NCBI GenBank assembly: GCA_965649825.1
Contig: OZ287697.1
Span: 707,635-771,634 of the forward strand
Source of the DNA: Penicillus capitatus
Taxonomy: Eukaryota; Plantae; Chlorophyta
Direction of reading: 5' to 3'
Length of the DNA: 64,000 nt
The position numbers were made by a program, and so were the translations under genes. The notes under the pieces are model-generated. The model saw only the letters and a program-made list of their open reading frames with translations. It had not been told where the DNA came from and did no database searches. Every line of letters starts with the position of its first letter. The stretch's first letter is position 1. Positions 1 to 64,000 of the stretch are shown one piece after another.

Positions 1-480
1 TCTCTCCATGAGTCCTGGATCTTGATGGTCGCCACAAGTTGCAAGACATTGTCCTGATAATATCCAGTTTGACGATTGTGGGCAAGCTTGTGATGAAGAA
101 ACTGCGAAAATCCCCACACATGCTGACTCTCCGTGAAAACAGCACTTCCACCTTCAACCGTCATCCCTATTGGTGTGAGAAGAAAAGTGTGATACGCACC
201 CATGCACAATCGATCACCGGATGAAGATACCGCCGTGATGGATAAGAACACTTGATGTTCTTGCCGAGTCTCGCATGACAAGTATACCCCCAGAAAATCT
301 CGATTGTCTTCTCTTCTTCCACAAGGACAGATATGCCAATTCCTGTACCATACAGACAGCGTCCATGCATTCTGGCGACGTGAATGGCGTGACCAGATGG
401 AGTCGGAGAGAGTGAAGTTTGTCGAGAAGAGGCGCATTTTTCCGGCACTGAGTGGATGTCGAATGTGCCACTGGACAAGA
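1..480 (-). CDS. 3' part of a multi-exon gene with a MATH/TRAF-like segment; runs off the window start, 5' exons probably extend to about 2.3 kb
   Basis: Minus-strand frame over about 1-160 reads MTVEGGSAVFTESQHVWGFSQFLHHKLAHNRQTGYYQDNVLQLVATIKI, resembling the MATH WGF..F / GY..D.L.L...I signature. Upstream exons not resolved. Confidence 0.4.
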
Positions 481-3090
481 GTTTCTGTTAGCGGGATAAG
501 GTTGACGGACGGACCATGTATTCGGCACGGTGTTCGTCATATTTTGTTAGTCTGTATGAGTACGGGACACCATTCGTCGTGTTCTGGCCATCTGAAAGAG
601 AAACCTCATCGTCTTCAGCAAAGAACTGCGTCCGACATCGTACTTGTGACCGACATGAATCGACAATAACGAATCGAGAAAGATGCAGGCGACGGTGGTG
701 CCGACGTCATTAGCTTCGCAGTCGAGTAAAGAGCCCAGGGCCATGACAATAACCGTCTCGCATCCGGCAGCTGCGGTCGCCCCGTATGAAACCGATCTGT
801 AAGTGAGAGTGCGGCAGGGGAACGAAGTCGTCAAGAGCGAACAGCGCGAGAAGAGTCGTTCGTCGGCGCGTGCTTCATTCGCATGGTGGTTTTGCTCTTC
901 GTAGACAATCCGTCTTGGAGTGAGCACGAGACATTGCCGAAAGGGCCGACGAGTTCGGAGATTTAGAATCCCCATCTCCCGTTTTCTTCTCTTTTTGATG
1001 ACAGAAAGAGTGTGATCGTCTGTTCTGCGATCGTTCGCTTATCTGCCGTGCCAATGGGGAAATCTTACCTTGAGAGAATGTATGATAGACTCTCTGTAAC
1101 CGAAGGTGGGTACGGCTGTCCTTAAGACGCGTCCGTTTTCCTTTAACAGAATGTTTAACGATCGATATGTATCGTAGTGGGCTGCTTGAGGGCACACATG
1201 AAGAAACAAAAGTGCATGCCAGTCATCTCACGAAAGGACGTCGATCCCTGCTGACATTGAACGCCCTCGTTCGATCGATCTGTTGAAGGGATGGCGGCTC
1301 ATCGGTTTCAGGATTTACCTTCACGTTGTCTTGAAGCTGCATCTTCTTTCGAGCATCTAAAAAACGGACCAAAAGCGAAACGGTTGTTCAGGTGACGCAC
1401 TCCACACAATCTGTCTGTACGAGAAATTGACGCTTCGTCATTAGTACTACTCGCAAATGACTGTAGCTACTTTTCGACAGGTTAGGACATTTGTAGCCAT
1501 GAGGATTGCACCGTCCTCGAAGACGCTCTGGGACAGCCTGGGTAAATAGTTCAACGTTGACCCAAGAGGTCTCTCCTGCCCCTTGTGTAGTTGATGAAGA
1601 TCATGCAAGCGTGCTCACTTCCTTCTTCTACCGTAACTGATGCCAGAGAAGGCTTCTTGAGCTTGAACGATGATTTCTTTGCTGCGTAGAATGACGTCAT
1701 CTCGAAGGATATGGGTTCCGCAACTTGGTTACAATTACAGATCACCGTCACTGCCTCTGCGAGTGAATTCCGAGGTTACATAGTAAGGGTAAGATTGACT
1801 CATTGTCAGCGCGTTGAGAATGGATAGACGTCGGGAAACTGCCACACAGCGAAATTTTACGCGAACGAAGCGATATCGTGTGCCTTAAACGATCAATAAT
1901 ACGGAACGATAGAGAACGAGACAACGTCGCTCCGGACGACGCCCTTCAGATGTCATGATCTCAGTATTACCTCTGCCAGATGCCACATCTCCCTCGGAGT
2001 CGATCGACAAAGACAGACAATGACATCACAAGCAACTCAATGACCTTGGCGGTAGACGCGTCCATGACATGATCCTCTCGACGCCTGTTCCAGCAAACCC
2101 TCGAGTTTCATCAAGAACGTCTCATGTGACTTACGAGCGCACACGCAGAATAGATGAGCGCCAGACGGAGATGATCACCAAATCCGCCCACCGACGGTAC
2201 TACGCGATGGGACTGCTAACGTACCTAACCTGGTTATCCTCATCTCGTCATCGGAGTAAACCCTTTTTGCCTTTCTGCCATCTTCTGTTTGTCTGTGGCA
2301 TCTCGCTCAGGTGAAACGAGAGCGCGGTTTAGGCCAGACGTTCTTTATCCGTCGTCACCGTATCATTTTCAAATCTCCTTTCCCCCACGGAAACAACGTT
2401 TAAGACATCGATTTTGTCATCTGCTGTGATCAAATCCATGTAGATCCGCATCGCCGAGCCCTATCCTGCGTATCTTTGTGAACCGTCGCCAATTTCGATT
2501 GAAGGAACAAGCAACACCCTTCGCAAATTTCGTAATCGAGATGCAAACTGCGTGACGTATATCAAAGAGTTGTTTGTCGGGAAACTGCATCGACCATATC
2601 ACGGGCATATCCATACAGACGTTCTATTGCCTTCTTCTCTTTCCGGCAAGGTTCCGACGCATATGTGCTTTCTGACCCACGGCTTTTGTATTTTACAGGT
2701 TTGATGTTTCGCAGTCCTCCCATCGATACCAATCTCCGTCGGCCACTTCAGGAAAACAAGTCGTCGACACTGCCGAACGCCAAGAACAGCTCGTTAGCAG
2801 TCGAACGTAATTTTTGGACGTAATCTGCTCGTCCACTCTCTGCCTTGTTTGCGAATGATCTCGGTCAAAACATCGTCTAGGAAGTGGAAACTGCGCTGTC
2901 CGGAACGCAGATGCCGGAAAACGAACGGTGACGACAACCTGCACAGGCACGTTCCTTCGTTGTTTCGGGCACAGAACTGACGGCGCACACAAGCAGATGT
3001 TGCGTGCTCCTCAACCGTGTCAACTAAGAAAGTGAAACAGAAGATGGTATGCATTGTTAAACACCAAGATGCCTTGTTTAACTTTAACGG

Positions 3091-4210
3091 TTGGTCTGTG
3101 TGAAGTGTGCGGGAAACGGCGGAGATTGGGGATGTTTACCGCAAGATATCCTTCAAGCAATAACACAACATCTTCCCCGAACGGCGATCTTGATAATTCG
3201 TTTAGTCAATCGGCATTGGTCCATTGCCGGGCGGTTCCAAATCAAAAAGATCACCATCGATGCAGAGCACTTTACAGAGCACCGGAATCTTGGCGGATAT
3301 CTGAGTCAACTTGCCAATGGCACATATTGCAACCTTAGGCAACTGCAGCTCAGAACCCCATTTCATGACGACCTTCAAAATTTGAGAAGATTCACTGCCT
3401 TAACCACTCTAGACATCTCTGGATGTGCGACAACTTCGCAACAACTATCCGGAATAGGATCGCTGACACAACTCTCGGCCTTGGCCATGGGCTGGACACA
3501 CCTCGGTGATGAAGGTCCCCTCTATAACCCTCCCTCTCCCTTCCCCCTATCTCTGTGCTGTAGGGTCTGAGCATCTTACTGGGTTGACGTTACTGACCTC
3601 ACTTCGTTTAGAGTGGAGTCGCACCTCGGAAGTGACTCTGAAACAGATAACGAGATTGACGAAGTTGACAAGACTAAACATTTGTGGCATGGTCTGGTCA
3701 TCGATCGACTGTCTTATGCCGCTGAAAACGCACAAGGCACTCACTTCTCTCGATCTCAGCTGGATTCACCTGTCAGACAACACACTGTCGCCCATCTCCA
3801 GCTTGACGAATTTGATCCACCTGAACCTGGCGATGAATCCTCTGAGCAGCGCTGCTATGAATGTGATTGCTGGACTCGTGGAGCTTCGGATTCTGAACCT
3901 GAAAAAAACGAACGTTGGAAATGAGGGGCTGCGAAGACTGACGTCTTTGATGCGCTTGCGAGAACTGAACCTGAGCGAAACGGCCGTGGAAGATCGTGGA
4001 CTGCATTTTCTGACGCATTTGTCAATGCTGTCCTCTCTGGACCTAAGCAACAACTTCATGGTTGGATGGGATAGCCTAGCACATCTCATGCCACTGACGT
4101 CGCTCGGCTTCCTGCAACAACTCCAGTTGCAGAGGACACAAGCAGATGCGTCAACGGCCACATCTCTAGCCAATAGATTCCTCCCAAAAAGGCTGCGGAT
4201 AAAGTACTAG
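3091..4210 (+). CDS. RNI-like leucine-rich repeat protein (F-box/LRR type); start uncertain
   Basis: Repeated LxxLxxLxLS motifs (LTALTTLDISGC, LTSLDLSWIHLSD, LRELNLSETAVED). A 49-nt GT-AG intron at 3515-3563 joins ORFs 3091 and 3506. Confidence 0.85.
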
Positions 4211-4796
4211 TGCCGATAAAAGCCCTTTCTGTTTACTTTTGCAGGCACTATCATGCCATATACACTTTTATTGGCGTCCAGCTGGTATGTGAACTCAGTG
4301 AAATGGCATGCGTTGATAAATGCCGATCATTAGCAGCGAGTGAATGCATACTATAGCTTTCCAGCTTCCGGCATATTGCATTAGTTGTGTAGCATTCGAG
4401 TCCCTGAACACGACCGTCCGTCTGTCCGTTCACAAGTACGACGTTTGTCCGTCATCTTTATTCAAAATCAAATCTTGGGTGGACTTGAACACGCGTCTTA
4501 TCGCCTGTTGACCCTGTTCTTCTTACCTGAATGAGATGCCGTGTACCGTCCATCTGATAAAGGCGATTTCATTTAACCTTTCCCGTCAAGGGAATGTTTC
4601 TGTAGCATTCTGTCTTCGGTTTTCGTTTTCCGGCATTGTGACTGATCTTACCGAACTCGATTCACTTAGCACGGCGTGTTCTGCACCGTTGCACGTGTAC
4701 TGGGTGGATGCTCCGATCAAGTGGATGTACCAGAGGATCGTCAAAGGATGTTCTTTACAGTCAGATGTCGTGCTCGGTGGATAACGCTTCAACGGT

Positions 4797-6598
4797 TTGG
4801 TCCTTCCATTCGCACGCGCCAAGCTGTTGCCGAAACGACGACATCCGTATTTAGTCGCCTGTCTCACGGAAAACTTCGTTACCACCTCACAGCTCCTCGG
4901 CATACGACGCTATCTCCCGGGGGTCGAACTGTCTGTGCAGCTCGACGTGCCGTTTTGGTCGTCTTCACCGGTGGCGTCTGTTTCCCCTGTCGTCCACGAG
5001 TCACCGACAAACACTCGCTGTCAACCGCACGGGCCGGAGGTCGAGATTTTGCTTTCGGACCTACTACTCGGTGTACATAACTCTGGCGTCTGTCATCTGT
5101 ATCGTCCAGCATTAACAGTCCCTCGTCGAGAAGAGCATTGTACAAGGTCAAAACTAGCTATGGGTTCCGCGCATTCGGCTACCGGAAACTGTCTGTCCTG
5201 CGTCAAAGCGCACGCTGTTTCGCACAGAAGGCGAACATATACGCCTTCACAAGAAGTATGCCTCTGCCACGCGTCGTCTCCCGGTCGCAACGCTCCCGCG
5301 TCACTTGTCTGTAGGAAAATCTATCCATTGTTCTCACAGAGCGCGATTTCAGAAAGGACAATCTTATAGAGTTTGCCGAGAACAATCCCAACATTAGGCA
5401 CGTTCGTATTGGAGTCGACGAAGGCGAGTGGTGGCTACCGACGAATGAAGATTTGAAGCAGCTACAGGTTCTTCATCAGCTGACGTCACTGGATTTAAGT
5501 GGATGTCAAGAGATTAGTCGAAGAGGACTGGAGTTATTCACGCTCAATCCGGCACAAATCAAGACATTGATACTCAATGACTGTCCCAAGCTTACAGACA
5601 AGATGTTTGGAAGCATTAATTTCTTCAAACACTTGGAGCGTCTCGTTGTTCGTGGCTGTTTTCGTATCACGGATCACGGAGTGGAGGCCCTTGCGTCGCT
5701 CAAGTTCTTAGTTCATCTGGATATCTCTGTGTGTGCGACGGAGCAAGCTTCGGAACTCTGCTCGCCAAATGCATCCCCAATGATAACGGACCGTTCAACG
5801 CTAACCCTTACCAGAATGACCAAACTGAAAACGCTGGAGATGGAAGGCTGTGTGGCAGTTACAGATGAGGGATGGAGGAATCTGAAGACACTCACGAACC
5901 TTAGATCTCTCAACATCAGCTCAACGAAGGTGCAGGATGGGGGATTGGTTATTTTGGGACATTTTCCCGAGTTGCGCTATCTAGAAGTTGCCAACTGCTA
6001 TCTATCCGAAAGCCAAGCTGTTCAACAGATAACGTCGGCAATTAAGATAAAGCATTTGAATGTCTCACGGGTCCCTGGCGTTACCGACAAATTCATTGAG
6101 GGAATCGCACAGCACTTGCACCTTAGGTATCTCGATATTTCTGGGTGCGAGCATCTCTCTGATAACAGTTTAGAATACATCAACATATTTTCATCACTCG
6201 AGCACCTCAATGCAAACGCATGCCCAGGTAAGACCAATAGATCGTTGATTGGGGGTGACAGAGATCTGACTGGCTGGTCTTTAGGTATCACTGGGAAATC
6301 GCTCGGTTCTATTTCATCTCTGTCGCAGCTCCGTTCTCTTCATCTCAACGAAGCCTTCGAGATCGACTGCGAGGATGTTTTGGCGCTCGTGGCCCTGGAG
6401 CAGTTGGAAATGGGAGCTCAGTCCTCTGAGGACGAGCAACTATCCAAACTGAGCGCTCTAAGACATCTCAAAGATCTTACGCTTCATCTGATAGACGCAG
6501 AAAGTCCGCGCTGCACGAACATCGTAGGAATAAGAGTTCATTTACTTAGGCACACAAACAATGTTATTCCGGAGTGTTCATCGTCGTCATCTGACTGA
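4797..6598 (+). CDS. Second RNI-like LRR protein (FBXL-like); N-terminus uncertain
   Basis: ORF 5453-6598 has many Cys-containing LRRs (LTSLDLSGCQEIS, LERLVVRGCFRITDHG, LRYLDISGCEHLSD). Probable in-frame intron near 6228-6285. Upstream exons not confidently resolved. Confidence 0.8.
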
Positions 6599-6799
6599 TT
6601 CCTTTTATGTGAGAAGGAAGTCTGCTTGACGGCCACAACAACAACAACTCCTTGTTTGTTCCCATTCTCGTTCTTTTTTAGCTGGTTTTTACTATATATC
6701 ATCGATCTGTATTTCGTTGTTTTCGAGTCATTTATGGGTTTGTTTCTGCGTGGGTCTGCTCAGAACTGATGGTGTGCTTGAACGACATTCAATGTCTAC

Positions 6800-7483
6800 A
6801 AGTCGTGGCCACATTGACAAGAAAAGACGTCCACTGCTTCGCTAATAAAACTTCGTGGTCTCCCTCAATAATTGTGTCCCTTGATCGGAATGAACCTACG
6901 AAGATACAACTGGCATTTGCATTTTCCTTCAGCTGTCAAACACAAACAACAACTTGCAGTACGATAGTATATCAGACATTCACTCTTCGTCATCATCGCG
7001 AAGTTGTTTTCCTCGAGTCGAATCCTTTGTCGAGGATTTTGGATCTCGCTTTGCCAAACACGCTTGATCATCTGCATACAACAAAAGATTGCCGTGCAAA
7101 GTGATGCTTGCACATGACAGGCATCTTTCACCTGGGTTCAGCACGATCGTCACTTGTCCTGCCGGTGCTGGAGTCAGTCCATCATTATTGTCCTCTATCA
7201 ATCTTTCTGGATCGAATAACCACATCATCGTCGGATCCCGTACTCTCTGTAAGTAAATAGGCTCCCTGTCCACATGGAGGTTTTGAGAGAATATCCTCGG
7301 AGGGTATTGGGTGATTACGGTGCACTTTCTGTTGCGCATAGCAAGCAAAGGCAACAGGAAATGCAAATGAGGCAGATTGCTGTGGGAATGATGACGACGA
7401 GGTCATAAGGCCAGTTGATTATTTCAACTGTGTGTGTTTCTTCTACAGCCTTGCCACCATACTCTAGCAGAAGTCGAAGCATC
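6800..7483 (-). CDS. Putative membrane protein of unknown function (partial model)
   Basis: Frame MLRLLLEYGGKAVEETHTVEIINWPYDLVVIIPTAICLICISCCLCLLCA gives a TM-like helix with a Cys cluster. GT-AG intron-like gaps near 7050-7130 and 6935-6985. No family recognised. Confidence 0.25.
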
Positions 7484-8104
7484 TTGTGCACGACAAGATA
7501 TCAGCTGTTCTAAGCAGAAAGTGTAAATTGGTGTCTACGCCCTAGAATGTGGAATCAATTCGCAGTGCAGCAAAAAAGGTCGCCAGAGATTAATGAACAT
7601 GCAGAGACACGATGTACGCAATACGCGATCGATACGCCGCTTTTCTGCAGGTACTGCGAATCCAGCCGCCGGGGGGCCTTTGCGTAACGCGCGTCACCGA
7701 GTGTACAGTACTGTGGGCCGCTTCGCTCGCTCTCTTTGATGCTCTCCTAGTGGCATCACGCACCAATGCTCAGCAGAGGAGCCTAGAACGAAGGCTGACG
7801 GGGACATCAAATGATGATTTCGCTGGCGTGCCAACCCTACAATGGCTTAAGTACTGGACGCGTCCATGTGTTAGATAATGTCGCATCGGGCGGGCATGAA
7901 GATATCCGTCGCGGCAAAAGTGAAAGGGATGAGTGCTTTACAGCATCCACTGCCCTGTCTTCTCCGAGTGCCGTATTGAGAGTTGCAAAAAACAAAAGGG
8001 ACGCATGCAAAGAAGCTCTTGTCTAGCCATGCCAAAGACGACGTGTCTTTCAACAAACCTGTGAAGGGATGCATGGAAAAGGGTGGGGTCCATGGATGCT
8101 TGCA

Positions 8105-10272
8105 TCAATAGTCCGTCTTGGTGTGATGCCATCGGAAAACTGCCGAGATGGCAGACGATAACGTTATCGATGTGCATCTCTCCACAACACATGCGACATG
8201 TCCGTCTGGACGCACGACGACAGCACATGTCTTTGGACCGCTGTTGCCTGGGATCAACACCCGACCGAGGTCTTCCCCTTCAAACAGTCGTATTGCCCCA
8301 AGCACCGTTGAATCCTTCATTTCTGTAACATCGACCAGACGAGAGAACGGAACGTCGTGTGCTTCGGGGACCACACGGTCATCGCTCTTCCCTTCTGTAG
8401 GAAGCAGCAGAAGAGCATGGGCCAATGAAGCCGCTTCTGTTTTTGCCAAGGCAGACAGAAGAGCCACACATGTCTCTCTCTCGAAACCGATAAGAAGAAC
8501 AAGGCATTTGATGATCGACCAAGAAATGATATCCAGCGATGACACTACACGACCAGACGGACACAGCCTCAACCAAGTGTGAGGTAGTCGACCACCAACG
8601 ACGATTCTCGGAACAAAAGGCGTCGAACGTCCATGCCGTCGACGAGACTGATCGTCGACATTGTCGCCTGCCTCGGGAGGAGAGGCATAGACAAATCCGA
8701 GATCCTCTTTGGGAAATTGCAATCGCAGTAATCGACCTGATGCGAACATCTCTTGCACCTTCTGCCGCCTCCATGGAGCCAATGGCCCATGGTACCCACT
8801 CAAACGACGGCCTAAACGGAACAGCGTCAGCACGGCTGGCGAGCGGTTGTTTGCAGGAGCGACCGAGGCTGAGTCCTGACTCCAGAATGGACTTTGTCAA
8901 ACTCCTCGGCGCAAAGCTGCCAAAACTCTGGGCGATTACATTGCTGAATAGCGAAGCATGTTGAGGATCGAGTCCCAGTGCAGCGGGAATCGACGCAGCC
9001 TCTTTCCAGTTCTCGACACTCAGTTCAGCATTCCGCATCACGACAGGACGCCTTTCGTATGTGTAGGAAGACAAGAGATGTGCCGAAGGGGCCACATTCT
9101 TGATAGTGGCCGCCAGTTTCCACGCCAAGTTATGCGCATCCTGCATCAAATCCAGCATATCCAACGAACATACCATGTAGAGATATACCTGAATTCCGGT
9201 GTTCATACCGAAGCCTCCTGCTGGTGGGAAGACATGAGCTGCATCTCCCGCAATAAAGATATGTCCTCGTTGAAATGCATCCAGAGTGTTCGCTTTCATG
9301 ATCCATGGACGAACGGATTCGATCTGCGCGACCCGATGAGTCGACAGCTTCGATCGGCGAGCTTTACCCGGACATCGTTCAGCGGAAATCCGGCAGCGTG
9401 TCGGATCAGATCTGCACAGTGTTCGTGATCGAAATCGGATGATCGCTGAATCGGTGGAAAGAAAGGAATCTGCGCCACAAATTCGCCATCGTCCAGACAG
9501 TGCACGACAAGAACCATAACGACATGAACATTGAAGACGAAATAGAGCATCGCTGGATTCTCGGCAAGCGATTTTGCCAGAGCCTCTGAGTGGAAATGGA
9601 CACTGAGCAGGTTCTGAATGGGTCCTGTTCCTGAAGCCAATCCACCTCAGCAGCAGAGATGCCTGGATCACATGACGGACCTCGATGTGTGAGGCCTTGT
9701 TGTCGAACCAAGTGTGAATTGGCTCCATCGGCCAATACGACAAATTTTGATGTGACGTTTCGGTGGCGGTGGTCATTGTCTGTCGCATACGTCGCTGTCG
9801 CCCCTTCTCGAGTGGAAAGACAAGAGTGCACATGACTGGAGAATTGGACATCGACGTTTGGGCAGCGCTGTGCGCGATCGAGCAGCAGCGGCAGCAACTT
9901 GTTCTGAGAAAGATGCGCCACAGGTTCTGGCGAGAGATCTGTATACCGCGATGGCTGTCCACAGAAATGATCGACCTCTCCAAAGGACCCTCCCTGTAAT
10001 GTCTCGGTGTAGATGAATTTTCGCCACTGATCTAAGGGAGGCGTTCGCTCGGTGATCTCCTGAGCGAGTCCATCCAACGGCCGAAAGATCTCCATGGACC
10101 TCTGATTAATAAAATGCGCTTGAGGGTGACACGGGAGCGCCTGTCTCTTTTCTAAGAGGAGGACGGAGATATCATAGGATCCGAGTAGATTGCTGAGAAC
10201 GAGGCCTGTCGGTCCGGCGCCGGCCACCACGACGTCATAATCTGCAGCAAACAGTCGAAATAGAGGGCGCAT
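8105..10272 (-). CDS. FAD-dependent aromatic monooxygenase (PheA/TfdB, FAD_binding_3 family)
   Basis: VVVAGAGPTGL Rossmann motif, VVLADGANS, IFIAGDAAHVFPPAGGFGMNTGIQ, DAHNLAWKLA, C-terminal VVVRPDGHVA. Several ~50-nt introns. Confidence 0.92.
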
Positions 10273-10301
10273 TTCAGGTCCGCCGTCATGTCGCGTTCAC
10301 G

Positions 10302-11895
10302 ATGCATCGAACGGCTCGCTATTTGGCTATGACGAACAGAGGCATGCGTTTTCTGGACAGCTTGGTCAATTTCGAGCTCCGCACTCTGCCGGATCAAACG
10401 AATCCGAAAGAGGCGTTTCCGATAGAACGCATGAAAGACTTCCTGCACAATCTGGGTGATCCTCAGAAAGAGATGCGAGCCATACAGATCGCCGGAAGCA
10501 AAGGCAAAGGATCTGTGGCGGCGTTTTTGACGTCCATGTTCTCAGCCAGCTCTCTGAAGGCCGGATGCATCACAAGTCCTCATGTGATTCGTGTCAATGA
10601 ACGAACAGCCACGACGACTGATGGACAGGACGGCGTCGTGCAGCCGATCTCGACAGAACAACTCGATGCCCTGCTCACGGAACACAGGTAATCATCAGAT
10701 CTTGTTCACGATAGGATGCCGATGATCTGTGCGAATACCGGAGGCCTTTGATCGAGACGATGATTCAGGAGGGGCACGAAATCACCTACTTCGAAACGCT
10801 CGTGGCATTGGCCCTTGTGCACTTTGCTCGATCGGGTATAGCGCACGTCGTTATGGAAACGGGGATCGGTGGCGAGACAGATGCGACCAATTGTTTTGAA
10901 GATGGACAAGTGGACGGCACCGTTCTATGTGCGATGGAAGCAGAGCATCTGGGAATTCTGGGTGACAATCTGGATGACGTCGTCCGGAACGAAGTTTCCA
11001 TTACCAGACGTCACCGTCCGGTCATCGTTGCCCCTCAGCACACCACAGAAATGCAGCATCGAATTTTCGAACTCTGCCGTTCAAGAGAGTGTCTATTGTG
11101 CGACAGAATCGACAAGATTGTCGTTAAGCACCGATCGTATCGAGAGATAGAGACGACGATGGTAGAGGAGCTCGATATTCAGATCGACAAATCGCTTGTC
11201 GAAGGCGCAGATGATCTGGTGTTTCACGGCGTCCAGTCACGCCTCATTGGCCAACATCAACATCAGAACATACGAACGGCTCTTTTTGCAGCTCTGGTGG
11301 CCGATCTGCAGAAATGGCCGTTGACAGAGCAGGCGATGAAGCGTGGAATAGAAGACGCTTTTGTCCCGGGCAGGATGCAGACCTTCAGGGCATCGCCCAA
11401 TTCGGAGTGGTTCCTCATCGATGGCGCTCATACAAAACACGCAGCGAGATTCTTTGCGCAGCTACTGAGGACACTCTTTCCCAATGAATCCATCGCCCTC
11501 GTTCTGTGCATCGGAAAGGGCAAACAGTATGGCGAGATTCTGAAGGAGGTCATTGCAGTGCTTCCAGATGTTGTCGTCCTCACCACCTATCCCCTCGCCA
11601 AGTTCCTCTCACCAGGTGGCTTTCTCTAATCGCTGAGTGGCTGGTCTTGATGAATGCAGGGGAGTTGTATGCTCACTGGGAGGATTGTGAGACACAGTTC
11701 CGTCGACAGCAGCCATTCCGTTGCCGAAAGATGATCGCGGCAAACATGGCCACGGCCATTCTTCGAGCGCGACAGGAACTGAAAGGCGTCCTGAAGCCGA
11801 ATGCGAAATCTCCGGGCGTGATCGGTGTGACAGGATCTCTGTACGGTGCAGGAGTAGCGTTGAGTTTTTTGGAGGATGAACGAAATGACGCGTGA
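10302..11895 (+). CDS. Folylpolyglutamate synthase / dihydrofolate synthase (FolC family)
   Basis: IAGSKGKGS P-loop, TSPHV, TYFETLVALA, METGIGGETDATN, PGRMQ, IDGAHT, VTGSLY. Two introns. Confidence 0.92.
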
Positions 11896-12254
11896 GGCGT
11901 ATGACTGATCACCCAATAGACATTTTGGAAGGCGCCCTTCATATGGACGCAAGAGATTCTTTTTCCCGCATGCATACATCTCCATCTGTCACATCAATCT
12001 ACCACCATGGCACACAAAATCCATCCGCAGACCTCTCCTCAACCACTTGACATACGGCAACGGATGCATTCCATGGAAATGGACGACATCGCGGTATCTC
12101 CATATCGTGTCTGCCGTCGAGGCATAGAGAAGTGATGTGACGTCGCCTCTCTCGAATCTTGGTATGTTCAGGGTGGGAGGGGTACGTCACAACGATCTTC
12201 AGAGTATGACATGCGGGCGCAGGTTTCGGAAGTGACGTTTCGCGTACGGTAAAA

Positions 12255-12833
12255 ATGCGAACACGTCGTAGCGCGCGTCTATCGAGCCAGTCTGCCGTGG
12301 CCGCTCTCCTCGAAATCGAAGAAGAGACAGAGACGGATGCAGAGACCACTTCGGAACCCGACATCCCAACGCCGTCGCCCAAACGCGTGAAAACCAGTCC
12401 AAAGCCGCGACGCAACAGCCGTTCCGTCAAAAAGAAGGGACCCTTAACACAGCGTGTCAATAGCACCGTCAACCACACCTACGCCATTGCCGCCTCCTTA
12501 CAAAGTCCTGCAGGCCACGATGCATGTACCCCATGACTGCCACAGCGCGTCTCTTGCAACAATCGTCGTCTGTTTGTCTCAGATGGTGAACCAGTGGATG
12601 TCGTCGTGCAAGCGATTGAACGAATGGGTCCCTTAGCAAGTCTGCGTTGCGGTGTCCTTAATCAAGAGCAGAGATTAGATCGACATGTTCTGATCGATGC
12701 ACACAAGACCGAGAAGCAGTTTGCCATCGAAGTCGGGCGTTCCTTAACGCTCTGTCCACCGTGGCACGAACTCAATCTTCCGGACGGAACAAAATCGTGG
12801 ATCTGTCCCTTTGTTTTGCCACGGCGCACCTAA
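12255..12833 (+). CDS. Small protein of unknown function with acidic/basic low-complexity N-terminus
   Basis: ORFs 12255-12536 and 12594-12833 can be joined across an intron-sized gap. Basic NLS-like segment (PKRVKTSPKPRRNSRSVKKK). TGTAA at about 12884. Confidence 0.5.
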
Positions 12834-12897
12834 CACTTCATTTTCGTCTCTCCGTAGACATGAATGCCGATTTCGAGACGCCTGTAAAAGACAACAG

Positions 12898-13524
12898 TCA
12901 TTTATGTATGCGCTTATAACGACGGCAGTGTGGTCCACCTTCAGATGCCTCGGCAGCTGGCGGGAAACTCTTCTGCTTTTTCTTTAGATGTGCATTGAGC
13001 TGATCGAAGAGCGATCCTTCTGGAAGGTCACTCTCACTCGGCATCTCGCGTTTAGTCTCGGAGCTTTCGACAGAAGGACGAGGTGGTGCAGCAGGATGTT
13101 TCGTTGGATGTTCGTCGTTTCGGAGGGTCTTTGTCTTGACAGCTTCCTCATCACTTCCGTCTTCTTCGCGTTTTCTTTTGTAATCGGCGACGTGTTCAAC
13201 GCGAATCACACGACCAGCCACACGGGCGCCACTTAGATTGTCCACGGCCAGAATCGTGCTCTTCTGATTCTCGTAGGCCAGAAAAGCGAATCCTCTCGAT
13301 TTCCCTGTCGACTTGTCTTTGATGAGATTGACGTCGACGACTTCACCGTACTGTGCGAACACCGCCAACAAGTCCCCTTCGGTTAATTCGTAGTCCAATC
13401 CGCCGACATAGACGTACGCCGAATGCTTGAATCCTTCGTGCCAAGAGGCGCCTTCAGTGAGTCCCAAATCGCGCTCTTTGAGAGTGGCCTTCTGTGTATT
13501 GCGAATCTGGGTGAGAGGATTCAT
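12898..13524 (-). CDS. RBMX2: RES-complex RRM protein (RBMX2/Snu17/Ist3)
   Basis: MNPLTQIRN...SWHEGFKHSAYVYVGGLDYELTEGDLLAVFAQYGEVVDVNLIKDKSTGKSRGFAFLAYENQKSTILAVDNLSG is the diagnostic RBMX2/Ist3 RRM. Confidence 0.97.
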   Translation of the reverse strand: MNPLTQIRNTQKATLKERDLGLTEGASWHEGFKHSAYVYVGGLDYELTEGDLLAVFAQYGEVVDVNLIKDKSTGKSRGFAFLAYENQKSTILAVDNLSGARVAGRVIRVEHVADYKRKREEDGSDEEAVKTKTLRNDEHPTKHPAAPPRPSVESSETKREMPSESDLPEGSLFDQLNAHLKKKQKSFPPAAEASEGGPHCRRYKRIHK

Positions 13525-13538
13525 AATGATAGGGTAAA

Positions 13539-16500
13539 ATGCAGAACAGGCGCATCATCTCGTGCGCAGATCGAGTTGGATGCCTCTGTCGACGTCACAT
13601 CACGCGTTCGGCAGTAGAGATGTCGCAGGTGTCTTTTTTGGCACGTGGCCAGCGTCACGTGATCGATCGCCTTCGTCGGCGTCATCCCTTGCCCCTCACT
13701 GCTTTCCCTTTGCGCTTTGCTGTCCGTTGGTGTTCGGCGACGCGAAAGGACCAAGGCAACGGGATCTTGACCGATGACAAGGCACCTGTCCAGTCCATGC
13801 CTGCGGACGCACGGACTTATTGGCAGTCGATTCTGGACACCATCGAATCGCCCGTCGCACAGCGCATGATCGAACAACTCGACATGGAGAACGTAACGGG
13901 ACTGCCAGATGTGTTGCCCAAGCGTCCGAATTGTTTGGACTTCCACCGCGAGGTGAAGGCGCAGCATCCAGATAAGCTCGTTCTGATCCAAGTTGGCGAT
14001 TTTTATGAGACCATGGGGCACGATGCCGTTCTTTTGGTCAACGGATGCGGATTGGCACCTATGCTGCCGAAGAATGGGATACCTCTCGCTGGCTTTCCCA
14101 TTGCAAATCTTCCAAAAATGCGAAAAATGATCGTTGAGCAGTTGCGGCTCTCAATGGTCGTGTGCAATCAATACGATCTCGCTAAAGATGAACGCCATGG
14201 TAGCTACACCAAAGGACGACGTGTATCCGCCATCTACCATCCAGGGGATCAGAGCTACGCTGTCGCGCTGGATAATCCTTCGCCATCGGCTGTCACATCA
14301 ACTGTGTGCTTGAGCTGGGAAAGAGAAGGCTTCAGCATCGCAGAGTTTCGTACGGACCGTGCGAAAGTCCGAATCGCATCTGGGATGACACAGGATGCTA
14401 TGTGGGGACAGTTGGCCAGTCGTTCAGTGGCGGCGCCCATCTGCATCCACACATCTTTTGCAGAGCGTGTCCCCGATTGGCAAAAACGTCTTAAACGTGT
14501 GATGCCTCACGTTGCGAATCGCATTTGGAAATTCGAAGCAGAGGATCCAGCAGCAGCGTTCCTTCAGTTTCTGGAGCAGCATCAAAAAACGAAGACAGAG
14601 CTGACGATCGATCGGCTGTCCCATCAAAAGAGTAAGCGACAGAGATGTCCTTCATTCTACACGGCATCGCAGTTGGGCATGGCGGGAGGAAACGGAATTC
14701 CAGACATCTTGAGCTTCATCGTCCCTCCGGATAGCCTCTCTCCTGTCAAAGAGTGGTTCCGAGATCTCTTGCTGGTGCCGAGAGGGCAAGAGACAAGCTG
14801 TATCATTCAGAAAGCGCTCAGATGCATTGCAGGAATATCAGACTCACTCCCCCCGATGCGCACCTACCTTTCACCTGGAGGCGTGGCAAAGGCGAGAACG
14901 TATTTTTCGAAACAACAGATGTTAATAGAGATGTTGTAGACCTTTGAAGATCCGACACTGACACCAAGTTTCTTGAGAAAAGTACATGGACTGTTGACAG
15001 ATATCGTCGATCTTTTTCAGACAGAGTCTCTGCATGAGTTTGCCACCACACTGCTGCATTTGGTAGAGCTGGAACAGGAAGTCTCTATCGATGTGGACTC
15101 TTTTCACGATCTCTGTTGCCGGATGCAGACAGCCATTGAAGAGGTGGAGCAAATATCTATCAAAAACTGCCGATGCATCTGAAACAATGCTCTAGGTTAT
15201 TGTGCTCGACATTTCCGAAGCAAAGAAAGAGACTGAAGAATCGATCTCGGCGCCAGAAGAAGCATGCAATCAGCTTGCCGAGATCTGTGAAGATTTTCAT
15301 GGCATTGTCCATGATCGACACCTTCGACAGGAGCTCGAAAATCTACGACAGCATAGGGAGGCTGTCTGTTGTGCTCTCTTCGAAATTCTGGAGAGACTCA
15401 GTCGCCTGAACGACGCTGCCTACATTGCAAGAGAGGTAAAACTCGAATTGGATCGATCCAATTCGACTCTATACCTTTCACTCCCTGTCGCTCTCATGAA
15501 GCATCCAGACATCGGCACCGTTGGTCTCATCCGACCACAGTGGTCGTTGGGTGGCAAGAAAACCAACAGACACTACTACTCGACAAACGATCTGGAATTG
15601 GCCATTCTTAACTACAAGGAATACTGTGCTGGCATCTCATCCAGAGTAACCGCACTGTTGCGGACCTTGACAGAGCAGTTAAGTTGCTCGACCTTAATCC
15701 AGGCATGTCGTTTGAGCATTTGTGCTCAGTCGCTGATCCAGCACAGTTGGGAAGCACACGATCGTCATTGGTGCATGCCTGTCTTGTCAGACACATCCAA
15801 GTCTCTCAGCATCACGGGTGTTTGGCCGTACTGGATGGATGGGAGCCACGAGAAAACAGTAACCAACAGTCTCGAACTGAAGGACATGGTGCTTCTGACA
15901 GGACCCAATATGGCAGGGAAATCCACTGTTCTGCGTTCGGTAGCAGCTGTGTCTATGTTAGCATTGGCAGGGCTCTATGCACCAGCAGAGGCAGTGCAGT
16001 GCCCTCTGCTCGATTATATCGTATTGCGTTCTTTTTCGGGCGACAGTCCTTTTGATCAGCACAGTGGCTTCTCCATGGAGATGGCCGAAATGCGACTGGC
16101 TGTTGAGCAGTGTACAGATCGGAGTCTGATTCTGATCGATGAACTCGGCAAAGGAACGGAAGTGAAGACAGGCGGCGGACTTGCTGGGAGTCTCTTGGAG
16201 TATTTTGCAAGCAAAAAGTGCATCGGCATCTTCTCTACGCATCTCCACCTGATCAAAACGATGCCCCTCAAGATGAACGGCATTTCTCTCATGAAGATGA
16301 ACACGAATGTCATCGAAGCTGAAAAGAAAGAGGATCTAGAAATGCCACTGGAGAAGATCTATGCCCCGGAGTGGACAGTCACATCAGGCAAGCCATACCG
16401 GATGTGTTGTAAGGGTAAGATGGGTGGCATTCAGGATACAATGCATGCAGTCTGTCTTTGCAAGTGGCTTGGCAATGTGGTTTGCCATCGGCCGTTGTGG

Positions 16501-17109
16501 CACGAGCCAATCGATACCAAACGGAAATCGATCGAGGCATCGCGCGCCGCCATCCGACGAAGACGTCGCCAAAGTCCACATCAACTCCGATCACTCCGTC
16601 GGTAGACGAAGACCGCCAACTCGAAAACAACGGTGTTCCTTTTGTCGCCGCGGATGATAATAGCATCGCTGAACTGCTTTTGGCCGTCTGTGCCGCCAGA
16701 GGATTGAACGGATCCAACGGAGAGCCACTCAAAGTACGACGCGTTCTTAAGTACTGGCTAACTGACATATGTGACGACTTGGCGTCAGGTTTACCACGTC
16801 AAGGAGCGTCAACATCCGCCGCCACGTACTGCTCGGCGGAGCTGTGTCTATGTCTGTCGCCGTAGGACCGGACTTCACTACGTCGGCGAGACAGACGATC
16901 TAAAAGGACGTCTCCTCTACCATCAGCGCAAGGCTCGAGGACGTCTGGGGCCATTCGAGACCTGGTACATCTGCATTCCGCGGACGGAAGGGGCTAAGAG
17001 CATGAGCCGTTCCGTAGAGAAGGCCATGATCGAGTCGATGATGCACCAAGGTTACGTCATGGAATCGACGCGTGATGTACGTAACAAACACTTTGGACTG
17101 AACGATTGA
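13539..17109 (+). CDS. MSH1: Organellar MutS homolog 1 (plant-type MSH1) with C-terminal GIY-YIG nuclease
   Basis: Domain [19 protein letters not shown]; ATPase [11 protein letters not shown] and IDELGKGTE; helix-turn-helix [15 protein letters not shown]; [25 protein letters not shown]. Introns near 14892-14939 (GC-AG), 15145-15195, 16388-16434 (GC-AG), 16736-16789. Confidence 0.95.
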
Positions 17110-17110
17110 G

Positions 17111-17272
17111 ATGCCGGAGATTCCTACGCCAAGCGACGTCGCCTACATTTGCGGCCAGTGTCACGCCGAGACAGTTCTGAAGCCTGGCGACGTCATCCAG
17201 TGCCGCGAATGTGGATATCGTATTCTCTATAAGAAACGGACGAAACGGGTTGTGCAGTTCGAAGCACGTTAG
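17111..17272 (+). CDS. RPB12: RNA polymerase I/II/III shared subunit RPB12 (RPABC4), 53 aa; below the ORF-track size cut-off
   Basis: [53 protein letters not shown]: C4 zinc ribbon and the conserved [20 protein letters not shown] terminus. Confidence 0.97.
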
Positions 17273-17283
17273 CTCAATGCGCG

Positions 17284-18889
17284 TCATTGTTTTGAAAAAG
17301 AGTGATGATGTACAAAGTGTGACGCGAGAGTGAGAACTTCATTGAGCTTTTGCTGTAAGAGGCGCTCTTTCTCTTCTTCGTCTGACGGACACGATTCCGA
17401 AGGCATGACCATCACACCGTGCACGATTTTGCCCACACCTTCATGACCTGAATAAAAAGTGCGAGAAAAGTGTGAGAAGCGAGGGGAAATACGGCAAGGC
17501 ATCATGACAAAACTGTCGACGGGTTGTCCATGAGAACCGAGCGCTTGGAAGAAAACTTTGTGATGTGACGTGTCTTTCTCCCTGGCCTTCCATTGACGCA
17601 GCAGATGTTGAGAGATCTGACTTGTCTTTTCAGGCACTCCAATACCTCTTGTCATCAACAAAGCACTCCATAGCACATCGATCTAAATCACATCCACCAG
17701 TTAAGGGCCTCGGTGTTACGAGACGTGCGACATCTCGTAGAGGAATACGAAAAGTGGCATGAATCTCCTGGATCTGTGTCTTTGTCAATAAAGTACTGGC
17801 CTTGTCCGCTGTCTCTATACTTATCTACACAGTTTATCGCACTTTGAAGATAAGAGTGAGGGAATAGATACCTGGTGCTCTTGCAGTGCGTCCTGTATCC
17901 ATGGACAGCCGTAAAGGTTCTTCATATCCAACATGCGTTTCATTCTGGACACCGTTTCCGTCGGATCTTCGACCTGCGTGTGATGTGTGGTTTGGAAGAT
18001 CGGGCAAGAATGATGTAGGTACCGAGATATCCACTGCTTGCTTCTCTTTGGCAACGGCATAGACTGTTTCCATCATCTGCATACCGATGCCTTTCTGCTG
18101 ATAGCCAGGTAGGACGAAGATCTGACCGATGCGATCGCGATGCCTGTCGGGATAGGCATAGCATCGATAGACGGTTGTATAACCGACCTGCACGCTTTCA
18201 GAGAACGGCATCTCGATGCCCATCACGATCTTACCAATCTCGATTCCCCTTGGCGCTGGAAGAACGCGCAGAAAATGGTCCAGTCAGGATCTGAGGTGTC
18301 TATACATTGGAAGCCATCGATGAAGAACATCAAGAATGGTTCCAAACGATAATGCATTTCCTGCAACAGCTCGATGGCGATGGCGATACAGATGTCACAT
18401 CAATACCTTGAGACGCGCATGGGCGGTATGCAACGGCGCATGGGTCAGGACGAGCGACCCGTCCAGAAACGCCGTCTTGTCTCGTGTGCATTCGCCAAAG
18501 ACGTCGATCTCGGGGGCCGAAGTGCGAAAGGCGAGGCAGCGTTCGGCAAAGTCCTCCGCCGAGATCTCAAAATCATACTCGAATTGCTCGCGCAAGAGGG
18601 CCCGGACGTCATTCGCCTCGTCCTCTCTTTTCTTAAAGGTGACGTCCAGCATCGCGTAGAAACTCAATCGATCGATCGACAGCGTCACTTTGAGACCTTC
18701 GTAGCCGCGAATTTCTTCTTTCTCGCCAAAAAACGCGTGAGAAAATGAAGGGGCGACGATATCAGCGACGACCATTTGCCGTGTCTTGGCGTCGATATCG
18801 ACCCACTGCAGTGAGAGGACGTCGTTTGCGCGACAGGTGTCGTTGACGACGTCTTCGTCGACTTTCGGACGCTTTGATCCTGGTTCCAT
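17284..18889 (-). CDS. HAT1: Histone acetyltransferase type B catalytic subunit
   Basis: FSHAFFGEKEEIRGYEGLKV, LEPFLMFFIDG, VGYTTVY, RIGQIFVLPGYQQKGIG (motif A), VEDP. Four or more introns. 3' end approximate. Confidence 0.93.
17354..17358 (+). promoter_or_regulatory. TGTAA chlorophyte-type polyadenylation signal candidate, first one downstream of both MSH1 and RPB12
   Basis: TGTAA about 80 nt after the RPB12 stop. UGUAA is the established chlorophyte near-upstream poly(A) element. It lies antisense inside HAT1 coding sequence. Confidence 0.5.
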
Positions 18890-20505
18890 GATGACGATAA
18901 CGTGGTGGGACGAACGATGGATACAGTCGAAACGCGTCGCCGTTGTGCAGCTCGATTGCGACTACACGCGGCAATACCCAAACGTCTTGTCACTTGACAG
19001 CAACGGACTGTGCACAGACCTCTGGTTTTGGAAGCTTTTGGGCGACGGTCGAAGGAATGGGCCATCACGCTTCTCCCTCCAAGCAATGAGATCTGTGATG
19101 TGACAGCTGATGTCTATTGGGGAGAGTATGAATCGGTGGACTGGACATCTGTGATGCGGTAAGAGTTGAATGCCGAAGGTGATGTGACAAATAAGTGTAG
19201 TGGAGAGATAATTGCTTCCTGCTACTGCATTCGAAAAGGGCTCATTCGGAAAGGCCATTTTGCTTACAACATGAAGAAGTGGATGGCGAAGCGGCCAAAA
19301 AGCATTCTGGTTGGTAGCATCCCTGAAACGTACATTATGGATATCTCCGATCCCGAGTACTTTGAAGAAGCGCTCTGTGATCTGCCAGAGGCGAGACAGC
19401 TTCTCCTTAGCTTCCTCCTACAGTGTCATCATGAAGTTCAGGTGCAAGAGGAAAGAGGGGTGGTTTGGATCGCCAAGCCTTCGGTCATGAACCAAGGGAC
19501 AGCTGTCGTTATCTTCGATCAGATTGATCGATTGCGAACGGCCGTCGAAGAGGCTCCGGGGATTAGGGAATGGGTGGTACAACGGTATGTGCATCCTCCA
19601 CTCCTCATCCGGCAACGCAAGTTTCATATTCGAACCTATGTCCTCTGCATTGGACACCTCAAAGTCTACACATGGAAGGAAATGCTTCTCCTCTCTGCCA
19701 GTACCTACAGACCCTGTCTGCAAACACTCGTTCACTATGTGTGACAGATGAGGTCTACGACTCGAGTTTACAACATCTAGAAAGCAAGACCGCTCATCTG
19801 ACCAATACCTGTCTTCTGAAGGAAGCATCATCCGACTGCGTGCATCTCCTTTCAGAACTTCCCCAGGTAAATAAGCCAGGAGACTGACTTCCTTTCGCGA
19901 ATGTTTATCGACGCATTTCTAAGTTGATTGAAGAAGACGAGAACAGAGACATAGATAAATGCACGGAAACACTCAGTCAAGATATTCATGACCTCATCGG
20001 AGAATGCTTCAAAGCCATTTCATGTGAACTGTCGTTCCTGCCACTCCCCAACGCTTTCGAGTTCTTCGGATTTGATTTCATGGGTCACTATCGTGCACAA
20101 TCCATATCTTTTCCTCCAAGGTGGATGTCTTTAGTGGACGATTCGTGGCATTGCTGGTTGCTCGAAGCGAACGCTGAGCCCGATTTCAAACAGACGGGCG
20201 ATAGACTCAAGCCCATGCTACAGTACATGATGGAAGATGCTTTCCAACTGATCATCGATCCTTTACATCCTTTTAATCCAGTTCAGGCCTCATCCCATCA
20301 ACCAAATACTGTATACATTCTCTCTGTTTCAGACGCCGTGGGACATGCCAAACCATCCGACTGGCAATCAGTGGACGTGTGTCTTCGAAAGCACACACGA
20401 CTAGCCTCTAGAGATGCCATTGACCGCTTTTGCGTGCTTTGTACATCTGGAATCGATCCTGACACCGCCACAGAGTTTTCAGATGTCGTTCGATCCAGAG
20501 CATAA
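18888..20505 (+). CDS. Tubulin-tyrosine ligase family protein (Pby1-like)
   Basis: DYTR|PLVLEAF, WGEYESVDW, SCYCIRKGLIRK, WIAKPSVMNQG, WVVQRYVHPPLL..RKFHIRTYVL, HLTNTCL, FEFFGFDF, WLLEANAEPDF. Start and 3' end approximate. Confidence 0.9.
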
Positions 20506-21099
20506 ACAGAACCTGTTTGCGGAAGACATCTGCAAGTTCCAATCGCTTAATGACCGTGCAGTAACGTTGAAACTGTGTCCGTCTTAAGTAAACGAGGATT
20601 TTGTGCCTTGCGTGTATAAGTTTCTGCATGATCCTTGGCGCTGCCTTGTCCTGGCGATTGTTCACCATATGCCACTCCAATGCCTTTATCTTCTTTGTCA
20701 AGAGCGCCGCTGATGTCCACATGCACTTGCGAGAAACGAGACACTCAGAGTCTTGCCTTGGACTTCAGATGAACCAGTATCGTGTTCGTGGCGTTGGAAG
20801 GCCTGCCGTGTGCGCTTGAGCTCCTCTTTAGTTCTGTCTCTGCGATTCATTCCTTCCACGGATAGGTACTATCCACAGAAGTGGGTGAGAAGCTGCAAGT
20901 GGACAGAAGAGATGACCTTCTTTAGCAATTCCGGTTTTGGTTGTTTCGTTATTTCGTCGATCTTTACGGTTCCCGCCTGGACGAATTTTATAAACTCCTC
21001 GTCCGAGGTCTCTTTGCTCCACAGTGTGCCATTTGACAGAAATCTCTGCGAACGTAAGGCGCTGAGGCATCCGAAGGCATTTCTCGATCTCGACAGCAT
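20408..21099 (-). CDS. RPS15: Organellar (probably mitochondrial) ribosomal protein uS15
   Basis: After splicing: HDTGSSEVQ|AALLTKKIKALEWHM..RQDKAAPR..HARHKILVYLRR..RYCTVIKRLEL. Presequence-like N-terminus. Three introns, one GC-AG. Confidence 0.92.
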
Positions 21100-21164
21100 G
21101 ATCGCCCTTAATGCATGACATTGTTGTCGCTCTGTGACGAGTACCCGTGATCTCTGTGTTTATC

Positions 21165-22440
21165 ATGGCACACGAAGACAGGAGCAGCGCACGAGAGAAC
21201 ACGAATGGCACATCTCTGTCATCCACTAGTTTCTTCAGCATCGATCAGTTTGACCTATACCAGACTATCGGTCCTTTCCCTCAAACATGGCGCTGCTGCG
21301 CGTCGACATGAAACGTCCGCCAGGAACCGGAAGCTTCGCGCGTGTCCGGCTTGTGAGAGACAAACGCGATGGGCAATTCTTTGCCTTGAAAATCATGAAG
21401 AAATCGCTTCTGCTCAAGCGCAAACAAGTGGAGCATATCCTCAGCGAAAGGGCTGTTCTGCAGGACATCCAGCATCCACGCATTGCCAATCTGTCTGTCT
21501 CCCATTCGCATTCTCAGCGGCGACGCATCATGTGTCCAGGGCTGGAGCGTTCCAGGACAGGGCGCATATCTACATGGTTCTCGAGTATGTGCCTGGCGGC
21601 GAGCTCTTTTTTCATTTGCAACGCGCTGGACGCTTTTCGGTGGCGATCGTGCGTTTCTACATCGCCTGCCTGACGTTGATCCTGGAAGAACTGCACGCAC
21701 ACAACGTGGCCTATCGAGATCTCAAGCCTGAAAACGTAATGCTGGACAGGAACGGCTATGCTAAGCTGACAGATTTCGGGTTTGCGAAGAAAGTGAGCGA
21801 GAGGTGTGTCACACGCTGTGGCGATGCTGTCGAAGATCCTCGCATTATTCCCCGTAGAACGTGGACGCTGTGCGGGACTCCCGAGTATTTGGCGCCGGAA
21901 GTGATTCAGAGTCGCGGTCATGGCGTCGCTGTGGATTTCTGGAGTCTCGGTGTGCTCTTCTACGAGCTGCTCGAAGGCTATCCTCCTTTCAGCGACGACA
22001 ATCCTTTTGTGGTCTACCAACAGATCCTCGACGGCCGCGTCGTCTATCCAAAAGCGATGGATCCGTGGGCCAAGGCACACAGGCATCACAGACATGGGCA
22101 CACGTCGACGACGGGTGTCTTCAGGACTTGATAAGAAAGCTGCTCAACGGAGATCAGAGCAAACGCATCGGAAACCTGTACAACGGTGTGGACGACATCA
22201 AGAAGCACCGATTCTTCAAGGGCTTCGACTGGAACGCACTTGCCAACGGTGACGGATACGTCAGGGGAGGACAGTGTGGACAGAGGTCGATGGGGTGCAG
22301 GGACGATGCGTGCTCCGATTGTTCCGAAGATCAAGACGGCCAACGACACAAGCTACTTCGACAGCTACAAGGAATCCACGTCCGAAACGGGAGAGCCGTT
22401 GGACGCTGAAGAAGCGGAGAACGCATTCCGAGCGTTCTGA
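21165..22440 (+). CDS. cAMP-dependent protein kinase catalytic subunit-like (PKA/PRKX) AGC kinase
   Basis: IG|TGSFARVRL, FALKIMKK, EYVPGGELF, YRDLKPEN, DFGFAK, TWTLCGTPEYLAPE, DFWSLG, FFKGFDW, APIVPKI..DTSYFD. Five introns. Spliced start is ATG 21165 (MAHEDRSS). Confidence 0.93.
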
Positions 22441-22527
22441 GGGGCAGCGGGCCGGCCGGTTTCTCGTGACGGTCGTGGGCCGTGGAGGCGCCTCCGTTTT
22501 AAACAGAAGCATCGTACAGCGTTTCTG

Positions 22528-23439
22528 TCATTCGGCTGCTGCCTTTCCCTTCTTCTTGGCAGATTTCTTGATGTAGAACTCGAGCTCTTTGCCTTCCAGG
22601 ACGTATCCATCCGCTCTTCCTATCTGACCAGGGCGCGATGCGACGATTGCCATCAAGCGACCGGTGATCATTTGCTCGGCCACTCGCGCATCCAGTGCCC
22701 TCCTCGCTGCCAGATGGCTTTTCATCTCTTTGATCTGCTCTTCCGAAACCTAGCAAACCACAGAGTTCGCGTCCTCGTGGACGGATGCGGAGCATCGGCA
22801 CGTCTTTCATGCTTTCAAAGTTTGGCAGGTTTTCAGACGTCCCATCGTCTTTGCCCTTCACGCCAACTTCCACGCCGTAATGCTTTTGGTACCACTGTTT
22901 GAAGGGATTGGCATCCACTTGGACCACCACAGACTTCGTCAGAGATTTCGTCCGCACCTGCCGTTCACGGTTTTCGCCCTTCTTGATCTGCCCGCGCTCA
23001 CCAGTTCATTACTGTTGGGATGATAGACGACATCCATGATGCGTGTCTTCCTGGTACATGCCTGGACGGGTCGACCGATGGAAGGGAGATGTGAGGATGT
23101 GAGATGATGCGACCTCCGAGGGCCAGGCAAAGCAGCCGGAGTCGAGGCGAAGGGCTCTGCGTTTGATCAGTCGTCCGCGTGCTCGAACGCGACGCACCTC
23201 GACGTTGGAGGAGAGCTTCGTGCTGGCGGAAGGTCGTCCCATGTCGTATCTGGAGGCAGCGATCTGGCAGTTCGAAGGAAGGATGCCGAATCTGCGTTAC
23301 TTCTTTTTCTTTCTCCACGCTTTCTTGCGGCCTCCCGTCGCTTTGCGTTTGTGCAGTGTCCCGCGTGTGATGCCTAGAACGAAAATGGGCCATAAAACAG
23401 GCTACACGCGATGCCCTGAAGGAAGAGCTACGCACCCAT
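22528..23439 (-). CDS. RPS8: Cytosolic 40S ribosomal protein eS8
   Basis: ATG G|intron|[24 protein letters not shown]|[55 protein letters not shown]. Confidence 0.97.
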
Positions 23440-23499
23440 TGTACCACAACGATCGCTCAGACAACGCTGCGGAGAGCGGCGGCGACGACGTTGATAGAA

Positions 23500-24220
23500 A
23501 TGGATGGACCCATCTGTGCAAGAATGACAAAATTTGTTAAAGAGCTTTTGGAAGGTGACACAGCGTGCAGAACATCTCGGTACGCGTCTCTCGAACAGCT
23601 GTCGGATGCTCCACCCGATTCTCATCCCTCTCGGTTCCAGATCGGTGCTACGAAAGAGACGATAGAGTGCAACAGCAAAACGGGAAAGCACCGCCACTCT
23701 AATAGTTTCAAGGCGGTCTGCGATCAGGTCTCGTGAGATTATGAGCGGAGTATCGTTTCATGGGAGAGAATGTATGTTGACAGTGCAGCCAGGCACCCTG
23801 TAGGCCCCGATCTGGGCATTGTACAAACGCAGTCTGTCTGATAGCCGAGTGGAGGTCGTCCGATTGTCTGGACGATCGAATCTCCGTCGTGCACTCTCGG
23901 GGACAGAACTCAGATGATGCAGCTGTCAGCGATGGAAAACCATGCCGTTTCGCCAGAAGTTGTGTAAAGTGGAAACGACGGCACGACTGTCATTGCCCTC
24001 TGAACAGAGAACACTGTCCTGGACCGTCACCTCTTGTTTTTTGGCAGGACCACTGCTCAGTCTCCTTCACACGGAAGGAGACATGCCTTTGCAGCATTGA
24101 ACAACCGCAAGGTGACGAGGCCTCTCGGCCTTCATACGGTCCACAGATTGTGGCACTGAAGGATGCGAATATCTTCGCGGGATCATTCGTGTATTGCAGC
24201 TGACACGAGCGAATGTTATA
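23500..24220 (+). CDS. Possible multi-exon gene of unknown function, divergent from RPS8
   Basis: ATG about 60 nt from the RPS8 ATG (MDGPICARMTKFVKELLEG) followed by intron-like GT..AG gaps. No motif recognised. Confidence 0.25.
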
Positions 24221-24262
24221 CAGGAGACAGCGGAAGCGATGTGGTAGCGAACCTATTGCACT

Positions 24263-25110
24263 CTGTAAGGATCGGCTGCAAAGAAAGACAAGTCGGTAAC
24301 CAATAGAGAAGATTTTTGTCCCGGAGTATCACCCAGATGGGCGTCGCGCGGCCGAACAGGATCTGTGCAGCCACGCGGCGCCCATCTGGCGGATAGACCG
24401 CAGACAAAAATTAGGTACATCTCGAAACCGGAGCCGGTTTCGAGAGACCTGTGTAAGAGGAGAGATGGCGTTTGATCGCCACCGCGTCGAGCGCCGCTTT
24501 AGCCGCGGCCGAGAGGCATAGACCGCTCGACGCGGTGTCGATCGACAGATGCCGCGTCGAGCGCCGCTTTAGCCGCGGCCGAGGGGCCGAAACCGCTCGA
24601 CGCGGCATCGGTCGACGCCGCAGAAATTCCACGTGGTCGCGGCGGTACCTAGATAGGCAGACAGATAGAAGAACTCTAGCGGACGAACCTTCCAGTCTTC
24701 GGAGTCTTCGGGGGACCTGTCCTTCTTCGGTGCGCATCTGTGGAACAGAACTGCGTCGACAAAGACGCCGAGTCAGCTCAGCGTCGACAAGACAGGCGGA
24801 CCGTACTTGAAACGTGCACTTCGGAAACCAGTGCAGAGTTAGGCAAAACAGGCAATGCGGAAATGGGTATGGCGTCGCGCATTTTATAGCCGTTTTGCAG
24901 CCGAGGTGACGTCTGGAACAATTCGACTCCGCTCTCGGCCAATCAGAACGCTCCATTCCGTCCACGACAGTCTGACGTCGGCCAGAAGTGGGTCAAACGT
25001 CGCTTCACGCAGGTCAGGTCCGCAGGACGTGCCGCACTCTGTTCTCTCGAGTTCGTGAACGCTTTACCCTTAAGGGTGAGTTGGACAGAGCTTACTGCAT
25101 AATAACGACA
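24263..25110. repeat. Multi-hairpin dispersed element, copy 1 (probable non-autonomous mobile element or structured element)
   Basis: Colinear similarity to 48743-49530. Nested inverted repeats: GATTTTTGTC/GACAAAAAT, CCAGATGGGCG/CGCCCATCTGG, TCTCGAAACCGG/CCGGTTTCGAGA, and two tandem CCGCGTCGAGCG/CGCTCGACGCGG hairpins. No real ORF. Confidence 0.85.
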
Positions 25111-26632
25111 GCAACGTCCGTCTTTTACCTTCCTTCCATCGACCCAGCGAAGGTTCACGACCAGCATACGCACCTCGAGATGTAACGCACCCGCGGATTC
25201 GGCGGTTTTCCGCAGATTGAAGACGAGTCAATGACTCGACACAATCCTGAACTGCACACTTAACAGAGATCCATCTTCAACTGGTTTTTTGCCGTTTGCA
25301 GCACAGCGAAGCATGGACTGAATGTGAACACAGAACAGGTTTCACTTATTGTCAGAAGGTAGAAGAGGATCCCATCAGGAGAACATGGGATAGAGAGATG
25401 CAAAAGCATCCTGCCCTGTCACTAGGCAACAAAGTACAAGAGAGATTCGGATTCGATATCTCTAGATCGTAGCCTCTTTCATGTACGAGAGGTCGAAGGA
25501 ACCGACAACATGTCAATCCCAGTGATAGGACAGTGCCTAATAGAGATAGCTATGCTTAGACCAAATGATCTTAAAGATATCAAAAGAACGAGCGCAATGG
25601 TGTGGAACAGACGCCACGTGTGCACAATTCGCCATTCTGACGCGTGCCATTTTGGCCGAGATGTCCTTTGAGGACCTTTGCATAGAGCCATCTTTTCGAA
25701 TCTTAATCTAAGACCTTTTACAGAGTAACTGATTCCAATAGGTAACTTCATCTGCGCACATGTTCTTTGTGGATGGTGGATGGTTCGATCGTTTATCCCA
25801 CTGCGGCAACTGAAAAAGAAGATATGTCGTCTTGGTAAAATTCATACCTGGATTCTGAAAGAGATTGGAAAGCAATGCGGTCATCTGCATGATTCTAACA
25901 TTCCTTGTGAGGGTTTCAACCATGGAAGATGCTAAGCAACGTCATTCGAACGGGGAAGCCGAAAAGGTGGATCGATTTCCCGTCGCTTTAAGACTCGCAT
26001 TGCAAGAGATATATCTTGTGGCGTGGTCAGGCCATAGGTTCACTCTCTCCTTGCGACGTGGCAAAACTAGAAGAGTGCCTGAAAGCAAACAACGGCGATC
26101 AGTCTAAAGTCACTCTTAAGGCCTCAAGTGGTGTTGTCTTGTGCGCGAATCACGTCGTGCGTAGTGCCTGAAAGAATTGGCAGCATTCAAGGCATCTTGT
26201 GGAGGGGATTCTGCCTCGGAGAGTAATGCCACTGCAACTCTCTCTCTTTCATCGGTTCATGTGCGACTCCCAGACACTCAAGACGTCGACCCCGGAAAAG
26301 ACAGAAGCACAGAAAGCACTGCGTGATCCGGTCTGGCTCCCCACTTACAAAAAACAAGGCACTCAGTTTACCTGACGATATTTCGCAGGATTGCTTTTTT
26401 GTCGGAGGGCCCTGAATCACGAAGCCGTGTTCCCATCTGACCAAATGAAGAAATGGAGTTTGGTCACTCTCTGTAAGTGGGATGCCGACATATGTACGAG
26501 ATTTTTAGATGAAATTCTTTTTCTGCAAGAAAAGGCTCAATGTCTCTTGAGCGATCTGTTCTGTCCCTTGGATGATCATCTCGCGAAGAAAAGGGATCAA
26601 AAAATGTCATCCTAGACAGTGGGATGGCATCC

Positions 26633-27783
26633 TCAACTGGCGGGGCTCGTTTCGAAGCAGAGTTCCTTCAGAGAGAACCGTTCGTCGCCTTCCTCTCCAA
26701 TACAATCGTAAATCGCATCCGCTTTGCTGAAATCCTCCTCCTGTGTATAGCTGCTTCGTGTTACAAAGCACCTAGACAATCGCTCAATGAAAACCATCAA
26801 GCGAGAGGTCGCACTTCATTCCGGCAGCTTTAGCCGCTTGTACTCCGATTGCACTATCCTCGATCACCACACATCTTCCAAAAGTACATCGGGTGAAATA
26901 GGAGGAGGGGCAGTAATGGGACAGACTTTGCACGATCGACAGAGAGCTTTTCGGCAGCGAGATTGTAGATATCAGGAGAGGGTTTCTTCTTTGGCACGAC
27001 ATCGCCAGCAAAGACACGCATCTTCCCAGCCACTTCAGCACCCAACATGACCTCAACGATCTTGCTGACAGCACGTTCGTTCGAAGTGCTGCACACAGCA
27101 ATGGGCACCTCTGCACTCATGGCCTCATCTGAAACATAAACGCTTCTCACTCTTTTCGTCAGAAAGGTCACACTTATTAATCGGCGGACGCCAGGTCGTA
27201 AAGGCATGGCACCGGATTCCACCATCTCCATAAAGATGTCTGTCTTCAACAGATGCAGCGCCTTGACAAACTCCTGTCTCTCTTCTGCACTCTGCACGGC
27301 TCACACTTCGCCCAAATGACGATCCGATTTTCATCAGGTCACACCTTTAGTGTTTTGAATGGCTCCTGATCTTCGCATCCCTACTCGAAGGACAGACATT
27401 CGTCATGTGTGAGATGTAAAGAAGAAGAGATAACGGTGAAGTAACGTGTCATCCTTTCTTTCCCTCCGCCTGTCTCGAGGAGCACTCCGTAGAGTGGCAC
27501 ATCCCACACGTGATCCACTCCTGTCATCTGAGATCGCACTTTTTTGAAATTGGCGATCTATCATTGGACCTTTTCGTTTGAAGGCCTCATTGAAAGCAAC
27601 TCTGTGTCCGTCCCTCTCTGTATCCACGAGGACACCGTCGCAGTCAAAGAGCACTGCCTCCGGGTACTCCATAGCCGAAATTCGAACGCTTTGCCGTGGT
27701 CGAGAAGGGCGTTGTACTATGGGGCGCCTCTCACACACGCCACATCCTATGATGCGTCGTGAACAGGACGCGAGACAGGCCAT
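26633..27783 (-). CDS. CBBY: CbbY-like HAD hydrolase (xylulose-1,5-bisphosphate phosphatase family), plastid-targeted
   Basis: AVLFDCDGVLVDTERDGHRVAFNEAF, LRPGVRRLI, AVCSTSNERAV, GDVVPKKKPSPDIY, VIEDSAIGVQAAKAAGM, VTRSSYTQEEDF. Arg/Ser-rich transit peptide. Confidence 0.95.
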
Positions 27784-27842
27784 TGGGAAAACGATCCACG
27801 GCAAATCGGTTAGATGGCCTGGAGGATAGGTTCGACCGTTCG

Positions 27843-30198
27843 ATGATCCGGCAGGTTCCGAAACGGTGGCGACTCTCTTGTCGACGCGGTAAACGACGTC
27901 GGGAAAGCAGAAGCGTCCAATGTCGAGGAAAGAGTGAGAAACTCAAGGTCGGCCTAACACGATCGACGCTGCCCAGGCTGTCCGTGATGCTAATGCGTGA
28001 AGGTAGATTGTGTTTGTGGGGACGGAAGTGGCGCCCTGGTCCAAAGTGGGAGGCTTAGCAGATGTCATGAGTTCCCTGCCTGTCGCTCTGGCAGCACAGT
28101 AGCGTCTTCTGACAGTTTCGACCAGCATCATACTCTGCGCTCTACTGTTTATAGAGGCCATGATGTGATGACCGTCGTTCCGCGCTACAGCTCCTATCCA
28201 GAAGTGCACGACACTGGTTGCATCGTCCCACTGAAAGGCCGAATGCAAACGGAGACATCTGATGGGGTCAAACCAATAATAACACATTCGAGACTGTACG
28301 TGTTGAGGAGAGATGGAGTGGATCGCGTGTTTGTAAACCATCCGTGCTACACTCAGGAGAATGCAGATATGCAAGATGACGGAGCATCGTCAGGATCAGC
28401 GATCTACCCTTATCATCCAACAGTCGTACGACAGAAATCGCACAGTTGATGAGAGATGCTGCGTAGCTATCGGAGTCGAAGTTTGAGATCGGATACAACA
28501 TACTCTGTCAGAGTGCCATCTTTGCGCCTTTCTTGCTTTGGAAGGAGGAGATCTGGGACAGAGCATGTAACTCAGTGACAAATGAGGGTGAGGCAATGGA
28601 GAGAGATAGAGTGATCTATGTTTGCAACGACTGGCCTTGTGCTTCGCTTCCTCTCTGGATCCGGCACTATGCATCCGAGGGTTTCCCGATCGACTCGATC
28701 CCAAACAGAAAGAGACATCCGCAGATTGAGCCTCGTGGAGTCTGGGAGAAGAATCAGTTTTTCTGCCATCGATGGACGGGTGACAGCGACCGTCTCGAAT
28801 TCAGCAGAGATCTGTGTGGAGAGATCTCAGAAGCGACGACAACTTTGTCAACTGCCATGCGAGAAGAAAAAGAGAATGTGCTGCTTGACCCTAATAGCAT
28901 TCATTTGCATCGCCCGTTCCTCCAAAGCGGTCGTTATCAGGCTTCGGGTCCTGAAAAGTTGTCTGTCGCCGAAAGGGAATGGAGAGCGCGGCAGAAGCAA
29001 AGGATCTCTCAAGCCAGGTCTGTCTTTTTGATCCACAATGCAGAGTTTACAGGACCGGATCTCTCCCAGTCTTTGATCCGACTGGCTGTAGAAGCTGACC
29101 TCAGTTCCTTTCTTCCATCCAAGAGTGTGTGGCTCTACCAAACCTTCATTCCTGAAGGGGTGCTTGCAGGTCAGGCGAATTGGCTGCAGACTGGACTCTC
29201 TATGAGCAATTCTGTCTTGACAGTGAGTCCGGGGTATGCAAAGGAGCTGCAGGCGAAATTCGACGACAGCCCCTCTGGGTTCTACAAAGACCTGAAGATT
29301 AAGGGAATCATGAATGGCCTGGATACGGGAACGTGGAATCCGTCGCGGGATCCGATGCTCAGCCCTTCACTCCATTACACGCTTCATGATCTGCCTCGAG
29401 GAAAGGACAGAGCTAAACTCCATCTCCAGGTTATTTCTTGCAGCTGATGTGCTCTTTGATGAAATGCATCGGCAGAGAAAGCTGGGCATGGAGATAGACG
29501 CTCAGAGCCCACTGTTTGGTTTCATTGGTCGACTCGATCATCAAAAGGGCGTCGATATCTTGCTGACAGCCATCTTAAAATCTTTCATGGATACCCAAAT
29601 TCGCAACAGGGCTCAGTTTGTGATACTTGGATGCGGTGATCCTATATTGGAAGCTCACCTTAGAGCCATCCAAGTGACATATCGATCTTCCATAGAAGGC
29701 CATGAGTGCGTGTGTCTAGTTCTGGTTTCCTGGATGTGCCGTGGGCGTGGCATCTTTTAACGATACATTAGCACACGAGATTCTTGCAGGATCAGATTTT
29801 CTCGTGATCCCCTCGAGATTTGAGCCGTGTGGAATAGTGGGACTCGCTGCTGTGCGTTACGGCACCGTACCCATCGCCCCAGCCGTCGGCGGACTGAAAG
29901 AACTCGTCCAAGGTGTCACATCACCTCATGGCTCCATCCACTGGGTCACTTCGTGAGTACAGTGGATAGGTTTGGATTTCCACCAGTCGGTATCAAAATA
30001 GAAGACACATCCTGTGCAGAAGAGCATGTATTGCATGAGATGTCTGGTGCCGTGCATCGTGCCATTCGTCGTGCCATGGATCTCTACGGAACGGCGGCAT
30101 TTCTGCAGCTTCAGCGAAGATGCATGTATGTCGATGTTTCTTGGGATCGTCCCGTTCTTCAGTGGATCGAGCATCTGTATGCACTCTTACAGAAATGA
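27843..30198 (+). CDS. Divergent starch synthase (GT5), plastid-targeted
   Basis: Transit peptide then KLK|[20 protein letters not shown] (KxGGL), [74 protein letters not shown]. Confidence 0.92.
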
Positions 30199-30213
30199 CA
30201 CATGTCTGCACGT

Positions 30214-31326
30214 TTATGCGTATCTGCTGTTTCGCGTGGCCATGAGCCAAGGTGGCCCATGTGCTTTGTGGTGGGGACTGATTTCGACGACCGGTCCTAG
30301 ATACAGTCTCCAGACATCCAACAGAATCGTCACAAGCATTCCGGATGCCAAACTGCTGAAGATCGCCTCACCCAAAGACCATTTGACAGATGGATCTTCA
30401 TCCATACGAAAGAAGACAGGGAAGGAAACAAAGAAATAGATGGCGTAGAAGAGAGCACCCACACGATACATTGGAGCTCGATCCACAAACGAATAGTAGG
30501 GATACTAGACAGACACAACCCGAAAAGAGATCGTTGAGTGAGAGCATATGACTGTACCTCTTCAATGGTGTAGGTCTCTGCATAAGCTGCAAAGTAGGCA
30601 AAGAGAAAGACGACGATGCCTTCGCCCACATTCTGTGCCCATGAGCCGTTTCTTTGTAACCTTGTCCTTACCTGGTCACATCACTCTATCCCCTGCTGTC
30701 ATCTCACTTTTGCCTTATACTTGGCGAATGAGCATGTTGGAAAGAGTGTGATACAGACAGAAGTAGGCATGTGTGATGAAGTACATACAGATGGGCACCT
30801 GCCATGCATTCAGTCGACGTCGAAACGTTCCATCTGATGTGACAGGTACCTGGTTTAGATCCCATGTCTGCATGGTGTATGAGGCACCCAAGACTTGATA
30901 GAAGTAATGCGTCCAGAAATAGTTCCCGATGAAGCTAAAGACAGCCATCCACGCATTGGCCTAAGCAGCAGCACAGATCCTCCAATCCAATACACCTGAC
31001 GACCGAAGAGGGATGCACTTTGACCCAGTATCTCTGAAAGAACGGCTTCTCTCGATCAACCTTGGGATTCCAGATCCAAGGAAAACAGAAACAGGGCGCT
31101 GCAATGCTGAGGCCAAAGAACAGGTATCCCCATTTCGTCAGTGCCTGCGCCGTCCATGCGACAAGAGTCCGATCACCAACACATGCCAAACTTCATAGAG
31201 CTGAAAGATCACAACGACGGCCATGCTGGTAATCCAGACGACGCTGTAGGCCAAAAAGAATGCCTCACACCATCGTTTACTCGGATGGCGAGCCAGCCAC
31301 GTGCAGGATGGCCCGTTTTCTTTCAT
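30214..31326 (-). CDS. CPI1: Cycloeucalenol cycloisomerase (cyclopropyl sterol isomerase)
   Basis: WLARHPSKRWCEAFFLAYS, RYWVK|ANAWMAVFSFIGNYFWTHYF..LGASYT, AYAETYTI, GALFYAIYFFVSFPVFFRMDE, EAIFSSLASGMLVTILLDVWRL. Confidence 0.95.
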
Positions 31327-31391
31327 CGTAGAGAACACAGCGGTTAGACGCTGATCGGCAGCGTCGTTGAATGTATTGTGTGGTTTTCTAA

Positions 31392-33713
31392 ATGATTATC
31401 CTCAACGGTCGAGTGCTTTCTCTAAGACACTTTGCGCCATTGAGAAAACTTCGCAGCGTCCGACTGACGGCATCGCTGAGAGTTCGATGGCCAGGACCTC
31501 TCCACCGAAAAGGCTGTCATGAACAGATACGCTTTCCTTCACGAGAGCCTCTCACGACCTGTCCTGTGAGACCAGGTAGTCAGTCACTGAGCATGATGTG
31601 ACAGGAGGCAAAGTGTCACGATCATCTAGTGTGGATCTGTGCTGCCGCAGCTGATGGGAGTACCCGGAAAGATTCGTCCTTCTTGAAACGGATCCTCAAG
31701 CGGATTCTTTTCTGGATCTGTTCAGCCGCTTTCTTCCTGGGACTGTTCATCGCTGCGCTGCCAACACTGATCTCGACATCTCTGGGATTGGGAGCTGCGA
31801 CGATGGGGGTCAATATGCTCATGCCAGGTGGGTCTGCTTTTTGGAAGGAGGCTGTGAGGAATGCCATCAGGACTGTTGGAGGTTCAGAAGGTATCGACAG
31901 GTTGGCGCAAACCGCTTCACATCGAAGGGATCGTCGTGAAAGACGGCACCAAGAAGCTCGTCCCTGTGGTGCAGATCGAAAAGGTGACGACATCCAAGAA
32001 CTTGATCGACATCATCAAAGGCATGCCGCTCTTGGGGAAGAGCAGAGTAAAGGAATGGGCTTTAGGGGAGAGATTTGAAGTGTTTGTTCTGGGCCCCACC
32101 GTCAATGCGTTTCCAGATGATGTAGGAACGATTCCGATCCTCCGTTTCGCCAAGAAGACAGGAATCCTGTCGAAGCAAGAGAAACAGGATGATGTGACGG
32201 GCGCTGCTCTGAGCACAGACGCAGGAAACAAAAAGCGCGCGGTGGTAAGGACGAAGCATTTTGAAGAGTGGATGGTGAACACAGGTGCATGACCAGTGCC
32301 TCCAAATACACGACATCACATGGCTATGGTTTTTGTGATGTGACAGCTAAGAAAGCCAAGAAAGAGCCCAAGCCCTTGTTGCGTTCCTTTGTACAGACCC
32401 ATATCAACATGACGGCGGAGATCCGGTCCAAAGGCATTAGTATTCTGGTCAATAATGGCAAAGTCTTGGTCACACGAGAGGCAAAGTGAAGGCATCTGGC
32501 CGTCTTCTGTGATGTGACTGAGGACGGAGATGGTTAGATCCCTTGTCGGAGATTACATGCACTGGATCGTGGCTCATGGCGATGAGGATGTGCGCACCAT
32601 CTCAGAAGATCTTGATCTGAGCACAGATTGGATCGACATGTACGATGAGGATATGCAGGATCAGGATGAAGACATCGAGGCCGATCCCGTCTTGCTCAAT
32701 GTCGATTCGCCCAACATCTCGAGCGACGTGAGAGGATGGAAAGTGCAGAAGAGGCTTGAACTGGAGCGACCGGGCAAAGCAGCCGTGTCTGTGACGCCTG
32801 CCTTTTCACGGTGGGTCCTGCCCGTCACATCTGCCTTCTCCATGCCGTTTTGTGCATCAGGGAGTGCTTAGCTTTGCTGAATCCGCTGCTGAATAATATG
32901 GTGGCGATGAAGAATGGGTCGAAAGTGAATGTGGAGATGACGAGCAAGACCATGAGTTTGCCATCATCAATCGTCGATGTTCACATTCAGCCCATTCGTC
33001 TCCTGGCTGGTCCTGCGCCGTTTTGGGACTCCTTGCTCAATCTGCTTCGAGTATTGGACGAGCAAGAGGGTCATGGATGACAGTGACGTCATGTCGGTGA
33101 TGTAGGTAAAGGAGAAAGGCCTGCTGCCAGGACAGCAACTTCAGGTGTGGACATCGGCCGTCGATTGCGCCATTATCAACACAGAAACGGCCAGATGCAT
33201 TCGGTCAGACACTGCACCCTGCGTCCAATAACAGACAGGTGGCGTAGGTGTGATATGCTGTTGGGCCCTCCGAACAAAGGCGTCCACGTTGTGGTGTGGG
33301 GAGACTGTCAATTAGACACGGAGGCACTGAAGATGTGGTTAGGCATTCCTGCAGACACTCTTATGCGCATCGGCTACAAAAACCTCAGTCCAGACTACGT
33401 GCTGCCCATTCCATTGCGAGGTCGATCTCCTGTTCTCACACATCCATTGCCTCATGATGGCAACTTAGGGACGGTTGAGAATCCATATGTGGATTGGGAT
33501 GGGGCATTCAACGAGATCCAGAATCTCATGTTCAGTCAACTGATTGGCGATGTCCCTGCGGAGGAAGCAGAGGGATATGAGGGATATTGGAAAACAAGGC
33601 TGTTAACAGCTGCCAAGAAATCGGCATTGCAAACGAAAAAGAATGATCCCAAAGCATCCGTTCCCATGCAAACACATTCGCTTCCTTGGGACGATGGCAG
33701 CAACGAAGGATAG
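31392..33713 (+). CDS. Probable plastid-targeted AsmA/TamB-like (beta-groove) protein
   Basis: Transit-peptide-like N-terminus; single TM (AAFFLGLFIAALPTLISTSLG) followed by alternating beta-strand pattern (LLEVQKVSTGWRKPLHIEGIVVKD); C-terminal VWGDCQLDTEALKMWLGIP..VLPIPLRG..VDWDGA resembles AsmA-like C-termini. Family call is from memory of the pattern. Confidence 0.55.
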
Positions 33714-33738
33714 CCATTTGGCGACGATGGACGGACGC

Positions 33739-34860
33739 TTAGCGGTCGTTGTGTCTCTTGTAATCTGGCATTAGATGAGCGATGTTGCTGAGCAGCGTTG
33801 CCAGCGCATTGAAATCCAACACTTTGGTCAGGAGCCTGAAACCCACTGCAGTGCTTCCGTAGTCTGCCCAGACCGTTCGTCCAATACAGGCCGTGACTTG
33901 ATCCGGAATCGACGTTGGACTGGCCGCGAATCTCTTGAAGAAATCCAACATGTCGATCTTCTTCTGATTGTCATAGAATCGAGAGGCAATGGGCGATGGA
34001 TGGAAGACCAACACATCGATGCCGTGCGATTTGACCTCTGCTGCAAGAGAGGCACCAAACATCGAAAGAAAGGACTTGGTCGATGCATACAGTATACTGA
34101 ATGGACCCGGCATCGCACTGGCTGGCGATGATGTATACACAAAGCAGCCCTTCATTTTCTTATCCCTCTGTACAAACACAGGGGCTATGGATAGGCGGCC
34201 AAAGCGCAGACGGATAAACCATTTTGGAGAGGAAATGATGTGTGATAGACACCGCTGATGTGACATTGCAGTCTAGATTGTCCAGCTGCTGCTTCATCGT
34301 CCTGGATGCCACAGCCTCTGTCTATTCCGTTGGATCGGGACGTCATTACGTCGAATGGAAGAAACCGGTGACGAGATATCCTGCATTGCAGAAGATGATC
34401 TGCACATCGATATCGGCCGTTGCCTCGATGATCGCATTCAGATAATTATTGCCACTCAAATTCACGCCGACCTGCCCCCACAGCCACACAGTATCTTTTC
34501 CGCTGTATGACAGAATGTGTGCACGACTTTGCGGATCTGGATCTCTGGAAAGGCCGATTTCATGTCATCTTCTGTATTGTCGAGTACGGAGTCGGGATAG
34601 GCAACGATCACGACATTGAGTCCTTGACTCGCCAATGTCCACGCCAACGATTTGCCAATTCCTTCACGCACACGCAACGTCACGCCCACGTGCGTCGTTC
34701 GCGCATCTCACCCGAACTGCCACCCGTGACGAGCGCCCAACAAGCGCCGTACTTTGTTTTCAGATTCTGTGGCCGGTAAACATACGCGATCAATATCTGG
34801 CCGGCGACATACAGTCCGATATTCAGAAAGAGACAGCCAAAGAGGAGCGCGAATAGCATG
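33739..34860 (-). CDS. Membrane-anchored short-chain dehydrogenase/reductase (3-ketoacyl-CoA reductase / 17beta-HSD-like)
   Basis: N-terminal TM, WALVTGGSS|GIGKSLA (TGxxxGxG), QGLNVV, YASTK (YxxxK), HGIDVLVFHPSPIASRFY. Alternative start at 34940. Confidence 0.9.
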
Positions 34861-35210
34861 GCGAAGAATGCACGCGCGCAGTAACGGTTGACCGGGCCGC
34901 GTCTAAGGGAAAATGCTTGGAGCGTCGGTTGGAATGCCATCTAGGCCTCTATTTTCTCAGGCCTATTCATCAATGCAGGTTTCTTTGCATTAACCGTCAC
35001 TGCATCTACACGAACAGTTTCACAACACCGCGCATTACGTGCGGCATTAGTTGACTTCATCCCTTATCAGTTAAGAAGCCGCCTTCTCGCGGACCTGTGC
35101 ACCATTTTCGCATTTGAAGCTTTTAGCGCGTGGGATTCTTGACGTTTTTGGGTCGTTGGGAAGGACGTGCTGCATTTACAAACGGTTGTCCTTCGGCGGG
35201 ACCAATCGCA

Positions 35211-37105
35211 ATGGGAAGCACGAATGGCTTTCTCCTCGTCTGCATGCTCCTGCTGCAGAGCGTCGTCTTTGTCCACTCCAACTGCGACACGGAAGTGGGA
35301 TCCGGTGCGTTTTCCACTTGACGTATGACTTCGTCGAGAATTACGTGGAGAATTTCAGGAAATTGTCGGGGGTCGGGGATGACCATCTCAAAGGTGAAAA
35401 CATTTTCCACCTCAGGGACGTCCAAAAGCGGCAACAAAACGACGACCTTTAAATACGTTCACAAAACGGGCTCTGGTGCAGAAGGGAGCAGCTATTCTTA
35501 TGAAGCGCATCACACGCACACAACATCGTCTTCTTCATCGTATTCACAACGTAGCGCATCGAATACAATGAAAACTGTGAGAGTCACCGTGACCGGGAGT
35601 CCACAGTCACTGCCTAAAGAGAACACCGAACGTGATGCGGTGGCATCTCAGAGTGCTGCCTCGAACGATGGAGCCATCCACGTTGTCGAGGCTGCGGAAT
35701 TCGTAGGACTGGAAGCAGAGGCCCCTGCATCCTATGGGGAACTGGCTGAGTCCAGTTCGATGCATGATGAGATTCTGGAGGATCCTTCTAATCCATCCAT
35801 CGATTGCCCCCACGAATCGATCTCTGATTTTTTCTCCATTGAACCGGTGGTCTTCGTTGAGCATGTGTCTGCTCCCAGTCCCAGTCCAAGCGCTGAACCG
35901 GTGGCCGTTGTGGAGGTGCCCATTGAGTTCTATCCATGTGGCTATCCAAAACCGGTCCATCCGAAACAGCATGACTCCAATCCTTCTGTCCACTCCGATG
36001 TGCCAACTCAGACATATCCCTGTCCCCATAGTCATACAGAACCAGAGCCCGTTCCTCTGCCGCCAGAGAAGCCTGTATCGAGTCCTGTCCCTGTGGCAGA
36101 ACCTGTTGTATCTCTGCCACCTCCATCGCCTCAGCATTCCCCCGTGATCGAGAAGGCGAAAGAGAGTACATCTGATTCCAAGGTACTGGCCAAGAGAGTG
36201 AGAGATTTAATCGAGATGGGAAACATCACTGGACTGGCAGAGGTCGTGATCGAGTCCGACGATATCTATGGACTGAACAAGGGTTTACGGTTTTCGGATG
36301 ATGAACGCGAGGAAGCTTTGGAGAAGACAGAGCAGAGAGCAGACGACAAAGACGTCATTGTGCTCAAAGCACTGGCACAAGCAGCACTGTCGCCAGAGGC
36401 AAAGGGGAAAGTCGTCCAGTTGATGATCGTTACTGCCACAGGCCCAAGTATCCCCATCCAACATCTCTGACGCGTGCCACCCATCTGTACCTGTGCTTGT
36501 TGACAGATGGTTACAACTTTTCACAGCATCGAAGTCTGGTGGAGAGGTTTGAAGAGATTTTCGCAGACAGCGAGCTTCTCCATGAAGTCATCGATGGGAA
36601 TCCCCAAACAGTACGTTCTTGTCTGTCCTGCTAACGATGCTAGATAGGTAGTGCTGTACAGTATTCAAAGCGCCGCCTACACTGTTCTGGATGTACGCCG
36701 GTGAACAGCTATATTTGCGCCTATTGCTGGCCGAGTCAAGTTTGTGGTGCTTACTTTTGGTGCCCGGAGACTAAGCCTTCGTCCGATCAGTCGTCGAAGA
36801 AGAGCGAGACGGATAACAGCAAGACAGAAGCAGAGATCGAAGAACCTGCCGCCGCCGTCTCTGAGCCTGCTCCCAGGTCACGTTCCATAGAAGGCGACAT
36901 CGAGAGAGCAGCAGCCATTGAGGACGGCGATAAGCGATCTTCGAAATCTCACAAAACAAAATCGAAGAAGGATTCAAAACGGAAATCGAAGTCGACAAAA
37001 GGCCGCGGAAAACAGCGAAATCGAAAAAGGGGACATCACAGAAGGACTGACGACAGTCCATCTCTGAAAACAGGCTCCAATAAAAACGCTCATCGCGATC
37101 AATGA
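35211..37105 (+). CDS. Secreted Ser/Pro/Glu-rich protein with helical C-terminal domain and basic tail
   Basis: Signal peptide MGSTNGFLLVCMLLLQSVVFVHS. Long ORF 35325-36470 with PSPSPS and PEPVPLPPEKP tracts. Lys/Arg-rich last exon ending at 37105. Joining of the later exons is inferred. Confidence 0.6.
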
Positions 37106-37835
37106 CGGCCATTATTTCTTTGCTCTCCCCTTCGTATGCTCGCAACACGACGAGCACCTCATTTCATTACCCTTATCGTTAACTATTATGGTTTTGCATG
37201 TGTTTGTTCCTATTATTGTTGACTGTTGTATCAAGAGCTGATTTTACGTGCTGATGTTAAGAGTAGCTCAGCTGTCGCATTCTCACATTATTACCACTGA
37301 TCCCTATACTGCATGGATCATTCAATTTGCAGGAATGGTCCGTATCTATACGAGGCGCTGGAGTCTACGTATGGCTGGCGTCGTTGGTGTTGTCGTTATG
37401 AAACTACAAACCTTGAAATGCGAATAAACTTTTGGCGCACAGTAATGAAGCTGAAAACATGAATACTGTAGACCAGTGGTGGTGATCGTAGGTAGCTTGG
37501 CTGTTGTACAGCAAAGCAGAAACACAACCTCCGAAACAGTTTTCGCCTGTTTTCATTCCCTAACCCACCTCTGATGAAATACTGTGCTGTCTTTACTGAC
37601 CAAGATTTCATAAAGTAATAAGACCTGTATCCGGTATCGGCTTTTCCATTCAAACACACGAATCCTACTCGCAACATCGTCTTGTTATTAGATATCAAGC
37701 GAAATCCACAAACATCATCGGTCCGCAGCAACTCGTCAGATAAAAATGCATAGCCATGAACACGACGCTGCCGTGTGCTGGACAACAGATCTTTGGATCG
37801 ACAGACGGAAGGAATCCATGTCCGCAGCTGCTCGC

Positions 37836-38976
37836 TTAGGCTTTCCTGAACTTCTTAGACTTCACTAGAAATGCAATTCTGCCGTGGTCGAGTGTCGGCA
37901 AGAGTGTCGATAGACGTCTTACGCGTTTTGTTAATCCAACGGCCGAAAGCGGCGAGGTCCATGAAGACGGCTGCGCCCTGTTCGTCGCAATTGCCCGTGG
38001 TGTAGGACACAATGCCAATAACCTCTTCGTAGAAAGCAAACAGTGAACTCGGGGGTACCATCAGCGGACCGCCATCGTCGCCTGATGCGCCGCCGTTATC
38101 TTCCGAATCCGACAGCGGAAGGATGTCTCACCCGAACAGACGCTGATGCTCGTCTCGCCCGTGAAGCAGATCTCATTGTCTCGCACTTCAATGTCATTCT
38201 GCTGCGTGCAGGTGTCGTTGGGTACGAAAGAGAGCGGCGAGATCTGGAGAAGATTTGTGTAGGCACCTGCTTGGCCACCACGACCGTAGCCAAAAAACTG
38301 AAGCGACCCTTTCTTCTGGAACTTCCGATTGCCAATGTTCGCAATGGGCATCAGGCACGACTTCTTGGCGAGCTTCAGAATCACGAGATCATGTCCATCG
38401 CGAATATCTCCCGTCCATTTGGGATGAGGAAACGCACGGACCGTTTCGAGAATCTGTCCATCCAGGAGCACCGCGTTGCCGCAACGGCACAGAGGAAGGG
38501 AGGATACCTCGATGGGTGATTCGAGACTGGTGCCGCCAAGATGGACTTGCGGTTGGACGATAGCTTGACGCGTAGCTCTGGGATCCACACAGTGTGCCGC
38601 AGTGAGGACGGCGTTCTCGGCGATCAAGATACCGCCACAGATGTGCTTCTTTGCCAGCGTTCGATCTCTGCCTCCACGAAATGTCCCATCCAACATCTTG
38701 CTCTATACAATGCAATGGCCGCACTTGATCGAAGCGATGAAGGGAAAGCGGCCCGTTCGTTTGCAAGAGAAGACGGTAGGTTCAAACATCGTCGCCATGG
38801 GAAACCTCGTCGGATACGCTTCGTCCAAGAGTTGGCGACCAGCTGTCAAAAACACCGCTCTTTGTGCCGTCCTGTCATAAGCGTGTCTGACTGTGGTCTA
38901 GGAAAAGGGTGGCATCGATGAAGGTGATGCAGGTCGCCGCTAAGCAGAGGAGCATCCATTTGGTGCCGGATGACAT
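37836..38976 (-). CDS. Secreted trypsin-like (S1A) serine protease homolog; catalytic Ser replaced by Asp
   Basis: Signal peptide MSSGTKWMLLCLAATC; GRFPFIAS, HICGGILIA, VLTAAHC, HDLVILKL. Spliced active-site segment reads CS|GDDGGPLM instead of GDSGGP. Confidence 0.9.
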
Positions 38977-39463
38977 TCTTAGCAGCAAATCAGCGAAATG
39001 CGTCGTCCGATATTGCGGATACTGTACCAGAGGGCGGCAGATGCGGAGGACAATGGACGGTAGATAGAGTGACGGTTAGAGAATGCCTGGAGGCCTCGCG
39101 TTTCTTCTGTTTTTCTTGTTTGACGACTCATGATGTCATTTCATGTTTGATCAAGGCAGCGACAAATGCTCCCCATCAAAACGTGAGCTGCTGCGATTTG
39201 TGCCTCTGAACGCGCATCGGTCTTCCTCAGCCACGAAACGGCGCTTTTCGGCATATTTAAGAGTGAGAAACGACCTCTTTGCGATTGCGGTCCGAAAGTC
39301 GCCTCCAAGAGCTCCTTTTTTCGCCAAACCAGCTCGTTCGCGGTTCTTAACGAAACGCGTCACGTTTCGAGCGCCTCGCCGTATCTCTGAGGGCGACTGT
39401 CAAGGGCGTGTTCGTTTGTTCGCCTTCTGGGCTTGTGTGAGAAAAGAGTGTGACGTAGGGACG

Positions 39464-41699
39464 ATGTTTTGGAAGGTCACCGGGTTCTCTATGACCTCTC
39501 CGATCGATACAATCCTGGAGAAGTCGCAATTTACATTAGAAGAGCTTCTGAAGGAAGACGATTTGATCCAGGAATGCCGATCCCTCAACGGCCGCCTGAT
39601 CAATTTCTTGGCAAGCAAAGAAAACGTCGAGGCCATGTTACAGCACATGCTGCATCTGCCATCATCACCACATCATCCCGAAAAACAGGTCACCGTTGAA
39701 GCAGTCAAGCGCCTTTCCTGGCAGTCCTGTGAAGTCTTCTGCTGCGAAGTGGATCCGATCTTCTCCATCTTGCTGGAGAACGAAGATACGATGCGTCTGT
39801 TTCTGAGTATAGTGGATTCCAAAGAGGCCATCGATGCCACCACCGCTGGGTACTTTGGAAGAGTCATGAATCACCTCTTGTTGAGAAGACCTGTCCAGAT
39901 CACACACTTTCTGACGGAACATCGACAGTACATCGTGAAGTTCATTGATCATTTAGAAGACACGTCCATTGCTGATGTGACCGTGAAGTTGTTGGGTGCT
40001 GACGAACAAACGAATACCCAGCTGCCAACAAACTACATCCACTGGATCTCGCAGACGGATGCACTGCAGCGCGTTATTGCTCGATTGAATGCGTCCGAAA
40101 CGATGAGTGTCCAGAGAAACGCTGCCCATGTGCTGATTGCCATTATTCGGTCGCAGCCGTCTCCACTGGCAAGAGAACTGGCAAGTGGGGAGAATCTCCA
40201 ACACCTGCTGCAGCATGTCATGAGTGACGATGGGGAGGTCTCCGTTCCCATCCTCAATGTCATCATCTCTTCGCTGGATCCCAGAAAACGTCCACTCAAT
40301 GGACTGCGCTCGCTGTCAGCGACGGCAAGCTATGACGACATCGTGGAGAGCAATCTGTTTCAGCAACTGTCGCAGAAACTGACAGCACTGTTGCCACGTC
40401 TCGGGCAGAAACTGAGGCAGAGTCCTCAGGGAGAGCGCCAGAACACCCCTTACGGTGCCCTGGTTCCTCCCTTGGGCCCAGCACGTCTGAAAATCATAGA
40501 AGTCTTTGCCATTCTGATGAATACGAGATCGGAGGCTGTTATGCAAGGATTAATGGTATCGCAGACAATGGAATCGTGTATGGAGCTCTTTATGAGCTAT
40601 CCTTTCCACAATCTATTGCATCAGAATGTCCTTTCCATCCTCACAAATGCCCTCGCCTTTGAGTACCAGCCTTTGCTGGAATTGCTCTTTCAAAAGCTTA
40701 AACTCTCTCAATGGATCACACAGTTGCCACTGACGATCACCTCGACCAAAACAACTCTCTACTCGCCTCGCAAATCGCCATTGCTGGAGAATGGATGCTC
40801 TTCGGAAGAGGAGACACTCGAGAAGACACAGGAGGCCCTTCGTGTTGGCTACATGGGTCATGTCATTCTTCTGTCAAATCAAATCATCCAAGCTGCTAAG
40901 ACAAACACATACATTGCAGCGCAGTTACGCTCCGACAGCAGTTGGCAGACGCATGTATCGACAGTGGTGCTGCCGATCAATCTGAAGGAGGATCTGAGTT
41001 CATGGGAATGCGGTCGTCCCCCGGAATTGGCACTCAAAGATACTGTCGATGATCACGGGGACATCACTCTGCCGTCCTCTTCCAACGGCACCTGCTACAA
41101 AGGGAACTTCGGTAATTCCAGCCACGGCATTTCGCCTCTATGCTTGCTTGGATGTGCAGAGGATGATGATGAAGAAGACGAAGATGAAGAGGGGGACGAA
41201 GCGGGGGAGAGTATTGGCCTTCAGTGGAGACCAGATGTTTTAACATCCGAAGAGGGAGAAGTTTCAGGAACGGTGGCCATGTTCTCGAGGATGGGATTAC
41301 AGGAGCCAAAATCCATTGCCCAGAAAGAGATGTCCGATTCAACCTCCAGCAGCAGCAACAGCACTTCGTCCTCATCGAACAGCTCATCAGGTGCATCATC
41401 CACATCGAGTGAGGAAGACGGAGCGGAGGGGGAGGAAAGATTGATCATGGTTTCGCCGCAAGCGTTATTGGAGAGTCTGTCAAAGGAGCACAGCACAAGT
41501 ATAGAGTCCTCGTCATTCCTTGAGCCAATGGTGCTGATAGAGGACGGGTGGTTGTGCAGATGATGAGAGAGAGAAGACAGAGAAGGAGGCGAGCACTTCT
41601 GAAGCTGTCGAGGAAGAGCCGTCAGGGCTCGATGCCTTTAGCGCCTATAATTTCTGGAAACTGGATATATCCGATGTCGATTTGTTGCCTCCGGAATGA
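39464..41699 (+). CDS. SIT4/PP6 phosphatase regulatory subunit (SAPS family)
   Basis: MFWKVTGF..SPIDTILEK..FTLEELLKEDDLIQECRSLNGRLINFL, AGYFGRV, PPLGPARLKIIE, YPFHNLLH, RVGYMGHV, acidic tail, terminal AYNFWK exon. Confidence 0.95.
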
Positions 41700-41892
41700 A
41701 AGTGCGTGTCTTTTGGTGAGGGAGATCTGCACGTATCTCCCAGAGATTGATTTATAGAACGTGTCTTTACACTGTTTAAATCATCCGAACAGTCATATTT
41801 CAAACCATCCGTACAGTAGCCTCACATATTCTGCTAGATGCCTGCTCAGCTCACGCAGCTTCATCTTCTGATTCTGACACAGATGGATCGTA

Positions 41893-43377
41893 TCACACGC
41901 GCATTTTTTCGAATTCGGTATGGTCGGGGTAGGAGGGGAGATAGGGTAAGGGATCTCTCGGCGGTCCTCTGCAGAACTTGGCGTGGTGGACGATGTACAG
42001 ATCTTTAAGTGGATTGCACAGTCCGGCGCATTCGTTCCTCAAAATCCCGATGGCTGCTGAGGAGCATCGTGTGGCGCAGAGTCGCATGTCTTCAAAGTGT
42101 GTGACGTTCTGCCCCAGCATCCAAGAACCAACGGTTACGTCTTCATTGGCAAAAATCCTCAGCGTGTGAAAGTTACGCAGAATTACGTTCTCGACGACCG
42201 ACTTGTGCATCGCATAGATACTCCCGTAGGCATGGAGGTAGTAATCGGAGCCGAAGAGAAGGTGCTGCGGTTCATACCAGCGTGAATCTTCTGTTGTCCA
42301 GACGTGGCCATGTTTCATGCAACCCACATACGTTGCTCCCATTTTGTCCCATTGCTTCATCGCCAGCAGTGTCCTCTCGATCATGTAATAGACATCATCA
42401 TCCACCTTGACAACCCAGTCTGGATCGTACAGAGACATAGCCGCCGCAAAGAACGTTTTGGTTTTGTTGGTCAGTCCATAATACGATTCCTAAACACACA
42501 ATACCCACATCAGCCTTCTACCATTGGACACATGGGGTCAGACGGTGATGGGTAATCGCAAGAAGTCCTGGTACGTTGCTTCCTCTTCGTTCAGAAGCTG
42601 CTGCTCCTGTGGATCCGCAGAATTACCCGCAATAAATCGCACCACGATGCCTTGCTCCTTCTCCAATCTATGCATTCATATGCCGCAGACATGAGCATTG
42701 GCGGCGGGAGTGTAAGAGGGATGGATGACCTGGTTCGTTCTTCGACGGTGTCTGGAAACCACGTCTCTCTCAGGACTTGACGTCGTCGTCGATAATCGTA
42801 CCGCAGTTTCTGTTCTTGACTTTGATTCTCTTTCCTTCCCGCATCATTAATTCCCGTCTGGCAGCAAAACGAACATAAGAGATGGAATGCACCCATGAAA
42901 CGTCATTCTCACAAAGACGCCGACAAAGAGGCGAATTTTGGGTCGATCGTAGTTCGGCACCGTATCCACGTTTTTTGCCTTTTCGATCGCCGCCGTAATG
43001 CGGCCACTCAACTTTTCAGCTGCATTACCATCCGACCCTGTCGCACTTCCGCCGTTGAAAGCGTCTATAACGGTGCGGAATTCTCCCTTGAGCGAGACAA
43101 GGACTTGCGTGAAGGTCGTATTCGTCACGCCGTCTCCTCCCACGAGCAAAGCATCAAGTTTCGTTTCAATCGCTTTCAAATGTCCGAGGAGTTGTCCTTC
43201 GACCATCAGACTGTCCGGCGTTGGACATGGACCAAACCGACGGTCGTTTTGACTGCCGTACCCAGCATGACTCGAACGCGAAATAATAAAGTGAAAGATA
43301 AGGGTCAACGAGGCAAGGCCCACTAAAAAGAGCGATGAGACGCCGCGTGACGCGCGCGAGGATGGCGGAAGACGCAT
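41893..43377 (-). CDS. Beta-1,3-galactosyltransferase (GT31), type II membrane protein
   Basis: N-terminal TM and coiled coil; VVKVDDDVY, YVGCMKHGHV, WYEPQHLLFG..YYLHAYGSIY, FANEDVTVGSWMLG. Confidence 0.93.
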
Positions 43378-43612
43378 CGTGCGGGAATCGGAAAAGCAAC
43401 AACAATGACGTCACCACAAGAGATGATGACATGCATCATCATCATCGTCGACTGCATTCCCCCTGCTCATGTTGCTCATTCCATCCATTCCTCTGCGTTT
43501 CGAGGCGTTTGGCGATTTCGAGGGAGGTACGGTGCCGTTGCTGGACGCGTGCCCGACGACAAGACGTCTTGTAGCTGAGAGCTGTGAGCGATTTGACGTG
43601 TGGCCTTGTCCG

Positions 43613-45855
43613 ATGGTCTGGTGCGCACACTGCAAGACGGACGTAACCGCCGAAGATGACTATCAGGCTGGATACTCGTGAGAAACATCGTACTTTTGCG
43701 TCGCACTCGCATTGAGCATCGTCCTCTGCATTGGATTGACGTCCGTTGTGCGATAGGTGTTGTCCACTCTGCGGAGCGGTGCTTGTCGAAGGGACGTACG
43801 AAAACGCCATTAGTTTTGGAGAAGAGGGCGGTATGATTGGCCAGATCCTCTCCGATGAGAAAAAACCGCAACAGGGAGGGGGAACGTCGGAAAGGGGTTT
43901 CCACGAAATCTCACTCCTCGTCGACCAGCTCAGAATTCACCCACGCGACGACACGATCGACGCGGCGCTTCGACTCTATAAGATGGCAGTCCATCGTGGA
44001 TTCCTCAAAGGACGTCGTTCCAGTCAAGTGCAACAACGCTTCTGTGTGTACCATGGTCCGATGTCTGGATCCAGGTCGCGGCGTGCTGTATCTATATCAT
44101 GTGCCGAACGGATAAGCGGCCTTATCTCCTGATCGATTTCTCCGATGCGCTGAGGGTGAATGTGTACGTGCTGGGATGTGTGTTTCTGGATTTGTGTTAT
44201 CTGTTCAAACTGGATGAACATCCCATTGTGCTGAGTCCTGTCGATCCATCGCTGTTTATACATCGATATGTGGATCGACTCAACTTTGGTGGCAAGGCAT
44301 CAGCCGTGACTCAGTCGACACTGAAGCTTATTAAGAGTATGAATCGAGATTGGATTCAGACAGGACGGAAGCCGTCAGGAATCTGTGCAGCTGCACTGTT
44401 CATCGCCTCACACATGCACAGTGAGAAAAGACGCCGCATCGAAGCGTACAGGCAAGGACGGTTTGGATGATGAGGTTTGTGTCTGGCCAGATGTGCCCAA
44501 GATGAAGAGAGATATTATCTATGTGGCGAGAATTGGTGTGTCGACAGTGGCAAAGCGTTTGACAGAGTTCTCCAAAACGAAGCCTGGGAAGCTCAATGCC
44601 GAGGAGTTCCATCAAGAGGCGCTCAAAATGGAAAAGATGGAACAGGCATTGTTGACGCATCCCATCGATGCTGTCACATCCGAAAGCTCCTCGCGGTGTC
44701 ATCACTTGGAGAACGGGGCAGGGGCTTTTGCATGTGGCATGTGTCGAAACTGCTATCTACAGTACTTGACAATCTCGGGTGGCATTTTCGAAGGAACTGC
44801 CGATCCACCTGCCTTCGTCAAGTCTCACTCTCTCACAGAGAAACTCATTTACATATCCATCTTTTCAGAAATGTCAAGAAAAGGACCATGAGTGTTGGTC
44901 GGATCTTTCGTCTGGCCAACGATCTTGAAGTGGATGAAGAAGAGAGGCGCGTTTTGGACCAAGAGATGCGTGAAGCGCCAGGTATGATGCATCTTGACCG
45001 GCATCGATGGCGTGACGGTGCGTGCTGTTGTAGCGGTCGAAGAAGTGGAGGCCGAAATGGACAATGCATTGTCGAGCGAGCAACTCCATCCTCTGTTGCA
45101 AACGCCGACAGAAGACTGGTCTTCCCTTGTCGAAACACCCGTTTCCAGACCAGTGATCCCACCTGAAACGCCATGCCGTCCTTCTTCTGGTCCCGTCGGC
45201 GAAGCGCTCCTAGGCTTCAATCAAGAAGAAGAGTTCGAGGAGGATCTGCCTTTTGATGATGAAGAAGACGACATGCCAGTGGACGACATCAGAGGTTTGT
45301 CGCCGTTTCTTCTGCCCATTCCTTCACCTTCGGCAGCAGCAACCGTAGGAGCGGTGATCGAAGTGGATATGCTAGAGGACATTACAGAAGAGGACATTGC
45401 CGATTACATCTTGCCACCAGAAGAGGTAGAACAGAAGACACTGTGGTGGAAAGAGCTGCACAAGTCTGCCCCTGATCGCATGGTCATCTCTGTTTTGAAA
45501 GGGCCTTTCCTCAAGGGAGCATCTGAAGAAGGCGGCCTTGCGGAAAGAACGTCCTGTCGAGAAGGACAAGAAACGAAGACGATCGGTCAAGAAAGCACGA
45601 ACGAACCCACAAGAGTACTCCAGTGCCTTCGAGGCGGTCAAAGGCATGTTGGAAGAGAAGGGACTGAGCTCCAAGATAAACTATGATAATCTCGAGGCGC
45701 TCTTTGCGGAAGGATCCGAAGAGACTGCTGCACCGGCGCCGGCAACACCACAGCCACCCCGAAACGACAAGAAAGAGAGCTTCTTTCTGCGTTCCCTTTC
45801 GTTTCGAAAAGCGGAACGGCGGCCGAAGAAACGATTGGATGGCTTATTTGACTGA
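43613..45855 (+). CDS. BRF1: TFIIIB subunit BRF1 (TFIIB-related)
   Basis: Zinc ribbon MVWCAHC...|CCPLCGAVL; GFLKGRRSSQ|VAACCLY, YLLIDFSDALRVNVYVLG, VDPSLFIHR, DWIQTGRKPSGICAAALFIA, KRLTEF; C-terminal SSKINYDNL. Confidence 0.95.
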
Positions 45856-45904
45856 CCCACGGCGATCGATCTCAGGCAGTCATGTTATTTCATCGGAAGT
45901 ATTT

Positions 45905-46819
45905 TTAGATAACAAAGTAATCTGTTTTGTCGATCTGTTTTTCAATTTTGGTCGCCTTTTCGGCCGAGATGCCCAACATCTCACGCAGTTGTAACAGAGT
46001 GGCATAGTCTGGCGGTACTTCGGCATTCCGCAGATGTATGCGATAGAGGCCTTCCAACTACATCAGACCAGACACTGTTGATGTGACAGCACGTCACATT
46101 ACGGTCTCACATCTTTTGGTGAATTTTGGGCAAGGAGGAGTTCTGAACGGCAGATTGCATTCTCTTTCAACGCGCGTTGTAGTTCCACTATCACCCTGCC
46201 CTTACAATGCTGTCATGTCAGCAAAAGAGTGAGAGATCTCGACCTTGCAGGGGCACTGGCATTCATAAAGCCGATTGCGCGGTGGACATAGATCGATTGC
46301 CGTGTCCGGGCCGCCGCTCTTCGATAGGCCTCTTCACCATTCTTTTGTACATCAGACATGTCACATCAAACAGAAATGTGAGATCTTTACCACAATGTCG
46401 TCCGCGACAGAGGGACGGAAACGTTCTCGGACAGGATTGTAAAGTAAGGCACCAAGGACCAACGCTGCCAAGGGCAAGAGCCAATTCATGGTCACACTGA
46501 AACGTCACATCTCGATAGCATTCGAAATGGGACGATGCGACCGCTGTTGCGTGGGAGGCGGCATGACGGGAGGCTTGCTCTCCACTTGAGTGTGATAGAC
46601 CTGTTGTCCCTTGGCGGCTACTGTGCCCAGGGATCGACGTTGTCGCGTCTCTCTCCCTTCTCTTCTGCGTTGTTGCAGTGCCGTCACATCAGACGTTTGT
46701 CTCACTCTATTTCTACAGTTTCGCACGAAAAGGCCGAGCGCCTTCCATTGGCCCGAGAGAGCCGACATTGTGATCGGCATCATCATGAATGGCAAGCAAA
46801 TGACATCTCGTTGCATTCC
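45905..46819 (-). CDS. Conserved-looking membrane protein, probably plastid; function unknown; start uncertain
   Basis: Spliced segments NWLLPLAALVLGALLY, RAVIELQRALKENAICRS and LEGLYRIHLRNAEVPPDYATLLQLREMLGISAEKATKIEKQIDKTDYFVI* look like a conserved green-lineage protein. Four intron-sized gaps. Confidence 0.6.
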
Positions 46820-46867
46820 TGCCGGCGCCATTCTTTTGCCATGCCTCAACCACGTCGACGTCCAGAA

Positions 46868-47114
46868 ATGAGTCTGCCGAAGGGAAAGAAGCAGAAGACG
46901 ACGACGAAGTCCGATTCCATCATAGACCGTCTGCGGTCTATATACAAAACTCAATGGGAAAACGATAAAAACCGAGCAACCAACAAGGCGCTCTCCACCT
47001 CTCTGCTTTCACTTACCTCACTGTCACATCCTTCAGGTGCTCCTCAAAGCTCTGAGCATGTTTGTTGGTGGAGTCATCGCCTATCGTACAATCGGCGATT
47101 CGCTTTTCATTTGA
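46868..47114 (+). CDS. TOM5: Mitochondrial import receptor subunit TOM5 (plant type)
   Basis: With a 49-nt GC-AG intron (46988-47036): MSLPKGKKQKTTTKSDSIIDRLRSIYKTQWENDKNRATNK|VLLKALSMFVGGVIAYRTIGDSLFI*, matching the plant TOM5 pattern N.KLLRALGMFAGGV..R.YGD. TGTAA near 47160. Confidence 0.8.
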
Positions 47115-47191
47115 CCGGCGAGGCGAGAAGAGTGCGAAACAGTGACACAAATGTTGAGATGTAATCTCATCTGCTTTACCAAATGCGGGTT

Positions 47192-48616
47192 CTACAAATC
47201 GAGATCGCCCAGATAGATTTTCTTGTCGGAGGCTGCGCTGCCGATGATGTTCTCTTTGGGATGAAAGACAACTTCGTTAACGCTGCCGGTGTGTCCTGGT
47301 AATCTATGTTAACAAAACGCCGTCTCTTTGGAGAACGAGTGAAAAGAGGCGGACTTGTAGAGGAGGTCACGCGTCTCGACCTCCCAGATGTAGACCATTC
47401 GATCGGCACTGCCACATGTGACGCATCGCCCGTCCGGTGACCAGCAACAACGCAGGAGATTTTTCTCAAAGTTATGGGCGTGGCCGACAAAGACCTCGAC
47501 ACAACTAAAACGCATCGTCTCACTGAAAGACGGCAACGCGTCGGCTGATCGAAAACCGGTCTTTGGGGGCGTAGGGGCGGACATCCCAGGTTCTTAGTGT
47601 GTTGTCCATGGAATTACTTAGCAAGTGCGTGCCGCTTGGACTGAGCTGTAGACCTGTGACAGTATCAGAATGACCAGCCATCGATAGCACGACCTGCATC
47701 AGCAGATGAGATGACCCGTGGTTGATGATCGCTCTTACAGATCAATCACCTTCTGGTTTCGAACATCCCATGCTTTGATGACATTCTCAATGCCGGATGT
47801 GAAAACTTGATCTGCTTGATCCGAGAACGTGACGGTTGTGATCTGGAAGGTATCTGTCAATGTCATCACAGATCTCTTCACCCTCAAGTCCCACACCTGC
47901 GATGCGAGAATTCGGGACAGTGAATGGGAGAGGATGAGGCGTCTGCCTTGGGTATACCTTTGCCGTGGAATCGTCTGCTCCACTGACAATCATTTCTGGT
48001 CCCCTCCGGGACACATTGCAGGAATTGACGTATGAGTCGTGCTCTGCCATCTTTTTGATCTGGGTTCCTGTCTCGACATCCCAGGCCCGTATCTGTATCG
48101 TCGCCGATGTCAAAGGAGTCGTCGCATTTGCGTAGCCCTTACCGATTTGTCAGCAGATGCCGAAACGACGTGCTCTCCGTCCGTCGTCCAATGCATCTCC
48201 AGAACCGTGTTCTGATGTCCAGAGAGGACGGCGTAGTTTGAACAGTCGCCGTGGACTTTCCACAGAAACACAGACTTGTCGGCTGATCCAGAAGCCACAG
48301 CCTCTCCATCAGGAGAAAACTCCAATGCATGCACCGCAGCGCTATGGCCTGCCCTTAACAGATCTTGTGACATTCATCTCCTTGACCTTTTTACCTGTCA
48401 GCAGCATAATCGGAGCTTGAAGAGTCGAAAATCGTTTGAGGACAGGGGGTCCCTGCAACGAACACAGATTGAGGAAGGATGTGGGGCATAGGATCGTCAG
48501 GTGACTGTTTGCTGTGCCGGCACGATGTCTTTCTTTTGTCTCTTGATGACGAGCTGGCCATCTGCGCTTTCGACCAAGTCTTCGTCGCCGTCGTCTTGTC
48601 GCTCATGCATCATCAT
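47192..48616 (-). CDS. SNRNP40: U5 snRNP 40-kDa WD40 protein
   Basis: QLVIKRQK, LQAPIMLLT|GHSAAVHALEFSPDG, IKKMAEHDSYVNSC, TWDVRPYAP, GHAHNFEKNLLRCCWSPDG, LPGHTGSVNEV, SDKKIYLGDL*. Confidence 0.96.
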
Positions 48617-48742
48617 TGCTAAAGCGTAACGATATCTTTTGTTTTGCCGCGGGCGTCGCTAGATGTCGTACATTCTTTAATGAAGCGAGATGCGATCAGG
48701 TCGATGACCGACTATTATGTCATAGAAGTGTAGGTAAACAAT

Positions 48743-49530
48743 CTGTAAGGCTCGGATGCGAGAGAAACAAGACGGTAACTATTAGAAAAGATTTTTGTCC
48801 CGGAGCATCACCCAGATGGGCGTCGCGCGGCCGAACACGATCTGTGTAGCCACGCGGCGCCCATCTGGCGGATAGACTGTAGACAAAAATCAGGTGCATC
48901 TCGAAACCGGTTCTGGTTTCGAGAGACCTGAGTAAGGAGTGACAATGAATGCTTAATCGACGCCGCGTCGAGCGCCGCTTTAGCCGCGGTCGAGGGGCAG
49001 AAACCGCTAACGCGACATCAGTCAACGCCGCGGAATGCCGCGGTGTCGCGTCCGATCCTGGATGCAGACACATAGAGAGAATTCTGACGAACGAACTTTC
49101 GAATGGTCGAAGCCTTGGAGAACCTCGTCCTTCTTCGGCGCGAACCTGTGGAAGAGAATTGTGTCAACAAAGACGCCACTTTAGCTAAGCGTCGACAGTA
49201 TAGATTGGACCGTACCTAAAGAAGGCTGTCGTGCGTATGCACCTCAAAAATTTGCACATTCTTGGAGAAGACAGGAATTGTAGAGATGGGCATGGCGTCG
49301 CGCGTTTTATATTCGTTTTTTCAGCCGAGGTGATAGCTGGAACAAATTCGAGCTTTGCTTGGTCAATCAGAACGCTCCATTCCCTCCACGACAGTCTGAC
49401 GTCTGCCAAAAATGGGTCAAACGTCACTTCACGCCGGTCAAGTCAGCATGTCGTGTCACACTCTGTTTTCTCGAGTTTGTGAACCTTTTGCCTTTCAGGG
49501 TGAGATAGGTAGAGCTCAACGCAACGGCGA
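48743..49530. repeat. Multi-hairpin dispersed element, copy 2
   Basis: Same orientation and motif order as 24263-25110. Only one, partly decayed, CCGCGTCGAGCG hairpin. Near-identical block CAATCAGAACGCTCCATTCC.TCCACGACAGTCTGACGTC. Confidence 0.85.
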
Positions 49531-50136
49531 CAGATAGTTCAGTTGTTGAGACAGAAGAGACAGACTTTGATAAATCGCCAATTTGATAACGATGAAAACG
49601 AAGAAACCACAATTAATGCGAAGCGAGAGTACAGAAATTCTTGAGGAAGTCAAGAAATACCACGTGATGAGCCCTATTGATATGGTTCGAGATGTACAGC
49701 CAATCAGTTCCATCTCTAGCATATTATTTCTTCCAGGTTTATTCCATCGGCGCGACACAGATCTCAGTAAAACGCGTGTCTCTGTTTTGGGTTGTTGACT
49801 CCAAATAGACGGAACTGTTCAGGAATAGAGCATTTCAATGACAAAGTCCGCATCAAACGAAGAGATGAATTGTTTCAACGAAGGGAAGTTGATGTGGAGA
49901 AATGCGTTGACAAAAAAACAACACTAGTGGCAGAGACGGGGGAGGAAACAAATTTTTTGAACAACATCCGAGAGGAAGGGACAGGTTCTTCGTAACAGTG
50001 TTCTCTGTTGTTTTCCGATTAAGACCACTTGTCGTTGATTGATTGAATCATTATAACCAGCACGCGCCTCTTTAAACAACGTTTGTTTTCAATAGGTGTT
50101 AATCATTCTTACTCAGAGAGAACTACAAAACTGCGG

Positions 50137-51467
50137 TGGACAAGTAAATCAAACCAAGGTAAAGTGTCGCACGATAACACTCAGCAGTTTTGCATTCTTT
50201 AAACGGAAAGACAAAGACAAGTCCGACATTCGGCGCCACTTCCGGGAATGGTGATTGCTTTTTCAGAACATAGACAAGGTCTTATAGACCGGTAGAACAA
50301 TGGATTCCCGGCAGAACAAATTAGCGCAGAGCAAACTAAAAAACCAGCCAAGAACTGAATGTTATCATCGACAGCCAGAAAACAGATTGAATGGGTTCAT
50401 CTGTTTGTGTAGAATGGCGCCTCCGGACATTCTTCGCGAGTGCGAATCGGAACCACGTTGCAGCCACATCCATCCAAAGAGGTGTCGTACCCTTCGTCGG
50501 TACAGCACCTCTCCAGGTTGGCCCCATTCCAATTCCATCTGGCACAGAAGACAGTCGTCATGGAGCATTCTTTGGTGGAGGTCAACCTGTCTGGGGCAGA
50601 ACCGATGAACTTGTCTTCGGGATCGAGCGCCCTCACTGCACACCCGAAATCGCACCAGGTATCCTTGTAGTGCTCTGCGCCGTTCCAACAGCCGGAATCC
50701 GGCCATCCGGCCTTGCCCCAGTGCAGACGACTAGGTGAACAGGCTTCGTCGTCCACGAGGTAAGCAATAAGCTGTTTGAACGGCAAATTGCTGGATCTCG
50801 GTCTAGAAAGCACAGCAACGTCAAAGAGAGTCGGTATCCGAGCTGATCACCCACTCGCGGTTGTAGTAAACGTAGTCCGTAACTTGAAACCAGACGTAGG
50901 CTCGGTCGTGTGAAGCCGACAGCAATGCGCTCTCTTTTCCGACGAATCTGATAAGCAGAGGTAGTCGCAAAAATGTCCCGGCTGACAGATCCTCGGCGAG
51001 ATTCAGAAGGCCGTCTATACACTCTGCTGCTTTCTCCAACGGCACACCGATTTCGTATTGGTCACCAGATCCCGGCTCATTCACACCCTCTGCAGGAGTT
51101 AGTAACTCCACTTCATGTGTTTCTCCGGTGACGTTTCCAAACAGAAACGATAACGCAGCCGGAAAAGAATCGACATTGGATGCTGTCAAATCCGGATCGC
51201 TTAAATTCAGATTTGGAGGAATCGGATCGGGGACGGTCCATTCGATACCATCAACAACGTCGGAGCGGGAGTCGCAGAAGTGTCCGACATTGGCATTGTT
51301 GCTATACTTCAGGTTTGCACCAAGAGGAGTAGCTTCAAAATCCTCCACGCGAAAGTTGCATGTCATCTTCTCATCGCCTTCTTCAGCATCTAAATTTTGG
51401 AGTGTCACGCGCGTAAACTGCAGCTCCATCTTTAGCGGTATTCAGACGCGGGAATTTCTTACTGTGG
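50137..51467. repeat. Segmental duplication copy A (3' half of the oxidase gene plus about 260 nt of downstream flank)
   Basis: Highly similar to 62670-64000, including non-coding flank and introns. Offset about 12.5 kb. Confidence 0.95.
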
Positions 51468-52441
51468 TGTTTTCAGGGAACGTGATGAAATACGTGACAC
51501 CTGCTATCCACCCAGGGATCGCGCCACCCGAAGCGTAAGCTGATTGAATCTCTCGGATTTCCGAGAAAAAGTCCTCGCGGACAGTCGACTGCGTCATGGT
51601 CCTCTTGACCAGCGTCTCGCGAACGATCCGCATCTTCACATCGGTCACAACTCCGAGGCGTCCGACGCTGACCTGGAACGCCCTGAAGTACAGCGGATGT
51701 CGATCTGGGTAGATCTCCGTCAGCGTTCCGTTGGCCAGCACCACCCTGAAGCCGATCACCTGGTGTGAGAGCGAGTTGTCTACCAAACTGCTGCCGTGTG
51801 TATTGGTCGCAATGGCCCCTCCGATCGTCTGATTGACATAGATTGGGGCTTTTGCCAGAGCGTAACCTGGAAGCATCTTTCTCGTTCTCGAGGGAAGACG
51901 CGTGGACTGAAAGCACCTCTAGGCGAGGCATCTGTGACGTAGTCTCCGAGGAAGCTCATCAGATCCCAGATGATCGCTCCCGCGGAAACCCACACGGACA
52001 TCTCCTCTTCGTCCACATGGATCTTGAGAGGCCGGATGCTGGTCATGACGATGTTGGCCGCCGTTTCTCCCTCTTCGAATGCAGCATCGGCGCAAAAGAA
52101 ACCCTGGCGCAAACGCACACGTGTCAGGCAGATGGGTTTGCGGTGGATGGCAGTGGCGCTACTCTGTTGAAGGAGTGGCCAACGCCGACTGCAGCGACGC
52201 GATTGTAGCGCTCCACCGCTTTCTGCACGTCGGCGACTTTCCTCGGCCTGTGTCAGCGGTGACGTGTCAGTGCAGAGAAAAGACTTCATTGAAGACGAGC
52301 CCACCTGACGAGGCGGACTCTGGTGTCGCACACGTATTCGTTGGAATAGTTGCTCAGGTCGTCCGGTAGTCTGCAATTCGCCGAGCGGAGGACGCAAAGC
52401 AGCGTGAGCCAAACTGCAATTGTTCGGCAGGCCGCGGACAT
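50397..52441 (-). CDS. Secreted FAD-linked oxidase of the ALO/L-gulonolactone oxidase family with Cys-rich C-terminal tail, copy 1
   Basis: Signal peptide MSAACRTIAVWLTLLCVLRSANC; AVGVGHSF (flavinylation His); VWVSAGAIIWDL; QTIGGAIATNTHGS; VSVGRLGVV; LPLLIRFV; RLHWGK. Confidence 0.9.
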
Positions 52442-53482
52442 CTCGCCTGGAGAAATTCGTTGTTTGGCGAGAACTGGTTCGTGTTCAAACGATCGCTTCA
52501 GAAGTTTCGAGTCGAGAGCCCAAATTCAGCTGCAGAGCAGAAACGCAAACACGGGAGAACGTTGCAGCGCTAAAACGGCGGTGCTGGATTCACGACGTCT
52601 TCTTGCCGGACAGCGCGGCATTTCAGGCTAGTTCCTAAAAACCACGTGTGTGTCAGAATGCACCTTCAGACCTCAACATGGACGTCATGCAGAAAACTGT
52701 CCGTTGGCAGTCGATAAGCACGGCTGAGTGCGAAGGTTTGCCGCGACGACCAGACGTTGAAACTCTTTTTGACTCGGAAAACTGAGGGTGGGTGTTGCAT
52801 CCTATTCTGGCCACGTACGCGCCAAACAATCACAGCCGAATCCTACTGAGTTTATCAACAGAGCAAGGCGTATGTGATCGATCGGCCGCGCACGTTTCGC
52901 AAATGAGCCATCGTTGAGAATTAAGTGATCTGGCTTCCACTTTGCATCACACTTCTAACAACTGATTTCTCATGGCCATCGAGAAGCAGAGTTGGTCCTT
53001 GGTCCTTGCGATGATAAACACGACTTGCCATTCTTCGTTCGCTGAAGTCGGGCCTTGTATTGATTCTAAAAACTCAAACGGTTCATCAATAACGATGATC
53101 TCGGTGACGTTTGAGAGAAACTTCTTCCTAACCTTCCGATTGCAGCACATCTATGACAGGGTGCCAAAAAACATGCTGTCCAAACACGATATCGTCGACA
53201 GTCCTCAGTTCCGATGCAGATACAGCGATGGCATTATTAGAACACGGCAATTGATGTGCTGAATGTTGATGATCAAGGGCGGGCCTCCGATCGACGTGGA
53301 CAGCTTTCTTTAAAACTCATAACTAAGATGAGACATTACATTAAGTTCTCTTTAGAAGACAATTTCAGTTACTTATCAAGACATCAAGTTCTAGACACGG
53401 GTGTGGATATAAGTCAAAGAATGCACAATAGAAGCTCATTTGGCTCAATTTTTAGGCAACTATAAAGACGTGCAAAGTAAGC

Positions 53483-56400
53483 TCATTTGGCTGAATTTTC
53501 AGGCATCTCTATCAGCCTGTGTGATGGTGCTTTGTCTCCTGCGTTGTCAAATCTGCCATTCTTTCCCTGAAAGAATCTTCCAAATGCTCTCTGAAAAACC
53601 TCCACTACTTTGTGGCGAGTTCCTGCAATAATCACATCCCAGAGCCTTCCACATCCACAGTCCACCCCCTCAATCTGCAACTCCATCTTTAACTGATCGA
53701 GCTTGACTTTTCCCATGAAACAAACAAGAAAGGCAAAGAAGACGACGTTGCTCGTGAGCAAGACGGCTGCCGACGTATACTCGGCAGGAGCAGATGAAAT
53801 TGTGGAACTGTTGAGAATCATGGCTGCTAAGAATGTAAGCACACTGATCGTCAGAGACATGCTCTCGATCTTGTTGAGCTCTAATTCGTTTCTGTATGGA
53901 TTGAACGTCGTTTGAAGGAACAGAGAGAGCACAAGGAGGACAACAGCTAACAATCCCTGCAAATCTTCTCCCAGCTCATAAGCGAAGACCACAATCGCCG
54001 AGAGAATTGCCTTCCTTACAAGGATGGTCGCATCCCAGAAAACGAACCGTTCTTCGAAACCAGCGAAGAGGAAGCCCATTGTCTCCTTGGTCCAGCCGGA
54101 AGAGAGTGTTCCTTTTCGGTAACTGTTGATCAGCGCCACTGCAAAGACCATCGGAAAGACCACGGCAAACAGAATCAGCGGTAAGGAAAGGCAAACCACA
54201 AGGAGCAGATGTTCTCTCTCATAGCATCTAATAGATGTATCCAGTGCCCAATAGAGTTGAAGGGAATCATCCTCTTCCAGATTCGCACCATCATGCACTG
54301 GAACGCATGTAAAGGTGTCTACTGCAGTCATGGCGAGTGACAGATAGGCGTTGTAGAGCACGACCACAGAGATCAGAAGTATTCTCTTCAGGAGATCCAG
54401 TGCCTTCCTCCGCTTCACCAAGCAATTGAAGACCGAAGGAAAAGCGATTAAGAGGATGATGATGACTGGTTGCAGAGCGACGAAAATCTGACGAAGGATT
54501 GTCCGCGGAATCATCAAGTCAACAGGAAGGAGGCAGTCGAGAGCAAAGGTGGATGCCAAAATGATCGAGCTTCCCACTACGTCTGTCAAGGCACAAGCAT
54601 CACAGTAAGCATCGAGAGTTAGAGAGATACCCCATATCTTGAAGAAAAGAGGGACGGGACGAATCCAAGAAACAGCCAGGGAACCCACCGCTGCAATGGT
54701 CTGCAGATAATTCACCGTTATCTACAGCGCCCCTACTCATTGATCAAGAAGAGAAAGAAGTGACTCGTGCCTTCAGCAGTTCCTGAAACTTCAATCTGGC
54801 CTTGATTACTTCGAAGACAGATATCTGATCGGAACGCTCTGGGCTCTGGATCTTGCTGGCCAAAACTGCTGGTATCGTCGCTTGGGGGCTTAAGCTCTCG
54901 CATCGTTCAAGGTCGAGCATGGATGGTCCTGGATGCTTGGTCGGCAGCCAGGATCGCCTAGCAGAGACGGTATCAAGCACGTCACAATTAGACGCACCCT
55001 TGATCTGAAAGAATGCCAAAATCAGTTGAAACAGCACGGTCGCCGTAATAACTAAGCCAGCAGTAGCCTTTCCCAAGCACTGGTTGCAGCTGGCGATTCC
55101 TAATCGACCGGCTGTGTCTGTGCAAGACCCGCAGATGACTCCCTCATATCCATCGGCGCATTGACTGGCTTGGTAATCTGCTATCGCTTCATCGGTGAAG
55201 TTACAGGTCGGCGGCATGTCGGCAACAGATTCATTTGTGCTGGCATCGGGGTGATAACAAGCCTCTTCATTCAGACACTGTTCGACGTGTTCTGAACAGA
55301 GAAACGCATTCCAGTATCCTGATCGCGGCACGATGAATTTGGAAGAACAATTTGCATTGTCGGGACATGTTTTGCAGGTGTTGTGTTTCACGTCGGGGTA
55401 AAAACTGTACTGATTCGATTCGCAGGTCCTGCATTGAACGCCATTTCCTACCGACTCGGGCACCTCGTTGATGTGACATTCCCGCACCCCGACAACAATC
55501 ATCACTTCTCGATCCTCGAAGCCTTCTACATTGACAATTAGCTGGTAGCTATTTGGAACTGGAAACTGGCTGCCAAGCGAGATGTTTGAGATGCCGCTGC
55601 GCAGATCGCCAAGAAGATCATTCGGAATGAAACGGACTGGATAGGCTTCATTGGCAGTGGACGTCAGGATAGCTTTGACTTCCCTGCCGTTCTTTGCATC
55701 AGAAGGAAAGGAAGCAAAAACGAAATCCTGTAATTTGGTGATGGAAGGACTTCCGCCAAAACTGTCGAATGTTTTGATGTGGATTGTAGGAAATGGGTCT
55801 CCACTCTTCCACTCTGACAAATGATATTGATCTCCTTCGTCAATATGCACATGTGTGCCGTTCTCAAAAAACAGTTTGACACAGAAACCTGCCGAAGTTG
55901 TTCCAATGTCTTCTCCGTAGCCGTCCTCGCCCACAACGGCATTGTGTCTTACACGGTGGAGGCGGAATGGCTTGCTGTGTTCGAGCACATGGCAACCAGA
56001 AGTCTTTAACGTCTGCGAGACATTAATTCCATCAACTATAAGAATAGATGCATTGTCGACAAAGATGCCTCCACCGCTCTTCTCTGCCGTGTTCCTCTCG
56101 ATTATTGTTCCCGTCATATGCACGACTGGTCGATTGATGAATGCCAGGTCACTCTGCAGAAACACGGCACCTGGAATGGACAATTTCTCCGCATCATAAT
56201 GTGTCAGGATTTCCAGTCTTACCTCCAAGCGGCGCGTGCTGCATCGCAAAGTAACACTTCTTGATTCTAGGTACAGCTGATCCGTACTGAAGAAGAATAG
56301 AAAGGCCGCCTCCACCCACAGTTGCGGTATTGTGATAAAACTGGTTGGCTTTCAGGATGAATCGTGCACTGCTCTCGACATGAATGCCTCCTCCCATACT

Positions 56401-58487
56401 GGACGAGCATCCAATGAACTCACAGTTCTCTACTCTTGTACCATTTTCAGTGTTGGATAAGAAAACGCTTCCTCCTTTCTCGACAGCGCGATTGTAAAGG
56501 AATGTGTTATTCTCGAGGTTAATCTTTCCTGTGCGACATTCTACAGCTCCGCCGTCTTTGTAAGCCATGTTTCTTTCAAAAACTGACGATTTAACCAGCA
56601 AACGGTCAATATCAACGGCAGAAACAGAACTTCCCGACCGTCCTTCGTTACCCAAAAAACTACAACTGTCTATCACCAACGACTGTGATCCAGTGGCATG
56701 AACAGCTCCTCGGCCTGAGCTGCTCCTGTTATCCTTAAAGTATGATTTTCTGAGAACGACACTATTCGGTCTACGAAAGTCAGACACAACTACTGAGATC
56801 CCACTTCCTCCTCGAACACTGAATACCGAGTTGTTGAGGAAGTTGTTAAGGAAACCGCACTTATCAAACAAGAAATCCCCGCTAAGGTTATACAAAGAAA
56901 TACCCCCTCCGTGTACCAACCCCGTGTTAGACGAAAAACTCGAATCTCGCATGACGAAGTTCGTGATATCACTGTCCTCAATGTTCACTCCTCCACCCCC
57001 TACTCTAGCATTGCTTGAATGAGGTAAGGTGTTCTTATTTTCCATGAAGGAACAATTTTCCCAAACCAGATCTCCTTTCCATCGAGACATAGAAAACGCC
57101 CCTCCTCGGGGAGCAGTGTTGCTGGAAAACGTACAGTTTTTTGATTCAAGAACAAGCGAATCATCTACAGTGGAACTCAAATAGCCGACGACGGCAATCG
57201 CGCCCCCGACTCCTTTTTTGCCTTTTACATGATTTTTGTCGAAATGGCAGGAAGAGAAGGTGAGGTTGCCTGAGTTCAGGGCACGAATACCACCTCCCAT
57301 CTTAATGGCTGTATTATTCGAGAATCCACAAAACGAAAAGTGTACCCGTGGGACATTAGCCAAACGCACGGGGGATCCAATACCGTGACAAACATTCGAA
57401 GTGAACGAGGATTCATTTAGCTTCACAATAGAATCAGATGCCGACAACAATCCATAGGAAAAACTGTTACGACGCAAGACTGCTTGAGAAACCATTAAGT
57501 CTCCGCTGTTAACACTCAGTAAATTGAAAACGCGGTTATTCTCCGCAGAGAGAAAGGAAATTGTCGTTTCAGAACCTTGTGGAAAATGAATCATGCCTTT
57601 ATGGTTACCATTCTCATGTTGACGGTAAACGTTATCACTAAGGTTAATGTGTTGTAGATCATTTATCCGGGCAAGATCCGATTCCCAGTTGCAGGTGTTG
57701 TTATGAAAGGTCACTCTTTTCATGACGACTTTCTGGCAAGCGGGTTCCCTCACATGGATCCCCACAGAACCGGCCATGTTCGTGTTCTGCTGGAAATCGA
57801 CGTTCTCAAGAGAGAGGGTACTGTTCTGGTTGCACGAAGTCGTCTCAATGATCGCACGAATGTTATCATATTCGGAGTAATGACAGTCCCTAATGACCAG
57901 ATTCTTCAGAGTAAATGGGCCATTCCTAACAGACGACAATCAGGAGGTAGTGGTTGTGTATCGGGTCTATGCCTGATAAGAAAGAGTGCTTGTGCGCGTG
58001 GACAGGTTATCGAGGCCTTGAGAGAGGTATCCGAAACCATAGAGTGCCCAACAGTCAGATTCCAATAAATAGAGATTTGCTCTTTCGGCTGCACAACCAC
58101 TGAGGAAGGCAACTCAATAAAGTCCCCAGGTTCAGTACAGTCGACAACGGCCTGAAGACCGACGCCATTTGCCCGTGCGTGTTCGAACGACCACGCTCTT
58201 GTGGAACGGTTAAGAATGTCGTCTTTGAGGTGCGGTTCGATCGAGCAGGGACGTTCTAGATACACAAGACTCAGTCACGAATACGTCGTTTGCAGTGAGA
58301 AGCGGGAAAACGATGTGCAGAAGACAGCAAGCAAGAGAAGGTGCTGGCGGTTGGGGCCGAGGTGACCTGCCACCGTAAGTAACGCAGTACCTGGCCATGA
58401 CGTGCTTTCTCCATGTGCCGTTGCCCACAACAGGAGAAATAAGATTGCAGTTATTGTTTTGCACTCTGCGCGCTCGGCAAATCTCAT
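53483..58487 (-). CDS. Large adhesin-like membrane protein: signal peptide, Pmp-like parallel beta-helix repeats, Cys-rich (GCC2/GCC3-like) repeats, multi-pass TM region
   Basis: FxxN..GGA repeats (FSNNTAIKMGGGI, FSSNTAPRGGAF, FERNMAYKDGGAV); CRTCESNQYS..CKTCPDNANC..PRSGYW; CADGYEGVICGSC; ORF 53483-54715 has about 6-7 hydrophobic helices. About five exons. Confidence 0.85.
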
Positions 58488-61400
58488 GCTTCCCTCTCTT
58501 ATTGACGAGAGGGGCGAATGCAAAACAAGAGTTCACAGTAGAATGCATAATGTCGGTTGCATGGCCTTTTTATACCTTCCGGCCCGCGTGATATATTTTT
58601 GACCAGGAACGTACCAGATACGAAAGGGCCATGAGTCTCATTGACATTTCCCAGAACCAGCGGTTGCCGTTCGTCCGACATGACTGCTTTAGGTATAATG
58701 TAATATTCATTCGTAGGTGCGAGGAAACGGGCATGTATCTCTCTTGACGTTGACGCGATGGATACCATCGAACGAGGATTATTCTCCCTTTGTGGAAATA
58801 CGAGGTCGCTTCTGACATTTCTGTTTCTGAACTTCTAAACGAACATAAAGAAGGGAGATGGAAAGCGGAAACAAACAGAAGACTTTTCTAAGGATATGTA
58901 TGCCAACAGCTGTGCATGGCAATTCCGGAAGTGAAGGGATTCGTCCTTGTGTCAGCTGGTTTCGAAGACAAATGCAGCTAACGTCATCCTCATTTGCATG
59001 CAGCCCTGCTTACAGAACCAAAGATAGCACAGCTGTAGCGCAGGAGTAAGCAGGAGGAATACAGGCGGACGCTTGATGTTCGTCTACGGGGTTCTCTGCT
59101 TGTCTGTTTGTTCTTTTTTTGCGGCTATGTGTTTATTGATTCTATTCCCTGTCAGTCAGACGTTCTCTTGTTTCGGAACCTTCGGCTTACAGTTCACAGT
59201 GAAAGTACAAATGTCGCGTCTGTCGAGATACCGATCGAAAATGCTGTCTATTCAAAAGTCTTCGTATCATCGTTGTTTTCTTTTTTTTGCTGACAGACGC
59301 TTATCGAAACGCGTTTTCTGCATCTGCGTTCAGTGTCAAACTTAACAACACCGAGACACGCATTCCGTGACGTGCCGTGTGCGTTTCTGCCAAAACCGTG
59401 TTGGAAACTTCAGCGAACGCCAACCTCGATGTCCAAGTTCTCTTGTATTCGTAGAAAAAACATAGCATCACATCTCACGCTTTACGATTTTTCTTCGGGA
59501 ACGAAGTCTTTAACAGATCTAAACCGCGACGAAAGAGTTCATTAGACACCCGCACTGGTAATAAAGTGTTTGTCGCGAGCCATCTCTGTCTATGACGATC
59601 TTCCGAGTCTGAGGATCTTTTGTTTTTTGCTCGTCGATGGTTAGTTAAAACTCGACGCGTTGTTCTCCGAAAAATCTTTTGGATCTATATCGGCTTATTA
59701 ATAGGATTGGTCTTCACAAGTCAACAGTATGAATTCTCGACAGTTTGTCGACTAGATGGTGAACTGTGTCTCTGTTGAAGAATGACAAAGATAAAATGAA
59801 AGATGTGTCGATGAACAGCTGTCCACCTTCGTGCAGCTGCCACGGAGACGCGTTGATATGACGTTCGTGTACGTTTGACGCGTACATAATCCGAACTAAT
59901 GAACATTAAGACAGTCTTTGTAACCGATAAGCCTTCGTCGTAATCGCGTCGTTCGCTGACTGCGCGACAAGATGATCTGTTTGATCCGTTGCGTTTTGTC
60001 GATGTCACCGAGCAAATACAGCTTCCACGTTTGGTGGGATTTACGGATCTGATTCTATGTGCTATCAAGTGCAAAGTCAGCAAATGGTCTGGGTGTCGAT
60101 ATTTAAGTTCAAAGCCACTTTACAATCAATCCACGGATTTGAAATACACGCGTAGTTAGAGACCGAAGTCGATCAACCCGTGCCAATAGTAGTTCATACC
60201 TTTTAAAACAGAGGTACAAGGATGGTGAGCTGAACGACTAGACGATTTGTATTTGCTTGCCTATGCCACCGTAAACAGGCCATCCGTTGACGACGGCGAA
60301 GTTGTGTCGGCGAAGAGTATGGTGCACATGACAGACTTTTTCTTGTATGGCTTGAGGTTTGTATCGCGGGACTGTTTTTGCCTTTGCTGGCACCTCACGA
60401 AGACAGTAAGCGGTCCCCTATCGGATCGCATAATCGCTTACACTATCACCTGACGGCCGCGCAGCGAAAACGTGTGTTCGGAGCAAGGTCGTTTCTAGCT
60501 CGGGATGTCCATTATACTCTCGGGCGGTGACAAAACGTTCCTAGGCTGATTGTCACTATCACGCTCTTGCTTTAATAGTGTGAAAGTCAGCACCGAATCA
60601 AACAGACAAAGAGAGAAAATCGCAGAAACGAGTATTACAGTCTGACCGTTTGACCTCCGTTTTAGTATAGCACGAGAATCTCATTTGTTATTGACACCAT
60701 ATTAGATCCCTTCACAATGGCTGGCTGTCATATGATTGGGGTTGTTACATCGTGTTTGCCTCGCTTCCAGAGGTCCTGGTTTCCAAGGAGGGCTCGTAAG
60801 GGGTTCACGGCTTCTCAGAGGTGCTTTTTTCTGAGTCTGAGAATCAACTGACTAGCCTACCTAGTGAAGTCTCGTCACATCTCGCGTATAAATTGGTGAA
60901 TTCGCACATTGAAAGAACTCTGCTCTGTAAAGTTGAAAAGTGCTCCGCCGTCGATCTTCGAAGCGCACCGCGGACGGCGTGACACAGACGAGTCAGCAAC
61001 CCACTAGAACCATAGAAAAGGACCCCTCAGAGGCGGTGGCCCATTCGACACGACAGCCAGCGCCTCGAGAAACACATGCATCCTTTTCTAACAAGACGCT
61101 CCCATCGCCATGGAAATCTTGGCGGTATACACATTTAAACATGCTATTGTCACGAGCCTTACTCGCATGTGATTCCGAATCTTGTAGCATCTTCCGTCGA
61201 CGGTTTGATGCACAATTTGTAAACATCTTAGCAACTCAATCGGTGTCAGTGCCTCGGCGCTCGGACACTCAAAAAACGCGCAAAATGAACGGGGGCGAAG
61301 GTAGAGAGACTACAAAGCCTGTTTTACCATCAATAGTCTGGAATTGAAAGCATTCCTTGGACAGCTGCGTGAAGGTGGACAGCTGTCCCAGTGGCAGAAC

Positions 61401-62669
61401 AGACATCGTAACAAGTTCAATAACTTCCATTTTACCATGCAGAAGTAGCAAAGGCTATGATTCGTTTTCAGCACTGTCACACTAAAATGAAAGATTTCTG
61501 ACCGTAATAAATCTTGTCTATTTGTAAGACGACTTATCAGTTGTTTTCTGTACCGTTTCCCAACAAGTGTTTTGACCAAAAATCATTCTATGTAATCGGC
61601 CAACGCGCGGCAAAGACGGGGTGTGGCGAAGCGTATTAAACAAAGGCCTAGATCGTGCCCGTCTGTCTAATTTATCGTCCAGATTGTCAAAGGAAGGCTT
61701 CACACGTTCACAGAACAAAAAGTTTTTTTATGTATATACGTGCATGTCTTTGTATGCCACAGGTGACATGACACGTTGTGTAAGTGCCCTTTCGGCGACG
61801 GAGATCTGGGAAATCTAGTCAATCACGATGTGACGGTCAAATCCTTTCGACACAGATGCTTTCCCATTTGTGAACGTCGACCTGACGGCCGAGTCTGGAC
61901 CGGATGGCGAGTCGCTTTGGAAAACTCCGTCAGCAATGTATATTTACATAACTAAACAGATACAGCAGAACAGTTCCGTCTAAATAACCAGAATGACGTC
62001 AGTCCTCTTCTCATGCTGTCGTCATGCATGACGAGCCTCCCGTACCGAACGTCACACCATTATCAAATCATCATGCGCATTCCCACATTCTACGTCTGAA
62101 AAAATGCTAATCGTTATACGTGACTGTCGTAGCGCATGTAAAGGACGCAACGCGACAAACGCTTTGTTTAAAGAACAAGTCTGTTTGGTCCATCGCCGAT
62201 AACAGACCCTCCGGATCCAGACGGACGACGGTATATCGGCGATCGAGATGACAGATGACGGCATCTGTTATCTCATCGATAATAAGCTCACAGGCAGTGG
62301 TTACCAACATATTTAAAGCACACACAACTGTAAAATACACAAATTGATTGATCTCAATTCCGAGCCATTCTTATCATCTATTCTCGGTTCTTACCTTAAG
62401 AGAAGTCTTGGGCAAATAAAACTTCCGCTTCGCAAAAGAATGTCAGAACAAGGAAAAATTCGCGTAGAAGAACTCAGCTAAAGGGGAAGATGTGCAGCCA
62501 AACCAAACGCTCCCCGATGCTTGAAGACGAAGATTCGCCAAAAATACTCTGTCGATTACAAATACTTTTATCGTCGATTTGTTAAACCATCACGGCCAAC
62601 TTGCGTCTCTTTTTACATTTCTGTTTTCAACAAGTGCCATTCACTCCTATTTAAAGAGAACTGAAACTC

Positions 62670-64000
62670 GGGAGGACAAGTAGATCAAACCAAGGTAAAG
62701 TGTCGCACGATAACACTCAGCAGTTTTGCATTCTTTGAACGGACAGACAAAGACAAGTCCGACATTCGGCGCCACTTCCGGGAATGGTGATTGCTTTTTA
62801 AGAGCACAGACAAGGAGGTTCTATAGACCGGTAGAAAAATAGATTCCCCCAAACCAGCGCAGAGCAAACTAAAAACCCAGCCAAGAAACGAATTTTATCA
62901 TCGACAGACAGAAAACAGATTGATTGGGTTCATCTGTTTGTGTAGAATGGCGCCTCCGGACATTCTTCGCGAGTGCGAATCGGAACCACGTTGCAGCCAC
63001 ATCCATCCAAAGAGGTGTCGTACCCTTCGTCGGTACAGCACCTCTCCAGGTTGGCCCCATTCCAATTCCATCTGGCACAGAAGACAGTCGTCATGGAGCA
63101 TTCTTTGGTAACGGTGCACCTGTCGGGGGCAGAACCGATGAACTTGTCTTCGGGATCGAGCGCTCTCACAGCACACCCGAAATCGCACCAGGTATCCTTG
63201 TAGTGCTCTGCGCCGTTCCAACATCCGGAATCCGGCCATCCGGCCTTGCCCCAGTGCAGACGACTAGGTGAACAGGCTTCGTCGTCCACGAGGTAAGCAA
63301 TCAGCTGCTTGAACGGCAAATTGCTGGATCTAGGTCTAGAAAGCACAACAATGTCAAAGAGAGTCGGTATCCGAACTGATCACCCACTCGCGATTGTAGT
63401 AAAAGAAGTCGACAAGTTGAAACCAGACGTATGCTCGGTCATACGCAACTGACAACAATCCACTCTCTTTTCCGACGAATCTGATAAGCAGAGGCTGTCG
63501 CAAAAATGTCCCGGCTGACAAATCCTCGGCTAGATTCAAAAGGCCGTCTATACACTCTGCTGCTTTTTCCAACGGCACACCGATTTCGTATTGGTCAATA
63601 GATCCCGGCTCATTCACACCCTCTGCAGGAGTTAGTAACTCCACTTCATGTGTTTCTCCGGTGACGTTTCCAAACAGAATCGATAACGAAGCTGGAGAAG
63701 ATTCGACAAGCGATGCTGTCAAATCCGGATCGCTTAGATTCAGATTTGGAGGAATCGGATCGGGGACGGTCCATTCGATACCATCAACAACATCGGAGCC
63801 AGATCCCCAGAAATGGAAACTGCTCGAATTGCTACGCTCTTCGTATTCTCTTACAGGAGTTGCTTGGTAGATCTCTAATCTGCGAGAGTTGCATGTCATT
63901 TCCGCATCGCCTTCTTCAACGTCTAGATTTTGGAGTGTCAAGCGCGTAAACTGCAGCTCCATCTTTAGCGGTATTCAGACGCGGGCATTTCTTACCGTGG
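62670..64000. repeat. Segmental duplication copy B
   Basis: Colinear with 50137-51467; continues past the window end. Confidence 0.95.
62930..64000 (-). CDS. ALO/GULO-like secreted oxidase, copy 2 (3' part only; 5' end beyond window)
   Basis: ORFs 62930-63346 and 63354-63962 are intact paralogs of 50397-50813 and 50821-51429 (RLHWGKAGWP, QPLLIRFVGKE). Confidence 0.9.

Follow-up and report, generated by a model that had tools for sequence, protein, structure and literature searches.

The most over-represented word of the window, a 64,000-nt stretch of a Bryopsidales nuclear contig akin to Caulerpa lentillifera, is TGATGTGAC followed by A or G, a very exact sequence of 9–11 bases whose complete form is T-GATGTGAC-[A/G]-[G/T]. 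Its enrichment is robust and survived every background tried. Balanced orientation, variable position within introns, an exon excess over the synonymous null and conservation in a relative support the view, already taken in the first-pass annotation, that the word works on DNA itself rather than through RNA or codon usage. Tentatively, we favour the reading that it may well be a double-stranded-DNA binding site of a sequence-specific gene-regulatory protein. In the literature we found no paper containing the word, which the first-pass annotation had not recognised as a described algal motif.

The octamer GATGTGAC/GTCACATC occurs 29 times in the window, in both orientations and without strand bias (GATGTGAC is read 15 times on the + strand and 14 times on the − strand), i.e. 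0.45 exact copies per kb, touching ∼40% of the window's genes; the word ranks first among 8-mers, 9-mers and 10-mers. All 27 coordinates reported previously were exact matches; copies at 39974 (+) and 55470 (+) had been missed, the latter lying in the 47.1–60.8 kb interval that had, slightly wrongly, been described as free of copies. The >10-fold enrichment claimed earlier proved to be ∼15-fold over uniform composition (1.95 copies expected) and 7–8-fold over low-order backgrounds: 100 dinucleotide shuffles gave 3.67 ± 1.70 copies (maximum 8; 29 reached in 0/100), and a third-order Markov model gave 4.0. A fifth-order (hexamer) model predicts 9.0 copies, still leaving a 3-fold excess; this background is too high because the word itself inflates it, and with the word's own copies masked the expectation is 2.2. 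All 24 one-mismatch variants of the octamer were at background level, while several further words were moderately enriched in the window.

The enrichment also persists against a codon background: predicted CDS (31.9 kb) contain 9 copies versus 2.1 with synonymous-codon shuffling, a number reached in 0/300 shuffles. Exon copies had been described as VTS or DVT codons; indeed, all six Val-Thr-Ser tripeptides in predicted CDS are spelled GTCACATC, and Asp-Val-Thr is encoded at 19097, 32191 and 39974. Chance, composition, codon usage or an assembly artefact has a negligible probability as the explanation. The window is fairly rich in GATGTG and related hexamers, and there is a loose resemblance between the word and the two ends of the Tn5 mosaic end, which serves in library preparation; however, the shuffles, the masked hexamer expectation and orthologous copies in an independent assembly refute codon bias and artefact, and in-frame copies inside conserved exons also count against them.

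That assembly belongs to a collinear relative, L001, with ∼84% DNA identity to the window; L002 is a more distant relative. In our classification ∼11 copies are located in ∼50-nt introns, 10 are exonic and 8 are in flanks or unassigned DNA:

9749..9756, +, exon copy, antisense to FAD-monooxygenase gene (− strand); mRNA reads GTCACATC, Val-Thr-Ser, in RNVTSKF; L001 has GGTGTGAC
11988..11995, −, intergenic copy, 93 nt past FPGS stop and 267 nt ahead of next ATG; kept in L001
12134..12141, +, 5′ flank copy, sense, 121 nt upstream of ATG of gene at 12255 (+); L001 has GAGGTGAC
13594..13601, −, copy in 95-bp divergent spacer of RRM gene and MSH1, at −70 from RRM gene ATG and −26 from MSH1; kept in L001, adjoining an 11-nt indel
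14292..14299, −, MSH1 exon copy, antisense, encoding VTS where the protein varies and bears indels (SAVTST versus SA-SS and T--SS in relatives); kept in L001
16378..16385, −, MSH1 exon copy, antisense; kept in L001
17562..17569, +, HAT1 last-exon copy, antisense, variable region, mRNA ..GAC ACG TCA CAT CAC.. (DTSHH); kept in L001
18394..18401, −, HAT1 intron copy, sense, 5 nt from 5′ splice site of a 46-nt intron (GTATTGATGTGAC...); kept in L001
19097..19104, +, TTL 5′ exon copy, sense, Asp-Val-Thr in variable N-terminal stretch; kept in L001
19181..19188, +, TTL intron copy, sense, in 42-nt intron, 12 nt from 3′ splice site
29915..29922, −, copy in last intron (50 nt; exonic G, then GTGTCACATCA...) of starch-synthase-like gene, antisense, 2 nt from 5′ splice site
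30675..30682, −, CPI1-like gene intron copy, sense, mid-intron (intron ∼88 nt long, or predicted as two that abut)
30836..30843, +, copy in 51-nt in-frame intron (GTACCTGTCACATCAG...) of CPI1-like gene, antisense, 6 nt from 5′ splice site; exactly these 17 residues are missing from homologues
31595..31602, +, sense copy in 5′ part of the Caulerpa g289 orthologue (gene at 31.4–33.7 kb), where it probably closes a first intron of 39 nt (..GATGTGACAG); TGA inside the word is an in-frame stop
32191..32198, +, g289-orthologue exon copy, sense, Asp-Val-Thr, variable stretch
32337..32344, +, g289-orthologue intron copy, sense, in 62-nt intron, ending 2 nt before 3′ splice site (..GTGATGTGACAG)
32511..32518, +, g289-orthologue intron copy, sense, mid-intron in 52-nt intron
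32824..32831, −, g289-orthologue intron copy, antisense, in 50-nt intron, 13 nt from 5′ splice site
34257..34264, +, exon copy, short-chain dehydrogenase gene (− strand), antisense, VTS in DCNVTSAVS
39974..39981, +, SAPS-domain gene exon copy, sense, Asp-Val-Thr
44673..44680, −, BRF1 exon copy, antisense, VTS in variable linker (alignment to Caulerpa g280)
46080..46087, +, copy in probable last intron of small − strand gene (inferred from sequence), antisense, ∼22 nt before 3′ splice site
46360..46367, −, copy in first intron (49 nt) of small − strand gene, sense; intron inferred from reading frame and GT..AG
46504..46511, −, upstream copy, sense, 17 nt upstream of ATG of small − strand gene
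46683..46690, −, flank copy, ∼190 nt upstream of the same ATG
47023..47030, −, unclassified copy, 169 nt past stop of WD40 (U5-40K-like) gene, 6 nt before GTAAGT
55470..55477, +, exon copy, large Chlam_PMP-repeat membrane protein gene (− strand), antisense
60874..60881, −, copy in DNA without gene model
61827..61834, +, copy in DNA without gene model

Density is ∼3.5 copies per kb in introns and ∼0.3 in exons. Transcribed copies are balanced between orientations (10 sense versus 11 antisense), and intronic copies include 7 sense and 4 antisense. The occurrence of both orientations in introns, noted at first pass, was confirmed by homology from copies in three introns of the 31.4–33.7 kb gene and in the 51-nt CPI1-like intron, and by the reading frame for the copy in the last intron of the starch-synthase-like gene, where an intron is needed to bypass an in-frame stop. 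The sense copy in the HAT1 intron was confirmed as well. For the gene labelled TOM5, Pfam gave no match. Distances of intron copies to the 5′ splice site were 2, 5, 6, 13, 22, 23, 25, 38 and 52 nt. A splicing signal acting in RNA, whether a branch site of the TGAC kind or a splicing enhancer inside the tiny introns, is highly improbable. The seven sense intron copies would suit such a signal, and at 19181, 32511 and 46360 the A of TGAC lies 13–20 nt ahead of the 3′ splice site, where a branch point could plausibly be; however, the antisense intron copies include 32824 (homology-confirmed) and 30836, sense copies also lie right beside the 5′ splice site (18394) or stop 2 nt short of the 3′ one (32337, 31595), 18 copies are exonic or outside introns, and ∼85% of introns lack the word. 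Hits are not strictly sense at branch distance, and the orientation and position data refute a branch-point or splicing signal as a general explanation.

The flanks of the 29 copies have no common sequence and no similarity past 11 bases; an AG continuation follows the word in 9/29 copies. We excluded, as scarcely credible, a repeat origin in which the copies would be relics of mobile-element or introner ends, inserted in either orientation and creating introns. The extended forms CTGTCACATCA and TGATGTGACAG, reverse complements of each other, would supply GT and AG, and some copies do stand exactly at intron ends (29915, 32337, 31595). Against such an origin, in addition to the dissimilar flanks, L002 has HAT1 and TTL introns in identical positions, neither of them with the word, the CPI1-like intron position has insertions in two other aligned sequences, and exon copies arose by point substitution. 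At 16378, in a conserved MSH1 block, the window has PEWTVTSG versus PEWIVAPG and PEWIVTPG in L002 and L003; therefore, a Pro-to-Ser change created the word there.

In L001 the word is again the top 8-mer (11 copies in 21 kb), and 3 further copies, each TGATGTGAC[A/G], follow within the adjoining 10 kb of that contig. Eight of 10 word sites are identical in L001 versus 34% for all 8-mers (P = 0.004), and so are 4 of 5 non-coding sites versus 24% background (P = 0.014), a comparison made at ∼16% divergence only and with low power. The TTL intron copy at 19181 has no change in the 8 word bases versus 9 changes in the other 34 intron bases. We also observed that, in the alignment, a 1.8-kb segment present only in L001 begins where the 11988 copy ends. 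A different octamer is hyper-abundant in L002, TCGATCGA, with 16 sites in 21.5 kb, among them exon copies as well as four copies just upstream of MSH1. The word was gained in one lineage.

Such a gain, the extreme sharpness of the word, its presence in exons by way of particular codons and, at one site, a changed amino acid, and the other octamer of L002 could all be accommodated by a hyper-abundant genomic word, spread and maintained in coding and non-coding DNA by a genome-wide process, for instance biased repair or conversion, recognition linked to methylation, or the marking of self DNA. It would then not be a regulatory site of particular genes. HIP1 (GCGATCGC, cyanobacteria) and bacterial DNA uptake sequences are likewise exact octamer-to-decamer words, many-fold over-represented whether the DNA is coding or not, more conserved than background and particular to certain lineages; over-representation and conservation beyond background are described for HIP1 in PMC5861425. 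We consider this origin quite unlikely. Those words are bacterial, with no such process known in eukaryotic nuclei and no methyltransferase or uptake system implicated for our word; HIP1 is palindromic whereas our word is not. Moreover, the word is patchy at gene scale, with three copy-free stretches of 8–11 kb each, it strongly prefers introns (exon density being ∼10-fold lower), and other moderately enriched words, as noted above, are expected for a compact genome with ordinary factor sites.

Copies cluster at the 2–4 kb scale (variance/mean 1.8–2.4, P = 0.003–0.005); several genes have 2–5 copies and many have none. The clustering described in the first-pass annotation is real at this scale; of ∼8 divergent gene-start pairs, around which it was placed there, only 3 have a copy. 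A general factor, or a universal result of vanished promoter space, as suggested there, is unsupported, since copies are gene-specific: word-bearing introns number 4 of ∼7 in one gene versus 0 of ∼15 in the kinase, S8, HAD and BRF1 genes, the two ribosomal-protein genes have no copies, and to these add the divergent promoters and the long gaps. Altogether, the first-pass observation was confirmed and its interpretation partly supported.

The same distribution bears on whether the word could be an intragenic expression booster of the intron-mediated-enhancement type, or a general chromatin-organising or nucleosome-phasing barrier site, rather than a gene-set-specific factor site; this appears unlikely, though it has several points in its favour. 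Density peaks in introns, with copies in exons and 5′ flanks too, several genes have multiple copies, and 21 of 26 assignable copies fall between −300 and +1100 of the start codon (full range −267 to +2758). Spacings of 144–179 bp between neighbouring copies are frequent, and barrier-factor sites would sit in linker-sized tiny introns. There is also a precedent: according to PMC6760150, Arabidopsis TTNGATYTG raises expression additively from introns, 5′-UTR or coding sequence, and it has the GATnTG core in common with our word. It is, however, a different sequence, no strand symmetry is reported for it in the text we read, and with 8 occurrences versus ∼4 expected it is not clearly enriched in the window. 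The periodogram peak at 154 bp is suggestive only (P = 0.06), the 5′ bias is inseparable from uniform spread because the genes are short, some copies are as far as +1.3 to +2.8 kb, and many intron-containing genes, including the two ribosomal-protein genes, lack copies.

Returning to a regulatory-protein binding site, we infer that a highly sequence-specific protein may bind TGATGTGAC[A/G][G/T] on double-stranded DNA, and that selection would keep the word in homotypic clusters inside and beside a subset of genes, wherever the sequence leaves room for it, as in tiny introns, in short spacers and UTRs, and at variable codons. In favour of this reading we count the top rank of the word in the window and in L001, the absence of strand bias, the high density and varied position in introns, the exon excess, the identity of sites in L001, the clustering by gene and the published precedents given below. 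The word would then most likely be an orientation-independent transcriptional element, active upstream of and within the transcription unit. Some features count against this reading. Transcription-factor sites usually permit some variation, so the background level of all one-mismatch variants is a point against it; the word is far commoner than a stage-specific regulon would need, and transcription-factor sites do not usually show a 4- to 5-fold excess within coding exons.

In the word, two TGAY cores follow one another head-to-tail with a period of 5 bp (TGATG-TGAC), and AG often comes next. One could speculate, by analogy, that the binding protein is a TALE-homeodomain (KNOX/BELL) pair, the most likely binder as TALE-homeodomain heterodimers bind such a layout. 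Caulerpa has 4 KNOX and 4 BEL genes, the family being expanded there (PMC6476727). Sites of KNOX–BELL and of animal Pbx–Meis/Prep are, like the word, composite 10-bp sequences with two same-direction TGAY cores. Potato StBEL5/POTH1 binds TTGACTTGAC (PMC3904721), with the same 5-bp period but TGAC where the word has TGAT; animal Pbx–Prep binds TGATTGACAG (PMC6023610), in which TGAT likewise precedes TGACAG; between the halves, the word has one extra base. No TGAY-tandem enrichment at all was seen in L002; thus, if a TALE pair is responsible, the site or its usage changed recently.

A green-algal counterpart is the zygotic response element (ZYRE) of Chlamydomonas reinhardtii, YGACAYGAC, which has no strand bias and is enriched in promoters, 5′-UTRs and introns; it can act from within an intron and depends on GSP1, a BELL protein (PMC4889651). 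The word equals ZYRE at 7 of 9 positions and resembles it in the two head-to-tail YGAY cores, the 5-bp period, the multiple copies per gene, the lack of strand bias and the presence in introns. It differs in its first core (TGAT, against YGAC) and spacer (G, against A), tolerates no degeneracy, is far more frequent and is also exon-enriched; a link to zygote genes and BELL/KNOX is only putative for the word. Canonical ZYRE and other TGAY-TGAY combinations showed no clear enrichment, and a ZYRE variant in the DMT4 intron, TGACGTGAC, is one base away from TGATGTGAC.

The octamer GATGTGAC/GTCACATC (hereafter the word) was found by exact search 29 times in the window, 15 times on the + strand and 14 times on the − strand. 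All 27 positions recorded for it in the first-pass annotation were correct; its statement that 47.1-60.8 kb held none needs one amendment, a copy at 55470 in a stretch otherwise empty, and the copy at 39974 had likewise been overlooked. The over-representation then reported against uniform composition (1.95 copies expected) holds under stricter models as well: 100 dinucleotide shuffles gave 3.67 ± 1.70 copies (largest 8), a third-order Markov model 4.0 and a fifth-order (hexamer) model 9.0, or 2.2 with the word's own copies masked. In an unbiased ranking of the window's k-mers the word was first among 8-mers, TGATGTGAC first among 9-mers (23 copies) and TGATGTGACA first among 10-mers (13 copies). 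When the 29 copies were aligned, position −1 was T in 23, position +1 was A in 15 and G in 10, and position +2 was G in 16 and T in 9, with no information outside positions −1 to +2. All 24 one-mismatch variants occurred at background level (0-7 occurrences each). With no shared flanks and no excess of near variants, we are dealing with a very sharp word of 9-11 bases and not with a repeat family.

The window's ORFs are eukaryotic and broken up by introns of ∼50 nt. The best matches of BRF1 and of the gene at 31.4-33.7 kb were Caulerpa lentillifera EukProt proteins (g280.t1, 62% identity, and g289.t1, 58%), and the next-best matches for BRF1 and its neighbouring gene came from Bryopsis and Ostreobium; the window is thus nuclear DNA of a siphonous green alga (Bryopsidales) related to Caulerpa. 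At 31440-45855 these two genes correspond to Caulerpa g280 and g289, the local gene neighbourhood being kept at ∼60% protein identity. Pfam gave no domain for the g289 family, whose sole match beyond its own genome was in Caulerpa, and no names for the CPI1-like, ‘TOM5’ and g289-like genes. By exact-protein look-up the window is carried by ENA ERZ25074695 ctg340516 (1.46 Mb), where the 10 kb past its right edge contain three more copies of the word, all TGATGTGAC[A/G]. ORFs at the left edge gave no hits when looked up, and a further protein search yielded the Caulerpa orthologue alone, with no additional contigs. Two related loci were available for comparison: L001 (assembly ERZ26696514), collinear with 7.3-24.5 kb of the window at 83-84% DNA identity, and L002, from a more distant relative (GC 0.43), which has MSH1 (∼50% identical), HAT1 and TTL in common with the window. 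Internal duplications were seen in the window at 24278-25080 and 48762-49507, and also at 50237 and 62773; segments of L001 match both 24.3-25.1 kb and 48.8-49.5 kb, and two FAD-linked oxidase-like genes (50.8-52.3 and 62.9-64.0 kb) have identical stretches in common.

Gene models were built with a purpose-built finder for tiny introns and then corrected by homology; the finder is crude, and ∼40% of the window has no gene model. On these models the copies were distributed as follows.

Placement of the copies of the word (orientation relative to the mRNA)
Introns: about 11 copies, 7 sense and 4 antisense
Exons: 10 copies, 3 sense (as Asp-Val-Thr) and 7 antisense (mostly Val-Thr-Ser)
Spacers, UTRs or unassigned DNA: 8 copies, orientation not assigned

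The occurrence in tiny introns in both orientations, noted at first reading, is therefore borne out, and transcribed copies as a whole are balanced (10 sense, 11 antisense). Density was ∼3.5/kb in introns versus ∼0.3/kb in exons; short spacers in copy-rich neighbourhoods were, by a rough tally, about as dense as introns. Three word-bearing introns of the gene at 31.4-33.7 kb (32288-32349, 32487-32538 and 32811-32860) are confirmed by the Caulerpa g289 protein, as is the exon copy at 32191; g280 confirms the exon copy in BRF1. In the CPI1-like gene a 51-nt in-frame segment beginning GTACCTGTCACATCAG (30809-30859, − strand) encodes exactly the 17 residues that homologues lack in a library-wide search, and is thus an intron. 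Since ORF-based gene callers read through it, database ‘proteins’ carry 17 spurious residues.

The word touches the 5′ splice site in the introns at 29915, 18394 and 30836, lies mid-intron at 32511 and 46360, and supplies the 3′ AG at 32337 and 31595; the distance of sense intron copies from the 3′ splice site ranges from 2 to 33 nt. With positions so varied, 4 of 11 intron copies antisense and 18 copies outside introns, a splicing branch site was rejected. A putative first intron of 39 nt at 31571-31609 (+ strand) ends in GATGTGACAG (its last 10 bases), where the word's TGA makes an in-frame stop that splicing would have to remove; if real, it would rank with the window's shortest introns. 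We also rejected an origin as introner, MITE or transposon relic, as flanks have no shared sequence and there is no sign of newly gained introns. The introns of HAT1 and TTL are at identical positions in L002, where they lack the word, and two other aligned sequences (P0243 and P0245) have insertions at the position of the CPI1-like intron, which, judging from this alignment, may be old. A structured RNA was dismissed too: the window had no Rfam match, and despite the word's likeness to a C box, a snoRNA would not fit into introns this short. The word also resembles both ends of the Tn5 mosaic end, which might suggest a library-preparation artefact; this was rejected, since copies are orthologous in two assemblies and others are in frame within conserved exons.

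Codon or amino-acid bias does not account for the exon copies. The predicted CDS (31.9 kb) contains 9 copies, versus 2.1 after synonymous shuffling (none of 300 shuffles reached 9) and 1.1 after shuffling of codon order; the enrichment thus holds against a codon-aware background. All six Val-Thr-Ser tripeptides were written GTCACATC. Exon copies lie in variable protein segments or were produced by replacement, e.g. in MSH1, where the window and L001 read PEWTVTSG, L002 reads PEWIVAPG and L003 reads PEWIVTPG.

In L001, too, the word ranks first among 8-mers (11 copies in 21 kb). In the shared span, 8 of 10 window copies are identical in L001 and the other two differ there by one base, while one L001 copy is one base off the word in the window. 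Full conservation between the two loci was 34% for 8-mers overall versus 8/10 for the word (P = 0.004); non-coding copies were kept in 4 of 5 cases versus a background of 24% (P = 0.014). The TTL intron illustrates this, with no change in the word's 8 bases and differences at 9 of the other 34. L002 had only two copies in 21.5 kb, which indicates that the word became abundant in the lineage to which the window and L001 belong. L001 alone has a further segment of 1.8 kb (L001:4713-6540 versus window 11996-12030); its alignment starts at the end of the conserved copy 11988, and another copy lies inside it (L001:5243). However, a 14-nt direct repeat, AACCACCCATCGAC, occurs ∼10-15 nt past copy 11988, at the left edge of the segment, and again shortly before its right edge; we read this repeat as the real boundary and dropped the link between the copy and the segment.

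Along the window the copies are clustered (variance/mean 1.8-2.4 in 2-4 kb bins, P = 0.003-0.005), and the three longest copy-free stretches total 28.9 kb (P = 0.008). One gene has five copies, four of them in its approximately seven introns; no copy lies in the ∼15 introns of the kinase, ribosomal protein S8, HAD and BRF1 genes, and a copy was present at only 3 of ∼8 divergent gene-start pairs. Such patchiness shows that promoters and introns do not carry the word universally. The initial proposal of a DNA-level cis-element is supported, its attribution to a general factor is not. Of 26 assignable copies, 21 fall in the interval from −300 to +1100 relative to a start codon, although the genes are short; five copies are upstream of a start codon, and others are at +1.2 to +2.8 kb. 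Adjacent copies frequently lie 144-179 bp from each other, or about double that (11988-12134, 30675-30836, 32191-32824, 46360-47023), and a periodogram gave a best period of 154 bp, near a short nucleosome repeat; at P = 0.06 against a jitter null we make no claim of nucleosome-length spacing.

An intragenic signal that boosts expression or phases chromatin, modelled on the Arabidopsis intron-mediated-enhancement motif TTNGATYTG (PMC6760150), would match both the intron preference and the multi-copy genes. Copies of such a signal would be expected in transcribed DNA only, no more than about 1 kb from the TSS. Many intron-bearing genes without any copy speak against it, and we think it unlikely. 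TTNGATYTG itself occurred 8 times in the window versus ∼4 expected; the word differs from it in having G at the Y position and no upstream TT preference.

Strand symmetry, sharpness, conservation, placement in free sequence and clustering at genes point to a highly specific protein that recognises duplex DNA. The word would then be the binding site of that protein, with selection keeping copies near particular genes, a reading to which we give nearly an even chance. In ∼8.3 million full texts, none of four forms of the word was found as a whole word; the word itself appears to be undescribed, and the kind of element is known.

In layout, the word is a pair of equally oriented TGAY cores that repeat at 5 bp (TGATG-TGAC), AG following in 9 copies; TGATNTGAC occurred 25 times in the window versus 4.7 expected, and the consensus is T-GAT-G-TGAC-R-K. 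Equally oriented TGAY/YGAC cores of this period also make up dimer sites of TALE homeodomain proteins and ZYRE, the zygotic response element of Chlamydomonas; the potato StBEL5/POTH1 site is TTGACTTGAC (PMC3904721) and the animal Pbx-Prep site TGATTGACAG (PMC6023610). From the ZYRE consensus, YGACAYGAC, the word differs at 2 of 9 positions; the window contained 8 canonical YGACAYGAC sites versus 3.3 expected and no copy of TGACGTGAC. ZYRE occurs without strand bias and is concentrated in promoters, 5′UTRs and introns of a defined gene set, with a peak at −51 to −100 from the TSS; it can act from an intron, and it depends on the BELL protein GSP1 (PMC4889651). The word similarly lacks strand bias (15 +/14 −). 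Its copies are enriched in introns and short spacers and are gene-specific. In Caulerpa the KNOX and BEL genes are expanded to four each (PMC6476727). From the half-site architecture and this gene set we propose, as a doubtful candidate, that a KNOX/BELL-type dimer might bind the word, which would work in either orientation, inside genes and next to them. The complete absence of tolerated variants, the high frequency of the word, its enrichment in exons and the lack of any TGAY-tandem enrichment in L002 weigh against this identification.

The sharpness and the exon copies could also be explained by a hyper-abundant word similar to HIP1, spread by a genome-wide process or a chromatin-level need. 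L002 has such an octamer of its own, the palindrome TCGATCGA, with 16 sites in 21.5 kb (L002:1-21485) versus ∼0.3 expected. Some of these sites lie in exons (as FDR and LDRS codons in MSH1), and four immediately precede the MSH1 start. The palindrome is likewise over-represented in the window (8 sites) and L001 (5 sites).

Sites of TCGATCGA
L002: 2250, 5106, 8156, 8195, 8354, 8358, 9685, 10260, 10651, 13375, 13811 and others
Window: 1271, 2000, 3701, 16528, 18668, 18672, 24538, 58237

It has the same core, CGATCG, as cyanobacterial HIP1. HIP1 and uptake sequences are, like the word, in many-fold excess in coding and non-coding DNA and conserved above background; however, an even or quasi-periodic spread would be expected of this class whereas the word's is patchy (variance/mean 1.8-2.4; 28.9 kb in three gaps), and so would a palindrome tied to a cognate methyltransferase or uptake machinery, while the word is no palindrome. 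We consider a HIP1-like origin quite unlikely. The broader statement, that Bryopsidales nuclear genomes carry lineage-specific exact octamers (GATGTGAC here, TCGATCGA in the relative) installed throughout genes even at amino-acid cost, is a long shot to the same degree; if true, these octamers would be a eukaryotic counterpart of cyanobacterial HIP1 and bacterial uptake sequences, not ordinary factor sites, and a novel type of genome-wide signal for a eukaryote.

Siphonous green algae are giant single cells with many nuclei, and to our knowledge almost nothing is known of their gene regulation. A single sharp word that marks a defined gene subset and is conserved in a relative offers a direct handle on it, and as a regulator site it would be a case of a regulatory word invading tiny introns, even codons, where spacers are short. 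The KNOX/BELL family is central to plant development, and a word with its half-site layout could be used to pull down the candidate binding protein. It could also help to delimit a regulon, first on the 1.46-Mb contig and then in the entire assembly, and be built into expression tools.

Other words were sharply over-represented in the window: CATCGATG (10 sites), TCCATGGA (8 sites), the ETS-like CGGAAGTG (11 copies) and ACGCGT (56 versus 29 expected). They would seem to be additional factor sites in a compact genome; ACGCGT directly adjoins the word at 13594.
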